In this document: positions 1 to 64,000 of the stretch, one piece after another
How the letters are laid out: every line of letters begins with the position of its first letter
Position numbering within the stretch: the stretch's first letter is position 1
Assembly (NCBI RefSeq): GCF_963676685.1
Contig: NC_092346.1
Span: 68,510,001 to 68,574,000, forward strand
Length of the DNA stretch: 64,000 nt
Reading direction: 5' to 3'
From: Mytilus edulis
Taxonomy: Eukaryota
Notes under the pieces: generated by a model
Seen by the model: only the letters and a program-made list of their open reading frames with translations
The model's database searches: none
Told to the model about the DNA's origin: nothing
Program-made: the position numbers and the translations under genes

Positions 1-231
1 ATTGTAACATTTGTAATTAATCGGTTCCTCACCCAACTTTGCATTCCGGCAATTAGTCTCCAATGTAACAATAATATTTTTATTATTGTTACATTTCCAT
101 GTAACCGTAGCCAGTGCCTAACAAATATAACGTCAAAACCAAATACATGAATTTGGGATAGAAAAGTACCGTGACACGTCTCATAGTAATGTGAATTCAC
201 ACTAAATTATACATTTAAACGTTTTGAAACA

Positions 232-311
232 CAGACGAAACCCGCGTCTAGCATACTAAATTATAATCCTGGTACCTTTGATAACTATTTACACCACTGG
301 GTCGATGCCAT
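232..311 (+). mobile_element. Truncated fragment of the same retrozyme-like family (3' half of the hammerhead only)
   Basis: AGACGAAACCCGCGTCTAGCAT...GGTACCTTTGATAACTATT matches the other copies. Confidence 0.6.
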
Positions 312-324
312 GAAACACCCACCA

Positions 325-660
325 AAGAACCACCAAATAGAGTACCACTTTCCGACAGGCTAATTTTGCAAATTAAATAGAGCATTCAAATAGGATAAGA
401 ATCATACGGAAATCATTTAGTTTTTGGTCTGCTCCCATTGTTTTAATAAAAAGAAAGATCTCAATATGAAGATTATTTATGGACTATCGAAAACTAAACG
501 GAAAGACCATACATGATATTTTTCCGGTACCGAGACTGTCGATAATTCGGATGCTTAAGTACCATTGAAACATAGTGAAAAGGAAAAAGCTGTGTTTTTA
601 ACTCAAATTGGTGTACTGTCTTAGTATACAGCTATGCTAATGGGATATCAATAAGCCATA
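325..660 (+). pseudogene. Ty3/gypsy LTR-retrotransposon reverse transcriptase relic
   Basis: Broken frames give EPPNRVPL..IIRKSFSFWSAPIVLIKRK..RLFMDYRKLNGKTIHDIFPVPRL..EKEKAVFLT, matching gypsy RT motifs SPWxAPxVLV, DYRxLN and DxxPxPR. Confidence 0.7.
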
Positions 661-2069
661 TAAAATTAAAGAAGCAGTTAGCATACTTCAGTGGCATGTT
701 TCAGTGCTTTTCAAGAAAGATTGAAAATGAGTTAAAATCCTTCTAGCTGGACCTGAAGAATTATTGGTAATCAAACTAAAGATGCAAGATACAAGTGCCA
801 AGGTGATGCCCGGAAACTAATAATAAATGCTATACTTTTTCCAGTGTAATGTGACAACAAATTATGGAAAACTAATAGTCCTGGTACGGAATTGTCTTAA
901 GAGAGGAAGGACGGGCGAACAGACCTGACAACATTATGCCTTACTATAGTTTTCGACCATAAAATTAAAACAATATAGGTTTTATGTTTGTAAATCACAT
1001 TATATAAACTGTATGATACAGGAAGTAAAAATAATAATAATGTTTTTTTAAATAACGATTCACTTTGACACATAACACATACTGCAACAACACTTACTGA
1101 AGAAAAAATTAATGATTATGCCTGTTTTTTTGTTATTCTTACTTTTGAATTCAAATAATACGAGGAACTGGATCGTCGTTCAAAATACTGGACACACAAA
1201 TTACACAAACAATTTTACATAGCTGATTCTGTCAGATGCTCCTCAAAACATTTGCATCTATTTTATCAGCGATCAAAACCGGCCTGGCTTCAGTGTTCCT
1301 ATGAAACTTCAATGTCGGAAGGGGTGTCCAGTGTGGGATGGATGGATCGAATCAGATGATAATTATATTTTGGTTTTACTCATATGAGCTATTCAAGAAA
1401 AAATGAAAAGAAGCTGAAATTAGAATGTAACTCCATTTATTGCTGTATAGATATCCTTTTTTTTTTTACTAAATATTGCAAAATTTAGATGAATATGATG
1501 ATCGTATCTATCCCTTGAACTTGATTTCAAGTATACAATAAATGGGTATATGCTTCATATTTTGACTTAAATATAGAAATTGGCCATAACTTTGAAATAC
1601 AAGTGTAAGATGAGAACTAATTATGAACTTTACGACAATAGAGATGATTTCAGTGTTCAATTCCCATATACCTGTATAACTACATTCCAACAGCACTTGC
1701 ATAAGGCGTTTATAACTTGCGCTTGTTCAAGCTTTTTCCGATGAAGGTTTTTTTCAAGAAGATACTGAACAATGGGTTTAGAATAATATTGATGGATTCA
1801 TCTCATCCAGCGTTTTACTTATGTCACCATGATATGTTAAATAATTGTGGAAATTATTTGTCGCAGAAGGTGATATCAATGTATGATAGCTTCTCATAAG
1901 TAATCCTGATTACATTGTCATGCTTCAATCATTTAAGAACTTCTACTTCTACTTCTACCGGTTAATGACCAGCGTCATCTTGTTAACTATTCTGTCACTT
2001 TTGGGTGTGCGCAAATATAATTTTGCTTTTTGTTGTGTTATATGTTGGGATCTGAAAACAGTTTGTGCA

Positions 2070-2365
2070 GCACAGTAGTCAGCACTTAGTTGTTGACATA
2101 AATATCAATTAATTTATATGATCATTTTTATAAATTTCCTGTTTACAAAAGTATGAATTTTTGAAGTACTAAGGATTTTCTTATCCCAGGTATAGATTAC
2201 CTTAGCCGTATTTGGCACAACATGTTGACATTTTTGGTCCGAAATGGTCTTCAACTTTGTACTTGTTTGGCTTTACAACTATTTTGATCTGAGCGTCACT
2301 ATGAGTCTTATGTAGACGAAACGCGCGTTTGGCGTATTATAAGCGTGGTACCTTTGATAACTATT
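2070..2365 (+). mobile_element. Retrozyme-like repeat fragment with a degenerate hammerhead (2293-2335)
   Basis: GCGTCA-CT-ATGA-GTCT(tatgt)AGAC-GAAA-CGCGCG-TT-TGGCGT; homologous to 18400-18626, 15110-15335 and 232-311. Confidence 0.75.
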
Positions 2366-2449
2366 GTTCCCATAAATCTTGAGATCATGTCCGGTGGTAC
2401 GAGTTTGTGGCTTGCTGCAACGTTGACCCCCTGGTTGTTGATCTTATAC

Positions 2450-3665
2450 AGTATTGATAGTCGTGCTTTTTCCCTTCTATCTCCTGCGGTGTCCACTTCA
2501 GTTGTTTCAACATATCATTAACGGATGATCTGTTACTGTACCGGTTTGTTGCATATCTGGCCGATCTCTTTTGTATTGTACCATATCTAATTTGTGTTAA
2601 TCTTTTTGGAGGTATGGATCACATAGAGAGCTGGCATACTCGATTGTTGGTCTAACGTGTTAGATGTAGGCATTTTCTTTGATATCGCTGTTAGAGATAT
2701 TGAGGTTTCTTTCGAGAAATTCGATGGTTTTATTTGCCTGTGCACAGATGTTTTTGAAATGGTTTTCCCATGTAAGGTCTGATGTTATTTTTGCAGATAT
2801 TACGTGCTCCAAAGTGTGGCTATATAAAGGGTAATCCTTTATAATAGGTTTTCTGTTCTTTGTTACTGATAGTACGGGGCGCCGAATGGGACTCTTGTGG
2901 TTTTTGTACAAAATTCAATTCTGTCATAACAAACTCATTTTTGTCTTTCAAAACTATGTGATACAGACTTGTTTTATGAGAACTTCAATTTTTGTCATGA
3001 CAAAAGTCAATTTTATTAAAAAGGTATGCAAATAAAAACTTCTTTGCATACAAAAACACAAAAGTCAATTGTGTGAGACAAGATTCAATTTTGTGACACA
3101 AAATTGACTTTTGTGAGACAAAATTGACTTTTGTGAGACAAAATTGACTTTTGTGAGACAAATTCAATTTTGTGAGACAAAATTCAATTTTGTGAGACAA
3201 AATTCAATTTTGTCAATTTTGTCTCACAAAAGTAATTTTTTGTATGCAAATAAGTTCACAGATTCCAAACTAAACTAATTTGCATACAAAATTGACTTTT
3301 GTCGCCCAATTTTCAAATTATGTAACAAAAGTAAAGTCTGTGTTAAAAAAATGAATTTTGTCATGACAAAAGTAACTTTAGTTTACTGAAAGATAATTTT
3401 GTATGACAAAATGTTAAACTTGTAGTATGCTACAAATTTTGTTAAACTGAACTCATTTTTGTTGAACAAAACTCACTTTTGTCAGTACAAAATTGAATTT
3501 CGAGTACAAAACCACAAGAGTCCCATTCGGCGCCCCGTAGATAGTACCTGACATGTGATTTATCTGGATGGAATTTCATCATCCATTTGTCATGTTGTCA
3601 TCTGCAAAAAGCCTCACAGTCGATTTAATATTTTCTGGCATGTCGTTTATATAGAAGAGGAAGGG
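2450..3665 (-). mobile_element. CR1/L2-type LINE RT relic split by a MITE
   Basis: Minus strand reads LFYINDMPENIKSTVRLFADD..WMMKFHPDK..CQVL (3660-3541), continuing SVTKNRKP..ITSDLTWENHFKNICAQANKT..RNL (2867-2660). Confidence 0.75.
2873..3539. mobile_element. Non-autonomous TIR element (TAC..GTA termini, IS3EU-like) with 5-bp TSD GATAG and an internal 20-bp tandem array
   Basis: TIR TACGGGGCGCCGAATGGGACTCTTGTGGTTTT at both ends; GATAG at 2868-2872 and 3540-3544; (ACAAAATTGACTTTTGTGAG)n at about 3056-3215. Confidence 0.88.
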
Positions 3666-3771
3666 AAGAATACATCCTGGAAAATCAAAGTCTGCTGATT
3701 GAAAAATAAAAGATTAAGAGTTATCCAATTTCGTATATATGTCAAGAAATGATCATAAAATTAGATATACT

Positions 3772-4620
3772 CGCTTTACCCTTTTCTTTAATGTTGTTGA
3801 TATAGACAACAAGACATGTTCATAGTTTATTTATAGTAATATTCTTAATTTGTTTTTACATCCGACATTCACCCAAGCATGGATGTAACGTTATCTATGA
3901 TTAGAAAAGGATTCGTGCTTGTGGTCGTCTTAAACTTGCGTATATGTGTGTGCCTTTGTTTCGTATTGAAAACATCGTTATGGTTTGACTGCGTGCAGGG
4001 TAAAGAACAACAAAGGCACCGATGTTCTTTTAATTTTGTTTTTAAATGATTGTTTTAGAATTCTTTGCGAACAGTTGATATGCCATATTATGCATTATTT
4101 TCCATTATGAATTTGTAATTAGTGTCGTTGTTTCTCAAGCGGCCGTAATATCTTGATATATGTATTTTCCAATAACATCGATTTCTTTATCACCGCTTTA
4201 CCCTTTTCTTAAATGTTGTTGATATAGACAACAAGAAATGATCATAGCTTATTTATAGTAATACTCTTAATTTGTCTTTACATCCGACATTCACCCAAGC
4301 ATGGATGTAACGTTATCTATGTTTAGAAAGGGATTCGTTCTTGTGGTCGTCTTAAACTTGCGGAGATGTGTGTGCCTTTGCTTCGTATTAAAAACATCGT
4401 TATGCTGTGACTGCGTGCAGGGTGAAGAACAACAAATGCTGCGATGTTCCTTTGATTTTGTTTTTAAATGCTTATTTTTGGAATTATTTGCCACCAGTTG
4501 ATATGTCATAATATCCATTATGAATTTGTAATTTGTAACTTTGTTTCTCAAGCGGTCGTAATATCGTTATATATAGTTCGTTTCCAAGAACATCGATATC
4601 TTTATTCATCGTATTTGGGA
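3772..4620 (+). repeat. Tandem duplication of about 420 bp upstream of lectin 1
   Basis: CGCTTTACCCTTTTCTT...CATCCGACATTCACCCAAGCATGGATGTAACG is repeated at 3772 and 4194. Confidence 0.85.
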
Positions 4621-5028
4621 TTTGTGGTCACGAGTTGTTTTATTATACATCTTGACCAAAAATCCCAAATATGGAGAAAAAAATATTGACGTTCATTGAC
4701 TATTTACATTGAGATTTAGCAGTTCTATTATGATTCTTGTACACATGTCTCATTGTTTGCATTATTTTGACTTTTCTTATAAATATCGGAAATTTCACAA
4801 AGAAATTTGCCAAATCAATTGGTATCATTTGTTTTTGGTAGCTGAAACTGATTTCTGAAATGATGTTTCGGAATGTCAAGTAATACACTTTTGTCAGTCA
4901 TTGGCACGAGGTTTCATATATTTGTAGTACTACTAATCTCCCGATACTTTACTTTCACATGGAGATAAGACTGGTTAATAGATAAGTCACATTACATATA
5001 CATACATGTATAAAAGAGTCGCTATACG

Positions 5029-8000
5029 ATGAACGAAATAGTTAAATTATCATTATATGTCTTTTTTCAAATTTACTTTTTTACAGGTAAGAATGTTTAC
5101 TCAATAGTATTTCTTCAGACCAACAATTGTTTTAAACGTCAACTGTAAATACTTCCACATTTTTATATACAAGCACAATATGAGGAAGACTAGAGATTTA
5201 TATTACACATGTGTAGTCTCTGCACATGAAACACTATCGCAAATAAACAGAATTAAGACTGTTTCTTGCAGTCTAGATTAATTTTCAATAACTACGTAAA
5301 ACAATAAGAAAAACAAGGAATAGTTGAAGTTTTGACCGAAATGCAAACTCCCGTTAATTCATCATGTTTAATCATTTACCATGCATGGTTCATTCAATAT
5401 ATCTTGTTCACCGAATGGTTGTTTTTCTGTTACTGAAATCAGAAACTGTTTAAATTTCTGTTTATTGTAAGCGTAGTATCATGCTGTTCATGGATGTAGC
5501 TACTTGAAAATAAATTAATAAATTGTAAGCAGGGTGTCTTAGGGGGTTGAGTGGGAGATTGCCCCCTTCAGCTGAACGATTATAGTAAAACTATTATTGA
5601 AAACAATGTTTCATCACTTGGTTGGAATAACTTGTAAAGATCGTCGCTGGATTTTACCTTGGAGGGTGGATTTGTCCATTTATAGGGTGTGACGCCACTA
5701 TTGGCGTCTATTTGTACACCTTCAATGAGCCGCATACGATTAAATGTAATGTGTAACTACTCACCTACATGTATGTGCAGCAGTCTCAAGTCCTGAACCT
5801 GATCTACTATCTGGAAGAGTGAGAGAGAATTCAAGTATTCCGAAAAAAAATAACGCGTCCGTTTTTAAGGATGTGTCGTCCATTTTTAAGGGTACCCATC
5901 CATCTTGGCGATAAACTCATCATATATGTACTTGTCCAACTAAAGGGTATGGTGTGACTATAAGTGTCCTGTGTCAACTTTAGAGGGTAGAATGGTCTAA
6001 CAATATGGTATGGCGTCATTATTGGCGTCCGGTGTCCACTTTCGAGGGTAGAATGGTCAAACAATAAGGTAGGTCGTCTGCGTCCAGTGTTCAGCTTCAT
6101 TGGGCCTCATTCGATCATATATAACTACTTTTGTATCTTTAATCATGCAAATGTATTGCAAAACTAATGTCCGAAAATCAGTCAGGTAATTTCTATTTGG
6201 AAATAAACATATTTGAATTACGATTAAGCAAGTGCTAAAAAGATCATTATATCCTGTGGAAAGTTCGAAACATGCCTATCCTTTATAACAAGGATTATTT
6301 GGTTGGGATCAAACGACGTAGGGTCGTCGGATAGGCGAAACTACTGACTATCCGTAACATTTTTAATTATTCTTATTTCACATTTGTTTAATTCTATTAG
6401 TATTCTGTAACTGTCCAAGCGGATGGTCAAGACACGACCAATCATGTTACCACGTCAGTAGAGATTCAGCATCGTGGGCAGAAGCCATGGTAAGTATAAT
6501 AACCACGAGGGAAAGTTATAAATAGCAGAATTGCATATCAATCATCAGAAAAGTTAACAAAACAATAAAATAAATAAAGCTATAACTTCCAAGGCATACA
6601 GCGGCCGTTTAATTGTTTCCCCATTTGTTGTCCCGGATATTTTTCTAATTAACTATAAGTACAGCAAGGGCTTTACTCATTGTTGAAGGCCATGTAGTTA
6701 TCTGTAGTCTTTTTTGTGCTTTTGTCATTGGCATGATAATTCACACGACATTTGCCTTTTTTTATGTTATGATCATAATTACATTAGTAACCGTCTTCTG
6801 CTGCAAGATATCATTATCATAACTGTGTTTCAACAAATGCTTGATATTGATGAATTTTTAAAAAGTCATTAGATTCCATGACGCATTAAAAAATCATCAA
6901 TCGGAAACTATCCGATAACACCAGAACTAAAAAGGACAAAGGTTAACAAAATTCCACATATAAAGCTACAAATTTGTCAATATGAAACTAAAAAAACAAC
7001 CCAAAAATGACCACTCACGTAACCTGGAAGGGAAAGGTTTTTTTTTTCAGTTTGAAGGGAATGCTACTAGATGCTAAGCACATACCTACTACAGAATAAG
7101 GACAAACGTAATCATTAGTGTAGAGGTATCAAGTATACTGCGATCATATGTTTAAAAAACGTATAGAAGTATTTCTGCTAAATTATATACTGTTTTATTA
7201 TTTATTGTTATCGTTTAGAAAATGTGTGAGATACACGGAAGTTTCCTTGCAAGCATTGAAACTGTTGCTGAAGACCAGTACATGAAAACCCTACTTGGAG
7301 CTCAACGCCATAGTAAGTAAATATTAAGAACATGCAGATCTGATGAGTTATGCTATTTCCAACTGGTTTGTTCTTATGTAGTTCTGTAACACAACTGAAT
7401 GAATGACTCGATTTGTCAATTCTGAAGAAATTTGATTACACGGGTTAACTGAATGAGTAACTCAATTTGTCAATTTTCATAAATTATTTCAATCAAATAT
7501 TAACTTAAAAGATTGTCACCTTAACTCAGTTCAGTGGCCCACATCTGGATTACATTGTGAAAAAACCTAACGTTATTATCAACCGATAGTTGTAGTTCAC
7601 CTTGTTAAAAATACTTTCAGCTTCCAGCTTTTGGTTAGGTGGATCAGATTGGGACAACGAAGGAGAATGGAAATGGGAACCACATGCAATTCAAATGAAG
7701 TTCACCAACTGGCACAAAGGACAACCAGACAATAGTGGAGGCAAAGAGCATTGTTTATCTGTACACAGATCCTACCGTTACGAGTTTGTCGATAACAACT
7801 GTCACGATTCACAACACTACTTGTGTGAAAAACCGTACGTACTTGTGCATATAGAAACTGATTATCCAAAATTTAGGGTGCTGTCAAAGGTTACATTTCA
7901 TTTTCATTTTAGTTTTAATTCAGATATGAAGGACTCTAAAGTGCGATGGGGACACTAAAGCACGATTACCACGTTAAAGTGCGATGGTCTGCGCTAATTA

Positions 8001-11000
8001 AAGTGCGATGCCTCTATACGCTGAATCCGATGGTCTGCGAAAGTATAGACATAAGAAACGTTGGATTATGACGTTAACAGTCGTTGATACAAACCAATAA
8101 GATTTAATCAAAAGCAGAATACCTTGTAAAGTTACAGAAATTAACAATAAATTCCTTAAAATTGTATAATTACTTTATAAGGACAATGACAAATCAGCTT
8201 CAAAGTAACAACACTTGGTCAGCACCGCAAAAGAAACATTCATACCATGTTTGCTTTCCTTCCATTAAGCGGTTTTCTAGAAGAAGACATTTGTATATAT
8301 TTCCAAAAGGGTCCTTTGTAAAACTAAGTCTCTTGTTGGTAGTCATCTTGGTTGATTGATTTGCTACAAAGTAACAACACTTGGTCGGCACCTCATAACG
8401 AATATTCATGCCATGTTTGGTTTCATTCCATTCAGTTGTTCTTCAAAAGAAGACTTTTGTATGTATATCACATATGGTCCTTTGTTAAACTAAGTTCCCC
8501 GCTTGCAACCATCTTGGGTGATTGATTGGCTACAAAGTAACAACACTTGGTCAGCACCTCATAAGGATAATTCATGCCATGTTTGGTTTCATTCCGATCA
8601 GTGGTTCTCTCAAAGAAGACATTTGTATGTATTGTCCACATAGTCCTCTGTTAAACTAAGTATCCCGCTGGCAACCATCATAGATGATTGATTGGCTACA
8701 AAGTAACAACACTTGGTCAGCACCTCATTAGACACATTATTTGCCATGTCTGGTTTTATTTCATTCAGTAGTTTAAAAGACAACATTTATATGTATTACA
8801 CAAAGGGACCTATGTTAAACTATTTCCACGCCGGCGGCCATCTTGGATGATTGATCGTCCACAAAGTTACAACACTTGGTCAGCACCTCATAAGGAACAT
8901 TCATGCCATGTTTTATTTCATCCATTTAGTGGTTATTTAAAAGAAGACGTTTGTATGTATCTAATCCCATTGGTTCCTATGTTAAACAAAGTCCCTCTTT
9001 GGCAGTCATCATATATGATGAAAAGGCTTCAAAGTAACAACACATCATAAGGAACATTCATATCATTTTTGGTTTCATTCCATTCAGTGGTTCTCTAAAA
9101 AACGACATTTGTATGTATTGTCCATAGGGTCCTATGTCAAACGTAGTCCCCTGATGGCAGCCATCTTGGATGATTGATCGCCTAAAAAGTTCGAACACTT
9201 GGTCAGCACCTCATAAGGAACCTTCATGCCATGTTTGGTTTCATTCCATTCAGTGGTTCTCTAAAAGAATGCATTTGTACGTATATTCCATAGGCCGGTC
9301 CTATGTTAAACGAAGTACCTCGCTGGCGGCCTTTTTTGATGTTGGATCGATTTTACGGTACAACACTTGGTAAGCACCTAATAAGGAACATTCATGCCAT
9401 GTTTGGTTTCATTCCATTAAGTGGTTCTCTAAAAAAAGACTTTTGTACCATCGTACTTGAGTTTAGACAATCGTACTTTTGTTTTCCCGTTTGAATGGTT
9501 TTACACTACTAATTTTGGGGCCTTTTATAGCTTGTTGTTCGGTGTGAGCCAAGGCTCCGTGTTAAATGCCGTACATTGACCTATAATGGTTTACTTTTTT
9601 TAAATTGTTATTTGGATGGAGAGTTGTCTCATTGGAACTCATACCATATCTTCCTATATCTATTTAGCGTAAACCATCGCTCTTAAGCGTGAGAAACCAT
9701 TGTACTTAAGCGTAAACCATCGCACTTCAGATATATATATACAGCGTCTAAATAGTAGTCAACGATTTTCCCCACGAGGGCGCTAGAACGATACATGTAC
9801 ACAATAAATAAATTATATAAACGCCTAAAAAAGTGTACAAAACAACACTAAATTCAAAAAAAGGTAACTATAAATATAATATACAATAAAAAAGTCATAC
9901 CGAATGTTCGGTTTGACTTTTTTATTGTATAAATTTCAAGATTGTAATAGTTTAATCTAAGAAGACTTAAAGATGATTCGTTTAACATCAGAATCTTGCT
10001 GAGGAAGGATATCTGTTATCCGAAATATTCATAAATAATTACATTTATAGTTACCTTTTTTTTTGATTTGGTGTTGTTGTGTACACTTTTTTATGCGTTT
10101 ATATATATATATTAGTGTTGTCAAATCGTACACTTTTGAGTAACCGGTTACTCGAACAATCGTTCGACCGATTAACCGGTTAACCGGTAGTTTGAATTGG
10201 TGCTTGAAAGCGCTTATCAATAGTATCCTACACATAGATAAAAGATGTGGTATGAGTGTCAATTTGAAAACCTTTCATCCAAGTCATAAATTTACGCTTT
10301 TAGAATTGAAGTTTGTCCTTTGGCATTTTAAGGCTTGTCTGTGTGGGTACCTGGCGAAGTTTGACTTTTAATAATCAACTACACCGTATCAACAATAGCG
10401 TGTGTACCAGCTTCAGATTGAAAAATTAAAAAAAAAAATTCTTGATCTCGTAGAATTGAATATGTCTGAAACGGATTATTCTTTCCTTTTCACTTGTTGT
10501 CACCTAGAATGATGTGGAGTGTTTCAATTTGAATGATTAATTATAAAAAAAGAAGATGTGGTATGATTGCCAATGCGACAATTCTTCACAAGAGATCAAA
10601 ATGACACAGAAATTAACAACTATTAAAGGTCACTGTACGGCCTGTTTCTTTACTTTGTTTGCATGTTACTCGTACTATCACGTATACATTGTGTACATTC
10701 ACATTGATTTTCATTTTGCAATTTTTGAGTTAGCATTTCGTTTTTAAGTAAGACTAAGCCCTTCACGACGGAGTTCGCACATTTAGATGTAGGTTTACAC
10801 AATATTAGATCAGAAACGAAATAATGTGAAGTAAGTCGTAAAATTTAATCGCATTACTGATTTAGAGTTACTGTTAAAAAAACATGTAAACTAATTATGT
10901 GTCTTTAAGATCATGCCCCGAGCTGAGAGACAACTTCTAATTAATTTTATGTTATTAGGATTAACAATAGCAATCAATTAACTGGACAATTGATTTGTCA

Positions 11001-11177
11001 AATTAATTACCACGACGACAATTTTTAAATAAAACCTAACTATTTAATGATTTCAATACAAATTTATATCAAATCTATCAAAATTAAAAAAAGTCCGGTT
11101 AACCGGTTAACGTTTTTGGTATTCGGTATTCGGTCGTTCGAACGGTTAACCGGTTAACCGGTTAACCGTTGACAACA

Positions 11178-11247
<70 letters not shown>

Positions 11248-12378
11248 TACTTTTTCACTTTTTTGATCTTTTGAAAAATGTTATTTGTGCTGTATTTAGA
11301 CCCTTCTTCAACGAAATTTGTTTTACATGCACAATTTAGACTTGTTTATATTTTTTCGTTTGGGCTTGTATCATATTTTCCCTCTTATTTATATGATCCG
11401 TTCATCCTATATTGACTCTTAAAATTCAAGAGTCTATCTTAAATTGAAGGTAAATTATATGGCTTTCCAAATAACGTTTCGATTCCTAACATCACTGAAG
11501 AGACATTTATTGTCGAAATCCGGATCTGGTGTACAAAAAATATATTGACACCTTATGTTTGTGGCATAACATCTTGGCCACAAGTTAATTATTTTCTGTT
11601 TAGTATTAAATTTATATTATGATCCGTTTTGTTACATCTTGTGATCAATTTTATTTGGTCTTTTGGAAAATGTTGTTTGTGCTATATTTAGACCCTTCTT
11701 AAAAAAAAATTGTTTTACATGCACAATTATAAAAATTGCGGTTTTTATCCAACGCAATAATAGGTTTGAACGTAGTTTTCAATTTAGACTTGTATATATA
11801 TATATACATATATAAAGATCTACTTTCACACTTACCTCAATGAAAATTTTACACAGGATATCATGAATAAAAACGCAGGTGGAAGTTATTTGATAATTAA
11901 GTGTAAGCTTAACGCCCAACGGCATTTATGTTTCAAGCATATCCAGTACAAGATAAAGAAATAAAAAAAAACAACAACATGGGCACTATAGTTGAATCAT
12001 CCCAAACATCCCATCTCATTAGAATTTGTTCCAAATTTTTAAATAATCTGAATTATTTTTGTTAGGTGACGTCAGTGACCCCCTGCTTGAAATTGATCTC
12101 AACTCGATTAAACTCTTAAAAGATGATTTTCGTGTGCTAGAAATAGCAAATGAGCTCATCATTTGCCAAGTTTTGTGAATTTTCACCTAACAAAATTATG
12201 ATGTTTACAAGAGAAAAGATTCATTAAGATACATTTGTAAGCATCACGTCTAACAAAGAAGTTAAAGGAGATCCTTAATTAAAATAACACCCCAACCATT
12301 TCAACAACAACATCATATTAATGTTTGCTTTTTTTTAGGGACACCAATAGCACAGAAACAGAGGTTCTTGGAAAATGA
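5029..12378 (+). CDS. Secreted perlucin-like C-type lectin, copy 1 (164 aa). Exons 5029-5086, 6401-6489, 7219-7312, 7621-7834, 12339-12378
   Basis: All introns are GT-AG with consistent phases (1,0,1,2); CDS is 495 nt. Signal-like MNEIVKLSLYVFFQIYFFTVFC, then CPSGW..SCY..SWAEAMKMC..LASIE..FWLGGSD..EGEWKW..FTNWHKGQPDN..EHC..C..YLCEK, a canonical CTLD. Confidence 0.92.
8190..9445 (+). repeat. Satellite array, about 8 units of 162-167 bp (Helentron-associated bivalve satellite type)
   Basis: AAGTAACAACACTTGGTCAGCACCTCATAAGG recurs at about 8203, 8370, 8536, 8701, 8864, 9032, 9187 and 9357, with GGCGGCCATCTTGG motifs. Confidence 0.88.
9481..9662 (-). repeat. Interspersed repeat (AGATGTGGTATGAGTGCCAATGAGACAACT family)
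   Basis: Reverse complement of 24232-24420; fragments also at about 10243, 10553, 21400, 28410 and 52960. Confidence 0.75.
9813..10105. mobile_element. MITE with imperfect TIRs of about 70 bp
   Basis: TATAAACGCCTAAAAAAGTGTACAA..GGTAACTATAAAT is the inverse of 10038-10105. Confidence 0.7.
10113..11180. mobile_element. hAT-like non-autonomous element inserted in (AT)n
   Basis: TIR TAGTGTTGTCAA / TTGACAACACTA, clustered subterminal TAACCGGTTA motifs at both ends, ATATATAT on both flanks. Confidence 0.78.
11181..11242. repeat. (AT)n microsatellite, about 31 units
   Basis: Direct reading of the sequence. Confidence 0.97.
11250..11800 (+). mobile_element. Hammerhead-bearing repeat of slightly more than one monomer, between (AT)n tracts
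   Basis: About 65-bp direct repeat at 11270 and 11661 (offset about 391 bp) surrounding the hammerhead at 11489; flanked by (AT)n at 11181-11242 and 11793-11812. Confidence 0.65.
11489..11532 (+). ncRNA. Type I hammerhead ribozyme with intact core (retrozyme/Penelope-type)
   Basis: ACAUCA-CUGAAGA-GACA(uuuau)UGUC-GAAA-UCCGGA-UC-UGGUGU. Stem I is 6 bp, stem II 4 bp, stem III is the palindrome AUCCGGAU; predicted cleavage after C11526. Confidence 0.8.
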
Positions 12379-12967
12379 TAACACATTATTACTATAAATT
12401 ATTTTTTAATATCTTACTTATTTATTGATAAAACATTGGCTGCTTTTAGAGGCAGATTTTATTTGATATACCTTGAGTAATACCTCTGGTCTGAAACTGG
12501 TTGAGATAAAAATAAGACTTACTGATATTTGCAAAATTACCATAGTTAATCTTCGCAAAATGTTTGTGTGCCAGTATTAAGTCAGAAACCTTGTTAGTTG
12601 ATACCATTTTATATATATACATGTATATGCATTTAAGATTTCTTGTCCATTCAGAAATTTTTTTAGTTGTTTAGTTGGAAACAGATCTTTGGTAGTGACT
12701 CTTAATTTTGTTTACAACTTTGGGTGATGTAATTCCTGGCATTTTATGTAGAGACTTCTGGCTACCAGTCAGTCAGATTTTACTTTTACCCAAAAAGTGC
12801 ATGCTTAGCAGGGAAGCAGCAATCATTCTTATTGAACTAACAACATCAAAAACTCTTTGTAGCTTCCACTGCTATCAACACATTACAACGGATAAAAAAT
12901 CAGCACAACACCTTCACTATCAACATATTGCAGCAGATAAAAGATATACACAACATTGCATCAGATT

Positions 12968-13430
12968 AAATAAAGGCAACAGTAGTATACCGCTGTTCAA
13001 ACTCATAAATCCATGGACAAAAAACACAGTCGGGCTAACAAACTTAAACTGAGGGAAACGCATTAAATATAAGAGGAGAACAACGACAAAACACTACAAT
13101 GTAACACACACAGAAACGGACCAAGCATCAGACAAAATCCCACGAGAATAACAAATATAACATCAAAACCAAATACATGAATTTCGGATAGACAAGTACC
13201 GTGACACGTCTTATCGCAATGTGTATTTACACTCAAACATAAGAGAAAACAAACGACGCAACGTTAAAATGTAACACACACAGAAACGAACTATAATATA
13301 ACAATGGCCATATTCCTGACTTGGTACAGGACATTTTTAAAGGAAAAAATGGTGGGTTGAACCTGGTTTTGTGGCATGCCAAACCTCCCTCTTTTATAGC
13401 CATGTGAAATATAACATTAAAATGACATGC
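12968..13430 (+). repeat. Interspersed repeat (AAATAAAGGCAACAGTAGTATACC family)
   Basis: Homologous to 54775-54925 and about 118-205. Confidence 0.75.
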
Positions 13431-13434
13431 TTCA

Positions 13435-13715
13435 TTTATGGGCATTATGTTTTTTGGTCTGTGCGTCCGTTCGTCCGTTAGTTTTCCATTCGTTTGTCCT
13501 TCCGTCTGTCCCACTTCAGGTTAAATTTTTGATTCGAGGTAGTTTTTGATGAAGTTGAAGTGCAATCAACTTGAAACTTAGTACACATGCTCCCTTTGGC
13601 ATGATCTTTCTAATTTTAATGCCAAATTAGAATTTTACGCCAATTTTACAGTCCACTGAACATAGAAAATGATAGTGCGGATGGGGCGGCCGTGTACTAT
13701 GGACACATTCTTGTT
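13435..13715 (+). mobile_element. Helentron-type non-autonomous element (HINE/DINE-like) with one central monomer
   Basis: Same family as 50212-50685: GTCC-rich microsatellite, 169-bp core, 3' hairpin GTGT(A/C)C..GGACAC. Confidence 0.75.
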
Positions 13716-14277
13716 TTAAATCCTTATTTGGAATTATTTGCCACGAATTGGTACGCCATATTATCCATATATTTTATTGTGAAATTATAACTGGCATCAC
13801 GTTTCTTAAGTAGCCGTAATATCGCAATATAGTATGTCAAAGCAACGACGATATCTTTATCCACCGTATTTAGGAATTTTTGCAAAGAGTTGCTTTATAA
13901 TATATCGTGACCAAAAATCCAAAAATATGGTGCATAAAGATATTGAAGTTCTTGGTCTACATACCATGAGATATAGTAATTTTAATCTTGTTCTTCTGTA
14001 TATTTCCCATTGTGTGAATTATATTTACTTTTTTTCTTTAATATAAATATCGAAGTTCCCAAAGAGGCCAGATTTGACAAAATAATTTGGTATCACTTGT
14101 TTTTGTATAAACTGTACTCCACAAATGCTTCTGAATGCCAAGTAATACACTATTGTCAATCATTGGCCCTATGTTTCTTATATCTGCAATCCTTATCTTC
14201 TAGTGCTATACTTTCACATACAGATAAGACTGTTTGATAGATAAATCGCACTACATTTATAAATCGTTATACAATGA

Positions 14278-17200
14278 ATGGGATCATTATTTGTCTTTTT
14301 TCAAATTTACTTTTTTACAGGTAAGAATGTTTAGTCAGTAGTTTTTCTTCAATCAAGGATTGTTTTAAACGTTAACTGTTAATACTTAAGCATTTTATGT
14401 ATTAGTTTAATATGAGGAAGATCAGAGACTTCTATTATACACTACGACTCATTGTCTGAGAAAAGACGCAAATGAGACACTATCGAAACTTAAACTTGAA
14501 GATGTCTCTTGAAGGGCAATTTCTTTTCAATAACTACATAGAACAATGAACATTGTGAATAACTGGAGGCCACGTTAACAAATTAACAGACATTTGACCG
14601 AACCCCACAATCTCGATCATTTATCATGTTATTTGGTTTTGCTATTCAGGTCCAATTCGATAGCTTTAATAAGATTGGAATAATAGTTACTTGTTGACTG
14701 AATTGATGTGCACCTTTTTAGTTTTCTGCTACTAATTTAAAGTTCTGTTAATCTTGAATGTATTGAAAAAAAAACCAATCAAAGGTAACGGATTAATAGA
14801 TCATGCTGCTTTGACGAAAATCATTGTTTCTCTTCCGATTATTTACCCGATGAGGTTAAGTTTTGCGCAAAAGTTCAAATCTAAGAAACTACTTACTTTT
14901 TTTTTTATAGAGGAACGATCTGTTGTCAGTTGAAGCAGAAGACAAATAAGCGAGCAAATAAGATAATTTTGCATTGTTTTCACTCACTTAAATGCATTTG
15001 GTTGATTTGTTTTGCGTAATAGGCAATGTGTAAGAGCTGGGTATTACTATTGAATTCTCAGTCAGTTTGTGTGATGCAGGTACAAATCAATGCGTTCATT
15101 GTTAATAAATAAACTCATCAAAGATACCAGGACTAAATTTTATATATACGCCAGGCGCGCGTTTCGTCTACAAAAGACTCATCAGTGACGCTCGAATCCA
15201 AAAAAGTTTTAAAAAACCCAAATAAAGTACGCAGTTGAAGAGCATTGAGATCCAAAATTCCTAAAAGTGTTGCCAAATACAGCTAAGGTAATCTATGCCT
15301 GAGGTAGAAAAGCCTTAGTATTTCAAAATATTCAAAATTAGATTAAACTCAAATAAGCGCGAGGGAATCTAACGTTCTTTATTTTTTCAAATACAAAAAT
15401 GTATATGCAGCTCCTATAAAAAAATTATCAACGATTATGTATAACGACCAGAACTTGTAATTAAGTTAGCAGAAATAATTTGAACAAATCATCATAAAAG
15501 GAAATTTATCAAGTCCGAAAATCAGTTAATAAATAAATTCAAATTGGAAATAAATATTTAGAGCACGATTACATACAAAATTCATAATAATGTTGTTTTT
15601 TTACGACGTTATAAGCCTTCAACCAAGAGTATTTAGTTGTCTCCAGAGCAGCGTACATCACTCTGAAAATCGAAACTATAGATAAGGCTTTTATAATTAT
15701 TCTTATTTTAAAACTTCGCTATTGTTTAATTCTATTAGTTTTCTGTAACTGTCCAAGTGGATGGTCAAGGTATGATAAATCATGTTACCACATCAGTAGA
15801 GATTCAGCATCGTGGGCCGAGGCCATGGTAAGTTAATAAGTTAACCATAAGAACAAGTTATAAATAGTGACGTTGTTGTATCTTTTATAGTTGCATAATA
15901 ATCACCAGAACAGTTATCAAAACATTAAAATTAATAAAGTTATGACTTCCAAACATAAACGCCCGTCGACAAGTTTACTCATCAATGATGGTCATACGGT
16001 ATCAATCTTATTGTCCTTTGTATGGTCTTTGGTGTACAAGACCGTAAGACTTCACGCCACATCTTATCGTTTAGAATATTATAATGATATTTACACAAGA
16101 TATACCAGAACACCAGATTCAAACTAAAACGACGAATAGACAGACAACAGTTCACAAAACACCACATAGAAAACTGTAAATACGGCAATATGAACTCCAA
16201 CAAAAATAAAAATAACCTGTGGTGACCACTCGGGTAGTCTGGACGGGAAAGCTACGATTGTCAATATTAAGGCAACATGGAACTTGGTGATGGTACAGGT
16301 AAATACTGACTATAATAGTTAAAACTATGATGCAGAAGCCTTTGGTATAAGAACAAGAATTTACAACCTTTTGTCTTGATAAACAGTACATATTTGTTTG
16401 TTTTGAGATTTTGACACAGTGATGACTGCTGTACCCATATTTTGACTATTTTATTATGTCTGTTTTGTTAACGTATCGTTGTAAACATAATGGAATATGA
16501 TGCGACTGCCATACAAGTGAGAGGTTTAGCGCTATAAAACCAGGTTCAATCCACCATTTTCAACATTTGAAAATGCCTGTACCAAATCAGGAATGTGACA
16601 GTTTTGTCCATTCGTTTAATTTGTTTTATCATTTGATTTTGCCATTTGATTAGAGACTTTCCGTTTTGAATTTTCCTCGGAGTATTTTTGTTGTTTACTT
16701 TTTGCAAGTTTGAAGGGAATGCTATGTTTTTAGTAAACTTCTATTACATAATAAAGATAGACGTAATCATTAGTGTGTTGGTATCAAGTATACTGCGATC
16801 GTATGTTAAATACGCCCAGAAATAATTTCTCCTAAATTACATACTGTTCTGTATCTATTGTTATCTTTTAGAAAATGTGTGAGATACACGGGAGTTTCCT
16901 TGCAAACATTGAAACGGATGCCGAAGACCAGTACATTAAAACCCTACTTGGAGCTCAACGACATAGTAAGTAAATACTAGTAATAAGAACATAGATAGGA
17001 ATGAAAGGTATTAGACGAATTTGACTCAAAACTTTACCTTACATATTGACTATTATTTTAAATCTCGTATTTATATTGATCTCAATATCTTCAATCTTCA
17101 ATATTTGCTGGAAATTTCAATTTATTGGGTTTGGTAATTTAATATGCAGTTGTCAATATTTCAGACAAAGCCATGCCTAAGATCCAACATTACAAAAACA

Positions 17201-19069
17201 AATCAATACAGACATAGATTCTGAAGAAGGTCGGCTGGTTTTGTTGTTTTTTTAATTCAAAGATTTGTTGATTCAGAGACATATAATATTTATTATGTCT
17301 CTGGTTAATTTCATTCACAAATTCTGTCAAGCTGGTTTTCCTTCATGGCAGTTGTTGCTCATTTATGAAAATTCGTTGTTTTGAACTGTTGGTAAGCAAT
17401 TGTCATTTATTCAGAAAACGACTTACATACATGCATCACGATTAGGGATCATAGTATCCTACAATTTCATGGTCGAAACCACTTTACTTTATGTGTAGTC
17501 ATTATTTGTTCGACTAATATCAAACTTTAACAAAAACAACCGTTACAACTTATATCTAATCATATCAATCGTAACCAGGATTGAAATGCTATAGTTTGAA
17601 ACGGTAATTCATGAACCGGAAGCCATTTTAGAGGACTTCCCTTCCTATAAAAGTGAACAAAATAGTCATGTACTTTTAGATGACAGAAGAAATCTGAATA
17701 CACAGATTAACAGAATATTCGAATGGACGATTTTTTATTATTTATTTCTGTCAAAGAATAAGATTTACACTGCTGTTTCAGCGACCCATTGAAGGATTGA
17801 ATTGAGAAAAACGACAACTGCCAAAAAAACATATTTACCATTTTGACAGGATTTGTGCATACAACCGTCAATTTAATTTTGAATTTTGAAACAAACATAA
17901 TATACTTTGAAGTTAAAATCAATTGATATCAGTAGTTCATACAACCCCTCTGGTAGATAAAACAGTAATTTTGCACCTTTTATATCCAATACATTTAGCT
18001 GTATCCTACTGGTTAGGTGGATCAGACTGGGACAACGAAGGTGAATGGAAATGGGAACCACATGCAATTCCATTTAATTTCTCCGACTGGCAGAGAGGAC
18101 AACCAAACAATGTTGGAAACAATGAGCATTGTTTATCTGTCCACAGACTCCATCATTATGAGTTTACAGATGACAACTGTCACTATTCACAACACTACTT
18201 GTGTGAAAAGCCGTATGTACTTATTATGTGTTATATTACAACTATATAGGTGCTGTCTCCGGTTACATTTGTCCTTTTCATAATAGTTTTAAATTAGATA
18301 CTCACACTAATCCCGGAGACAACTTTACCCATGCAGGTGGAATGCTATTGATAATTTTAAAAGTGTTAACGTTCTAGAAAGTTCAACGGCTTGTCTTTCA
18401 TGAAACTTTGAATTTTTCGAAAATCTAAGGATTTTTTTTCCCCAGGAGTAGATTACCTTAGCCGTATTTGGCACAACGTTTTGGGAATTTTGGGTCCTCA
18501 ATGCTCTTCAACTTTGTACTTGTTTGGATTTTCAATTGTTTTGATATGCGCGTCACTGATGAGTCTTATGTAGATGGAACGCGCGTCTGGCGTATTAAAT
18601 TATAATCCAGGTACCTTTGATAACTACTTTAGCGTCCAATGCCATATATTTAACACACAGCTTAGCATCCAAGAGAAAAAAACATGGGCGCTAGCTGAAT
18701 CATCATTATTGTCTAATCTCATTTAAGTGTAAATAATCTTAATTATTTTTTTTAGTTAACGTCAGTGACCAGCCTGCTTATAATTTAATTCCACTCTATT
18801 TATCCCTAAAATAATTATTTTTATAGTGAGATACAAATAGTTTGGAAAATGAGTTCTTCATTCCGAAAGAAAAAAGCAAGTTTTAAGATTTTTTACCAAA
18901 TAAGATAATCATGAAAAAAGATTACATGTAGTTACATTTGTAAGTATTATGTATAATAGTGGTTAAAAGTAGTCTTAAAAATAACACCATATCAACAACA
19001 TCATATTTATGTTTCCTGTTTTATTTTAGGGACACCAATAGCACAGAAACAGAAGTTCTAGGAAAATGA
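14278..19069 (+). CDS. Secreted perlucin-like C-type lectin, copy 2 (159 aa). Exons 14278-14320, 15739-15827, 16872-16965, 17999-18212, 19030-19069
   Basis: Exons 2-5 have the same lengths (89, 94, 214, 40 nt) and phases as copy 1. CTLD motifs WLGGSD, GEWKW, QPN, EHC and YLCEK are present. The start codon is less certain because of an out-of-frame ATG at 14274. Confidence 0.88.
15110..15335 (-). mobile_element. Retrozyme-like repeat fragment with a hammerhead motif (15148-15191)
   Basis: Reverse complement reads GCGTCA-CTGATGA-GTCT(tttgt)AGAC-GAAA-CGCGCG-CC-TGGCGT. Confidence 0.75.
16390..16705 (+). repeat. Interspersed repeat (GGTTTAGCGCTATAAAACCAGG family)
   Basis: Homologous to 57425-57640; inverted fragments at about 60175-60290 and 62295-62430. 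Confidence 0.7.
18400..18626 (+). mobile_element. Retrozyme-like repeat fragment with a hammerhead motif (18550-18593)
   Basis: GCGTCA-CTGATGA-GTCT(tatgt)AGAT-GGAA-CGCGCG-TC-TGGCGT, with flanks shared with 2070-2365. Confidence 0.75.
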
Positions 19070-19294
19070 TAAATTAATACTATAAATTATTTTTCAATAT
19101 CTTACTTAATTATTTATAAAGCATTGATTGTTTTTTTTTTGGGGCAGGTTTTTGATGTGTTGTTTTATGTAATTTCCCTGATTGAGGTAAAAATAAGGCT
19201 TAATTTAAAATTACTGGTACTTTCAAAATCACAACATTTCTGACTAAGAGTAAGTCAGCCATATTTTACTTTTACTTGTACGTTTACTTTTAAG

Positions 19295-19810
19295 ATATGC
19301 ACATCTCCTTCCCTATAAACACATTGCAGCAGATAAAAGATATGCACAACACCTTCACAATTAACACGTTGCAGCAGATAAAATATATGCACAACACCTT
19401 CACTATTGATACATTGCAGCAGATAAAAGACATCTCCAACACCTTCACTACCCACACATTGCAGCAGATAAAAGACATGCACAACACCTTCACTATCAAC
19501 ACATTGCAGCAGTTAAAAGATATGCACAACACCTTCACTATTAACACACTGCAGTAGATAAAAAATAGGCACAATATCTTCACTATTAACAGATTTCAGC
19601 ATATAAAAGATATGCACAACTTCACTTTTAACACATTGCAGCAGATAAAATATATGCATATCACCTTCACTATTAACACATTGCAGCAGATAAAATATAT
19701 GCATATCACCTTCACTATTAACAGATTGCAGCAGATAAGACATGTAAAACACCTTCACCTTCAACACGTAGCAGATAAAAGATATGCACAACACATTCAC
19801 TGTCAACACC
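19295..19810 (+). repeat. 45-bp minisatellite, about 11 units
   Basis: ACATTGCAGCAGATAAAAGATATGCACAACACCTTCACTATTAAC with 45-bp period (19321, 19366, 19411, 19456, 19501...). Confidence 0.93.
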
Positions 19811-19896
19811 AAGTTTTTATAAAGGACAAATATAGTTCCATCACAAATCAAACAATATTGCCCTATGGTACAACTTTAATATTTGAATGCCATTGA

Positions 19897-20545
19897 AACA
19901 AGTGAAACTGTGAGCTACTTCTAACTGATGATACCCCTGCCGAAAGTGGATAATATTAATAGTGTAAAAATATGTAAGTGTTCGGTAAACAGGAAGTTGT
20001 CGTGTGATGAATATGAAAACTCATCACACAGTATAGCTGACTTATATAAACCCTGAAACCAAATTTTAGAAAGCCTAGTATTGTAGTTCCTGGGAAAAAT
20101 GTGATGAAAATTTTTAACTTGGCTATCATGTGTAAAATCTTACAAGTGTTTGGTTAACAGGAAGTTGTCGTGTGATGAGTCTGAAAACGCATCACACAGT
20201 AGAGCTGACTTATATAAACCCTGAAACCAAATTTTAGAAATCCTTGTATTGTAGTTCCTGGGAAAAATGTGACGAAAATTTTCAACTTGGCTATCATGTG
20301 TAAAATCTTACAAGTGTTCGGTAATCAGGAAGTTGTCGAGTGATGAATCTGAAAAACGCATCACACGGTATAGCTGACATATATAAACCCTGAAACCAAA
20401 TTTCAGATATCCTTGTATTGTAGTTTGTGAGAAAAATGCTACGAAATATATTTATGGGAAGGACGGACTGAGGGACTGAGGGAAGGATGGATGGACAGAC
20501 AGAGGTAAAACAGTATACCCCTTTTTTTTAAAGTGGGGGTATAAA
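19897..20545 (-). mobile_element. Helentron-type non-autonomous element with three 168-bp internal repeats
   Basis: Units at 19976, 20144 and 20312; GGAC-rich microsatellite at 20457-20500; terminal inverted repeat TATACCCC..GGGGTATA. Confidence 0.8.
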
Positions 20546-23500
20546 AAATAAGCCACCACAAATGTTTGTGTCTCTGTGTATGTTATCTTGATATACTGGT
20601 ACAAAGAAAAGACAATCAAATAACCTCCCTGTTCTAATGTAGGGGTTGTCAAAAGATTTCAACATATATTGATTGAGTAGTATTTTATTGATACTCTTTG
20701 TAACAACACATGTATATATAAACTATCAAATCGTTAAATTTATTTCAAAGTTTTACAACAATTTCACATTAACAACCTCTCATGTTATTTTATCTCTTTA
20801 AATATCAATATGAAGAATAATTTCTAAAAAACAAACTTGTTCATAACCTCATTTCTTTTCTTTAACTTCAGTTTACATAATTTTTGACTGCACTTAATCT
20901 GGGGTTGCAACTCAATCAGGCAAGTTTGACCTTAGAAGGTTTTGGCTGTCAAAGACTTTTTTGTAATCAGATTTTTATTTATCAGATCATAAACATTTTT
21001 TGAAGCAATTGCTTCCAATGTATACATTACAGTATCCTATTGGGAACCAATATCAAATGTCTATGTAGAACTTATATATAAAATATTTACTGTCAGAAAG
21101 ACTGGGTTTGTTCTAAAACAAAGAGCTAATATTCTGTGTTACTTGTCAAACTATTAAGAAGTGGAAAAAAGTGCCATATTATAAATTTCAAAAACGTAAC
21201 ATTTGTTCACTAAAATTATTTGTTCATATCTTAAGAAGAATAACATTAACTTATATTCACATACATGGATTTCTATATTACTGTTGGGACTTTTGAAGCA
21301 TGATCAAAATACATGAAATAACAATTTATAAGATACAATACAATTCAGTACTCTTTTGTGAAAAAAATAATCTAAAAGTATAGTAACCTAATACAAACTA
21401 AGATGTGGTATGATTGCCAATGAAACAACTATCTGTCAGAGACCAAATGATAGCAACTATAGGTCACTGTGCCTGTTCCAAGTTAGGAGCCTTTACTTCA
21501 TTGATGTTTGTTATTGGCGTTTTTATTGTATGAGTATAAACCAAGCTGCTGTATTTTTTCCTCTGAATTTTTCACAAACCTTATATAGTTTACTATATAT
21601 TTGTTTTGCTTAGTGTTGAAGGTACTGTGATCTAATAGTTGTTTACATCTTGTCCTTTGGTCTCTGTTTGGTAGTTGTGTCATTGCATTGGTAATCATAC
21701 AACATCTCCTTAGTTCTATAAGGATGTGAATTTAATGCATGATAATTATAAATAATATACTTATTTATAGGAGATATATTAAATATTAATTGTTAAATTC
21801 AAATATTCACTGAAAGTTTTATTTTCATTCCTTTTATTATTGGATAAACCATAAAACAGGGCACATTATTGACTTGATTTTGTTAGCCACTATGACAGTA
21901 ATTTATATTTGTCAAACATACATTTGACTTTTGTTTAAAAAGATAAATTAAAGGAAGTTATGAAATTATGAATATCACAAAAGTTGCCTCTCAAATATTA
22001 AACACAATTCACACAATATCTATATAACAGTTCAGTCTGTAATTGTTAAATATGTTTTTTTAAACTCTAAATGGGCCTAATTCTATAAACTAGTGTTTTA
22101 AACAAATACAAGATAATTCTGTCAACAATAACAATATTTATATGCCATTCTAGTACATGTATTAAAAATAACAACTCTTTTACATTTATTTTTTATCAAT
22201 AAAACACAACATAATTTGTATATACTAGAAAAGATATCTGAGTATTATTTCACAACAACTCTGTTTTTGTCAGATCATGAAACTTTGTATAATAATGAAA
22301 AACGGTAATAGCATGAGTTTAAACAAATGAATTGTAATTGCTTACAAAAAAAAATCATGATTCTAAGTATTTCACTTCAACAAAACTCTTGAAGTTTCAG
22401 AACTATGGACAGTAAAACACTTAATGCACAATCTCTTTATGGTGGTAGGATACAAATTGATAATCTTAACATTTCAGGAATTTTTCAAATCACAATGAAT
22501 TTTTTTTATTAATATTACTTTTCATAAATTTTTTATCAACATTGGTTGTTAGTATAAAAGGAAACAAGGGAGTATTCATTAAAAAATATGCTAAACAAAA
22601 TTCAATGACGTCATCAACTTGATGATTTTTCTTCATGTCAACTATTAATTTGGAACAACTTGAAATTAAAAAAAAAATCAAATAAAAACCACACACACAA
22701 AAAACCTGTAAGAAAATCTTATAGATAAACAATCTTAAAGTAATGATAGTAATATATCTGATGCAAACTAAATTATTTAAATTTTGAAAAATGTATTCTC
22801 TCTTTTCTAAAGTGTGATCTCTGGTGTTCTCATTCTAATACTTGAAACTTTGAATGGGGAAAAGCTCAAGATCAAGATGCAATAGCAGATACTGAATAAG
22901 AAACATTTTACAAAGGATAACATAAAGTCTGTAACCAACAAATCTATCATCCAAATACACTTATGTACCCAAATAAATCAGCTTCAGTTCTGTATGCCAC
23001 ACAACAAGGTTCAGATAAGTACAATATTCCTGAATTTTGAGTACAAGGGCTGTATTATTTATTCCTGAATTCTAAGTACAAGGGCTGTATTATTGTGAAA
23101 ATGGTGTCAACAGTACTAATTGATTTATTGTTGATCTTCAACACCACTTTCAGCAAACATGGCTATATTCCAGTTATTTTCCGTGGATGAAGCAAAAGTA
23201 CCCTAAGAGAACCACCAATCTTTGGATGGAAAAAAGCCAATCATAGTCAATAAAGATCAGAGCAAAACATACCTTGATACATGTTTGGTTTGATCTGACA
23301 ACCTCAAGGTTGACAGGCTTGTGATCACTATAAATAAACTACCCAGACCACTCGGTCCAAGAATGATCAGCAACTCATCATTATATACTAAGCAACAAAA
23401 AAAAAGATCAAGATTTGTAAGTAAAAATAAATTATGGAAAACTATTTTATTTCTGAATGACAGAACTATGGACAGTAATAAAACTTAAATGCACAATCTA

Positions 23501-23769
23501 TTTATGGCGGTGGGATACAAATTGATAATCTTAACATTTCAGGAATTTTTCAAATCACAATGAATTTTCTTATTAAATATTAATTTCCATAAAAAAAATA
23601 TATTTTCTACTCAAAAACAAATATACTATAAAATCTTGTGTTATTTTAAAAATGTAATAAAGCTTAATGTATAGAGACATCAAAACAATTATGTAACAAC
23701 AAATCTGTATGATGAATTTCTTGATTGAATTCTCCTGAGATCAAATTATCAAAAGGTGTAACCTGCCCT

Positions 23770-26700
23770 TCACTTTCCCCCATATTTTGCCAGTATTGAT
23801 TCTATTTCAATTTCTGCTGTCTTGTCCTTAAAAGAAATACACATCAATCAATGACATAGTAATTATATTTAACACTATAAAGTATGTAAGGATTTCTTAT
23901 TAACCTATACTATATTAATGAAACAAGGAACTTACACCTTTTGTATTTAAGAAGTAAAATTTGTGACCTGTAAGTATTTTTCAGGAAGCAAATAATAGAA
24001 CAACACTTATTACCAATAACCACCATTATCATCCATCAGCAACCACAATAAACATACTTAATTCAATAAAGTTAATTTTTTAAATTTCAGCTTTCTGACT
24101 GAAAGTTCATTTTTAGATTTTAATCATGGATGTATGTTTTCACACCACTTTAGTCTCAGAAGTATAAAGGTATAAACTGTACTACATGCTTGGGTCACAG
24201 TAATGCTGAACATAATGACATAACCATAACATAGATACAGGGAGATGTGGTGTCAGTGCCAATGAGACAACTCTCCATCCAAATAACAGTTCATAAAAGT
24301 AAACCATTATAGGTCAATGTACGGCCTTCAACATGGAGCCTTGGCTCACACCGAACAACAACCTATAAAGGGCCCCAAAATTACTAGTGTAAAACCATTC
24401 AAAGGGAAAACCAACGGTCTAATCTATATAAAAAACGAGAAACATGTATAAATTACATAAACAAACGACAACTACTGTACATGTATGAAGACATTAACCC
24501 ACTTTAAAGGTCAAGGCCATAGTACAAAGTAATAATAAACATTCTTTAGTATCCACAGAAATTCAAATAATGATGTGTACATACAAAATAATTAACTTCA
24601 TAACGACAAGTGTTAAACTTACATCTTGACTAACTACAGGCAGAAGACTGGCTTTTTCTAACCATTCTACAGCTTCAGGGTACTTTCCTAGTTCTACATA
24701 ACACTGAAAAGTAAACAAAAGTCGGCTGTAATCACTCTTATTACTAAACTAGATATTGACCCCCTCCTTTTAAATTTTGATGCAGGGGCACAATTGAAAA
24801 GAATAACATAAATACTGAACTCGTAAGCAAATTTAAAAAGGGAAAGTCCATAAAAACTGACCATAGTTTTGTTGTGTTTCCTTGAGTTGTGGTTTTCAAC
24901 TGCAGATTCATAAATTTCTATGTATACCAATTTTTTAAGATTGAGAAAAAAAATAATGGCATTTTCATGTATACATGTATTCATGGTTTTGCCACATTCT
25001 GAATACAAGCTTACAGAAACTTACTTGGTTGAATATTTAAATTCCTGATTTACCTCTTCCCACAAATATTTTTATTCTACAAATCAAAGTGATTTCAAAG
25101 TGCGTTATATATTGCAACTTTATATCTGACTGTGAAATTCATTTTTTATCAGATTTGCCACTAAGGAATATTGTATTTTCTTAACAATTTTGAACGTTCA
25201 TAGCAGATGCTAACCTTTCCAATGTATAATAAGTTTTCTTTCCATACTCCTGGGTTGAGCCTGTCTGCCTGCAATAAAAATTGTATATATTTAATCCCCT
25301 TTAAAACATTTATGTGTATACTGACCTAACATTAACATAAGAAACTAGGTATCAACAAGTCATAGTTTTGTTAAAAGCTAAAGAATTGATGCTGTTTTTT
25401 TAATACCAAAACATTCAGATCTGTTTTACAAAAATAAAAACTCCATTATTATTTTTGAAAACATAATATGTATAGAGGATTGCGTGAAATCATAAAAAAA
25501 AATAATCTTACATTTATATATGTTGTTCAACAATTGCACTAAAATAAAAACAAACAAAAATCTGGATGTACAGCTGTATTTCAAAGTTTTTATTTAATCA
25601 AAGTTGATTCTTCAGGGTCAGTAAACAAAAGCAGGAAAAATGGAGGTCATTATGAATGCATTTTGTTGAATTTTACCTATCTTTTAAATTAAATACTTTG
25701 GAATATAAATTTTGACAAGTGATAAATTTTTGGTGTTGATAAGTAAAACTTAAACAAAACTTATATCAGCAATCAAAATTTTAAATAAACCTCAATGATA
25801 GCTGATGAAATTTATAACCTTGAGGTATAATAATTCTTATAACCCAAAGATAGAAAAGATATGATTCAGTTGGGTTTTGAATTCCTAAATGTAAACTACA
25901 GATATTAGAAAAATTCAACCAACATGCAATGAATTAATTAACATTGTCAAACCTGATGCCATAATATTGAAAATTTTAAATTTATCAACAACGAAAATAA
26001 TGCCACACTCAAATAATGCTCAATCCTAAATTACTGAGTATAAATTAAGCATTCTTATTCTAACAAAATAGTGAATCAAAATAATTTGACAGGACATTAC
26101 CTCTAAAAAGTGTGTTAAAGCTTCACCAGCTGTTGAGGTAGGTGGTGTAGCAAATAGTGTAGCTGCTGCCTTCCTCTCTAACCAAGATAACATATATACC
26201 TACAATCAAATGTAAACGGTAAGTATCCTTGTCTCATGGGTTTAAGTGCTATTAAGAATGCATTGTGACGTCACAATTTTCATTGAAAAAGCATGCATAG
26301 GATGAATTCATATGACGTTCAAAAACATAAGATCTGACCATATATAATTAAGTCACAATTGCCTTCTCTTCAACACTTTCATTAAATTACATAATCAAAA
26401 GTATAAAACAAAAGCATCAAAATTATCCTCTCAAGTAAAAAGATTTTACAGAATTACCTACTATAAAGATTCATAATAACATAGAAACAATTACCACCTT
26501 TTAATTTTAGTTGTCTATAAATACAGTCCCAATTGTTAACAGTGTGTAAAGTAAAGGGAAGAAACTACACTGTCCAAAATTGGGGTAATCTTTTTTAAGG
26601 TGAAGTAGTGATTTGGTTCAGTTGAAAAAGGTAAATCGAATTAGTATGTCTGAAGCTTTCAAACTGAATTGAAGACAACCTCAACATAAAACTGTCCATA

Positions 26701-29700
26701 TTTTTGGTTAGATTTGAAAAAGCTTTCTTTAATTTTAGTACAAATTTTCCTAACAGTGGTACACTTCACTTCGAAATATGATCTGAAAAGTGCAGGTTGA
26801 TTTTTTTGAATTTACATTTATTGTTTAAAAAATATATGCTACCCATTACATATTTAAAATTGTATTAAATTGTATTGGGCCATATGTCCTGTGCCAGATG
26901 TTCATTTGTCAAAACAAGAGGCATTTCTCTTTCTCTCTATTTTAAAGAAAAAGTATTAGTTACAAAAACAAGATGTAGCACATGCAAGCTAAAAAGTGAG
27001 ATAATATTTATTATAAGTAGCTATTTTACTATTTATTTATTTTAGCTATTTCATTATCAACTATCAACTATAACTTACACCATAGCACCATCTTCCTAGT
27101 AAATGATGATTAGATGGGTCCTTTTTGTTGAGTTCTATGGCTTTCTCTATATGTTCCTACAAAAAGTACAATATATATATCCATCAGTTACAATAATTTC
27201 AACAAATATTGTGATTGTTATAAGATACACATTCACTAAGATAAACAAAATATTTTTGAGACACCAAAAAAACGTGTTATAAATGTACTACCAAAAGTAC
27301 AATATTTTTTCATTATGAACTATTGGCACATTTAGACTCTTCTTTTAATTATGTCCTTAAGTCATACAACCCTTAATGACCATATATATGCAAGAAAATT
27401 TCACAAGTAGAAACCAAGAATGTTGATGCTTTTAGGTTTACTTGAAAGGAGACTCAAAAAAAATCTATTTCTATTTCTATTTAGATTCCTCCACTAGCTT
27501 ACCTTAAATGTATAACCATTCTTTATCTTGTTCTGTGTTCCTTCGTAGTCACCAATACTTCCTAATGTTATGGAATACCTTAATAAAACAAAACAAACTG
27601 GTGTCAGATTGGAAAGGGAAATTATAATTCATAAACATGTTTCAAACTAATCCTTTATTAAATGGTCCTGGTGATGGTTCTTATTTGATTTGATTTTTTT
27701 TTAAAGTTGGCCTTACAATGTAAATACACACTTTTCATGTTGTTAATCTTAATATGGTAAAACTCAAACTATCTCCACAGTAAGCTAAAGCGACCACATG
27801 CATTTAGTACAGATACAAACCAAGTAACCTTTAAGGATTTCTGTGCATAATAAAATTTTTATAATTCAACACAGCACTGTTCATCTAAACTTTAAATAAT
27901 GTCAGTATGGAAGTTAACCCATGCTTTGATAATAGATAGATATAATTTGCTGCCAATAAGTGCTGTTGCCACTAGAAAAAAACTTAGCAATCTAGAGGCA
28001 TTTAGCAAATCCTTAGAACCAAACAAGTGTAACAGACCAAAGCACATCTGGTTTTCCCTGGGTACCACACAATATAAGCAATTTACCATTATTGACTGCT
28101 GTACTTACATATACTCTACTCCCAGTAGGATATAATGCCACAAAAAATACTGTAGATGTGAAGACATTTTCATATCCCTTGGTCTTTGTAGATATTTGTC
28201 TCCTCAGCAATCAAGCCGAAAGTTCTTGAGTAAATGTATTTTTTTAATGCCAAAAAATATGAAATAATCAATGTTTAAATCTTTGAATTGTTTTACATTT
28301 TTCATTTGGAGCCTTTTACAGCTGACTATGGGGTAGGGGTTTTGCTCATTGTTTAAGGCTGTATGATGACCTATAGTAAAAAATTAGTTGTTAATTTCTG
28401 TTTCATTTGGTCTCTTGTGGAGAGTTGTCTCATTGGCAATCATACCACATATACCACATTTTCTTTTAATAGAGATAAATTCCCCCCCCAAAAAAAAATT
28501 CTGAATTTTCAGTATCAGATATATTTGAAATGAAACCCTATGTTATAAATTACCATTTGTGTGAATTAGCTGATTTCTGATTGAGATGTAAGGCCCTTTC
28601 AGCTGTGTCTTTGGCTGAGTAAAGCATTTCTTTTTTCTTTTCAACATTTCCTTTCCCTCCTTCTATCTGTGCTAACTGATATGTACACTTGGCTAATCTC
28701 CAATGGAAATCAGCATCAGTTGAATACTAAAAAAATATATATGATTGGTTGTATATTTTTTTATGTTTTTCAGACTTTACCAACATCAATTTCAATAATT
28801 ATACTTTGAAAAAAAGACCCTTATTGCAATGTTTTAAAACCTGACAGGTGTCATAATTGACCCTCTGAATGTTTTTTTCTTGGTATCAAAAGTTATTTCT
28901 TAAGGGAACTGATTGGCATACCCACTTTTTTGTTCTTTCTGATGGGTCTTTTCTTGTTTTTATTTGTAAATATGTGAGAAAAAAAAAGAGGGATGACAGA
29001 TATTAAATGGAATAGCCCAATGCCCCACAGTTGTCATGTAGCACATGGAAGAAAATATTGTATTTTTATTTTATTTTCTTCCTTTCTTGAATAAAATAAG
29101 TTGTTAATTGTTATTGAAAACTAAATATCATTGTAATGTGGAAAGGATAATAATGTGCATTACCATACTTTAATTTTGTTCTACACGTCTAAATATGTGA
29201 CAAATTGTAAATGTATAAATTTGAAATATATGGGACCATAATGTTTCCACTTTTACACATACAAATACCTTAGTTTTGTTGTTTTGAAGAAGTTCATATG
29301 CTTTTAATTTTTCTGTTTCTCCCCCATCTATGAATGTATCAATCTCTTTATACAGGGCAGTGACATCAGCACTTTGTTCAACTTTTACTATATCTTCAGT
29401 ATCAGAATCACCTTCTGTTGGAGTTTCAAATTCACTGGAGCTAAAATATAAAACAAATATTTATATATTCCTCTGTCATGACTGTTAAAATGTTGTTTTT
29501 TTAAATCTAAAAGAAGATAAACTACCTCAGCTCTAAATAGCCTGTGTCACTCAAATTGGTCTGCATGCATAATCAACAAAGGACACTCTCCAACATTGAA
29601 GACAAGAATAGAATTCATTACAATAATCTGTTTTGATAATCTTGTAATGCAGTTCATTTAGTTTGTTTAGTATCTCTTTATCTTCAATAGTATCCGTAAA

Positions 29701-31274
29701 AACACTAAAGAAGGCAAAATAAATCCTCATATAAGGGCAATTACTCCTATAAAAAGTGAAAATCTAAATGTACATTTGTTCTAACTATATCAGAAAAATT
29801 TGACTTGTTAGTCATGTTAGTAGATCTTGCCTGGCTGGTCATTTTTGAAATTTAAAGTGTGTATTTATTTTCTTTAATTTTTCTCCTGCAAGGCAAAATG
29901 CAAAAAAATAATGGTAAAAATTGTCATTAAAGGGCAATAAATCCAATAAGGAGTCGTCAGAAGATTTCCTCCATATCGTCTTAATTGTAGATCTTGTTTT
30001 GTTGATCATTTTTTATTCTTTAAGTTTCTATCTATCTATTACGTTGTATAAATAAATAAATTTTGAAACATAGCGTTAAAGGCAAAATTGCAAAATATAT
30101 GTAAAAATTGTAATCGAATGGAAATAACTCTAACATGGAGTCGACTCACAATTTCAACCATGAAGACTACTCTGTAGAAAATGTCTTGCTGATTAGTTTT
30201 GCAATTTAAATTTTCTCTCTATCTATTATAATTTTTCAGATAATAGGCTTAAATGAAAGAAGATGGTAAAATTTTTCATATAAGGGCAATAAATCCTACA
30301 AGATTTCGTCTGACAGTTTTGACATAGATGGACAATTGGTAGAGCTCAACATTTCGAATATTTCTGTCCACGTCAGATTTTTTTCAATTTGACAAATTGT
30401 TAAAATCTGACGTGGAACTGAAAACCCACAGTAAGTTAGAGAGGAATTCTATCAAGATAAATGGGTGTGAGAGTCATAATGGTATGATGACTCTAGAGGT
30501 AGGGGAAGTGTGATGGGATTGCTTCCCTTAGAGAATGTGGTAGTAAGTCAGCCGTAAGCGGTTGAGGATGTTCTTTAGCTCAGTCGGTTAACACTCTGTC
30601 TCGTTAAACAGAGGTCCCAGATTTGAGTCCCAGTGGAGACATATATGATTTTGTATGTAGAATCATTCTCTCCGGTTACATACATATAATACTTATTTCC
30701 CCCTTTATCATGTATATAACCCTGAGCTGCGTCAGATAGAAATCGACCTTATGCAAGTGCATGTACACATATACATATCTAAGACTTTGATCGATTTTGG
30801 AATAACTAAGATATAAAAGCTGCATTTTGGTCTGTTCAAAAGGGTTGTCTTCTTATGAAAACCTACTTTTGAACAATTACAGACTTTCCGTAGAAATGAT
30901 TTTAACCCAAAATAGGTTAACAGAGGTATTGATTTTCGTTTGCATAAGGTCGATTTCTATCCGACGCAGCTCACCCTCATAAAATCGTACCCTCCTAGAG
31001 CATCTTCATAATTGTCAGTTTCATCACCACTACTTGCACTGATCACTGAATAGTATCCAGATCGCTTTTTTCTCCATTTTGACTTTCCTTCAAGTTTTTC
31101 ATTAAGAATACTGATTTCTGCTTTCAAAGTTTCTATTGACGACGACAGTCTATGGATTTCTCTCAAGAAAGCGCTCGTTAGTTTGAAATAAAGAATGGTT
31201 CCTCCTACACCAACACATAAACCTGTACCTAGCACCATCATGAGGTTGGAATTATACTTAAAAAAGGTTGACAT
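23770..31274 (-). CDS. RMDN3: Regulator of microtubule dynamics protein, RMDN3/PTPIP51-like (357 aa). Exons 31274-30991, 29440-29269, 28726-28554, 27578-27503, 27156-27079, 26199-26101, 25268-25215, 24703-24623, 23826-23770
   Basis: Nine GT-AG exons splice into a 1074-nt ORF. It has an N-terminal TM helix ([17 protein letters not shown]), a coiled coil, an acidic linker, and an RMD TPR domain ([67 protein letters not shown]). The TM plus coiled coil marks the RMDN2/3 type rather than RMDN1. Confidence 0.92.
30570..30641 (+). pseudogene. Degenerate tRNA-like sequence (tRNA pseudogene or SINE head)
   Basis: A box TAGCTCAGTCGG, anticodon-like stem CTCTGT/ACAGAG, degenerate B box GATTTGAGTCC; the acceptor stem is imperfect. 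Confidence 0.5.
30724..30972. mobile_element. MITE (GAG..CTC termini, Sola-like) with 5-bp TSD ACCCT
   Basis: 33-bp TIR GAGCTGCGTC(A/G)GATAGAAATCGACCTTATGCAA; ACCCT at 30719-30723 and 30973-30977. Confidence 0.85.
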
Positions 31275-31611
31275 TGTGTTTATTTTTATATTTTAAGTAT
31301 TTTTTTTAGTTAAAAAAAAATCGAAACTTGTGAGGGAGGAAAACCGGAAGTTTAAAACAATTTGGATGAAAACCAACGACGGTCCTAATTCCAAAAACAA
31401 AATATACAGAAAACAAACTGTATTCATTATTTTAAGACTTTTAAATTCAAAAACTCAAATAACCCTACTATAAGGTTTTAAGAAGTTTGAAATAACTTGG
31501 ATTAAAATTACACCAGTAAAAGTTGAAATATCTGAGTTGTTGCAAATCCTTGTGACAAGGGAGACAACTAGGACCAGCAACAGATTTTGACATTTAGATC
31601 TTCTCTTTGCA
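31275..31611. promoter_or_regulatory. Putative bidirectional promoter for RMDN3 and GCHFR, with an ETS/GABP-type site ACCGGAAGT at 31343-31351
   Basis: Only 337 bp separate two divergent start codons, and a perfect ETS consensus is present. Confidence 0.65.
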
Positions 31612-34600
31612 ATGCCATATATTATCATCAGTACACAAATACGGCTGGTAATCTTTTAAAACATACTTATTTCAATCATTCACTTCACAAAAATATTGAA
31701 GCAAGATATTAGAGGATGAAATCCATTTTGGTAGTCAGTCAGATATTACTATTATTAGTCCAAATATCGTCGTGTCATATGTTTTCGTATGTCATATGTT
31801 TTCGTATCAACCACATTTCGTCGGTTTCGACTGCATACGCGTACATTGTGGCATGTTTTTCTGTTTCTATATTTAGAACAACAACACCACTACAACTTGA
31901 TATATTTAAAACATATTCAACGTCGCTTTTTAAAGACGTTAGAACAAATTAAATAAAACTGACCTATTTAGCCATTTTTATTTAATGTCAAAATAAAGCA
32001 TCACTAGAATAGTTGTGGAAAAAAAATCTGAAGGGTTAAAATAAAGTCCAGATATGTTTTTTGCAAGTCAGACACCGGATCTTCAAGACATATGACTGTC
32101 ATGTGTTTTTTTGGCCGTTTTAATTACAAACCATCGAGTTAAAATTAGCAGGGTTCTTATATAAAATGGTTGTTCAAAATCCAACTATTCAATATTTCAT
32201 TGACAATTTTTTTTTATACATCCTTGATACATGAAGATGAAAACAGTCTTAACTTTTTATATTTAATCATAAATTTTGAAAACTGCATTTTATTTTAGAA
32301 AAAATAATGTATTTTGTACAAACCAGGTGCCAATCTGAAAATTAATCAAAATCTAAAAATTTCATCACACGAAACACCAACCTTACACTATTTACTAGTA
32401 ATTTTTAGTACTGAAAAGTATTTAATAACTTTTTTTATGATTCAAGCGATCACCAGAACCACGACTTTAGAAAAAATTTATTTCCGGATTTTGTAGTCAT
32501 TTCCTGTCCGTGTACTGATCCAATTTTTATTTCATACGAAAACATATGACGCCGTTTTTTTTGACATACAAAAATCGCAAAGTAATCGGAAACAGTAAAA
32601 AATCGTAGAAATCATTGACAAAAAAACTAGATACCTAAAATCAATCTACAGGACATGCTTTTTAAATCTGAGTAAACACCTAAATAAAAACTCAACAGTA
32701 AAAACCGTAAGCAGTGAAAATTGTTATTAGTACGAAAACACATTACACGATGATAATTATGACGTCTTGAAAGACTTTGATATTTTTTTTCTTTGACGCC
32801 TTACTTCGAAGTAAGGCTTTCGAAGTAAGGCGTCAAAGAAAAAAAATATCAAAGCCTTTTAAGACGTCATAATTATTTGGACTAGTCAGATATATGACTC
32901 TATAGCACGCCTGGTAAACCATCTAATCTCAACCAAATGGTTGAGACGGGTTGAGACGGAAAAAAAGTATTCTGGCACTTCCTGTTGAGCTTTTCTGGTT
33001 CAAAATATTCAAAATAAACACAGGGTAGGTCGAATTTTCGTCGATTTACTGAAAATCAATGATTTTTTTGTAAAATCGGAGAATGTCATGCCATAGATAA
33101 ATGATAATTGTAACTTATATGTCTCTTCTGGGTTTAAAATATTTTAAATTGAAGTCACAATCACTTTTCTCCCACGGATTATAATGTTTACATTCTTTAA
33201 ATCCGATAGAACTGCTATGCTATTAATGACTTAGCAAGAAAATATGTCAATTATTTGTGTTTTTTTTAGGCTTTCCAATACCACGTCTGTAAATAGCACA
33301 AATATTTGTTTGTCAAGCATACTCTGAGCAGAAAAATAAAAAAATATAAATGGTTGAGATATAAAGGTAGTGGTTGAGTCTTTCTGTCACAATGTTGAGA
33401 CTTTCTGGTTGCGTTGTACTATTCGAGTTTACCTTTTATTACGGTTAACCTGATTCATGTTTTCTGTCTGTGGTAACATAAAATCTAAATACAGATACAA
33501 TTTTAAGCATGGCCGATAGAAAAATGCATGCCTTACAAATATAAATAAGATTATTTCACAATGGTTATATTTATTAATATGACTTGGATGAATTCGATTC
33601 CTAAGACATTATTTAATGCCGAAAATGCGTACATTTATAAAGAAATAAAATAGTTAAAAACTAAACAATCGAACAGGACCCCTTTTCTAGGTTTATTTTT
33701 TCGTACACATTATTTCAGGTGGTGATAATTTAAATGTGAGTAAAAGATGTCATTTTTGTCATTATAATACTTACCACAAAAAAAATATGATTCGATTTTA
33801 AAATTAGTTTGTAAGTATTATAAGTGACGTTCAACTTAGTGTAATCACAGGTGTTGTATTGAAATAATTAAAACTTAGATGTTTGTTCACAACTGCATTC
33901 AGGGCACATCCTTAATATTTGGTAGTATTCAGCAACATTTATATTATAACCATGTGTTATTACAGATACTTTCATGAGTTGTCTTCTCTTTAATCCTTAA
34001 ATTTACTAAATCTGTAATAACATATGTTTATTTGTAAAATAAATCATAAATATTTTAATTTTTAGTGGGCTCTAGGTAGTCCAAATAATTATGACATCTT
34101 GAAAGGCTATTATAATTTTTTTCTTTGACGCCTTACTTCGACGTGTCAAAGAAAAAAATATAATAGCCTTTCAAGACGTCATAATTATTTGGACTGGGCT
34201 CTAGGGAACTCTTGAAACTTTGCGCAGAAACAAAATGCATTAGCCTTGATAACTAATTTTTGATTTAGATTAATACATTTTTCATTAACCATGGTAAATC
34301 AATGAGATGAGTCTTTTAAGTGATTAACTTAGCTGTAATAACAAGGCTTAGTTATTAAAGGCATGTAACTTATTATATGAGACACTTGGGAATTACTAGT
34401 CCGGCGGCTACAAGCATATTTCAGACGCATTGTGCACATCCTGTTACAAGCATGAAATTTGGCATAGACCTTCCTCAACTATTACTCTTTTATTTCAGAT
34501 AGGGAGGCATTTGAAAAAAATGTCTCACTTCCGGTAAAATCCAAAATGGCGGACGTCATACTTAAATCAGCCCAATATCGAAGGCTAGCGTGTAAAAATG

Positions 34601-37600
34601 TGTTATTATCATGCTACTATCATAATATTTGGTACAGACCTTTGTTTTTTACTACTTTTGGATAAATTAAATAGATTAGATGTCTTCAGAAACCCCACTT
34701 TCGGTTAAAATCCAATATGGCTGACATTGTACTTAAATAAGCTTATTTTTTAGGGAGGGTAACTGAAATGTGTTTTAACGTATTGCTACTATCATTACAT
34801 TGTGTATGAACCTTTCTTTGGTGTTTCTGATGGATACAATGCATAAGACATATGTCTTAAAAACCCTTTCTTCCGGGTATATCCAAAATGGCGGACAGAG
34901 AAATATCAATTTTTTATTCAAATTTTCATTTTTTTCAAAATGTAAAGAAATGATTTTATTTTGTGCTGGTCATTAAACTTTTGGCTTAAAGTTATCCTCA
35001 AAACCACTTATTCTAGCATGTTGTAAATATTTAGATATAAAGTTGACACTTCCGGTTAAAAATATGACGTAAATTTCAAAGATGAGTCCTCAATCTATTT
35101 CTTCGATTTAGAGTTTTGGATAGATTGATTAAAACAAAATAAAATCACTATAGTACTAAAAATTATTTAAAATTATTACTATTTGGCCAAGAATACATGT
35201 TTATTCACAGTCACCATGACATGCACACATCGCAGTGCACGGGATACCCGATTTTCCACATTAAAAATGACCGCGGAATCCTTTCTTACATCCACAATGT
35301 ATAAGCTTTTGACAAAATGATGAGGCCTCAAAAAGAGTTTTTCAAAAGTTATCCTCTTTGTCCCTGCCTGGAGTGGGTAGCATAAGAGCCAATCCCAAGC
35401 TCGTCTCCCTAAACACCTGTCTAAGTATATTGCATTATTTACATGCTGGAAAAGACTAGACCAAGTTGAGGGAATAGCCTCGGAAAGCCGTCCCTGTTGC
35501 GCACATAGTTATTTTCTTGCTTCGTTAACCATGTTATACCCATCTGCTAAGTTTGTGCGATCTTACAGTAAAACCCCGGTGATTTAGTCTGATTAATCAT
35601 CATTCTTTTTGTTAAAGTCACATCTTCAAATGCAATCAATGTCTCCCACATAGTTTTTTCCCCCCTTTCAAGCAAAGAGAGAACCATATCACAACTTGTA
35701 AAGACATGGATAACAATAAGTGTTTCAGATCACCCAGATCACTCATTGCCTAGTGCATTTGAAAGGCCATTGATAGATATTAATCTAAAGTCTTTTGCCC
35801 TCCCAAACACAACGTCTACCCCTATGTCACGGAATAGCGAAACAGTATTGACAACATCATCATTAACGACTGTTCGAATCATGACTCGTTTAAGTGCGTG
35901 TTTCACTGCATCAGACACATGCACCATGATTTTAGTGTCTGCCTCTAAATGTGAACTTGGTGCTGAACTTGAAATACATTACGTGGTGGATAAGATAGAA
36001 TATCCTGACCATTTGTTGCTATAACTACCATACGCATCCAAGACTTCATCCACTCGTATTTCAGTTTCAAGGTATTTTATTTAGGTAAGGACATAATACC
36101 CAATCAGCATACTCAGTAGGCCGCAATTCACAATCGGAGAGCTGATTTCCAACATTTACAAAGACTGTGATATTGTTTCTCACATCTTAATAAATTCTGC
36201 AAAAACACATATTTTCTTGCCTTGTTAACCTAATCTGTTTTTTTTTTTTTATCTTCCAACAAAACCACGTATCGTTTTCAATGACATTAAACATGAAATC
36301 CATATGGTGATGTTGGCTGGTCAATCATCATTCTAAATGCTATAGTCACATCTTCAAACTCCATTAATGTCACCAACGCAGTTCCTTTTCCAGCGAACGT
36401 GTTATCTTTTAATGCCTAGTGCATTTGAAAGGTCATTGATTGATATATATCTTATACTTTTCCCCTTCTAAATGCAAACCAAAGTTTGTCTGCCCTATGT
36501 CACGGAATAGCGAAACAGCAATGACATCAGTATCGACTGTTTGAGTCATGACTCAGTTAAGTCTATGTTTCACTGCATCAGACACATCCATCTTGATTCT
36601 AGTGTCAGTCTCTTCGTGTAAACATGGTGCTAAACTTGAAACATCATCAAGTGGTGGATAACACTAAACATCCTGAGCATTTGTTGCTTCAACTACCTTG
36701 TACTCAAAATTGTATTGAGCAAGCTCCTGTGAATGAAAACTTAAAAGTTCTTTCTTACTGTCGTCATCTCTCAGAAAACTTTCCCATCTTTGAGGATGTT
36801 TTTAATCCTGGGTTCGTCTGTGTATTCCCTTTCCCCTAAATGTTACCCTTGCTTCTTTTAGCAGCTTTAAAACTACCAGTATTTCGCTATTCCGTAACAA
36901 AGGGGCAGACGAACTATTGATTGTATTTGGGGAGGCAAAAATCTTTGGATTAATATCTATCAATGGCCTTTCAAATGCACTAGGCAATGAGTGATCACAC
37001 ACATTTATTTCTGACCAATACCTTATGACGGGTTGTGATACTGTTCTCTCTTTGCTTGAAAAGGAAAAAAAAGACTGCGTGGGAGACATTAATGGTATTT
37101 GAAGATGTGAATTTAACATAAAGAATGATGATTGACCAGCCTAAATCACCGGGGTTGTACTGTACAAACTTATCAGATCTAACATGATTAACGAACCAAG
37201 AAAGTCAATTTTTGCACAAAAGGGAAATCTCATTTTAAGTGAGGCTATTCCCACGACTTGTTCTAGTCTTTTCAAGCATGTAAAACGTGTAATATACTAA
37301 TGCAGGTGTTTAGTGAGACGAGCTTTGGATTGACTCTTATGCTACCTATAGTCTTGTCACTAATGGATTGCGAAGGGACAAAGAGGGTCCCTTTAAAAAA
37401 AACTCTTTCTGAGACCTCATCATTTTTTCAGAAGCTTGTACATTATGGATGTAAGAAAGGATGCCGCGGTTATTTTTAATGTGTAAAATCGGGTCTCCCG
37501 TGCACTGCCTTGTGTGCATGTGGTGGTGATTGTGAATAAGCATGTATTCTTGGCCAAATAGAAGTAGTTTTAAATATTTTTTAGTACTATAGTGATTTTA

Positions 37601-40600
37601 TTTTGTTTAAATCAATCTATCCAAAACTCTACATCGAAGAAATAGATTGAGGACTCATCTTTAAAATTTACGTCATATTTTTACCGGAAGTGTCAACTTT
37701 ATATCTTAGCATTTACAACATGCTAGAATAAGTGGTTTTGGGGATAACTTAAAGCCAAAAGTTTAATGACCAGCACAAAATAAAATCATTTTCTTTACAT
37801 TTTGAAGAAAGTTGAAAATTTGAATAAAAAATTGATATTTCTCTGTCCGCCATTTTGGATACTTCCGGAAGTAAGGGTTTTTAAGACATATGTCTTATAC
37901 ATTGTCTCCATCAGAAGCACCAAAGAAAGGTTCATACACAATGTAATTATAGTAGCAATACGTTAAAACACATTTCAATTACCCTCCCTAAAAAATAAGC
38001 TTATTTAAGTACAATGTCCGCCATATTGGATTTTAACCGGAAGTTGGGTTTCTGAAGACATCTAATCTATTCAATTTATCCAAAAGTAGTAAAACACAAA
38101 GGTCTGTACCAAATATTATGATAGTAGCATGATAATAGGACATTTTTACACGCTAGTCTTCGATATTGGGCTGATTTAAGTATAACGTCCGCCATTTTGG
38201 ATTTTACCGGAAGTGAGACATTTTTTTCAAATGCCTCCCTATCTGAAATAAAAGAGTAATAGTTGAGGAAGGTCTGTGCCAAATTTCATGCTTGTAACAG
38301 GATGTGCACAATTTTTTACAAAGCCGCCGGACTATACTGGGAAGCTTGCGCAGAACCTCATTACATGCTCTGATCATTACTTCTTACAATAAATTAAAAT
38401 ATATTGTTATTAAGCATGATCTATGTCTGAGCAAATGCTTTGAAGTGATGTAGAGAAGCTGTAATAACACCCTTTAGTTATTACAGGCATATTTTTTCTG
38501 TAATAACGCCCTTTAGTTATTACAGGCATATTTTTTCTGTAATAACATAGGTATACTATGCATGATTGGCAAACTATGAACTGTTATATCTTTCTATAGT
38601 TAAGTATACATAAAGACAATAGTAATATCAATAGAACTTGTATAAATTTTAACAAAACTAATGATGTATATTGTTCCTTTGAAACATGTAACATACATAT
38701 GTTATCACAGTTCTTTGATTTTTTTGTCCACAATAACAAGCATATGTTATTTTTCTCTAATAACCCTATAGAGTTATATCTTTGACTGTTAGTGATTACA
38801 ACCGAAATAGATCGTATGCTGTATCAGATCGACCCCCAGCAATCCGATCCTATAATACCTGGTGCCTACGACTCTGTAGATTTTCTAGAACATTGCGGAA
38901 AAAGCCCAACGAAAATCGTTGAAACGGATAATAATGCCGGTTTAATTACGCCAATTTGCGCAAAGGAAATTGCAACTGACTCGAACCACAGGCACTAGAC
39001 GTTCTGTCAATAGTATAAAAATATTGGAAGAAAATAGTGTCCATATATATAATAATTATATATATGGACACTATTTTCTTTCAACATTTTTATACTATTG
39101 ACAGTGGACACTATTTTCTTTCAATATTTTTATACTATTGACAGAACGTCTAGTGCCTGTGCTCGAACATAAAATGCGATTCATATAGAGACAAACTTCT
39201 GGGAGGCATAAACAAAAACGCTGACAACGTAGCTACTAATTTGGCCAAAGCAATAAAACCTGCCTTTCAAATCCCGGTACAGATTAACGGGGTCCAAAAT
39301 GATCCCAAACCAGAAAATGATAACTTTACAGGTGTAAGCCGAAAACGAACGTCCAGATTTTACATCACAAACATTGATCCTTCTTCAAGTAAGGCGGGCC
39401 CATTGAGCTTTGCGAAACATCGTGGAGTTAATATTACGCACGTCATACTGTTCAAACCACGTAAAGGCAGAATTTCTGGTAGAATAAACGTTACAATGGA
39501 ATCTAAACCGTTACTTCAAAACAGTGAGTTTTGGCCCAACAACATAATCTGTCGACCTTGGTATAATAATCGTGCATGGAACGATCGGCTTAACAATGAG
39601 CAATCAACTGAAACACATCACTATCAAGATGGCTCTTAGCTACATTCATGTACATTTTGGATATTTAATAACTACAATCATGCTTTCTCTAGTGACTTGG
39701 AATGTACGCGGTATCATGTCATCAACAGTTTGTCTAACAGAATTTTTTAGGTATACAAATTGTGACATTGCCGTATTATCGGAGCACAAGTTATTTAACC
39801 ACTCTCTAAAATTCCTGAACACATTAGACACTAATTACCACAGTATAGGTATAGCAGATACAAATATTAACATTGAAACCTGTAAATGTGGAAACGGTGG
39901 CGTTGCAATTATGTACAAGAAAACATTGAAATTCAACATAAAAAACCAATTAACTGTCCCGTCTCTGAAAGATTATTAGGAATTGAAATACAGTGTAACG
40001 AAAACTACTCTATATTTGTTTTCTCGGTCTACTTACCCGCAGACAGTAACATGCAAAATTATAAATATGAACTGAACATTGTTGAAGATTATGTCAACAA
40101 CTATGCAAAATTTGGTCCCGTAATTGTAGCTGGTGATTTCAACACTAGTTGCAGAGTAACCGACCTTGAACGAACTAATGTGAACAAATCCATCATTTTT
40201 TCAGATTTCATATTAAGGAATAACATAGTTCCGATTAATGCTAGCAGTCTTTGTGATCCTTCATCATTCACGTTCATTCCGACTCGTACTGTACTGGATT
40301 ATTTCCTTGTCAGCGAGGAATTGGCTAATGACGTAACTTTTTGCGAAAATATTCCTGAAAGAACTATGAGTCTTACTTCAGACCACCTACCTGTTTTCTT
40401 ACAACTGAGTATACCGTGTGTCGCTAATTCGTCGAATGGAGGTAATACTGTTTGGTCGTCGTGGCGCAAAGCATCTGATAGTAGTTTGCATGCCTACAAC
40501 GAACTTACAAATGAAATAGCAGTTGATCTTTTGGATATGCCATTAAGCACATTTCTAGATTTAGATACACTAGATAGCAAACTTACAGATAAACTGAAAG

Positions 40601-43600
40601 AATGTGCAAACATAACAATACCGTCAGGTAGCTTTACTCCCAACACTAAGCCGTACTGGTCAGATCAAGTAAAACAAGCACACAAAGCTGAACGCTTAGC
40701 TTGCAGGACATGGATTAATCATGGTAGACCCCGAGGGAAGTCCTTTCCTTCCTATGTTGAATACAAATCTGCGAAAAACGAATTTCGTAATCATCAACGT
40801 TTTGCATATAACGCCTTTGCTAATACTTACCATGAAATCGAAGAAGCAGCCGAGTGTGATTTTAGACTCTTTTGGTGCTTAATATCCCGTCGAAAATGCC
40901 GCAAAACCAACCAAATTTCAGAAATACTGCATGATAACCTGACTGTAAATCTCCTGAAGATATTTCCAATGCATTTGCTGACTTTTATGCAGGCGTGTAT
41001 ACTCCAACAGAAAATGCTAAATTTGATAGTGATTTCAAGGCCTACGTGACTGAATTTGTAGATCGCACACTCGAGTCATGTGCAAAATATAATGGCCTCC
41101 TCCCAGGAGGGGAAATAAACATAGTTGAAATTGAAACAGCGATTAGAAACCTCAAGCTACAAAAGGCACCAGGCTATGACAAGCTACAAAACGAACATGT
41201 TAGATACAGTGGAAGTAAACTACAAACAGTTATTCTCCGTATTTTAAATGCAGTGATTCGGTTTGGTCGTATTCCCTTGTGTTGGAAGCATGGTTTATTA
41301 ATCCCATTGTAAAAAGATAATGGAAAGTGCAAACTAGCGCCCGAAAACTATCGTCCTATATCGCTATTGTAATACTTTACAAGCTGTTCGAAACTGTATT
41401 AAAGAAGCGACTGTAACCTCTTTGGAGAATGATTTATTCCCAAATTTACAACAACAAGGTTTTCTAAATGGACTAAGCTGTATTACTGCCTCCTTCAACT
41501 TCCAAGAAACTATTTATTACCTCTTAGAATTAGGCTGCAAATTGTTCGTTGTGTTTTTGGACAGTTCCCGTGCATTTGATACAGTGTGGCATAGTGGCCT
41601 AGGGAATTTCTCGCTACATTGAAGACCTGTTGGTACACTTCTGCTGGTTTTTTTTTCTATGGTCGGGTTGTTGTCTCTTTGGCACATTCCCCATTTCTAT
41701 TCTCAATTTTATAATATACAAACTATCCGTCTTGGTATAAATAGTAAAGCAAATATTTCAAATATTCATACAAGTAATCCATCATTTGCTGACGACGTAG
41801 TGTGCATCGGTACCTCACCACAAAGACTCCAAATTTTGTTAAATTGTGCTTACGATTACTCACTTAGATGGAGATTTGAGTTTAATCCGCTAAAATCTGT
41901 CATTTTATGCTACAAAAATGACTTAGAACACGTATTTAATCTTGGAGATAATGATGTTAACATTTTAACTGAGACAAGGCACCTTGGAATATTAAGAACG
42001 GTTGACTTATCGCCAAGCTCAGATATTCAGCTTTCATGTAGGAAGGGCCGAAATGCATATTTTGCTATAGCTATATACTGGAACTTGTTTGCTAAATCCC
42101 TTAACTGTGTGTAGCATCTACAATAAAATCGTAATACCTACGGTACTGTACGGATGTGAGCTTTGGAATGGGTTAAAAATGAAAGACATAACTTCTCTTG
42201 AAACTTTCCAACATTTCATTGTGAAACATATTCAAGGCCTTCCTAGACGAACACGGTCAGCTTTGTGCGAATCGATGATCAACCTCGAGAGACTACCAGT
42301 ACTAGTTGAAAAACGGAAACTGAAGTTCCTATGTAAACTATGTGAAATGAAGGCGGAATCTCTTACAAAACAAATTTTCATCTACAGACTATACCAGTTT
42401 TTCGGAGATACATGTAGAAAACAATATGGATTCATCCCAGATGTGATTAACATTTTATCAAAGTTTTCCCTTTTGAAATATTTGACAAACTATATGTTTA
42501 CAGGCACATTCCCGACCAAGTTTCAGTGGAAAAACATTGTCAGTAGTGCTGTTGACCCAATTGAAAGACTTCAAAAGGAAGAGTGAATGCGCAGGGACAA
42601 CGATTTCGTCAAATTCTTAAGATTATCTGAAAACAATAACTATGATTTCCTGTGGCAATATGCAAAAATTAGTGGCAGACTTTTAACTGCGAAACATATA
42701 GCTAAACTCTGGACTACTCCTCCTACTAGCGGAAATTGCAAACTGTGTGGACACTTTGTTCTAGATATACTGAACCACCAAATATGCATGTGCACAGAAC
42801 TTCAATCACAGAGACTTTCACTTTATAACAGATTAACTGAATTAACTAGTTTCAATTTCATGTACACAACGGTTTCAAAATTGGATGAGCGCTTCTCAGA
42901 TCTTTTGCTTGGCAACCATGAAGATCTCTGTGACATTTTAATACCGGAACATCGTTTGGAAGCCCTTAACGAGGGATTTTCCTTCCTAAAAAATTGTAGA
43001 CTGTAAATACTTTTCCATTCAAAATATTAAGTTATTGACATTTCGAATTATGTGATTTCAAAACTTTTCTGATTGTACATAATATTTGTATTTTGTCTTA
43101 TGTCAATCTCCCATAGGAGGAAATAAAGTATGATGATGATGATGGTCAAAGGCAGTAGAACATCAGTGGCGGATCCAGGGGGGGGGGGGGGGGTTCCGGG
43201 GGTGCGCACCCCCCCTTTATTTTTGCCGATCAATGCATTTGTATCGGGACATATGTTTTGCACCCCCCCTTTGCCCTGGGTGCCCTGGGTTAGCACCCCC
43301 CCTTTCGAAAATTCCTGCATCCGCCCCTGAACATCCATTTAGTTAAATACTGTGGATTCTTTTATTTTCGTTCACTTGGGGATCGTATGGATAGTAAAAA
43401 AGTGATTGCAATCGACTAGCAATGGATTGTTGAGACTTGATATATGTTCATACATTGTAGAAAATTGAAAATAAATGAAAAAAAACCACCAAACAATTTT
43501 TTTTTTTAGTGAGGTCAAAAAAAGGGGGGTCCATGCCCCAAATACCTGTGGTCTAAATGTCTTGAGGAAGGTTCAATTTAAAATTATCCTTTGATAAATA

Positions 43601-46600
43601 CTTATTGATTGGCAACCAAGGGACTCTGATTACTGTTTGGTTCATGAAAGTGAAAGTCTAGGTCAGTTAAATGAATGTATTTATCAAAGTTGTACAAAAT
43701 CGAACATGTTAAATGTTATTTGATTATAGTTGACGCTTGTTTTGTTAATTATAGTAATTTTTTAGTTCGGTTCGATTGGGATATTGCATTCATGCACGAG
43801 TGAACTCAGGTGGTTTAAAGTCATTCGAGCCATTGTACTCAAAGTGTACAGTAGCATTTTGCCAAATAAATAATATTATTAATCATATTATTTATTTTCA
43901 AATTTGTGGACCACAAGTATGGGGAAACCAGTACAAGCTGCTTAAAAGCTATATATATATTTATATGAACTTTCAACAATATTATACTCATATTTATAAT
44001 AAAATGTGTGCTTGTCTCTGCAAGTGGCGTCTCCCATGTAAGAGTTTGTGGTTATTTGATAAATATTTTATGTTCATTTGAGTTTACGAATTAGAATTTA
44101 AGTAATATTAGTGTTCCATGTTTCTTCTGCTAACTAGTGTTAAAAACCTGTTATGTATCCCATTTAGCTGTCTACAATTTGCTTTACCTATGTTTCTTCT
44201 GGATTTTTCATTCTTATATATATGTATTTGTAGGAAAGTGGTCCAACATTTGTTGGTGATGAATGGAGTGAACCCAAGTTAATGGAATATCTTGGTGCTA
44301 CCAAAATGAAAGCTCTTGGAAATAATTTGTAAGTCTTTATTTAAATTGCTAAACTAAGCTGATTATTCTATTTTTGTTCAACTACAAAAAATTCATGGAT
44401 TACAACTTTCATTCACAAGACACTGGTATTATTTTTTTTTGGTACAAAGATATACACATATTGTTTCTTTCACAAAGGAATGAATGCAGCTTATGATGTG
44501 AACTTGTTAGGAGGTCATTATCACCTGACCTTGACTTCTTTCTTAATTATACTCAACTTACTCAAGTGACCATTTTAAGGTTACTTTGATTGGATATATG
44601 TATCTCAATAGATTTATTATGTAACAGACACTACAAGACAATTAAAACAATAGACAATATTTATTAGCACAAACACATTTACACTAAATGGTTATGGCAT
44701 ACAAAATTTAGACAATAAACTGACAATAGTTAAATTGATTAGAATTATAAGTCAATACAATTTGGAAAATTAAATGAAATTCTATTGATGAGTACATGAC
44801 CTTGATAATCTATGACTTTCATCATCTACACTTATTCATGTTAAGTTTTTAATTAGCTTACTTTTTCTTTACTTTACACAGTAAGTGAGTAATATTATTA
44901 GTTACATAGTGTGCTAGTGACCTAATACGGTATATATGGGGTCAGTAAATTCCATATGGGGTGAGAGCGAAGCTCGAATCCCCATATGCAATTTTCTGAC
45001 CCCATATACCGTATTACGTCACTAGCACACTATGTAACAAATTTATCTTACCAACTATCTTAATGTGTGAAATTTAGACTAGTGACCTATCAAAATGAGC
45101 AAGTCTTCTGTACTGTTAGCATTAAAGATTACTTCCATTGATTCTACAAAAACAGATGCCAACAAGAACAACTTGTTAGGTTTAAATATCTTTTATGAAT
45201 TTATTTCCATCGTAATCATCAATTTCTTCGTCTGTTGAAACCTTTTAGATTTTTTCTCAGTGCCCTTTGTTTTTATAAAGGGAGGTAACACCAATACTAA
45301 CCGTGTATGAAATAAGCCCTGCCTCCTTTCTTACCTAATATGGAATATAAAGGGACGTAACTCCACTACTAACTGTGTATGACATAAGCTCCGCCTCCCC
45401 ACTAACCTAATATCAAATATACACGGTTTGCATGCGGACGCTTTTAACCAATCATATTCCTAGAAATGTATAGGAGGTAAGATAATTGTATATGTGCATA
45501 GATTTGTGTAAAGCATACACATATCATGATCCTAACTCTTTTTAATGATACTAAATTTAAACAGTTTGAAAGTTTAGCCAATCAGTAAGACAGCAAGTTA
45601 TCCTGTAAGACCCGATGTTCAGTTGACCTAATTTTAGACTTTGAAGGACAAGTACTTCTCTAGATTTAGAATTAAATTATAAAAGCTCACTTAAATGTTG
45701 AGGTCAGCTATTATAGATGCTATCCAAATGAAATCAGCTTTGATATTAATATAGGGACCATACAGCCTTCAACAGAAATAAAGTAAATCATATAGAATTA
45801 CTAGTTATTGTATGCCGCTACATTGACAACAACACTTAAGTAAACTGCATCTGGTGAAGTTGAAATCATCCCTTCCTAAATTTTACGGACGCCATCACGA
45901 GTTGGTTGACCGTTATGGAATAACCGTTTCACAAATGATATCGGATATGTTCCTTACGTCGTAACTACAATCCCCTTCCCTTTCATGAATATGACCTACC
46001 GAATTAGACTATTTACCGGATTTGTAATGACTTAAGCAACACGACGGGTGCCACATGTGGAGCAGGATCTGCTTACCCTTCCGGAGCACCTGAGATCACC
46101 CCTAGTTTTTGGTGGGGTTCGTGTTGTTTATTCTTTAGTTTTCTATGTTGTGTCGTGTGTACTATTGTTTTTCTGTTTGTCTTTTTAGCTCACCTGGCCC
46201 AAAGGGCCAAGTGAGCTTTTCTCATCACTTGGCGTCCGGCGTCCGTCGTCGTCGTCCGTCGTCGTCGTCCTGCGTCCGGCGTTAACTTTTACAAAAATCT
46301 TCTCCTCTGAAACTACTAGGCCAAATTTAACCAAACTTGGCCACAATCATCATTGGGGTATCTAGTTTAAAAATTGTGTCCAGTGACCCCGCCAACTAAC
46401 CAAGATGGCCGCCATGGCTATAAATAGAACATAGGGGTAAAATGCAGTTTTTGGCTTATAACTCAAAAACCAAAGCATTTAGGGCAAATCTGACATGGGG
46501 TAATATTGTTAATCAGGTTAAGATCTATCTGCCCTGAAATTTTCAGATGAATCTGACATTCCGTTGTTAGGTTGCTGCCCCTGAATTGGTAATTTTAAGG

Positions 46601-48956
46601 AAATTTTGTTGTTTTTGGTTATTATCTTGAATATTATTTCAGATAGAGATAAACTGTAAAAGGCAATAATGTTCAGCAAAGTAAGATCTACAAATAAGTC
46701 AACATGACCAAAATGATCAGTTGACCACTTTAGGAGTTATTGCCCTTTATAGTCAATTTTTAACCATTTTTCGTAAATCTTAGTAATCTTTTAGAAAAAT
46801 CTTCTCCTCTGAAACTGCTGGGCCAAATTATTTGAAACTTGGCCACAATCATCATTGGGGTATCTAGTTTAAAAATTGTGTCCGGTGACCCCGCCAACTA
46901 AGCGAGATGACCGCCATGGCTATAAATAGAACATAGGGGTAAAATGCAGTTTTTGGCTTATAACTCAAAAACCAAAGCATTTAGAGCAAATCTGACATGA
47001 GTAAAATTGTTAATCAGGTGAAGATCTATCTGCCCTGAAATTTTCAGATGAATTGGACAACCTGTTTTTGGGTTGCGGCCCCTGAATTGGTAATTTTAAG
47101 GAAATTTTGCTGTTTTTGGTTATTATATTGAATATTATTATAGATATAGGTAAACTGTAAACAGCAATAATGTTCAGCAAGGTCAGATTTACAAATAAGT
47201 CAGCATGACCAAAATGGTCAGTTGACCTCTTTAGGAGTTATTGCCCTTTAAAGTCAATTTTTAACCATTTTTCGTAAATTTTATATATCTTTTACTAAAA
47301 TCTTCTTCTCTGAAACTGCTGTGCCAAATTGATTCAAACTATGCCACAATCATCTTTGGGGTTTCTTGTTTAAAAAATGTGTCCGGTGACCTGGCCATCA
47401 AACCAAGATGGCTGCCACGGCTAAAAATAGAACATAGGGGTAAAATGCAGTTTTTGGCTTATAACTCAAAAACCAAATAATTTAGAGAAAATCTGACATG
47501 AAGTAAAATTGTTAATCAGGTGAAGATCTATCTGCCCTGAAATTTTCAGATGAATTGGACAACCTGTTTTTGGGTTGCGGCCCCTGAATTGGTAATTTTA
47601 GGGAAATTTTGCTGTTTTTGGTTATTATATTGAATATTATTATAAATATAGGTAAACTGTAAACAGCAATAATGTTCAGCAAAGTAAGATCTACAAATAA
47701 GTCAACATGAACGAAATGGTCAATTGACCCCTGTAGGAGTTATTGACCTTTGTAGTCAATTTTCAATCTGCTTCCTTTGTTTAATATTCACATAGACCAA
47801 GGTGAGCGACACAGGCTCTTTAGAGCCTCTAGTTTATTTTTAGCCATGGCGTTGTCAGTTTGTTTTAGATTTATGAGTTTGACTGTCCCTTTGGTATCTT
47901 TCGTCCCTCTTTTATTGTCGACATGTTTCGCCGTTTAGATCGGCTTCATCAGGACAAAGTATACAAAATTAGAACCCCTGAAGTACAAAAAAATGGTATC
48001 ATGTATGTGACGTCATAATTGTCCATTGTTGATGTTGCTATGGGATACTCTATATCATTATGTAATGTTGAACAGAAAATGAATCAAACATAGTACAATG
48101 CAAATGAAGTTACTAAATTTAGAGTTAATCTATAATTTTTCGAATTGTCTTTAACTTTAAAATGGTTGTAAACTATTATAACGGTATAATTAAGTGTAAA
48201 AAATAAAATGTGTTTTTAAATAGAAATTAAATTTGTGTAACATAAATGTAAGTACAATGTCAGTGTACAGTTTTATAAAGTTTCTTCCTAATTTGGACAA
48301 CACTTATAGGGCACACCCCTACCACTTCGACTGGGTTAAAGACAATTCGAAAAATTATAGATTAACTCTAAATTTAGTAACTTCATTTGCATTGTACTAT
48401 GTTTGATTCATTTTCTGTTCAACATTACATAATGATATAGAGTATCCCATAGCAACGTCAACAATGGACAATTATGACGTCACATACATGATACCATTTT
48501 TTTGTACTTCAGGGGTTCTAATTTTGTATACTTTGTCCTGATGAAGCCGATCTAATCGGCGAAACATGTCGACAATAAAAGATGCAGTTTACTTAAGTGT
48601 TGTTGTCAATGTAGCGGTATTTGATTTTTTTATGTGACAACCCTGCATACCATCTGGTATCCACTTAAGGGAACTCTACCAGCACAAAACATAAGAGGCG
48701 TTGGTTCAGCAGCTCTTTATTAGTTATTGTATGGTATGAAAGTTTGTATAGTGGAATAAAATACTATCTTGTACGGTATTAATACATGTACCTGAAATGA
48801 TCCTGTTTTATTTACAGCACAGAGTGGAGAAGTGAAGATTGTGCAAGAGTAGTGCTTAACAAACTAGAAAAGAAAGGTTACAAGGTAGTGTCTATGACTG
48901 GGGTTGGACAAACCTGTATTTGGACTTTAAACAAACCTGAGGAGAGTACAAGTTAA
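31612..48956 (+). CDS. GCHFR: GTP cyclohydrolase I feedback regulatory protein (89 aa). Exons 31612-31647, 44234-44328, 48818-48956
   Basis: Spliced product is MPYIIISTQIRL|ESGPTFVGDEWSEPKLMEYLGATKMKALGNNF|TEWRSEDCARVVLNKLEKKGYKVVSMTGVGQTCIWTLNKPEESTS. It matches vertebrate GFRP along its whole length (MPYLLISTQIR..GPT.VGD..ALGNNF..SMTGVGQT). AATAAA at 48993. Confidence 0.96.
31756..32884. mobile_element. Academ-type non-autonomous element (TAGTCCAAATA TIR) with a terminal hairpin of about 120 bp
   Basis: TIRs at both ends; the palindrome at about 32753-32876 is homologous to 34077-34196. Confidence 0.65.
34077..34196. mobile_element. 120-bp palindromic Academ-type MITE with 9-bp TSD GGCTCTAGG
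   Basis: Near-perfect hairpin; GGCTCTAGG at 34068-34076 and 34197-34205. Confidence 0.85.
34397..38334. mobile_element. Fold-back Academ (XPG-type) DNA transposon derivative with inverted arms of about 1.4 kb and 3-bp TSD TAC
   Basis: TAGTCCGGCGGCT termini and TAC on both flanks. Decayed transposase motifs HEETDTR, TVDTDV, TGCDTV, KKTAW and C-terminal CKKGC..LPCTALCACGGDC occur in both orientations. Confidence 0.88.
38987..39161. mobile_element. Palindromic MITE (P-element-like CA..TG termini) with 7-bp TSD CTCGAAC, inserted in LINE ORF1
   Basis: TIR CACAGGCACTAGACGTTCTGTCAATAG; CTCGAAC at 38980-38986 and 39162-39168. Confidence 0.87.
41602..41712 (+). repeat. Short interspersed repeat fragment inserted in the LINE RT domain
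   Basis: GGTCGGGTTGTTGTCTCTTTG(G/A)CACATTCCCCATT also occurs at about 49420 and, degenerate, at about 61085. The RT frame WHSGL..YKL resumes after it. Confidence 0.75.
43164..43329. mobile_element. GC-rich hAT-like MITE with 5-bp TSD AACAT
   Basis: CAGTGGCGGATCCAGG / CCTGCATCCGCCCCTG termini; AACAT at 43159-43163 and 43330-43334. Confidence 0.8.
44901..45038. repeat. Hairpin of about 138 bp, part of a larger MITE-like element reaching about 45485
   Basis: GTTACATAGTGTGCTAGTGAC..GTCACTAGCACACTATGTAAC inverted repeat. Confidence 0.8.
45852..47910 (+). mobile_element. 3' fragment of a retroelement (RT C-terminus, probably Penelope-like Naiad type), itself split by a Helentron
   Basis: Encodes VKLKSSLPKFYGRHHELVDRYGITVSQMISDMFLTS*. 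The 3' UTR motif CCGGAGCACCTGA is also inverted at about 54035-54095 and 57810-57870. Confidence 0.6.
46184..47834 (+). mobile_element. Helentron-type non-autonomous element (HINE) with three internal repeats of about 502 bp
   Basis: 5' AGCTCACCT with nearby inverted GTGAGCT, (CGT/CGTC)n microsatellite, units at 46294, 46796 and 47297, 3' AGGTGAGC plus hairpin AGGCTCT-TTT-AGAGCCT, inserted in a T run. Confidence 0.9.
47915..47957 (-). ncRNA. Minimal type I hammerhead ribozyme (Penelope-type), inverted copy
   Basis: Reverse complement reads UUGUC-CUGAUGA-a-GCCG(aucuaaa)CGGC-GAAA-CAUG-UC-GACAA. Confidence 0.75.
48533..48575 (+). ncRNA. Minimal type I hammerhead ribozyme (Penelope-type), sense copy
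   Basis: UUGUC-CUGAUGA-a-GCCGAU(cua)AUCGGC-GAAA-CAUG-UC-GACAA. Palindromic stem III ACAUGU, GUC cleavage site at 48570, one extra A after the core. Confidence 0.78.
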
Positions 48957-50211
48957 CACACATGTTTTAAAGAAAAGATGTCAGTGAAATTGAATAAACA
49001 TTTGATATTGGGCTATACATGTATATACATGTCAATGTGAATGTTATGACATTATAATTTTAAAGACTGTATGCAACATTTAATAATATGATTGGATTAT
49101 TTCGTTGGCTCTATGTTGTAACACTGGTGTATCATCTTGTCAACAAATATGTATAACTAATAACCAGTGGGTGGATTTTAAAGAGTAAGAATAATATTTG
49201 ACCTGCACATCGCACAACTTAAGAGTCCGTACAATAAATGTTGGACACAACAGTTCAAAAGTGATTGTTTTGGAAAAGTCATTAGATCAAAAGATACAAA
49301 ATTTATATCAGTCTTTGTAAAGTCCAGGATTTTGAAGTTGATGTTTTTTTAAACACTTTTTCACATTGAGTTATATTAGCAAGAGGTCAACCATTCAAGC
49401 ATCTGCTGTTGTTTTTTATTTGGTCGGGTTGTTGTCTCTTTGACACATTCCCCATTTCCATTCTCAATTTTATAGTAATAAAAACAAAAACATGGGATGA
49501 TTTGATTGTAATTAAGATAGCTAGTTTCAGATATATTTGTATATAGCACTGATGTATGCTATATATTTGTATGATAAGTATTTTCAGACCTGTATGAGTT
49601 TCTGTCCAAGTAACAAACTTTTGACCAATTAAGAACCGTTAAACATATATTAGTTTCATGATTAAATAAGTATTTATTTATTAAATCACAAGTAAGGCTA
49701 AGTATTTGTTTTTCTGAATTAGAGTTTTTTGCATTTAAGAATGAAAATATGAAGGTTATTTTACATGTTTTTTTCAAAAGTTTTGTTGATCGATTTAGCC
49801 ATTGACCCTATATGCAAAACTGTATCCATACCAAGGTAGATTAATGAACTGAATATAACGGAAAATCAACATACTTTTACACTATATTATAAAACCAATA
49901 ATAAAATAAAAAATGGTATCCCTAGTTTATGTTTGTTGAAAAATAGATAAACTGTGGATTCATTGTTATTAAACTGTGGATTCATTGTTATTCATTAAAT
50001 GCCAATTTTCATGGGTTTTGTGGCTACAGGTGAACTACAAAATCAAATGTTCAATGAATTACAAATTTTCTATGTGATTTGTGTGCAGAGATTGGCAACA
50101 CAAGGAAATCTAATATCCAGGAAAATGCTTTTTCCCATCAATCCACGAAAATTAATGTTCATGAAAATATATGAATCCACAGTTATGAATGAAACTATTT
50201 ACAGAATATTT

Positions 50212-50685
50212 TTTTTATGCCCCACCTACGATAGTAGAGGGGCATTATGTTTTCTGGTCTGTGCCTCCGTTCGTTCGTTCGTCTGTCCGTCTGTGCGTCC
50301 GTCCGTCCGTTCGCTTCAGGTTAAAGTTTTTGGTCAAGGTAGTTTTTGAAGAAGTTGAAGTCCAATCAACTTGAAACTTAGTACACATGTTCCTCATGAT
50401 ATGATCTTTCTAATTTTAATGCCAAATTATAGTTTTGACCCCAATTTCATGGTCCACTGAACATAGAAAATGATAGTGCGAAGTTCAGGTTAAAGTTTTT
50501 GGTCAAGGTAGTTTTTGATGAAGTTAAAGTTACATCAACTTGAAACTTAGTACACATGTTCCCTATGATATGATCTTTCTAATTATAATTCCAAATTATA
50601 ATTTTGACTCCAATTTCATGGTCCACTGAACATAGAAAATGATAGTGCGAGTGGGGCATCCGTGTACTATGGACACATTCTTGTT
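50212..50685 (+). mobile_element. Helentron-type non-autonomous element with two 169-bp repeats
   Basis: 5' ATGCCCC..GGGGCAT inverted repeat, (GTCC/GTTC)n, units at 50315 and 50484, 3' subTIR and hairpin. Confidence 0.87.
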
Positions 50686-51849
50686 TAGTATTTGTATGTA
50701 AACTTTTACTATTTGTTGTGATAAAAATGATATTGTGAGGGAATGCATAGAAATAGTATGATATACAAGGATGATTTTCCCCAAATATTTATAATGTTCA
50801 TTACAGAAATCCATGTACTGATGAAAAATACATGTTGGTTTTTGCTACCAGTATACAATTTTATGAAATACACTTACATGAATAAGAGTTTTTCTTATTT
50901 CCATTAAATGGCAGGGGTATATAATTCAATCTTTCTTAAATCTAACATCTGTACTTGCTTTTTAATTGTTATGTGAGGGACCCTGTCAGCATTAAATTGT
51001 ATTTATTTTCTCATGAATGAATCAGTATCTCCGGCCTTACATTAGGACAAAAGTATTTGTTATTTTAGAAAAATGATGACTTACAGTCATATGCTTTAGT
51101 GTTGAGACATCTCTTTTTCAAAATCATTCCAGTTGAGATTTTTGTTTTTCAAATGTGTATACTACATGAATTGAATAATTGATAATGTGAGAGCTTATAA
51201 GCTTGATCAAAATAAATGATATTGATATAGCGCTCAAACAGTTTTTGCTCTGCTTTTATACGGGTTTAATTTTTACATATAATTACAAAGTTTTATAAAT
51301 TATGCTGTATTTACAACAAGTTGTGCTTTTGTATGAAATATAGTACCTTTTTTTCTTTCTATATGTTCTATATGATATTATTATATAACTAAAAGAAAAT
51401 ATGGTTTAACCTCAATTAAAAAAGCAAAAAAAACCAAATGGATTCTGTAAATTAATTGAACTAAAATCATCACAGAGTATTTTGAGGTTAACAAAAATGT
51501 GTTATTTTACTAGCTTAAAAAAGAATACTGGTACATGATATTCATTTTTGTTACCAGGATTTTCATCAGTTATGTCCAATCAAAATATTTGGCAGACTAA
51601 GGAAATCTGTGCCTTGGGAAAAAACATAAAACAGTAAATTTATTCAAATGACTGTATCAATGATACTTCTTATCAACACAAAACAGAAAACTGTATGTCA
51701 ATGACTAAGCTTATGACAGATATCCAACTATGAACAGTTCTTGCACAATGCATATTATTAAACAAAAAAGGAAACTAATTACTGTGTTGCTCTCCTGGTA
51801 TTTTTGTGTACATTGATGCATGAATTTATGCAGCAATTATACTTTTGCT

Positions 51850-52590
51850 TTAGTTTCAGAGATATAAGCCAAAATCTGCATTTTATCCCTATGTTGTATT
51901 GGTAGCCATGTCGGCCATGTTGGTTGGTAGGCGAGGTAATCAGACACATATTTTGAACTAAATACCTTAGTGATGATTGTGGTTAAGTTTGGTTGAATAT
52001 GTCTCAGTGGTTTCAGAGATGAAGTATTTTGTAAAAGGTTACAAAAAATTACGAAAAAAATTGTTGAAAATTGACTTTAAAAGGCAAAAACTCCTTATGG
52101 AGTCAATTGACCATTTTGGTCTTGTTGACTTGTTGGTAGATCTTACTTTGCTGAACATCATTGCTGCTTACAGTTTATCTCTATCAATAATATTAATGAA
52201 GATAATATAAAAAAAGAACCAGCAAAATTTCATTAAAATTACTAATTGAGGGGCAGCAACCCAACATTAGATCGACTGATTCAACTGAAAATTTCAGGGT
52301 TTATACATTTAAACATGATGAACAAGGTCAGATTTACTCTAAATGCTTTAGTTTCAGAGATATAAGTCAAAATCTGTATATTACCCTTATGGATTATTTT
52401 TAGCCATGGCGGCCATGTTGGTTGGCAGGCATATTTTGTAAACGAGATACCCAAATGATGATTGTGGCCAAGTGTGGTTAAATTTGACCCAGTAGTTTCA
52501 GAAGAGATTTTTGTAAAAGTAAAGGGACGATGGACACCAACTGATGGGGAAAAGGTCACTTTGCCCATTAGGCCAGACGAGCTGAAAAGT
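51850..52590 (-). mobile_element. Degenerate inverted copy of the 46184-47834 Helentron family; similar debris at about 29700-30350
   Basis: Reverse complements of TAGCCATGGCGGCCAT and CCAAATGATGATTGTGGCCAAG match 46290-46450. Confidence 0.7.
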
Positions 52591-53889
52591 GATTATTTTT
52601 TTCTTTCATTCTTCATTGGTTTAATAGTGAGAAACCAAGACCAGTTCTAGGGATCAAATTTTCTGTGTTTGGATCATACAAGCTATACCCAAAGTGACCA
52701 TACAAGAATTCCAATACCATCTGTTTAATTTTCACTTTATATGGAAGTTATGGTTCGTGTATCAACTTCTTACCTTAAATACCGGATGAAACATGTTATA
52801 TTTTACGATATTTACTCATTAACTAAAAATACATCATAGCTCTTCATTCTGATCTCAACACAAATATAAAGATACTCGAACCTTCAACAGACACATCTCC
52901 AAAAGTGTCAAATTGCACACCAATATTCATGATTCAGTCTCAATATATAAAAATAAGGATATGTGTGATGATTGCTAGAGAGACAACTTTCCATGTAGGT
53001 TTCAAATGAAGTAAAGGGGCGTTAACATTGCGAAAAACCCTTCAAAATTAAAGGCCCCAGCATGTTGAATATGATTCAATTCAATTAAGAAAACTAACTG
53101 TCTAATTTATCATAAAACAGTTTTTGAAAAATAGAAATATAAGACATGAACATGACAACCATTAAACTACAGGCTTCGAACTTAAGACAGACACCTGTGG
53201 AGGGAATAAACAAGTTTGTGAGCAATCAACCCTAACCTAAAATTGGACAGTGGTGCAACAACACATTATAAGAGCAAACAATAAAATTCAAACAGTGCAA
53301 GAAACACTCAAGGTTTGAATATTTGTTCCTCAAATTGGGTCATTTTTAGGGGATGAATGCAAATTCTTACACCATTAGGTTTGTTTGCATTTATTATGAT
53401 AATCGTGATATTTTACTGATTTGGATAACGAATTCATGAAATTAATTTGAGGCCACAGTTGCTTAACAAGTTTGTTTATTATGGATGGTAATCACAAGAT
53501 CAAAGGTCAAATGCACACCAAAATGTAAATTAAAATTTGCTCAACATTAAGGCTTCCAGATGACATCTTCTGAACCATATGTCCAATCTTGTTTGAAACT
53601 ACCCTTTGAAATACAAAAAATCCTATTTGTGAGGATCAGTAGGTCAAAGTTGACGTTCCCAGTGAATATAATTAGACTAAATAGTTGGAAAAATATCATT
53701 TTTTATTAATGTATTTTGAGTTTTAAATCAGATCTTTACCATTCTGTAGCGGATAATGTGCCTTAGGTTGCAATAGCCCTTATTGATTTTCAAGACACTC
53801 AGTTAAAGGTCAAGTCTGCATCATCAATAAATAAACTCATGTACTAAGTAACATACTGGTATAACAATGTTATGTATGAATGGAAATTA

Positions 53890-56150
53890 TAATACAAGGA
53901 AGAACCTCTACAAATGACTAGAAATAAGGAATGGAAGATCCTCTACAAGACAATAACAGTCAAAACCAAGGAGGAAACAAAGACTCACAAAACCAAGGGA
54001 CATTTACATCAACAGTTGTAAATAATAAATAAGAAACAACACGAACTCCACTAAAAACCGGGAGTGAAATCAGGTGCTCCGGAAGGGTAAGCATTTCCTA
54101 CACCGTATACGGTAAATGACTAGAAATAATGATGGAAGTTCCTCTACAAATGACTGGAAATAATGATGGAAGTTCCTCTACAAATGACTGGAAATAATGA
54201 TGAAAGATCCTCTACAAATGACTAGAAATAATGATGAAATATCCTCTACACATGACTAGAAATAATGATGGCAGTTCCTCTACAAATGACTGGAAATAAT
54301 GAATGGAAGATCCTCTACAAATGACTGGAAATAATGATGAAAGATCCTCTACAAATGACTAGAAATAATGATGAAAGATCCTCTACAAATGACTAGAAAT
54401 AATGATGAAAGATTCTCTACAAATGACTAGAAATAATGATGGAAGTTCCTCTACAAATGACTGGAAATAATGATGAAAGATCCTCTACAAATGACTAGAA
54501 ATAATGATGAAAGATCCTCTACAAATGACTAGAAATAATGATGAAAGATCCTCTACAAATGACTAGAAATAATGATGGAAGATCCTCTACAAATGACTAG
54601 AAATAATGACGGAAGATCCTCTACAAATGACTGGAAATAATGAATGGAAGATCCTCTACAAATGATTAGAAATGATGATGGAAGATCCTCTACAAATGAC
54701 TGGAAATAATGAATGGAAGATCCTCTACAAATAACTGGAAATAACGAATAGAAGGCTCCCTTCAATTGACTGGGAAATAAAGGCAACAGTAGTATACCAC
54801 TGTTCAAAACTGACAAATCCATGGACAAAAAAAAGAATCGGGGTAACAAACTAAAACTGAGGGAAACGCATTAAATATAAGAGGAGATCAACGACACAAC
54901 ATTAAAATGTAACACACACAGAAACAAAAGGAAGATACATCACGGATGAGTGCAAAAAATACAAAAAAAAGTTCCTTTACAAATGACAAGAAATAAAAAA
55001 AGTAAGATCCTTTACAAATGACTATAAACAATACAAGGAAAATCCTCTACAAATGACTGGAAATAATGAATGGTAGTTCCTCTACAAATGACTGTAAACA
55101 ATACAAGGAAAATCCTCTACAAATGACTGGAAATAATGAATGGTAGTTCCTCTACAAATGACTGTAAACAATACAAGGAAAATCCTATACAAATGACTAG
55201 AAATAATAAATGGAAGATCCTATACAAATGACTAGAAATAATAAATGGAAGATCCTATACAAATGACTAGAAATAATAAATGGAAGATCCTATACAAATG
55301 ACTGGAAAAATAAAAGGACGATACTTAACGTATGAGTGCAAAAAAGATTTCTACAAATGACTGGAAATAATACAAAGAAGTTCTCCTATAAATGACTGGA
55401 AACAGAAAAGGAAGATACTCCATAGATGAGTGGAATTAATACAAGGAAGACCCTCTTCCAATTGCTGGAAATAATGCAAGGACGATCATTTGCAAATGAC
55501 TGGACAATTTAAAGCAAGATCCTCTACACATGTCTGGTAATAATACAAGGAAGATCTATTACAAATGAAAGGAAATAGTACAAGGAAGATCTATTACAAA
55601 TGAAAGGCGACAATACAAAGAAGATCTATTACAAATGAAAGGAAATAGTACAAGGAAGATCTATTACAAATGAAAGGAAATAGTACAAGGAAGATCTATT
55701 ACAAATGAAAGGAAATAGTACAAGGAAGATCTATTACAAATGAACGGAAATAGTACAAGGAAGATCTATTACAAATGAAAGGAAATAATACAAGGAAAAT
55801 GTTCTACAAATGAATGAAAATAGTGCAGTAAGATTCTCTACAAATGACTGGAAATAGTACAAAGAAATTTCTCTATAAACGACTGGAAAACAAGGAAGAT
55901 CCTCTACAAATGACTGAAAATAATGCAAGGTAGGTCTTCGAAAAAAAAAATATACTGGATATAATCCCAATGGATTGGGAATAATGCCAAAAAGATCCTC
56001 TACAAACGACTGGAAATGTTGCATAGAAGATCCTCTACAACGGAATTGGAAATAAATGACAGGAACATCATCTGCAAATGACTGGAAATAATGCAAGGAA
56101 GGTACTCTACAAATAACAGGAAATATTATACAAGTACGATCCTAAACACA
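53890..56150 (+). repeat. 33-34-bp minisatellite array interrupted by two interspersed repeats
   Basis: GGAAGATCCTCTACAAATGACT(A/G)GAAATAATGAT repeated dozens of times. Confidence 0.93.
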
Positions 56151-59100
56151 TGCTTGGAGATAATGCTCTTCAAATGAAAGGATCGTCAATGGATTATTTT
56201 CACTAAGTACGGTTTAAACTGTAGATTTTGAGAAGATGTTTACCATCCTTATTTAGAGTCGATAATACACGACTTTTAGAGCAATCTTATATTCTAATTT
56301 GCTATGATTTGAATGTCCTTTGATTTTGTCCAAACAAGATTGCATTTCAATGTTATGGCTTAAGCTGTTCTATCAACGATCTTATTCGACAAGAGACGAT
56401 TTATATTAGGCTGGGTAAATCTGTGATCAAAGCATTGTTTGAAAGAAGTTTCGATGAATTTTAAATTGACAACTCATGCTGTTACAACAACTCGCAGAAA
56501 CATTTCAAAATTTAACATACTAGTAAATACTAGTTGGGCGATGCATTTTTGGAACTTGTAGCTCTATTCAGATTTCAATGTTTTTTTTCCCCTTTTCATT
56601 CATAATGTTATTAAAATACAATATAAATTTACTTGTGCTGTTTTATATTCTAAGAAACTGCAATTCGTATCATGCTCATAAGTAAATCTATTCCGACATT
56701 CAAATTTCTTTCAAAGCTTTTTGTTATTGAAAATCCTTGGAAATATTAATGCACCTTTACTCTTTGTTTGGATTTATTATGTCCAGGTATGAACTCCTTT
56801 TTATCAAGTTAATGAGTGTGATATTGCAGAAAAACATAAACGATCATAGAAGGTATTTTTAAAACGAAATACATAAACAGAGGTTTGATGTTGTTTTTTT
56901 TTTTAAATTTGTCTAGTATTTTAATGACTCTACAGATCAAAACTCTGATAACAGATCGAACCATCGTTAATTTTTTTCCATATAAACAAACAGTAATTAT
57001 ACGTCTGTTACATCTGACGTCAGCATAGAAGACAATTCTCTTTCAACATGAGACTGTGAATCACTGATGTTAGACAGATTCCTATGGCCATGTCATTACA
57101 GCGGAACCAAACATCGAGAGGTTATAAACTTTCCGAGAAAGGACCAATATGTCGTCAAACGTAAATAAGAAATGGGAAAGTGTGTCTTTGGGTTATTAAG
57201 TGTTTCTTTCGTCCTATTGTAAAAAACAAACAAAAAAAATGGTGTAAACGGGTGAAATCTGACGAAAGGTCACTTGCTTATAGTTTATATCCTGTATTTT
57301 ATTTATGTCTAATTTATTTACATTGGCTATATTTTCTACATATGAGAACCATGAAAATATACCGTTAGTGCTAAGCCATTTAGATAAACAGAAATTAACG
57401 CATCAATGTAAAAATATCGGAAATTGATGAGACTGTCATTAAAGTGAGAGGGTTAGCGCTATAGAACCAGGTTTAATCCACCATTTTCTACATTTGAAAA
57501 TGCCTGTACCAAGTCAGGAATATGACAGTTTTTGTCCATTCGTTTTTGATGCGTTTTGTTATTTGATTTTGCCATGTGATTATGGACTTTCCCAATTGAT
57601 CTTCCTCTAAGTTCAGTATTTTTGTGATTTTACTTTTTGATTACTATTTAGATAAATGTTTGAATATTTGTTAATATTAGCATATCACATTTCGAAATAA
57701 TTAAGAAATGAATAAAAGAGATTAATAATAACAATCAAAACCAAGAGTAAACAAAGACTAAAAAAACCAAAAAACATTTACATCAACAGTTATAAATAAT
57801 AAATAAGAAACAACACGAACTCCACAAAAAACCGGGAGTGAAATCAGGTGCTCCGGAAGGGTAAGCATTTAATTCCTTACATCCACTTCATCGGAACTCT
57901 GATGAAAGTTCTCTCATTGGCAATCAAACTACAAATCCTTATTTTTATACAAAGGTTTACACAATGCATTTGACTTTGTATTGTACTATTTACTTTTTTG
58001 CACAATAAACACTTTAATACGTAGCCCACCTTGCCTAAACGACCAGATATGCTATTGCTATTACATGTCATCCGTCGTTATCGTCTGTCCATTGTCATAA
58101 AATAAAATATACATGGCCTTACATAACCAAAACTTTACCTGAATGTGACTTGTATTTCGGTTTTTGATCTGTAACAAACATGGCCGCCGCTGTTGCAAAA
58201 AGAAGAACATAGTAGCAATATTTTTGTAGATTTCGATTTATATCAAAAAGAAACTAAATCAGCAAAACTAACTGAGGTTAACACTTATACGCAGTGTTTT
58301 TTCTTAAACATTTTCAACTTAATTTTCTTCATTAGTAACGAATGATATCCGTCAGTACTTTGGTACTTCACATTAAACTACTTGTAAACCTGTCATTTTA
58401 TTATATCTATTCAATATGATTTTCTTGATAAAGGTTAGAAGAAAAAAATGCATACATTCCTGTAAGAACAATACATTGAACTGTTTACTGGAATGAAGTT
58501 CCCTCTGGTACCTTACATCAATATTTGAAAAGAATGCTTCGCTGATTTAAAGTTAGTTTACCAGTTAGTATCGAATATTGAACATTAAAATTTCAACATT
58601 AGAGATATCTTTATAATATATTGACCATTAACTTAATTGCACAAATAAATTGTATTCAGACTTAATGGATCCATTAATTAAATCTACTAATTTCAAAATT
58701 TGTATACTGTATTAGAATATTTACTCATAAAAAAACTTATCAAACTAGCATCCACTTTGATTTATCATGGTTCAATATGATTGATCATATCTTTTATATA
58801 ACAAGTTTTGTAGAACCAAGTGGGGCATGTAGAGTTGAATTGAGCGATTTATTTTGTAAACGGTCCACTAAACAAATTTACCTCTCCAAATGTTTCAATG
58901 TGAGATTGAATCCTTGTGATACAAGAATATGTTTTAAAATCATTTTGTCCCTAGAGGATATCAACTTCATTTTTGTATACACAATGTTTTGTTATAACTT
59001 CATTCTAAATGGAAATTTCATAGCAGAGAAACATAAATTTTGGTAATTTAATTCCTATTTTGACTTTGATGATCATTATAAATGAGCCCACACAAATAAT

Positions 59101-61625
59101 AATAAACATTTTTTTTACTATTTGTATAAATTTTGTTTTCATAAATATTCTTATCTTTCTAATACCTTATAAATCAAGTATTGTTATTTTCTAAACAAGC
59201 GATCGTATTCAGAATGAAAATACACTATTTATAATTTTATTGATACTCTTATTTAGACACTATATTTAAAAAAAAAAAGCCCGTTCAGTGTTCTTCAAGG
59301 GAGTTGAAGTTGTGATTAACACCTAACATAATAATTATAAATTATGTCCCCAACTCGATTGTTATATTTTCAATATTTGTTCTTGCCATGTCTTGTTAGT
59401 ATTTTGCACTGGACTGACAATGATATAGTAGTCCTAAAATCTAAAACAATGTCACTTCTTTTACAGGAAAGGACACTTGAACATGCTATTAAAAAATAAA
59501 CATTTTACACAACACCTTGTCTAAATTCTTTTAAAAACATGAATATATTAAAGATTTAAAGAAAAACATTTCACCAAAAAGTACCTTTTATGTGAGGATA
59601 AAAAGTTTACAAAAAATTCTGTAATATCACAGTGGATAATGTTATCCAAAATATTAATGATAAATTTAAAGAAAATTACATTTGAATCAAAAAGTAATTG
59701 TAATGTAATCAATTAAGTAAATAATCAAAGTAATTTAAATCTAGTCGATTACATTTTAAATTAATGTTTAGTAGTGATAATCCATTAGACCATGTCACTA
59801 CTTTCAACATCGATCAAAGACCGGGACGCAATTTAATTCTGGAAAAAGGACCACAGAAAAAAATTTGGTTAAAATAGTTCGTTTCTATGTGTGTTGGCGT
59901 TTGTTTTTGTTGCAATTCAGTGTTTCTGTTGTTCCTTTGTTTTTCTCTTACACTTAACTCTATTTTGAGTATACATGGTGGAGTAAAATAAAAAGAAACA
60001 AAATAGAGATATATGAATGAAATATACAATTCCCAATTGACTTGATGATGGTCCAGTTTGTTCATTAGTTAAATCAGTCTAATGTGTAGATCGTTGGATT
60101 GATTAACTTCAAAGCCAATAAAAAGTTAATGAAATATTGGACGTAACTATTCCCTTGTGGTTGAAATTTAGCGAGGTGAAAAGTAAAATCACAAAAAAAC
60201 TGAACTCCGAGGAAAATTCAAAACGTAAAGTCCCTAATCAAAGGACAAAAATATAAACTCAAACACACCGAACGGATGGATAACCACTGTAGGAGATTTT
60301 GATAATTAGTAAAGGAACATAAACATAAAAAAAATCAAATTAAGATAAGCAGTTAAATACCTAGAACATATTATTCTTAGGTCAGAAAGGAGAAGCTTTA
60401 ACCAAAGTCAAGTCATTAAAGATGGCACTTTTGGAATTGATTTGATTTAATCAAAGGATATTTGCATCGCAAAAAATACACTTATTCTGAAACCAGGTGT
60501 TTGAATACTACGGGTTATGTTCTTTTAGTATAATTTATGATAGCATGATATTGAATTCCTAACAAAAGGGCTTGTTGTTTATTTTAATATGATAAAGACA
60601 GCATCTTTCAATCATTTGAACTAAAGTATGGAGCTTGCATGTCGGTAACTGCTTGTATACTTTTGTTAATTTATGTTTTCATTGACATTTTGCTTAATTT
60701 CTTTTTCTGTTACCTCTTCTAGCATGAGATTCTGACTTCGCTTTACTGTCTGTATTGATGTGTGTTTACTTATTCTACGTATGCTAAAAGTATAGGGGAG
60801 GGTTGAGATCTCACAAGACATGTGTAATCCCGTCTGAATTTAGAAGGAAGTTTGAGATCTCGGAGAACATGTTTAACCCTCGCCTTAATTTTGCGCCTGA
60901 CCCAAGTCGGGAACATCCAGCTATCGTTCAATCTTAACAGTATGTTTAAAAAAAATGTTTGTTACTGAGTTTAGTGTGTCGCCAATTTCGTTGATCTAGT
61001 ATACCTTATTGATTAGGGGCCAGCTGAAACATGCCTTCAGATGCGTTGAAACCCATTGGTAACTTTTTGCTTTTTTCCCTCTTTGGTCAGGTTCTCTTTG
61101 ACACATTCTTCGTTTCTATTATCCATTTAACTAAATTGAATATTCAGCAATACAAACCCACCCTGAAAACCAAACTTTGCGAGTAAAACAAATGTAACAC
61201 AACGTCTACTAACAGTAAAAATTTGTTTAGTTTACACTTATATAAGACTAAGAATTCGATTGAGAAAGCATTCTGGGAAGTTTTAAATTTATACTGTGGA
61301 ACAGTTACTGATGACGTAGCTGTGAAAATCTATCTTAATAATTAAGCTATTCCCCCGTAAAACTTATATACTCTAGCACTACCAATGTATCAGGACAATA
61401 ACCTCAACAGTAAGTAACCACTCATGGTTAAAACGTCTGTAACTCCTAAAGAGAGGACAATGTATCAAATATTTGTTTTTATAATCAATTATTTTAGGCA
61501 TTTAAGTAAACTATTTCATATTATTTTCTATAGACTTAATATTTATTTCACTTGACTATTTATTACTGTACAAAGAACCGAACTCAAAAAACAAATAATT
61601 CGTACGCAATTTGTAACATTATAAT

Positions 61626-61744
61626 ATTAAACGCATTTTTAAAGGAATTTATTGGTGTATAAACTCGACCATTTCACTCACAATGTTTGTGGGTGACTTT
61701 GTCCAGTTTATAAACCAATAAATTTCTTTAAAAAGGCGTTTAAT
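61626..61744. repeat. Imperfect hairpin of about 120 bp (MITE-like)
   Basis: ATTAAACGCATTTTTAAAGGAATTTATTGGTGTATAAACT is the inverse of AGTTTATAAACCAATAAATTTCTTTAAAAAGGCGTTTAAT. Confidence 0.7.
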
Positions 61745-63278
61745 CATAATAAATCTTTAAAATTGGAGATACGAAATATATTTTTTCAACACGCGAGACA
61801 TCTATGATCCTCTACCACACGTAAATTGTATATTTGTTCATAGGCCTAGCGCATCAATGTATTTGTTGGTTAACACAAAAGTATGTACTCCATGAAATTT
61901 TATATCTGATAAAAAGTAAAATGCAAAAACTCTTCTAATCATTCAAACAAATGTTTTGTGTTTATTATTTAATTTAACGTTAAATGCGAAGTGAAAATAA
62001 CTTTGCAAACCTCGATGCGGATTGTGTTTTAACGCCGCTATCTTGTTGTCATTGGTTAGGAAAAGACGTTTCTTCAACGTCGTCTATCGAAAAATAAACG
62101 ACGTCAAGAGCAACATCCGGAAGTCCTCTCGACCAATTATATCAACGTGTTCCCTAATATGCAAATCACATAATTTTTTTTTATAATTAATCAAGGTGAC
62201 AGTATTTTACTGATGTTCAAATCTCGCAAATCGACTAAGAAGAGAAAATTGAGAGTACAAAACACAAATTGAGGGTATAGCATGAACTCTTAAAAAAAGT
62301 AAAAACACACAAAAATACCGAATGCCGAGGAAAATTTAAAACGGAAAGTCCCTAATTATAAAAAGGCATAATCAAAAGCTCAAAAATCAAACAAATGGAT
62401 AACATTGATCATGTTTCTGATTTGGTACTTGAAAGGAGCCAGTCTTGTTGCGTATAAATAAGAATTCCCAACGAAGGGAGGCCGGGTGGGTATGCATGAC
62501 ATTAATCAAATATCTAATCAATATATTGAAGCATAATATAAACGGTATGTAAGTGACAATAGGAGAATGCAACATTGTTAGTAACTTATTGCAGCCGGAA
62601 AAATGGAAAGCTCATCAAAACATGTCTTAAAAACTAAAAAAATGCACTGAAAAGAGTATTTAAAGAAATTATGTAGCGAAGTGATTGTTTTGATAAATAG
62701 TATCTGCAGAACTTTAATACTTACTGTAGTACCCTATCTTCTTATACTTGTTTTTATTTAAATGAAAATGCTCTTTTGCATCTAGTATCTTACAAGTGAA
62801 CTTATCTTGTTTGAACTCACAAAACAACGATGAACATGTTTTAAATTGTCCATAACATATCTACATCGCCAAAACAACAAAACAAAACAAAAAACAATTT
62901 GAAACAGCTGAAATGAACCTGACCGAGACTTACGACATTTTCATTGGTAACAATAGAATTATTTCCGTCAGAAGTGCTTTTGCTATTGTCATAACCTATC
63001 GTTAATTATTTTAAGACTATCATGGTTTAATGGAATATAGATTAGTTTAAAAAAATTAAAGTTCGGAAACTATTAATGTTAGCAACGAAGATTTAATATC
63101 TTAGTAGTTTACATCAATAATTCAAATGGATACTTTAATTATTCACAATTATATTCTATTTGATATCGACGGACGACCATATCTAGAACTAAAAACATAC
63201 GTTTTAGAAAATGCGTTAATTAGTCCTATGTCAGAAACATAATCAACATTACGATCTGCGGAATTTTAGAATTTTGGA

Positions 63279-63585
63279 ATGAAGATAAGATCTTTTTTTA
63301 TTCACATTTTGTATATTTTTAATGGATCTGCATGCTCTTCTTCATTTCAATCCGACACATATGAGGTATTGAAAGGAATCAAATTGTCGAAAACTTATTA
63401 CACATTTTTATCAAATCATAACAGTACGAATACATGCGCATTGTACTGTTTAGCTGACATAGCATGTGTTTCAGCGAATTACAACTTAGTGACAACGCAA
63501 TGTGAACTAAATTCAAAAAGTCCGCTAGATGAATCAGCCAACATAGAAGAAGATAACGAATGGAAAGTGTTGTATTCAAAAGAAA
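63279..63585 (+). CDS. First coding exon of a secreted PAN/Apple-domain protein; the gene probably continues beyond the window
   Basis: Signal peptide MKIRSFFIHILYIFNGSACS, PAN cysteine pattern CALYCLADIACVSANYN....CELNS, and a phase-1 donor AAA|GTAGGT at 63586. Confidence 0.75.
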
Positions 63586-64000
63586 GTAGGTACAAAAAAT
63601 AGGGTATGTTGAAAAAAGTATAGTTGCAAACATATACAAATGAATTCCAGCATAAAAATCACTGACGCATCACTAGAGAAAATTAGATAGAATCATCTGA
63701 ATACCTGCCTCTTTCATAATTTTTACATAATATACCAAGTACGATTCTTTTATGTAATATCTACAGCAATTCAGGTTTTATTTTTCCAGGAATCCCTTTG
63801 ATTATTTTAAATGAGCGTTTCTGACTTCAATTACTACTATACACTTTTAAATGAAAAAGAAAATAACATTTCTTGACACCGAATAGTATTTCTGTAACAA
63901 CATTCAACGCTCAATTCAAAACATTTGGTAGCCAATGATGTATAAGACCTTAATTTTTCATATCCTCGCAACGAAAATGCCTTAAATAGACTGTTTGAGG

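Follow-up and report, generated by a model that had tools for sequence, protein, structure and literature searches.

The window analysed here, a 64,000-nucleotide stretch of the Mytilus edulis genome, contains a C-type lectin gene modelled with five exons and an open reading frame of 165 amino acids. Intron 4 of this gene carries a hammerhead-bearing insertion, assigned below to a repeat family termed family C. An earlier note on this DNA described a retrozyme-like monomer in the sense orientation within this intron, flanked by (AT)n. The sequence bears out the orientation, and the tracts are seen on both sides of the copy. The features of the locus are as follows.

5029-5086, 6401-6489, 7219-7312, 7621-7834 and 12339-12378, plus strand: exons of C-type lectin 1 (sequence model)
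7835..12338, plus strand: intron 4 of C-type lectin 1, host of the insertion (sequence model)
11181..11241, no strand: left (AT)n target tract
11242..11792, plus strand: family C insertion about 1.3 units long, running from unit position 206 into the following unit as far as position 364 (numbered from the cut site)
11331..11332, plus strand: deletion junction, 55 bp being lost internally between CAATT repeats
11477..11482, plus strand: putative blocking strand, predicted to pair with 11513-11518 (the catalytic GAAA side) and to block the ribozyme fold
11489..11532, plus strand: type I hammerhead ribozyme, predicted to cut after C11526, with a palindromic stem III for dimer-type folding
11653..11654, plus strand: deletion junction, 96 bp being lost internally between TTTGG-like repeats
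11783..11792, plus strand: fixed 3' end of family C (TTTAGACTYG), the putative start of reverse transcription; the motif is common to the 3' end of the Penelope-like element (PLE) family N2
11793..11813, no strand: right (TA)n target tract

The hammerhead motif and the window copy

In a descriptor scan, 11489-11532 is the sole hammerhead match in the 64-kb window. The motif combines an unbroken CUGAAGA/GAAA/UC core with a 6-bp stem I and a 4-bp stem II, as the earlier note had reported, and thus has the CUGANGA/GAAA/UH core and the two stems of a type I hammerhead. Compact matches are absent from 200 block-shuffled windows, and looser ones occur at 0.015 per window. An Rfam scan of the window yields no match at the gathering score. 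Covariation, also claimed earlier, is upheld: 6 of 14 pairs are altered on both sides among seven aligned ribozymes of this genome and 95.9% of pairs are kept, although these ribozymes are relatives and the counts are not independent events. The palindrome is preserved through double changes, as in the ATCTAGAT variant. Judged by its sequence, 11489-11532 is a real hammerhead motif.

Stem III needs qualification. The palindrome AUCCGGAU is present as described, but its four pairs form only between two copies, and a monomer forms at most 2-3 bp. The duplex between two palindromes has a predicted energy of -10.9 kcal/mol, and a double hammerhead is predicted in a two-copy co-fold, which is the arrangement reported for animal type I hammerheads (PMC4209133). 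In the isolated 44-mer, stems I and II fold with probability above 0.98. Within 160-540 nt of context, the predicted probability of stem I is 0-0.04, and a competing fold is predicted. Pairing of the blocking strand 11477-11482 with 11513-11518 has a probability of 0.05-0.67 depending on context and recurs in the predicted circular fold of the family C unit; a blocked ribozyme is likewise reported for some mussel circles (PMC7229834). The circular fold itself is no more stable than those of shuffled sequences (z -0.4).

Aligned over 550 bases with a unit from a genomic array, the window copy shows 92% identity. Its direct repeats are spaced by 392 bp, in agreement with the approximately 391 bp given earlier, and the 55-bp deletion proposed at that time is borne out by sequence comparison. 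The 96-bp deletion was overlooked, and the restored monomer of about 446 bp is therefore wrong: the family unit measures about 546 bp (542-577 bp in arrays), and the 392-bp spacing results from its shortening by the two deletions. Both deletions were considered as subfamily marks, a possibility rejected because, among the loci compared, the exact junctions occur in the window copy only. An active non-LTR retrozyme copy requires two ribozymes. The window copy holds one and thus cannot release a unit or a circle, so the 0.4-0.45 kb circle that had been suggested for it is unsupported. The locus is an ordinary dead copy of family C, single and doubly deleted. Intron 4 holds two more elements with inverted ends, likewise placed in TA tracts, at 9801-10118 and 10113-11180; the latter contains CGGTTAAC repeats and abuts the left (AT)n tract of the retrozyme copy.

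Family C arrays, transcripts and insertion ends

Across the 1.37-Gb genome, the 42-nt core of family C has 409 exact copies (0 for the control), and the 3'-end motif occurs 1220 times. These cores, together with arrays spaced at 542-577 bp, supply the tandem genomic copies that the earlier note expected, and its proposal of a distinct (AT)n-targeting retrozyme family also stands: family C is a tandem, (TA)n-targeting family of retrozyme type, unrelated to the other hammerhead families outside the ribozyme. At the family level its units are short, non-coding, low in GC (33%) and tandem, with one hammerhead each, as in non-LTR retrozymes; the window copy is a solo. The unit length exceeds the published monomer range of 170-400 nt. 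The 546-bp unit does fall within the 51-972 bp consensus range of vertebrate retrozymes, many of which are solo monomers (Li, Clavereau and Pollet, 2026 preprint, 10.64898/2026.07.22.740005), and size is thus not treated as exclusionary. In Xenopus, 42-44% of retrozyme copies are intronic (10.64898/2026.07.22.740005).

Retrozymes, their circles and their proposed mobilisation by PLEs have been published already (PMC7229834; 10.1101/721605). The non-LTR retrozymes of M. galloprovincialis, represented by construct Mg353, resemble family C in that their tandem units are low in GC, lack coding capacity and each bear a type I hammerhead, in the 6-bp stem I, 4-bp stem II and palindromic stem III, and in their dispersed and transcribed solos and arrays (Cervera and de la Pena 2020, PMC7229834). 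They differ in unit size (350-390 bp), and the accessible part of that report describes neither (TA)n targeting nor a fixed end. The family C ribozyme may have been counted within two published mussel families called similar (PMC7229834). In a literature comparison that covered published descriptions, no account of this family or of retrozyme insertion ends was found. Within that scope, what is new is family C and its contrast with family B (see below), the unit size setting family C apart from the published mussel families.

Units within an array diverge by 1.8% (median of 34 pairs) versus 5.9% between arrays (242 pairs). Among 102 ribozymes whose loci were selected without regard to the motif, 10 array regions included, 82 have a whole core, and the ribozyme shows half the variation of the remaining unit (2.5% versus 5.0%). 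One 5.9-kb array (L062, G000:C6:52925058-52930862) is a near-perfect A-B-A-B alternation of a 1112-bp dimer, in which A units differ from one another by 0-1 positions, B units by 0-2, and A from B by 18-21. The palindrome is broken in its A units, and its 5' end adjoins 61 bp of N2 tail. The alternation is suggestive of repeated copying round a 1112-nt dimer circle, which would give this pattern; DNA-level amplification or an assembly error could give it as well. A 2.9-kb spacing of ribozymes on contig C1, considered as a possible autonomous element, proved to be a rearranged array with no ORF.

RNA evidence comes from four raw runs under a species label that carries the repeat (sampled to about 6% for X21-X23 and 18% for X24), which derive from other individuals and cover many copies, so that it applies at the family level. 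The unit is covered over its full length. First mates fall on the minus strand at about 10:1, 20:1 and 4:1 in X21-X23, and X24 has no bias; assuming the usual stranded protocol, transcription of the family is biased to the ribozyme strand in three of the four runs. Head-to-tail joints are found in 195, 302, 118 and 40 reads, as is also expected from genomic arrays. Read ends do not pile up at the predicted cut in any of the four runs. In X21 and X22, a single haplotype (L058:1265-1810) accounts for 30-80% of ribozyme-strand reads along the unit; it carries A at the cut nucleotide and may represent a single very active locus or a circle.

The insertion ends are asymmetric. Of 22 insertions selected by ribozyme, 15 have their 3' end at unit position 355-375, as do 17 of 22 selected by a post-cut motif, both sets having been chosen independently of the 3' end and cleared of duplicate and edge-cut loci. 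(TA)n is present at the 3' ends of 14 of 22 and 17 of 22 insertions in the two sets, respectively. The 5' ends are scattered by truncation, and the fixed 3' end lies about 365 nt downstream of the cut site. Since many copies also run across an intact ribozyme, the template should be a circle or an uncut multimer. Copies beginning exactly at the cut were considered as fossils of cleavage (9 of 21 pattern matches, 7 of them independent, versus 2 of 7 in a first control). This enrichment was rejected, as the seven independent starts compare with 2, 3 and 8 at control positions (3 of 4 in a second control). At L186/L200 and L199, a family C copy whose limits are precisely the cut site and the fixed end is fused to a 5'-truncated N1 element.

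In all likelihood short of certainty, family C is a non-LTR retrozyme that a Neptune-type PLE enzyme copies into (TA)n, with the window holding a doubly deleted copy. The proposed cycle begins with transcription of the arrays, which is seen at the family level. Two adjacent ribozymes would then pair through their palindromes and cut, and monomers or dimers would be ligated into circles, as in the published class. The helper, presumably PLE-encoded, would nick (TA)n and prime cDNA synthesis at an internal U/A-UAU site that lies about 365 nt beyond the cut. Synthesis running back over the ribozyme for a variable distance would produce arrays, and copies with a constant 3' end and an irregular 5' end. 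A copy with one ribozyme, such as that in the window, would be a dead end, probably with no effect on the lectin.

A somewhat unlikely alternative holds that family C is a non-autonomous PLE whose template is a linear multimeric transcript left uncut, rather than a circle, although the hammerhead is kept. The fixed internal start and the read-through of the cut site need no circle, no RNA ends at the cut are seen, and a blocking strand is predicted. There is also a precedent in the Poseidon PLE of Anolis, which has fixed internal reverse-transcription starts as in family C and for which the ribozyme cut is dispensable: in vitro, uncut RNA is used and ribozyme mutants insert normally (Frangieh et al., 2024, PMC11167929). 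However, Poseidon is autonomous and its start site is not homologous to its target (PMC11167929), whereas C, N1 and N2 have an internal TATA-like site that could pair with nicked (TA)n. The near-identical array units and the A-B alternation better fit repeated copying of one short template, and the preservation of the core and the low variability of the ribozyme also argue against this alternative.

Candidate helper elements

The favoured reading, copying by a Neptune-type enzyme, draws on young PLE families in this genome, N1 with its relatives and N2. These encode a reverse transcriptase (RT), a CX4CxxC linker and, at the C terminus, a GIY-YIG domain, and they end in (TA)n. N1 and N2 (the latter by motif) thus have the domain arrangement of Neptune/Nematis elements, in which RT, a CX2-5CxxC linker and, at the C terminus, GIY-YIG follow one another. 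The label 'Neptune-type' is based on the order of the domains, the linker and termination in (TA)n; the N1 RT matches RVT_1 at E 2e-6, below the curated cut-off. Neptune/Nematis EN+ PLEs resemble family C in bearing a hammerhead, in inserting into (TA)n, in forming tandem copies and in being truncated at the 5' end but fixed at an internal 3' end (PMC8557442). In this genome they are co-located with it. Unlike these elements, family C has no ORF, its homology to the pseudo-LTR (pLTR) is limited to a short end motif, and its ribozyme lies 365 nt before the end.

Co-location was measured in both directions. Three sets of 49, 30 and 40 PLE loci contain the C end motif at 4, 2 and 2 loci versus 0.20, 0.09 and 0.19 expected, where the first two sets overlap and one or two loci are not of Neptune-type. 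The family B core is found in none (1.1 expected). The core of family A' (see below) occurs in three of the 40 loci of the last set versus 0.45 expected, and this mild enrichment means that some general clustering exists. Conversely, Neptune-type sequence is found at 14 of 80 independent C loci versus 0 of 15 A/B loci, a difference that is not significant alone (p about 0.07, hand estimate). Co-location reflects a shared (TA)n target and is not proof of a shared enzyme; we infer that a Neptune-type helper is likely.

The ends of the elements provide a second comparison. N2 terminates in TTTAGACTG followed by (TA)n, and family C in TTTAGACTYG followed by (TA)n. In a comparison with the N2 junction, the highest-scoring C windows are those that include the family's end, a result equalled by 53 of 2000 shuffles (12 of 200 for the whole unit). 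Between C and N1-type UTRs, nine comparisons reveal no similarity above shuffles. One UTR match to C (L119) proved to be an inserted C copy and was excluded from later counts. Two fixed ends, separated by about 100 nt and each with TAGACT, are present in N2, and one N2 3' UTR (L294) contains a hammerhead-like fold whose first core strand is non-canonical. In the flanks of many loci (L039, L093 and L180, for example), there is a tRNA-like, TA-targeted element that ends in TTTAGACGAGTTG, resembling the C/N2 end motif.

It is quite unlikely that the helper is instead a Naiad or another (TA)n-inserting enzyme. The (TA)n bias of both Neptune and Naiad elements is already known, and Naiads, which often favour (TA)n, are abundant in bivalves (PMC8557442). 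Naiad RT is indeed present at 5 of 80 C loci, but it is not commoner there than near A/B (3 of 15 loci). The one Naiad sampled has a family A-like end that is not (TA)n and shares a segment with B, and it has no convincing match to C.

Very unlikely is the reading of family C as the pLTR of an autonomous PLE, with the window copy as its 5'-truncated end. PLE pLTRs do bear type I hammerheads (PMC4209133), and vertebrate retrozymes have been argued to be non-autonomous PLE derivatives from pLTR homology, which includes those of Xenopus (10.64898/2026.07.22.740005). However, no PLE ORF of at least 170 amino acids enters the C unit in 88 loci, the sampled PLE families have different 3' UTRs, and the 2.9-kb ribozyme spacing belongs to the rearranged array. 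The pLTR homology of the vertebrate study is absent in C, and the accessible part of that study names no mollusc and has no analysis of insertion ends or targets (10.64898/2026.07.22.740005).

Related hammerhead families and the host gene

RNA reads reveal an abundant family, B, with 2,931 exact copies and a 350-bp unit. Its size and abundance, rather than a comparison with published sequences, indicate that B is probably the published mussel retrozyme. The C and B hammerheads are identical at 39 of 44 positions, the core differing at 5 of 44. The earlier note had compared the window ribozyme with another hammerhead family; the stem covariation that it described is sound, but its partner was the distant family A, and the closer family B lay outside its view. 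B insertions end 34-38 nt past the cut in 7 of 7 independent cases, none of them in (TA)n. The route by which animal retrozyme RNAs re-enter genomes is still hypothetical. Families B and C, which coexist in one genome and have almost identical ribozymes while differing in fixed end, target and likely helper, would permit a paired test of each helper against each RNA.

The bodies and ribozymes of these families are discordant. The B body is homologous to A (64% over 223 nt), whereas B matches C around the ribozyme only (75% over 106 nt) and its core differs from that of A at 12 of 44 positions, which suggests a ribozyme swap. The Naiad sampled has 32 nt of its 3' end in common with A and a 46-nt segment in common with B. 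Tentatively, the hammerhead module may have moved between lineages, giving 350-bp Naiad-driven and 546-bp Neptune-driven retrozymes that have nearly the same ribozyme and different helper start signals. If true, retrozymes would be modular, consisting of a ribozyme and a helper-specific address, and the TTTAGACT/UAUA site would name both the enzyme (N2) and the primer rule by which an RNA circle is copied into (TA)n. Exact copies of the A' core number 2,988 in the genome. The window holds four A/A' hammerhead copies, at 233, 2314 and 18550 (plus strand) and 15191 (minus strand), and every core is defective: truncated, with a deletion in CUGA, with GAAA altered, or with UH altered.

The earlier note had suggested that the ribozyme may cut lectin intron 4. 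This is unsupported, since a partner ribozyme is needed, a competing fold is predicted and exon reads are lacking: in the four RNA runs, exons 3 and 5 and the greater part of exon 4 have zero depth, with no splice joint listed. The copy probably has no effect on the lectin. That it is an intronic ribozyme used by the host to cut lectin pre-mRNA is highly improbable, for despite its sense orientation, whole core and folding 44-mer, it is one among hundreds of identical motifs of a young mobile family, has a lone ribozyme with an unstable stem III and a stem I disfavoured in context, and lies in a gene with no expression seen. A second C-type lectin gene, a tandem paralog whose exons are arranged in the same way, lies at 14270-19070 of the window, with a short last exon near 19030, and exons of another protein-coding gene are found at 28550-29460 on the minus strand.

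What the first reader, a model, noticed from the sequence alone, without database searches (positions are those of the whole stretch)
23770..48956. Head-to-head RMDN3-GCHFR pair apparently conserved between a mollusc and humans
Seen: the RMDN-type gene (-) and GCHFR (+) start 337 bp apart, with an ETS/GABP-type ACCGGAAGT site between them and no TE in the gap despite TE-filled introns on both sides. Known (from memory): human RMDN3 and GCHFR are adjacent, divergently transcribed neighbours on 15q15. Inference: this is a microsyntenic pair retained since the protostome-deuterostome split, perhaps held by a shared promoter. It would link an ER-mitochondria tether with BH4 feedback control, and it identifies RMDN3 as the positional orthologue.
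Basis: partly seen in the sequence, partly recalled or inferred. Interest (0 to 1): 0.7.

Follow-up and report, generated by a model that had tools for sequence, protein, structure and literature searches.

The report
Ancient head-to-head RMDN-GCHFR gene pair
Two unrelated genes, one for a predicted mitochondrial tether and one for a regulator of pterin synthesis, start back to back 337 bases apart in this mussel and are also neighbours in sea anemones and land vertebrates, so the pair likely predates the cnidarian-bilaterian split and is likely held by a shared promoter, one more case of a known kind of ancient gene pair.

Summary
Confirmed and older than proposed. A 9-exon RMDN gene (-, 357 aa) and a 3-exon GCHFR (+, 89 aa) have start codons 337 bp apart. 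Spliced contigs of both begin in or at the edge of the gap in 4 of 4 runs of one lay. An anthozoan-like contig has the same head-to-head pair 102 bp apart. Nematostella gene ids run RMD2-like, GFRP, DNAJC17, the order published for tetrapods. The pair is published as split in zebrafish and stickleback. Corrections: (1) the mussel gene is co-orthologous to vertebrate RMDN2 and RMDN3 (mussel+RMDN3 clade rejected, AU p=2e-8); RMDN3 is only the copy that kept the neighbour. (2) The ETS site is absent from the anthozoan gap, and 5 of its 6 copies in the window lie in a repeat. (3) A repeat-free 337-bp gap is unremarkable. (4) Human orientation and the roughly 8-kb spacing are recalled only. Best reading: a shared divergent promoter makes the junction hard to break; no functional link between the proteins is shown. 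It fits the known class of conserved ancestral microsyntenic pairs; my searches found no paper on this pair, but the key catalogue's supplement was unreadable.

The parts
23770..31274 (-). RMDN2/3-type gene, 9 coding exons (31274-30991, 29440-29269, 28726-28554, 27578-27503, 27156-27079, 26199-26101, 25268-25215, 24703-24623, 23826-23770), 357 aa
   Evidence: model identical to P0136; Pfam RMD1-3 weak on exon 3; close homologue P0125 vs human RMDN3 TPR 7cc7 E 5.9e-52; tree
30991..31274 (-). RMDN coding exon 1: hydrophobic N-terminal segment (aa 11-29, KD19 1.78), likely coiled coil, acidic FFAT-like motif at aa 88-94
   Evidence: hydropathy, recalled FFAT pattern; splice to exon 2 in contigs of 5 of 5 contig runs
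31275..31611 (.). 337-bp inter-ATG gap: both 5' leaders and the likely shared divergent promoter; single copy
   Evidence: RMDN contigs end at 31320, 31321 (also 31273, 31239, 31581); GCHFR contigs begin at 31346, 31415, 31522, 31532
31343..31351 (+). ACCGGAAGT, ETS/GABP-type consensus (label recalled), 22-30 bp upstream of the commonest RMDN contig end; function untested
   Evidence: not present in the anthozoan gap
31612..48956 (+). GCHFR (GFRP) gene, 3 coding exons (31612-31647, 44234-44328, 48818-48956), 89 aa, single copy
   Evidence: exon 1-2 splice in 4 of 4 runs
34429..38312 (.). inverted-repeat element in GCHFR intron 1 (arms 34429-35842 and 36882-38312, 87% alike) holding the other 5 ACCGGAAGT copies
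39548..42114 (+). broken LINE-type remnant in GCHFR intron 1 (endonuclease E 1.3e-11, weak reverse transcriptase E 0.01)
30723..30973 (.). small multi-copy element with 34-bp terminal inverted repeats in RMDN intron 1
   Evidence: 168 reads of X24 pile on its end with unlike loose ends

Best explanation
The mussel RMDN2/3 and GCHFR genes are a divergently transcribed pair that likely dates from before the cnidarian-bilaterian split and is likely kept together because both genes start from one short shared promoter. Shown: the arrangement in the mussel, spliced transcripts of both genes beginning in or at the edge of the gap, the same arrangement on an anthozoan-like contig, and neighbouring ids in Nematostella. 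Inferred: a break in the gap would cut the promoter or leader of both genes, so the junction persisted while other neighbours (DNAJC17, RAD51, CYP1C) were shuffled. Inferred: vertebrate genome doubling copied the block; RMDN3 kept GCHFR and RMDN2 lost it; teleosts split the pair, most simply by a further doubling and reciprocal loss, which needs no break in the promoter. The proteins probably act separately (predicted outer-mitochondrial VAP-binding TPR tether; predicted GCH1 feedback regulator).
For: Gene models. In 4 of 4 runs from 4 studies both spliced mRNAs are present; GCHFR contigs begin at 31346-31532 and RMDN contigs end at 31239-31321, two of them at 31320/31321. Of 4 metagenome loci with the GCHFR exon-1 pattern, L005 has a divergent ATG 102 bp away; its ORF matches Nematostella RMDN2-like at 41% over 127 aa, E 7e-27 and scores 31.4 bits on an N-terminal profile built without cnidarian rows, against a maximum of 4.8 among 195 scored of 200 shuffles. 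Nematostella look-up table: RMD2-like NVE14744, GFRP NVE14745, DJC17-like NVE14746 (PMC10946136 supplement rows). Order FAM82A2(RMDN3)-GCHFR-DNAJC17 in Xenopus, anole, chicken, mallard, mouse, human (PMC3229566 passages) and goat (PMC10763158 passages). No HPD[KR] motif on 120 kb downstream or 60 kb upstream of the window and no DnaJ hit nearer than 3.9 Mb: the head-to-head partner stayed, the tail-to-tail one apparently left. 5'-5' pairs are the best-kept class of ancient pairs (PMC3514665 passages).
Against: Contigs cannot show true start sites or strand; the one standard RNA-seq raw-read run and two miRNA-labelled runs laid no read on either exon. One contig (X1) runs from spliced RMDN across the gap to 31581, so leaders may overlap or starts may be broad. 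No motif is shared between mussel and anthozoan gaps beyond one 8-mer of chance length; the anthozoan gap has an E-box, not ETS. The human genes are recalled as about 8 kb apart and were not found among human divergent pairs under 1 kb. DNAJC17 also stayed beside GCHFR in Nematostella and tetrapods without sharing this promoter. Pair split in zebrafish and stickleback; no RMDN in the 605 and 808 bp upstream on vertebrate-type L006 and L007 or the 464 bp on L004. No amphioxus, echinoderm, annelid or arthropod gene order was obtained (empty). Orientation in Nematostella itself is not in the table.
Confidence: 0.6

Rival explanations
1. Passive survival: the pair is ancient, but persists because 100-350 bp is a tiny target for breakpoints in slowly rearranging genomes, not because of shared regulation.
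For: DNAJC17 is kept beside GCHFR in Nematostella and tetrapods too. No conserved promoter motif. Short spacing predicts order conservation in general, and only 8.5% of human short divergent pairs were functionally related by GO score (PMC2871058 passages).
Against: Both genes' contigs begin in or beside the same 340 bp, so a break there is unlikely to be neutral; adjacency also persists in tetrapods where the recalled spacing is kilobases.
Confidence: 0.25
2. Functional co-regulation: the two genes are kept together because they serve one process, handling lipid radicals at ER-mitochondria contacts (RMDN) and setting the BH4 antioxidant level (GCHFR).
For: RMDN3 is reported to move lipid radicals at contacts (title only, seen in a reference list); BH4 as a lipid antioxidant is recalled. 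One human variant is listed as an eQTL for both genes in NK cells with the same sign, from two different studies (PMC13558399 supplement rows).
Against: No paper in the library holds both PTPIP51 and GFRP. The same variant raises GCHFR in CD4 memory cells and affects many neighbours. Teleosts separate the genes. RMDN2 lost the neighbour.
Confidence: 0.12
3. Independent coming together of the two genes in mussel, anthozoans and tetrapods.
Against: Same two single-copy orthologues adjacent in three distant lineages, same orientation in the two read directly, a third gene shared by two. Chance false discovery for such pairs was put under 0.0002 at four lineages.
Confidence: 0.02

Closest known systems
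Conserved ancestral microsyntenic pairs (CAMPs), 5'-5' co-regulated class, e.g. HSPE1-HSPD1 (Irimia et al. 2012, PMC3514665)
   Same: Two unrelated genes adjacent in distant phyla, head to head, short spacing; about half of the 595 CAMPs predate bilaterians.
   Different: Shown here in three lineages, not the four required; no shared function or co-expression shown; whether it is already among the 595 is unknown (supplement unreadable).
Tetrapod RAD51-[CYP1C1]-RMDN3-GCHFR-DNAJC17 block on human 15q15 (PMC3229566)
   Same: RMDN and GCHFR adjacent; DNAJC17 next in Nematostella.
   Different: Described for vertebrates only and as context for CYP1C; the mussel shows no DNAJC17 nearby and has lectin, BEACH and PAN-domain neighbours.
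RMDN3/PTPIP51 and RMDN2 (Pfam PF21033; PDB 7cc7)
   Same: N-terminal hydrophobic segment, acidic FFAT-like motif, C-terminal TPR domain; both human paralogues are described as outer-mitochondrial FFAT proteins (PMC7705450 passages).
   Different: Pre-duplication single gene, shorter linker (357 aa against 409-443 in four named vertebrate rows); VAP binding and location untested.
GCHFR/GFRP (Pfam PF06399; PDB 7acc, 1jg5)
   Same: Pfam and PDB matches, same exon borders as vertebrate-type L007; one GCH1 locus on the same contig 29 Mb away.
   Different: 12.6-kb repeat-filled first intron; activity untested.

Membership tests
CAMP (Irimia 2012) | two non-paralogous genes | tested here: met
   PF21033 and PF06399, unrelated families
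CAMP (Irimia 2012) | [quoted passage not shown] | tested here: inconclusive
   three lineages: mollusc, cnidarian, vertebrate; amphioxus look-up empty
CAMP (Irimia 2012) | orthology of both genes across lineages | tested here: met
   RMDN2/3 clade 100/100 apart from RMDN1, with mussel, Nematostella and vertebrates; GCHFR single copy in G000
bidirectional-promoter pair | opposite strands, start sites within 1 kb | tested here: met
   ATGs 337 bp apart; the longest spliced contigs of both genes begin within the gap; contigs, not mapped start sites
bidirectional-promoter pair | one element drives both directions | not testable with these tools
   needs a dual reporter
bidirectional-promoter pair | same holds in human (under 1 kb) | tested here: inconclusive
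   no row among human divergent pairs under 1 kb, where RMD1-CPNE3 is listed (files may be cut); about 8 kb by recall
bidirectional-promoter pair | conserved ETS/GABP site | tested here: not met
   absent from the 102-bp anthozoan gap
RMDN3 (one-to-one orthologue) | groups with RMDN3 to the exclusion of RMDN2 | tested here: not met
   AU test rejects, p=1.9e-8, 45 rows x 236 columns
RMDN2/3 subfamily | N-terminal membrane anchor plus FFAT-like motif plus TPR domain; outside RMDN1 | tested here: met
   separate RMDN1 on G000:C12
RMDN2/3 subfamily | binds VAP at ER-mitochondria contacts | not tested
   inferred from motif and family only
GCHFR/GFRP | GFRP domain over Pfam cut-off | tested here: met
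   39.3 and 57.3 bits against cut-off 25
GCHFR/GFRP | BH4 and phenylalanine dependent control of GCH1 | not testable with these tools
   needs an enzyme assay

The most novel reading that the evidence does not exclude
RMDN2/3 and GCHFR form a co-regulated unit older than bilaterians that couples lipid-radical disposal at ER-mitochondria contacts to the setting of BH4 antioxidant supply, an unrecognised link between contact-site tethering and pterin metabolism.
Probability: 0.12. Interest if true: 0.7.

Novelty: new member of a known kind. Interest (0 to 1): 0.37.

Why it matters
It adds a pair, and with DNAJC17 a three-gene block, that likely existed before the cnidarian-bilaterian split. It fixes the history of the RMDN family: one RMDN2/3 ancestor beside GCHFR, separate from RMDN1, with RMDN3 as the copy left in place. 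The 100-340-bp invertebrate gaps are small enough for a direct test of why ancient head-to-head pairs persist. Hundreds of such pairs are known, so a specialist would find it neat rather than surprising unless a functional link is shown.

Tried and rejected
Run search: no RNA holder listed on record; kinds are guesses. Raw reads of X24, X21, X22 laid nothing on either exon, so no start-site map. Homologue searches with single exons returned only 4 and 3 close proteins, so accession-number adjacency across species could not be tested. ESM Atlas on the L005 ORF: only weak bacterial hits under 0.8; direct BLAST of it to the mussel protein E 0.048. GCHFR exon-1 pattern in genome contigs and viral contigs: 0 and 0. 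Supplements: Irimia 2012 unreadable; amphioxus atlas 3 files, no hit, one file not searched; PMC13508932 2 files, no hit; PMC7817982 uninformative, the positive control HSPE1 was absent too. No human coordinates found in print. RMDN evolution search and PMC13243920 passages gave nothing on invertebrates. Equal longest-contig length (93,237) for an RMDN fragment and a GCHFR exon of another mussel hints at linkage but was not verified and is not counted. Rejected: the repeat-free gap as evidence; the shared 8-mer; the J-domain at C3:64.6 Mb as DNAJC17 (reads as DNAJC3-like by recall). DNAJC17 was not located elsewhere in G000, so its absence nearby rests on motif and Pfam scans that can miss short exons; the Pfam scan covered 107 ORFs, a subset of the 267 listed plus 4 of L004.

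Full report
Observation. The window holds an RMDN-family gene on the minus strand (nine coding exons, all introns GT-AG, 31274 to 23770, 357 aa) and GCHFR on the plus strand (three exons, 31612 to 48956, 89 aa). The RMDN model is identical to the RefSeq Mytilus edulis protein P0136. GCHFR exons 2 and 3 pass the Pfam GFRP cut-off and exon 2 matches human and rat GFRP structures. The start codons are 337 bp apart. The gap has one match in the genome. Each gene is single copy; the only other RMDN hit is an RMDN1-type open frame on C12.

Transcripts. The run search listed no holder on record as RNA, so the contig runs are RNA by guess, but their contigs are spliced. In 4 of 4 runs from 4 studies both genes appear as separate spliced contigs: RMDN contigs end at 31321, 31320, 31273 and 31239; GCHFR contigs begin at 31346, 31415, 31532 and 31522. 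A fifth run has one spliced RMDN contig that runs to 31581 and no GCHFR piece; three raw-read runs laid nothing on either exon. Contigs cannot fix start sites, but most of the gap is covered by leader sequence in some run, and two studies stop within one base of 31320.

ETS site and repeats. ACCGGAAGT at 31343 lies 22-30 bp upstream of that point. It occurs 6 times in the window against 0.18 expected, because 5 copies sit in the arms of an inverted-repeat element in GCHFR intron 1. Background is 7 in 244 kb, about 1% for a 337-bp stretch, so the site is a fair candidate, chosen after the fact. The repeat-free gap is not informative: 48% of 337-bp windows in the locus have no local-repeat hit, by a test that undercounts repeats.

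Other lineages. A degenerate GCHFR exon-1 pattern found 4 metagenome loci. On L005 a divergent ATG lies 102 bp from the GCHFR ATG. Its 136-aa exon has a hydrophobic segment and an acidic tract, and its best match among the session's RMDN proteins is Nematostella RMDN2-like (41% over 127 aa, E 7e-27). It scores 31.4 bits on a profile of 25 non-cnidarian-like N-termini; the reversed sequence scores 12.5 and shuffles at most 4.8. I read L005 as anthozoan from this likeness; only exon 1 of each gene is on the contig. Its gap has an E-box and no ETS site. L006 and L007 (vertebrate-type GCHFR, for L007) and L004 (unplaced) show no RMDN in 605, 808 and 464 bp upstream. In the gene table of a Nematostella atlas (PMC10946136, supplement rows only), RMD2-like-1, GFRP-like-1 and DJC17-like-1 carry NVE14744, 14745 and 14746; the one NV2 id between the first two also maps to NVE14745. 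That these ids follow position is my assumption from recall. PMC3229566 (passages) gives RAD51-[CYP1C1]-FAM82A2-GCHFR-DNAJC17 in Xenopus, anole, chicken and mallard, the same without CYP1C1 in mouse and human, RAD51 with FAM82A2 apart from CYP1C with GCHFR and DNAJC17 in zebrafish and stickleback, and FAM82A1 (RMDN2) beside CYP1B1, read by the authors as a genome-duplication pair. Goat has the same order (PMC10763158 passages). Human strands and the roughly 8-kb spacing are recalled; no call gave them. In PMC2871058 supplements (6 files searched, possibly cut) no GCHFR, GFRP or RMD3 row appears, while RMD1-CPNE3 does. Around the mussel pair I found lectin, BEACH and PAN-domain genes and no sign of DNAJC17.

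Orthology. A maximum-likelihood tree of 45 chosen TPR regions (12 RMDN1 rows from the 120, the rest and the 150; the others were left out) separates RMDN1 from an RMDN2/3 clade at 100/100. Vertebrate RMDN2, RMDN3, lamprey and hagfish form a 100/100 clade that excludes the mussel. Seven vertebrate rows were labelled by BLAST likeness, not by name. A forced mussel+RMDN3 clade is rejected (AU p=1.9e-8). The mussel gene is thus the pre-duplication gene; RMDN3 is the paralogue that stayed beside GCHFR.

Mechanism. Shown: arrangement, splicing, leaders in the gap, presence in three lineages. Inferred: one compact divergent promoter makes the junction costly to break (0.6). The teleost split fits loss after genome doubling, since zebrafish chromosomes 17 and 20 are recalled as duplicates; not tested. 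Rivals: passive survival of a small target (0.25), functional co-regulation (0.12), convergence (0.02). Protein roles follow from family knowledge: both human paralogues are described as outer-mitochondrial FFAT proteins (PMC7705450 passages), the mussel protein has the anchor and an FFAT-like motif, and a GCH1 locus is in the genome.

What is known. Irimia 2012 (PMC3514665, passages) lists 595 such pairs, 54.8% head to head in human; its table could not be read, so prior listing is open. Searches for print: RMDN3+GCHFR 6 papers, passages read in 3, FAM82A2+GCHFR 1, full names 2, listing only, PTPIP51+GFRP 0; the 25 papers listed in each held no GCHFR. None seen describes an invertebrate pair. 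Verdict: real, older than proposed, a new member of a known kind; interest 0.37.

Noticed in passing
L002:1198-2118 (G000:C12:30365237-30366157): The RMDN1-type gene is one uninterrupted 306-aa frame, possibly a retrocopy that replaced the intron-bearing parent; no other RMDN1 locus was hit.
   Followed up: partly
window 34429-38312: Element with 1.45-kb inverted arms (87% alike) built partly of ~170-bp units carrying ETS-like and YY1-like words (labels recalled); could seed promoter-like sites.
   Followed up: partly
window 31404 and 31597: Indel variants in the gap: 14 nt absent from the window allele but present in 4 of 4 runs; 5 nt in 2 of 5 contig runs.
   Followed up: partly
window 7596-7958 and 17917-18249 (+): Two related C-type lectin exons, about 81% alike.
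   Followed up: no
window 63270-63602 (+); L009:7609-8043; L021:2087-6343; L015:5210-5959; L018-L019: PAN-domain exons downstream, a BEACH-domain gene upstream, a C2H2 zinc-finger ORF, and a Helitron with long open frames.
   Followed up: no
window 54114-55925: Array of about 52 copies of a 34-35-bp unit.
   Followed up: no
window 30575-30640: By eye a tRNA-like SINE head in RMDN intron 1; not tested.
   Followed up: no
L004:900-1970: Compact, divergent GCHFR (perhaps a sponge, by impression) with a tail-to-tail sirtuin and an unidentified divergent ATG frame about 210 bp upstream that does not score as RMDN.
   Followed up: partly
G000:C3:39.66-39.68 Mb: GCH1, the target of GCHFR, lies on the same contig 29 Mb away.
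   Followed up: no
P0193: An RMDN2/3-side protein in the filasterean Pigoraptor suggests the RMDN1 versus RMDN2/3 split predates animals.
   Followed up: partly
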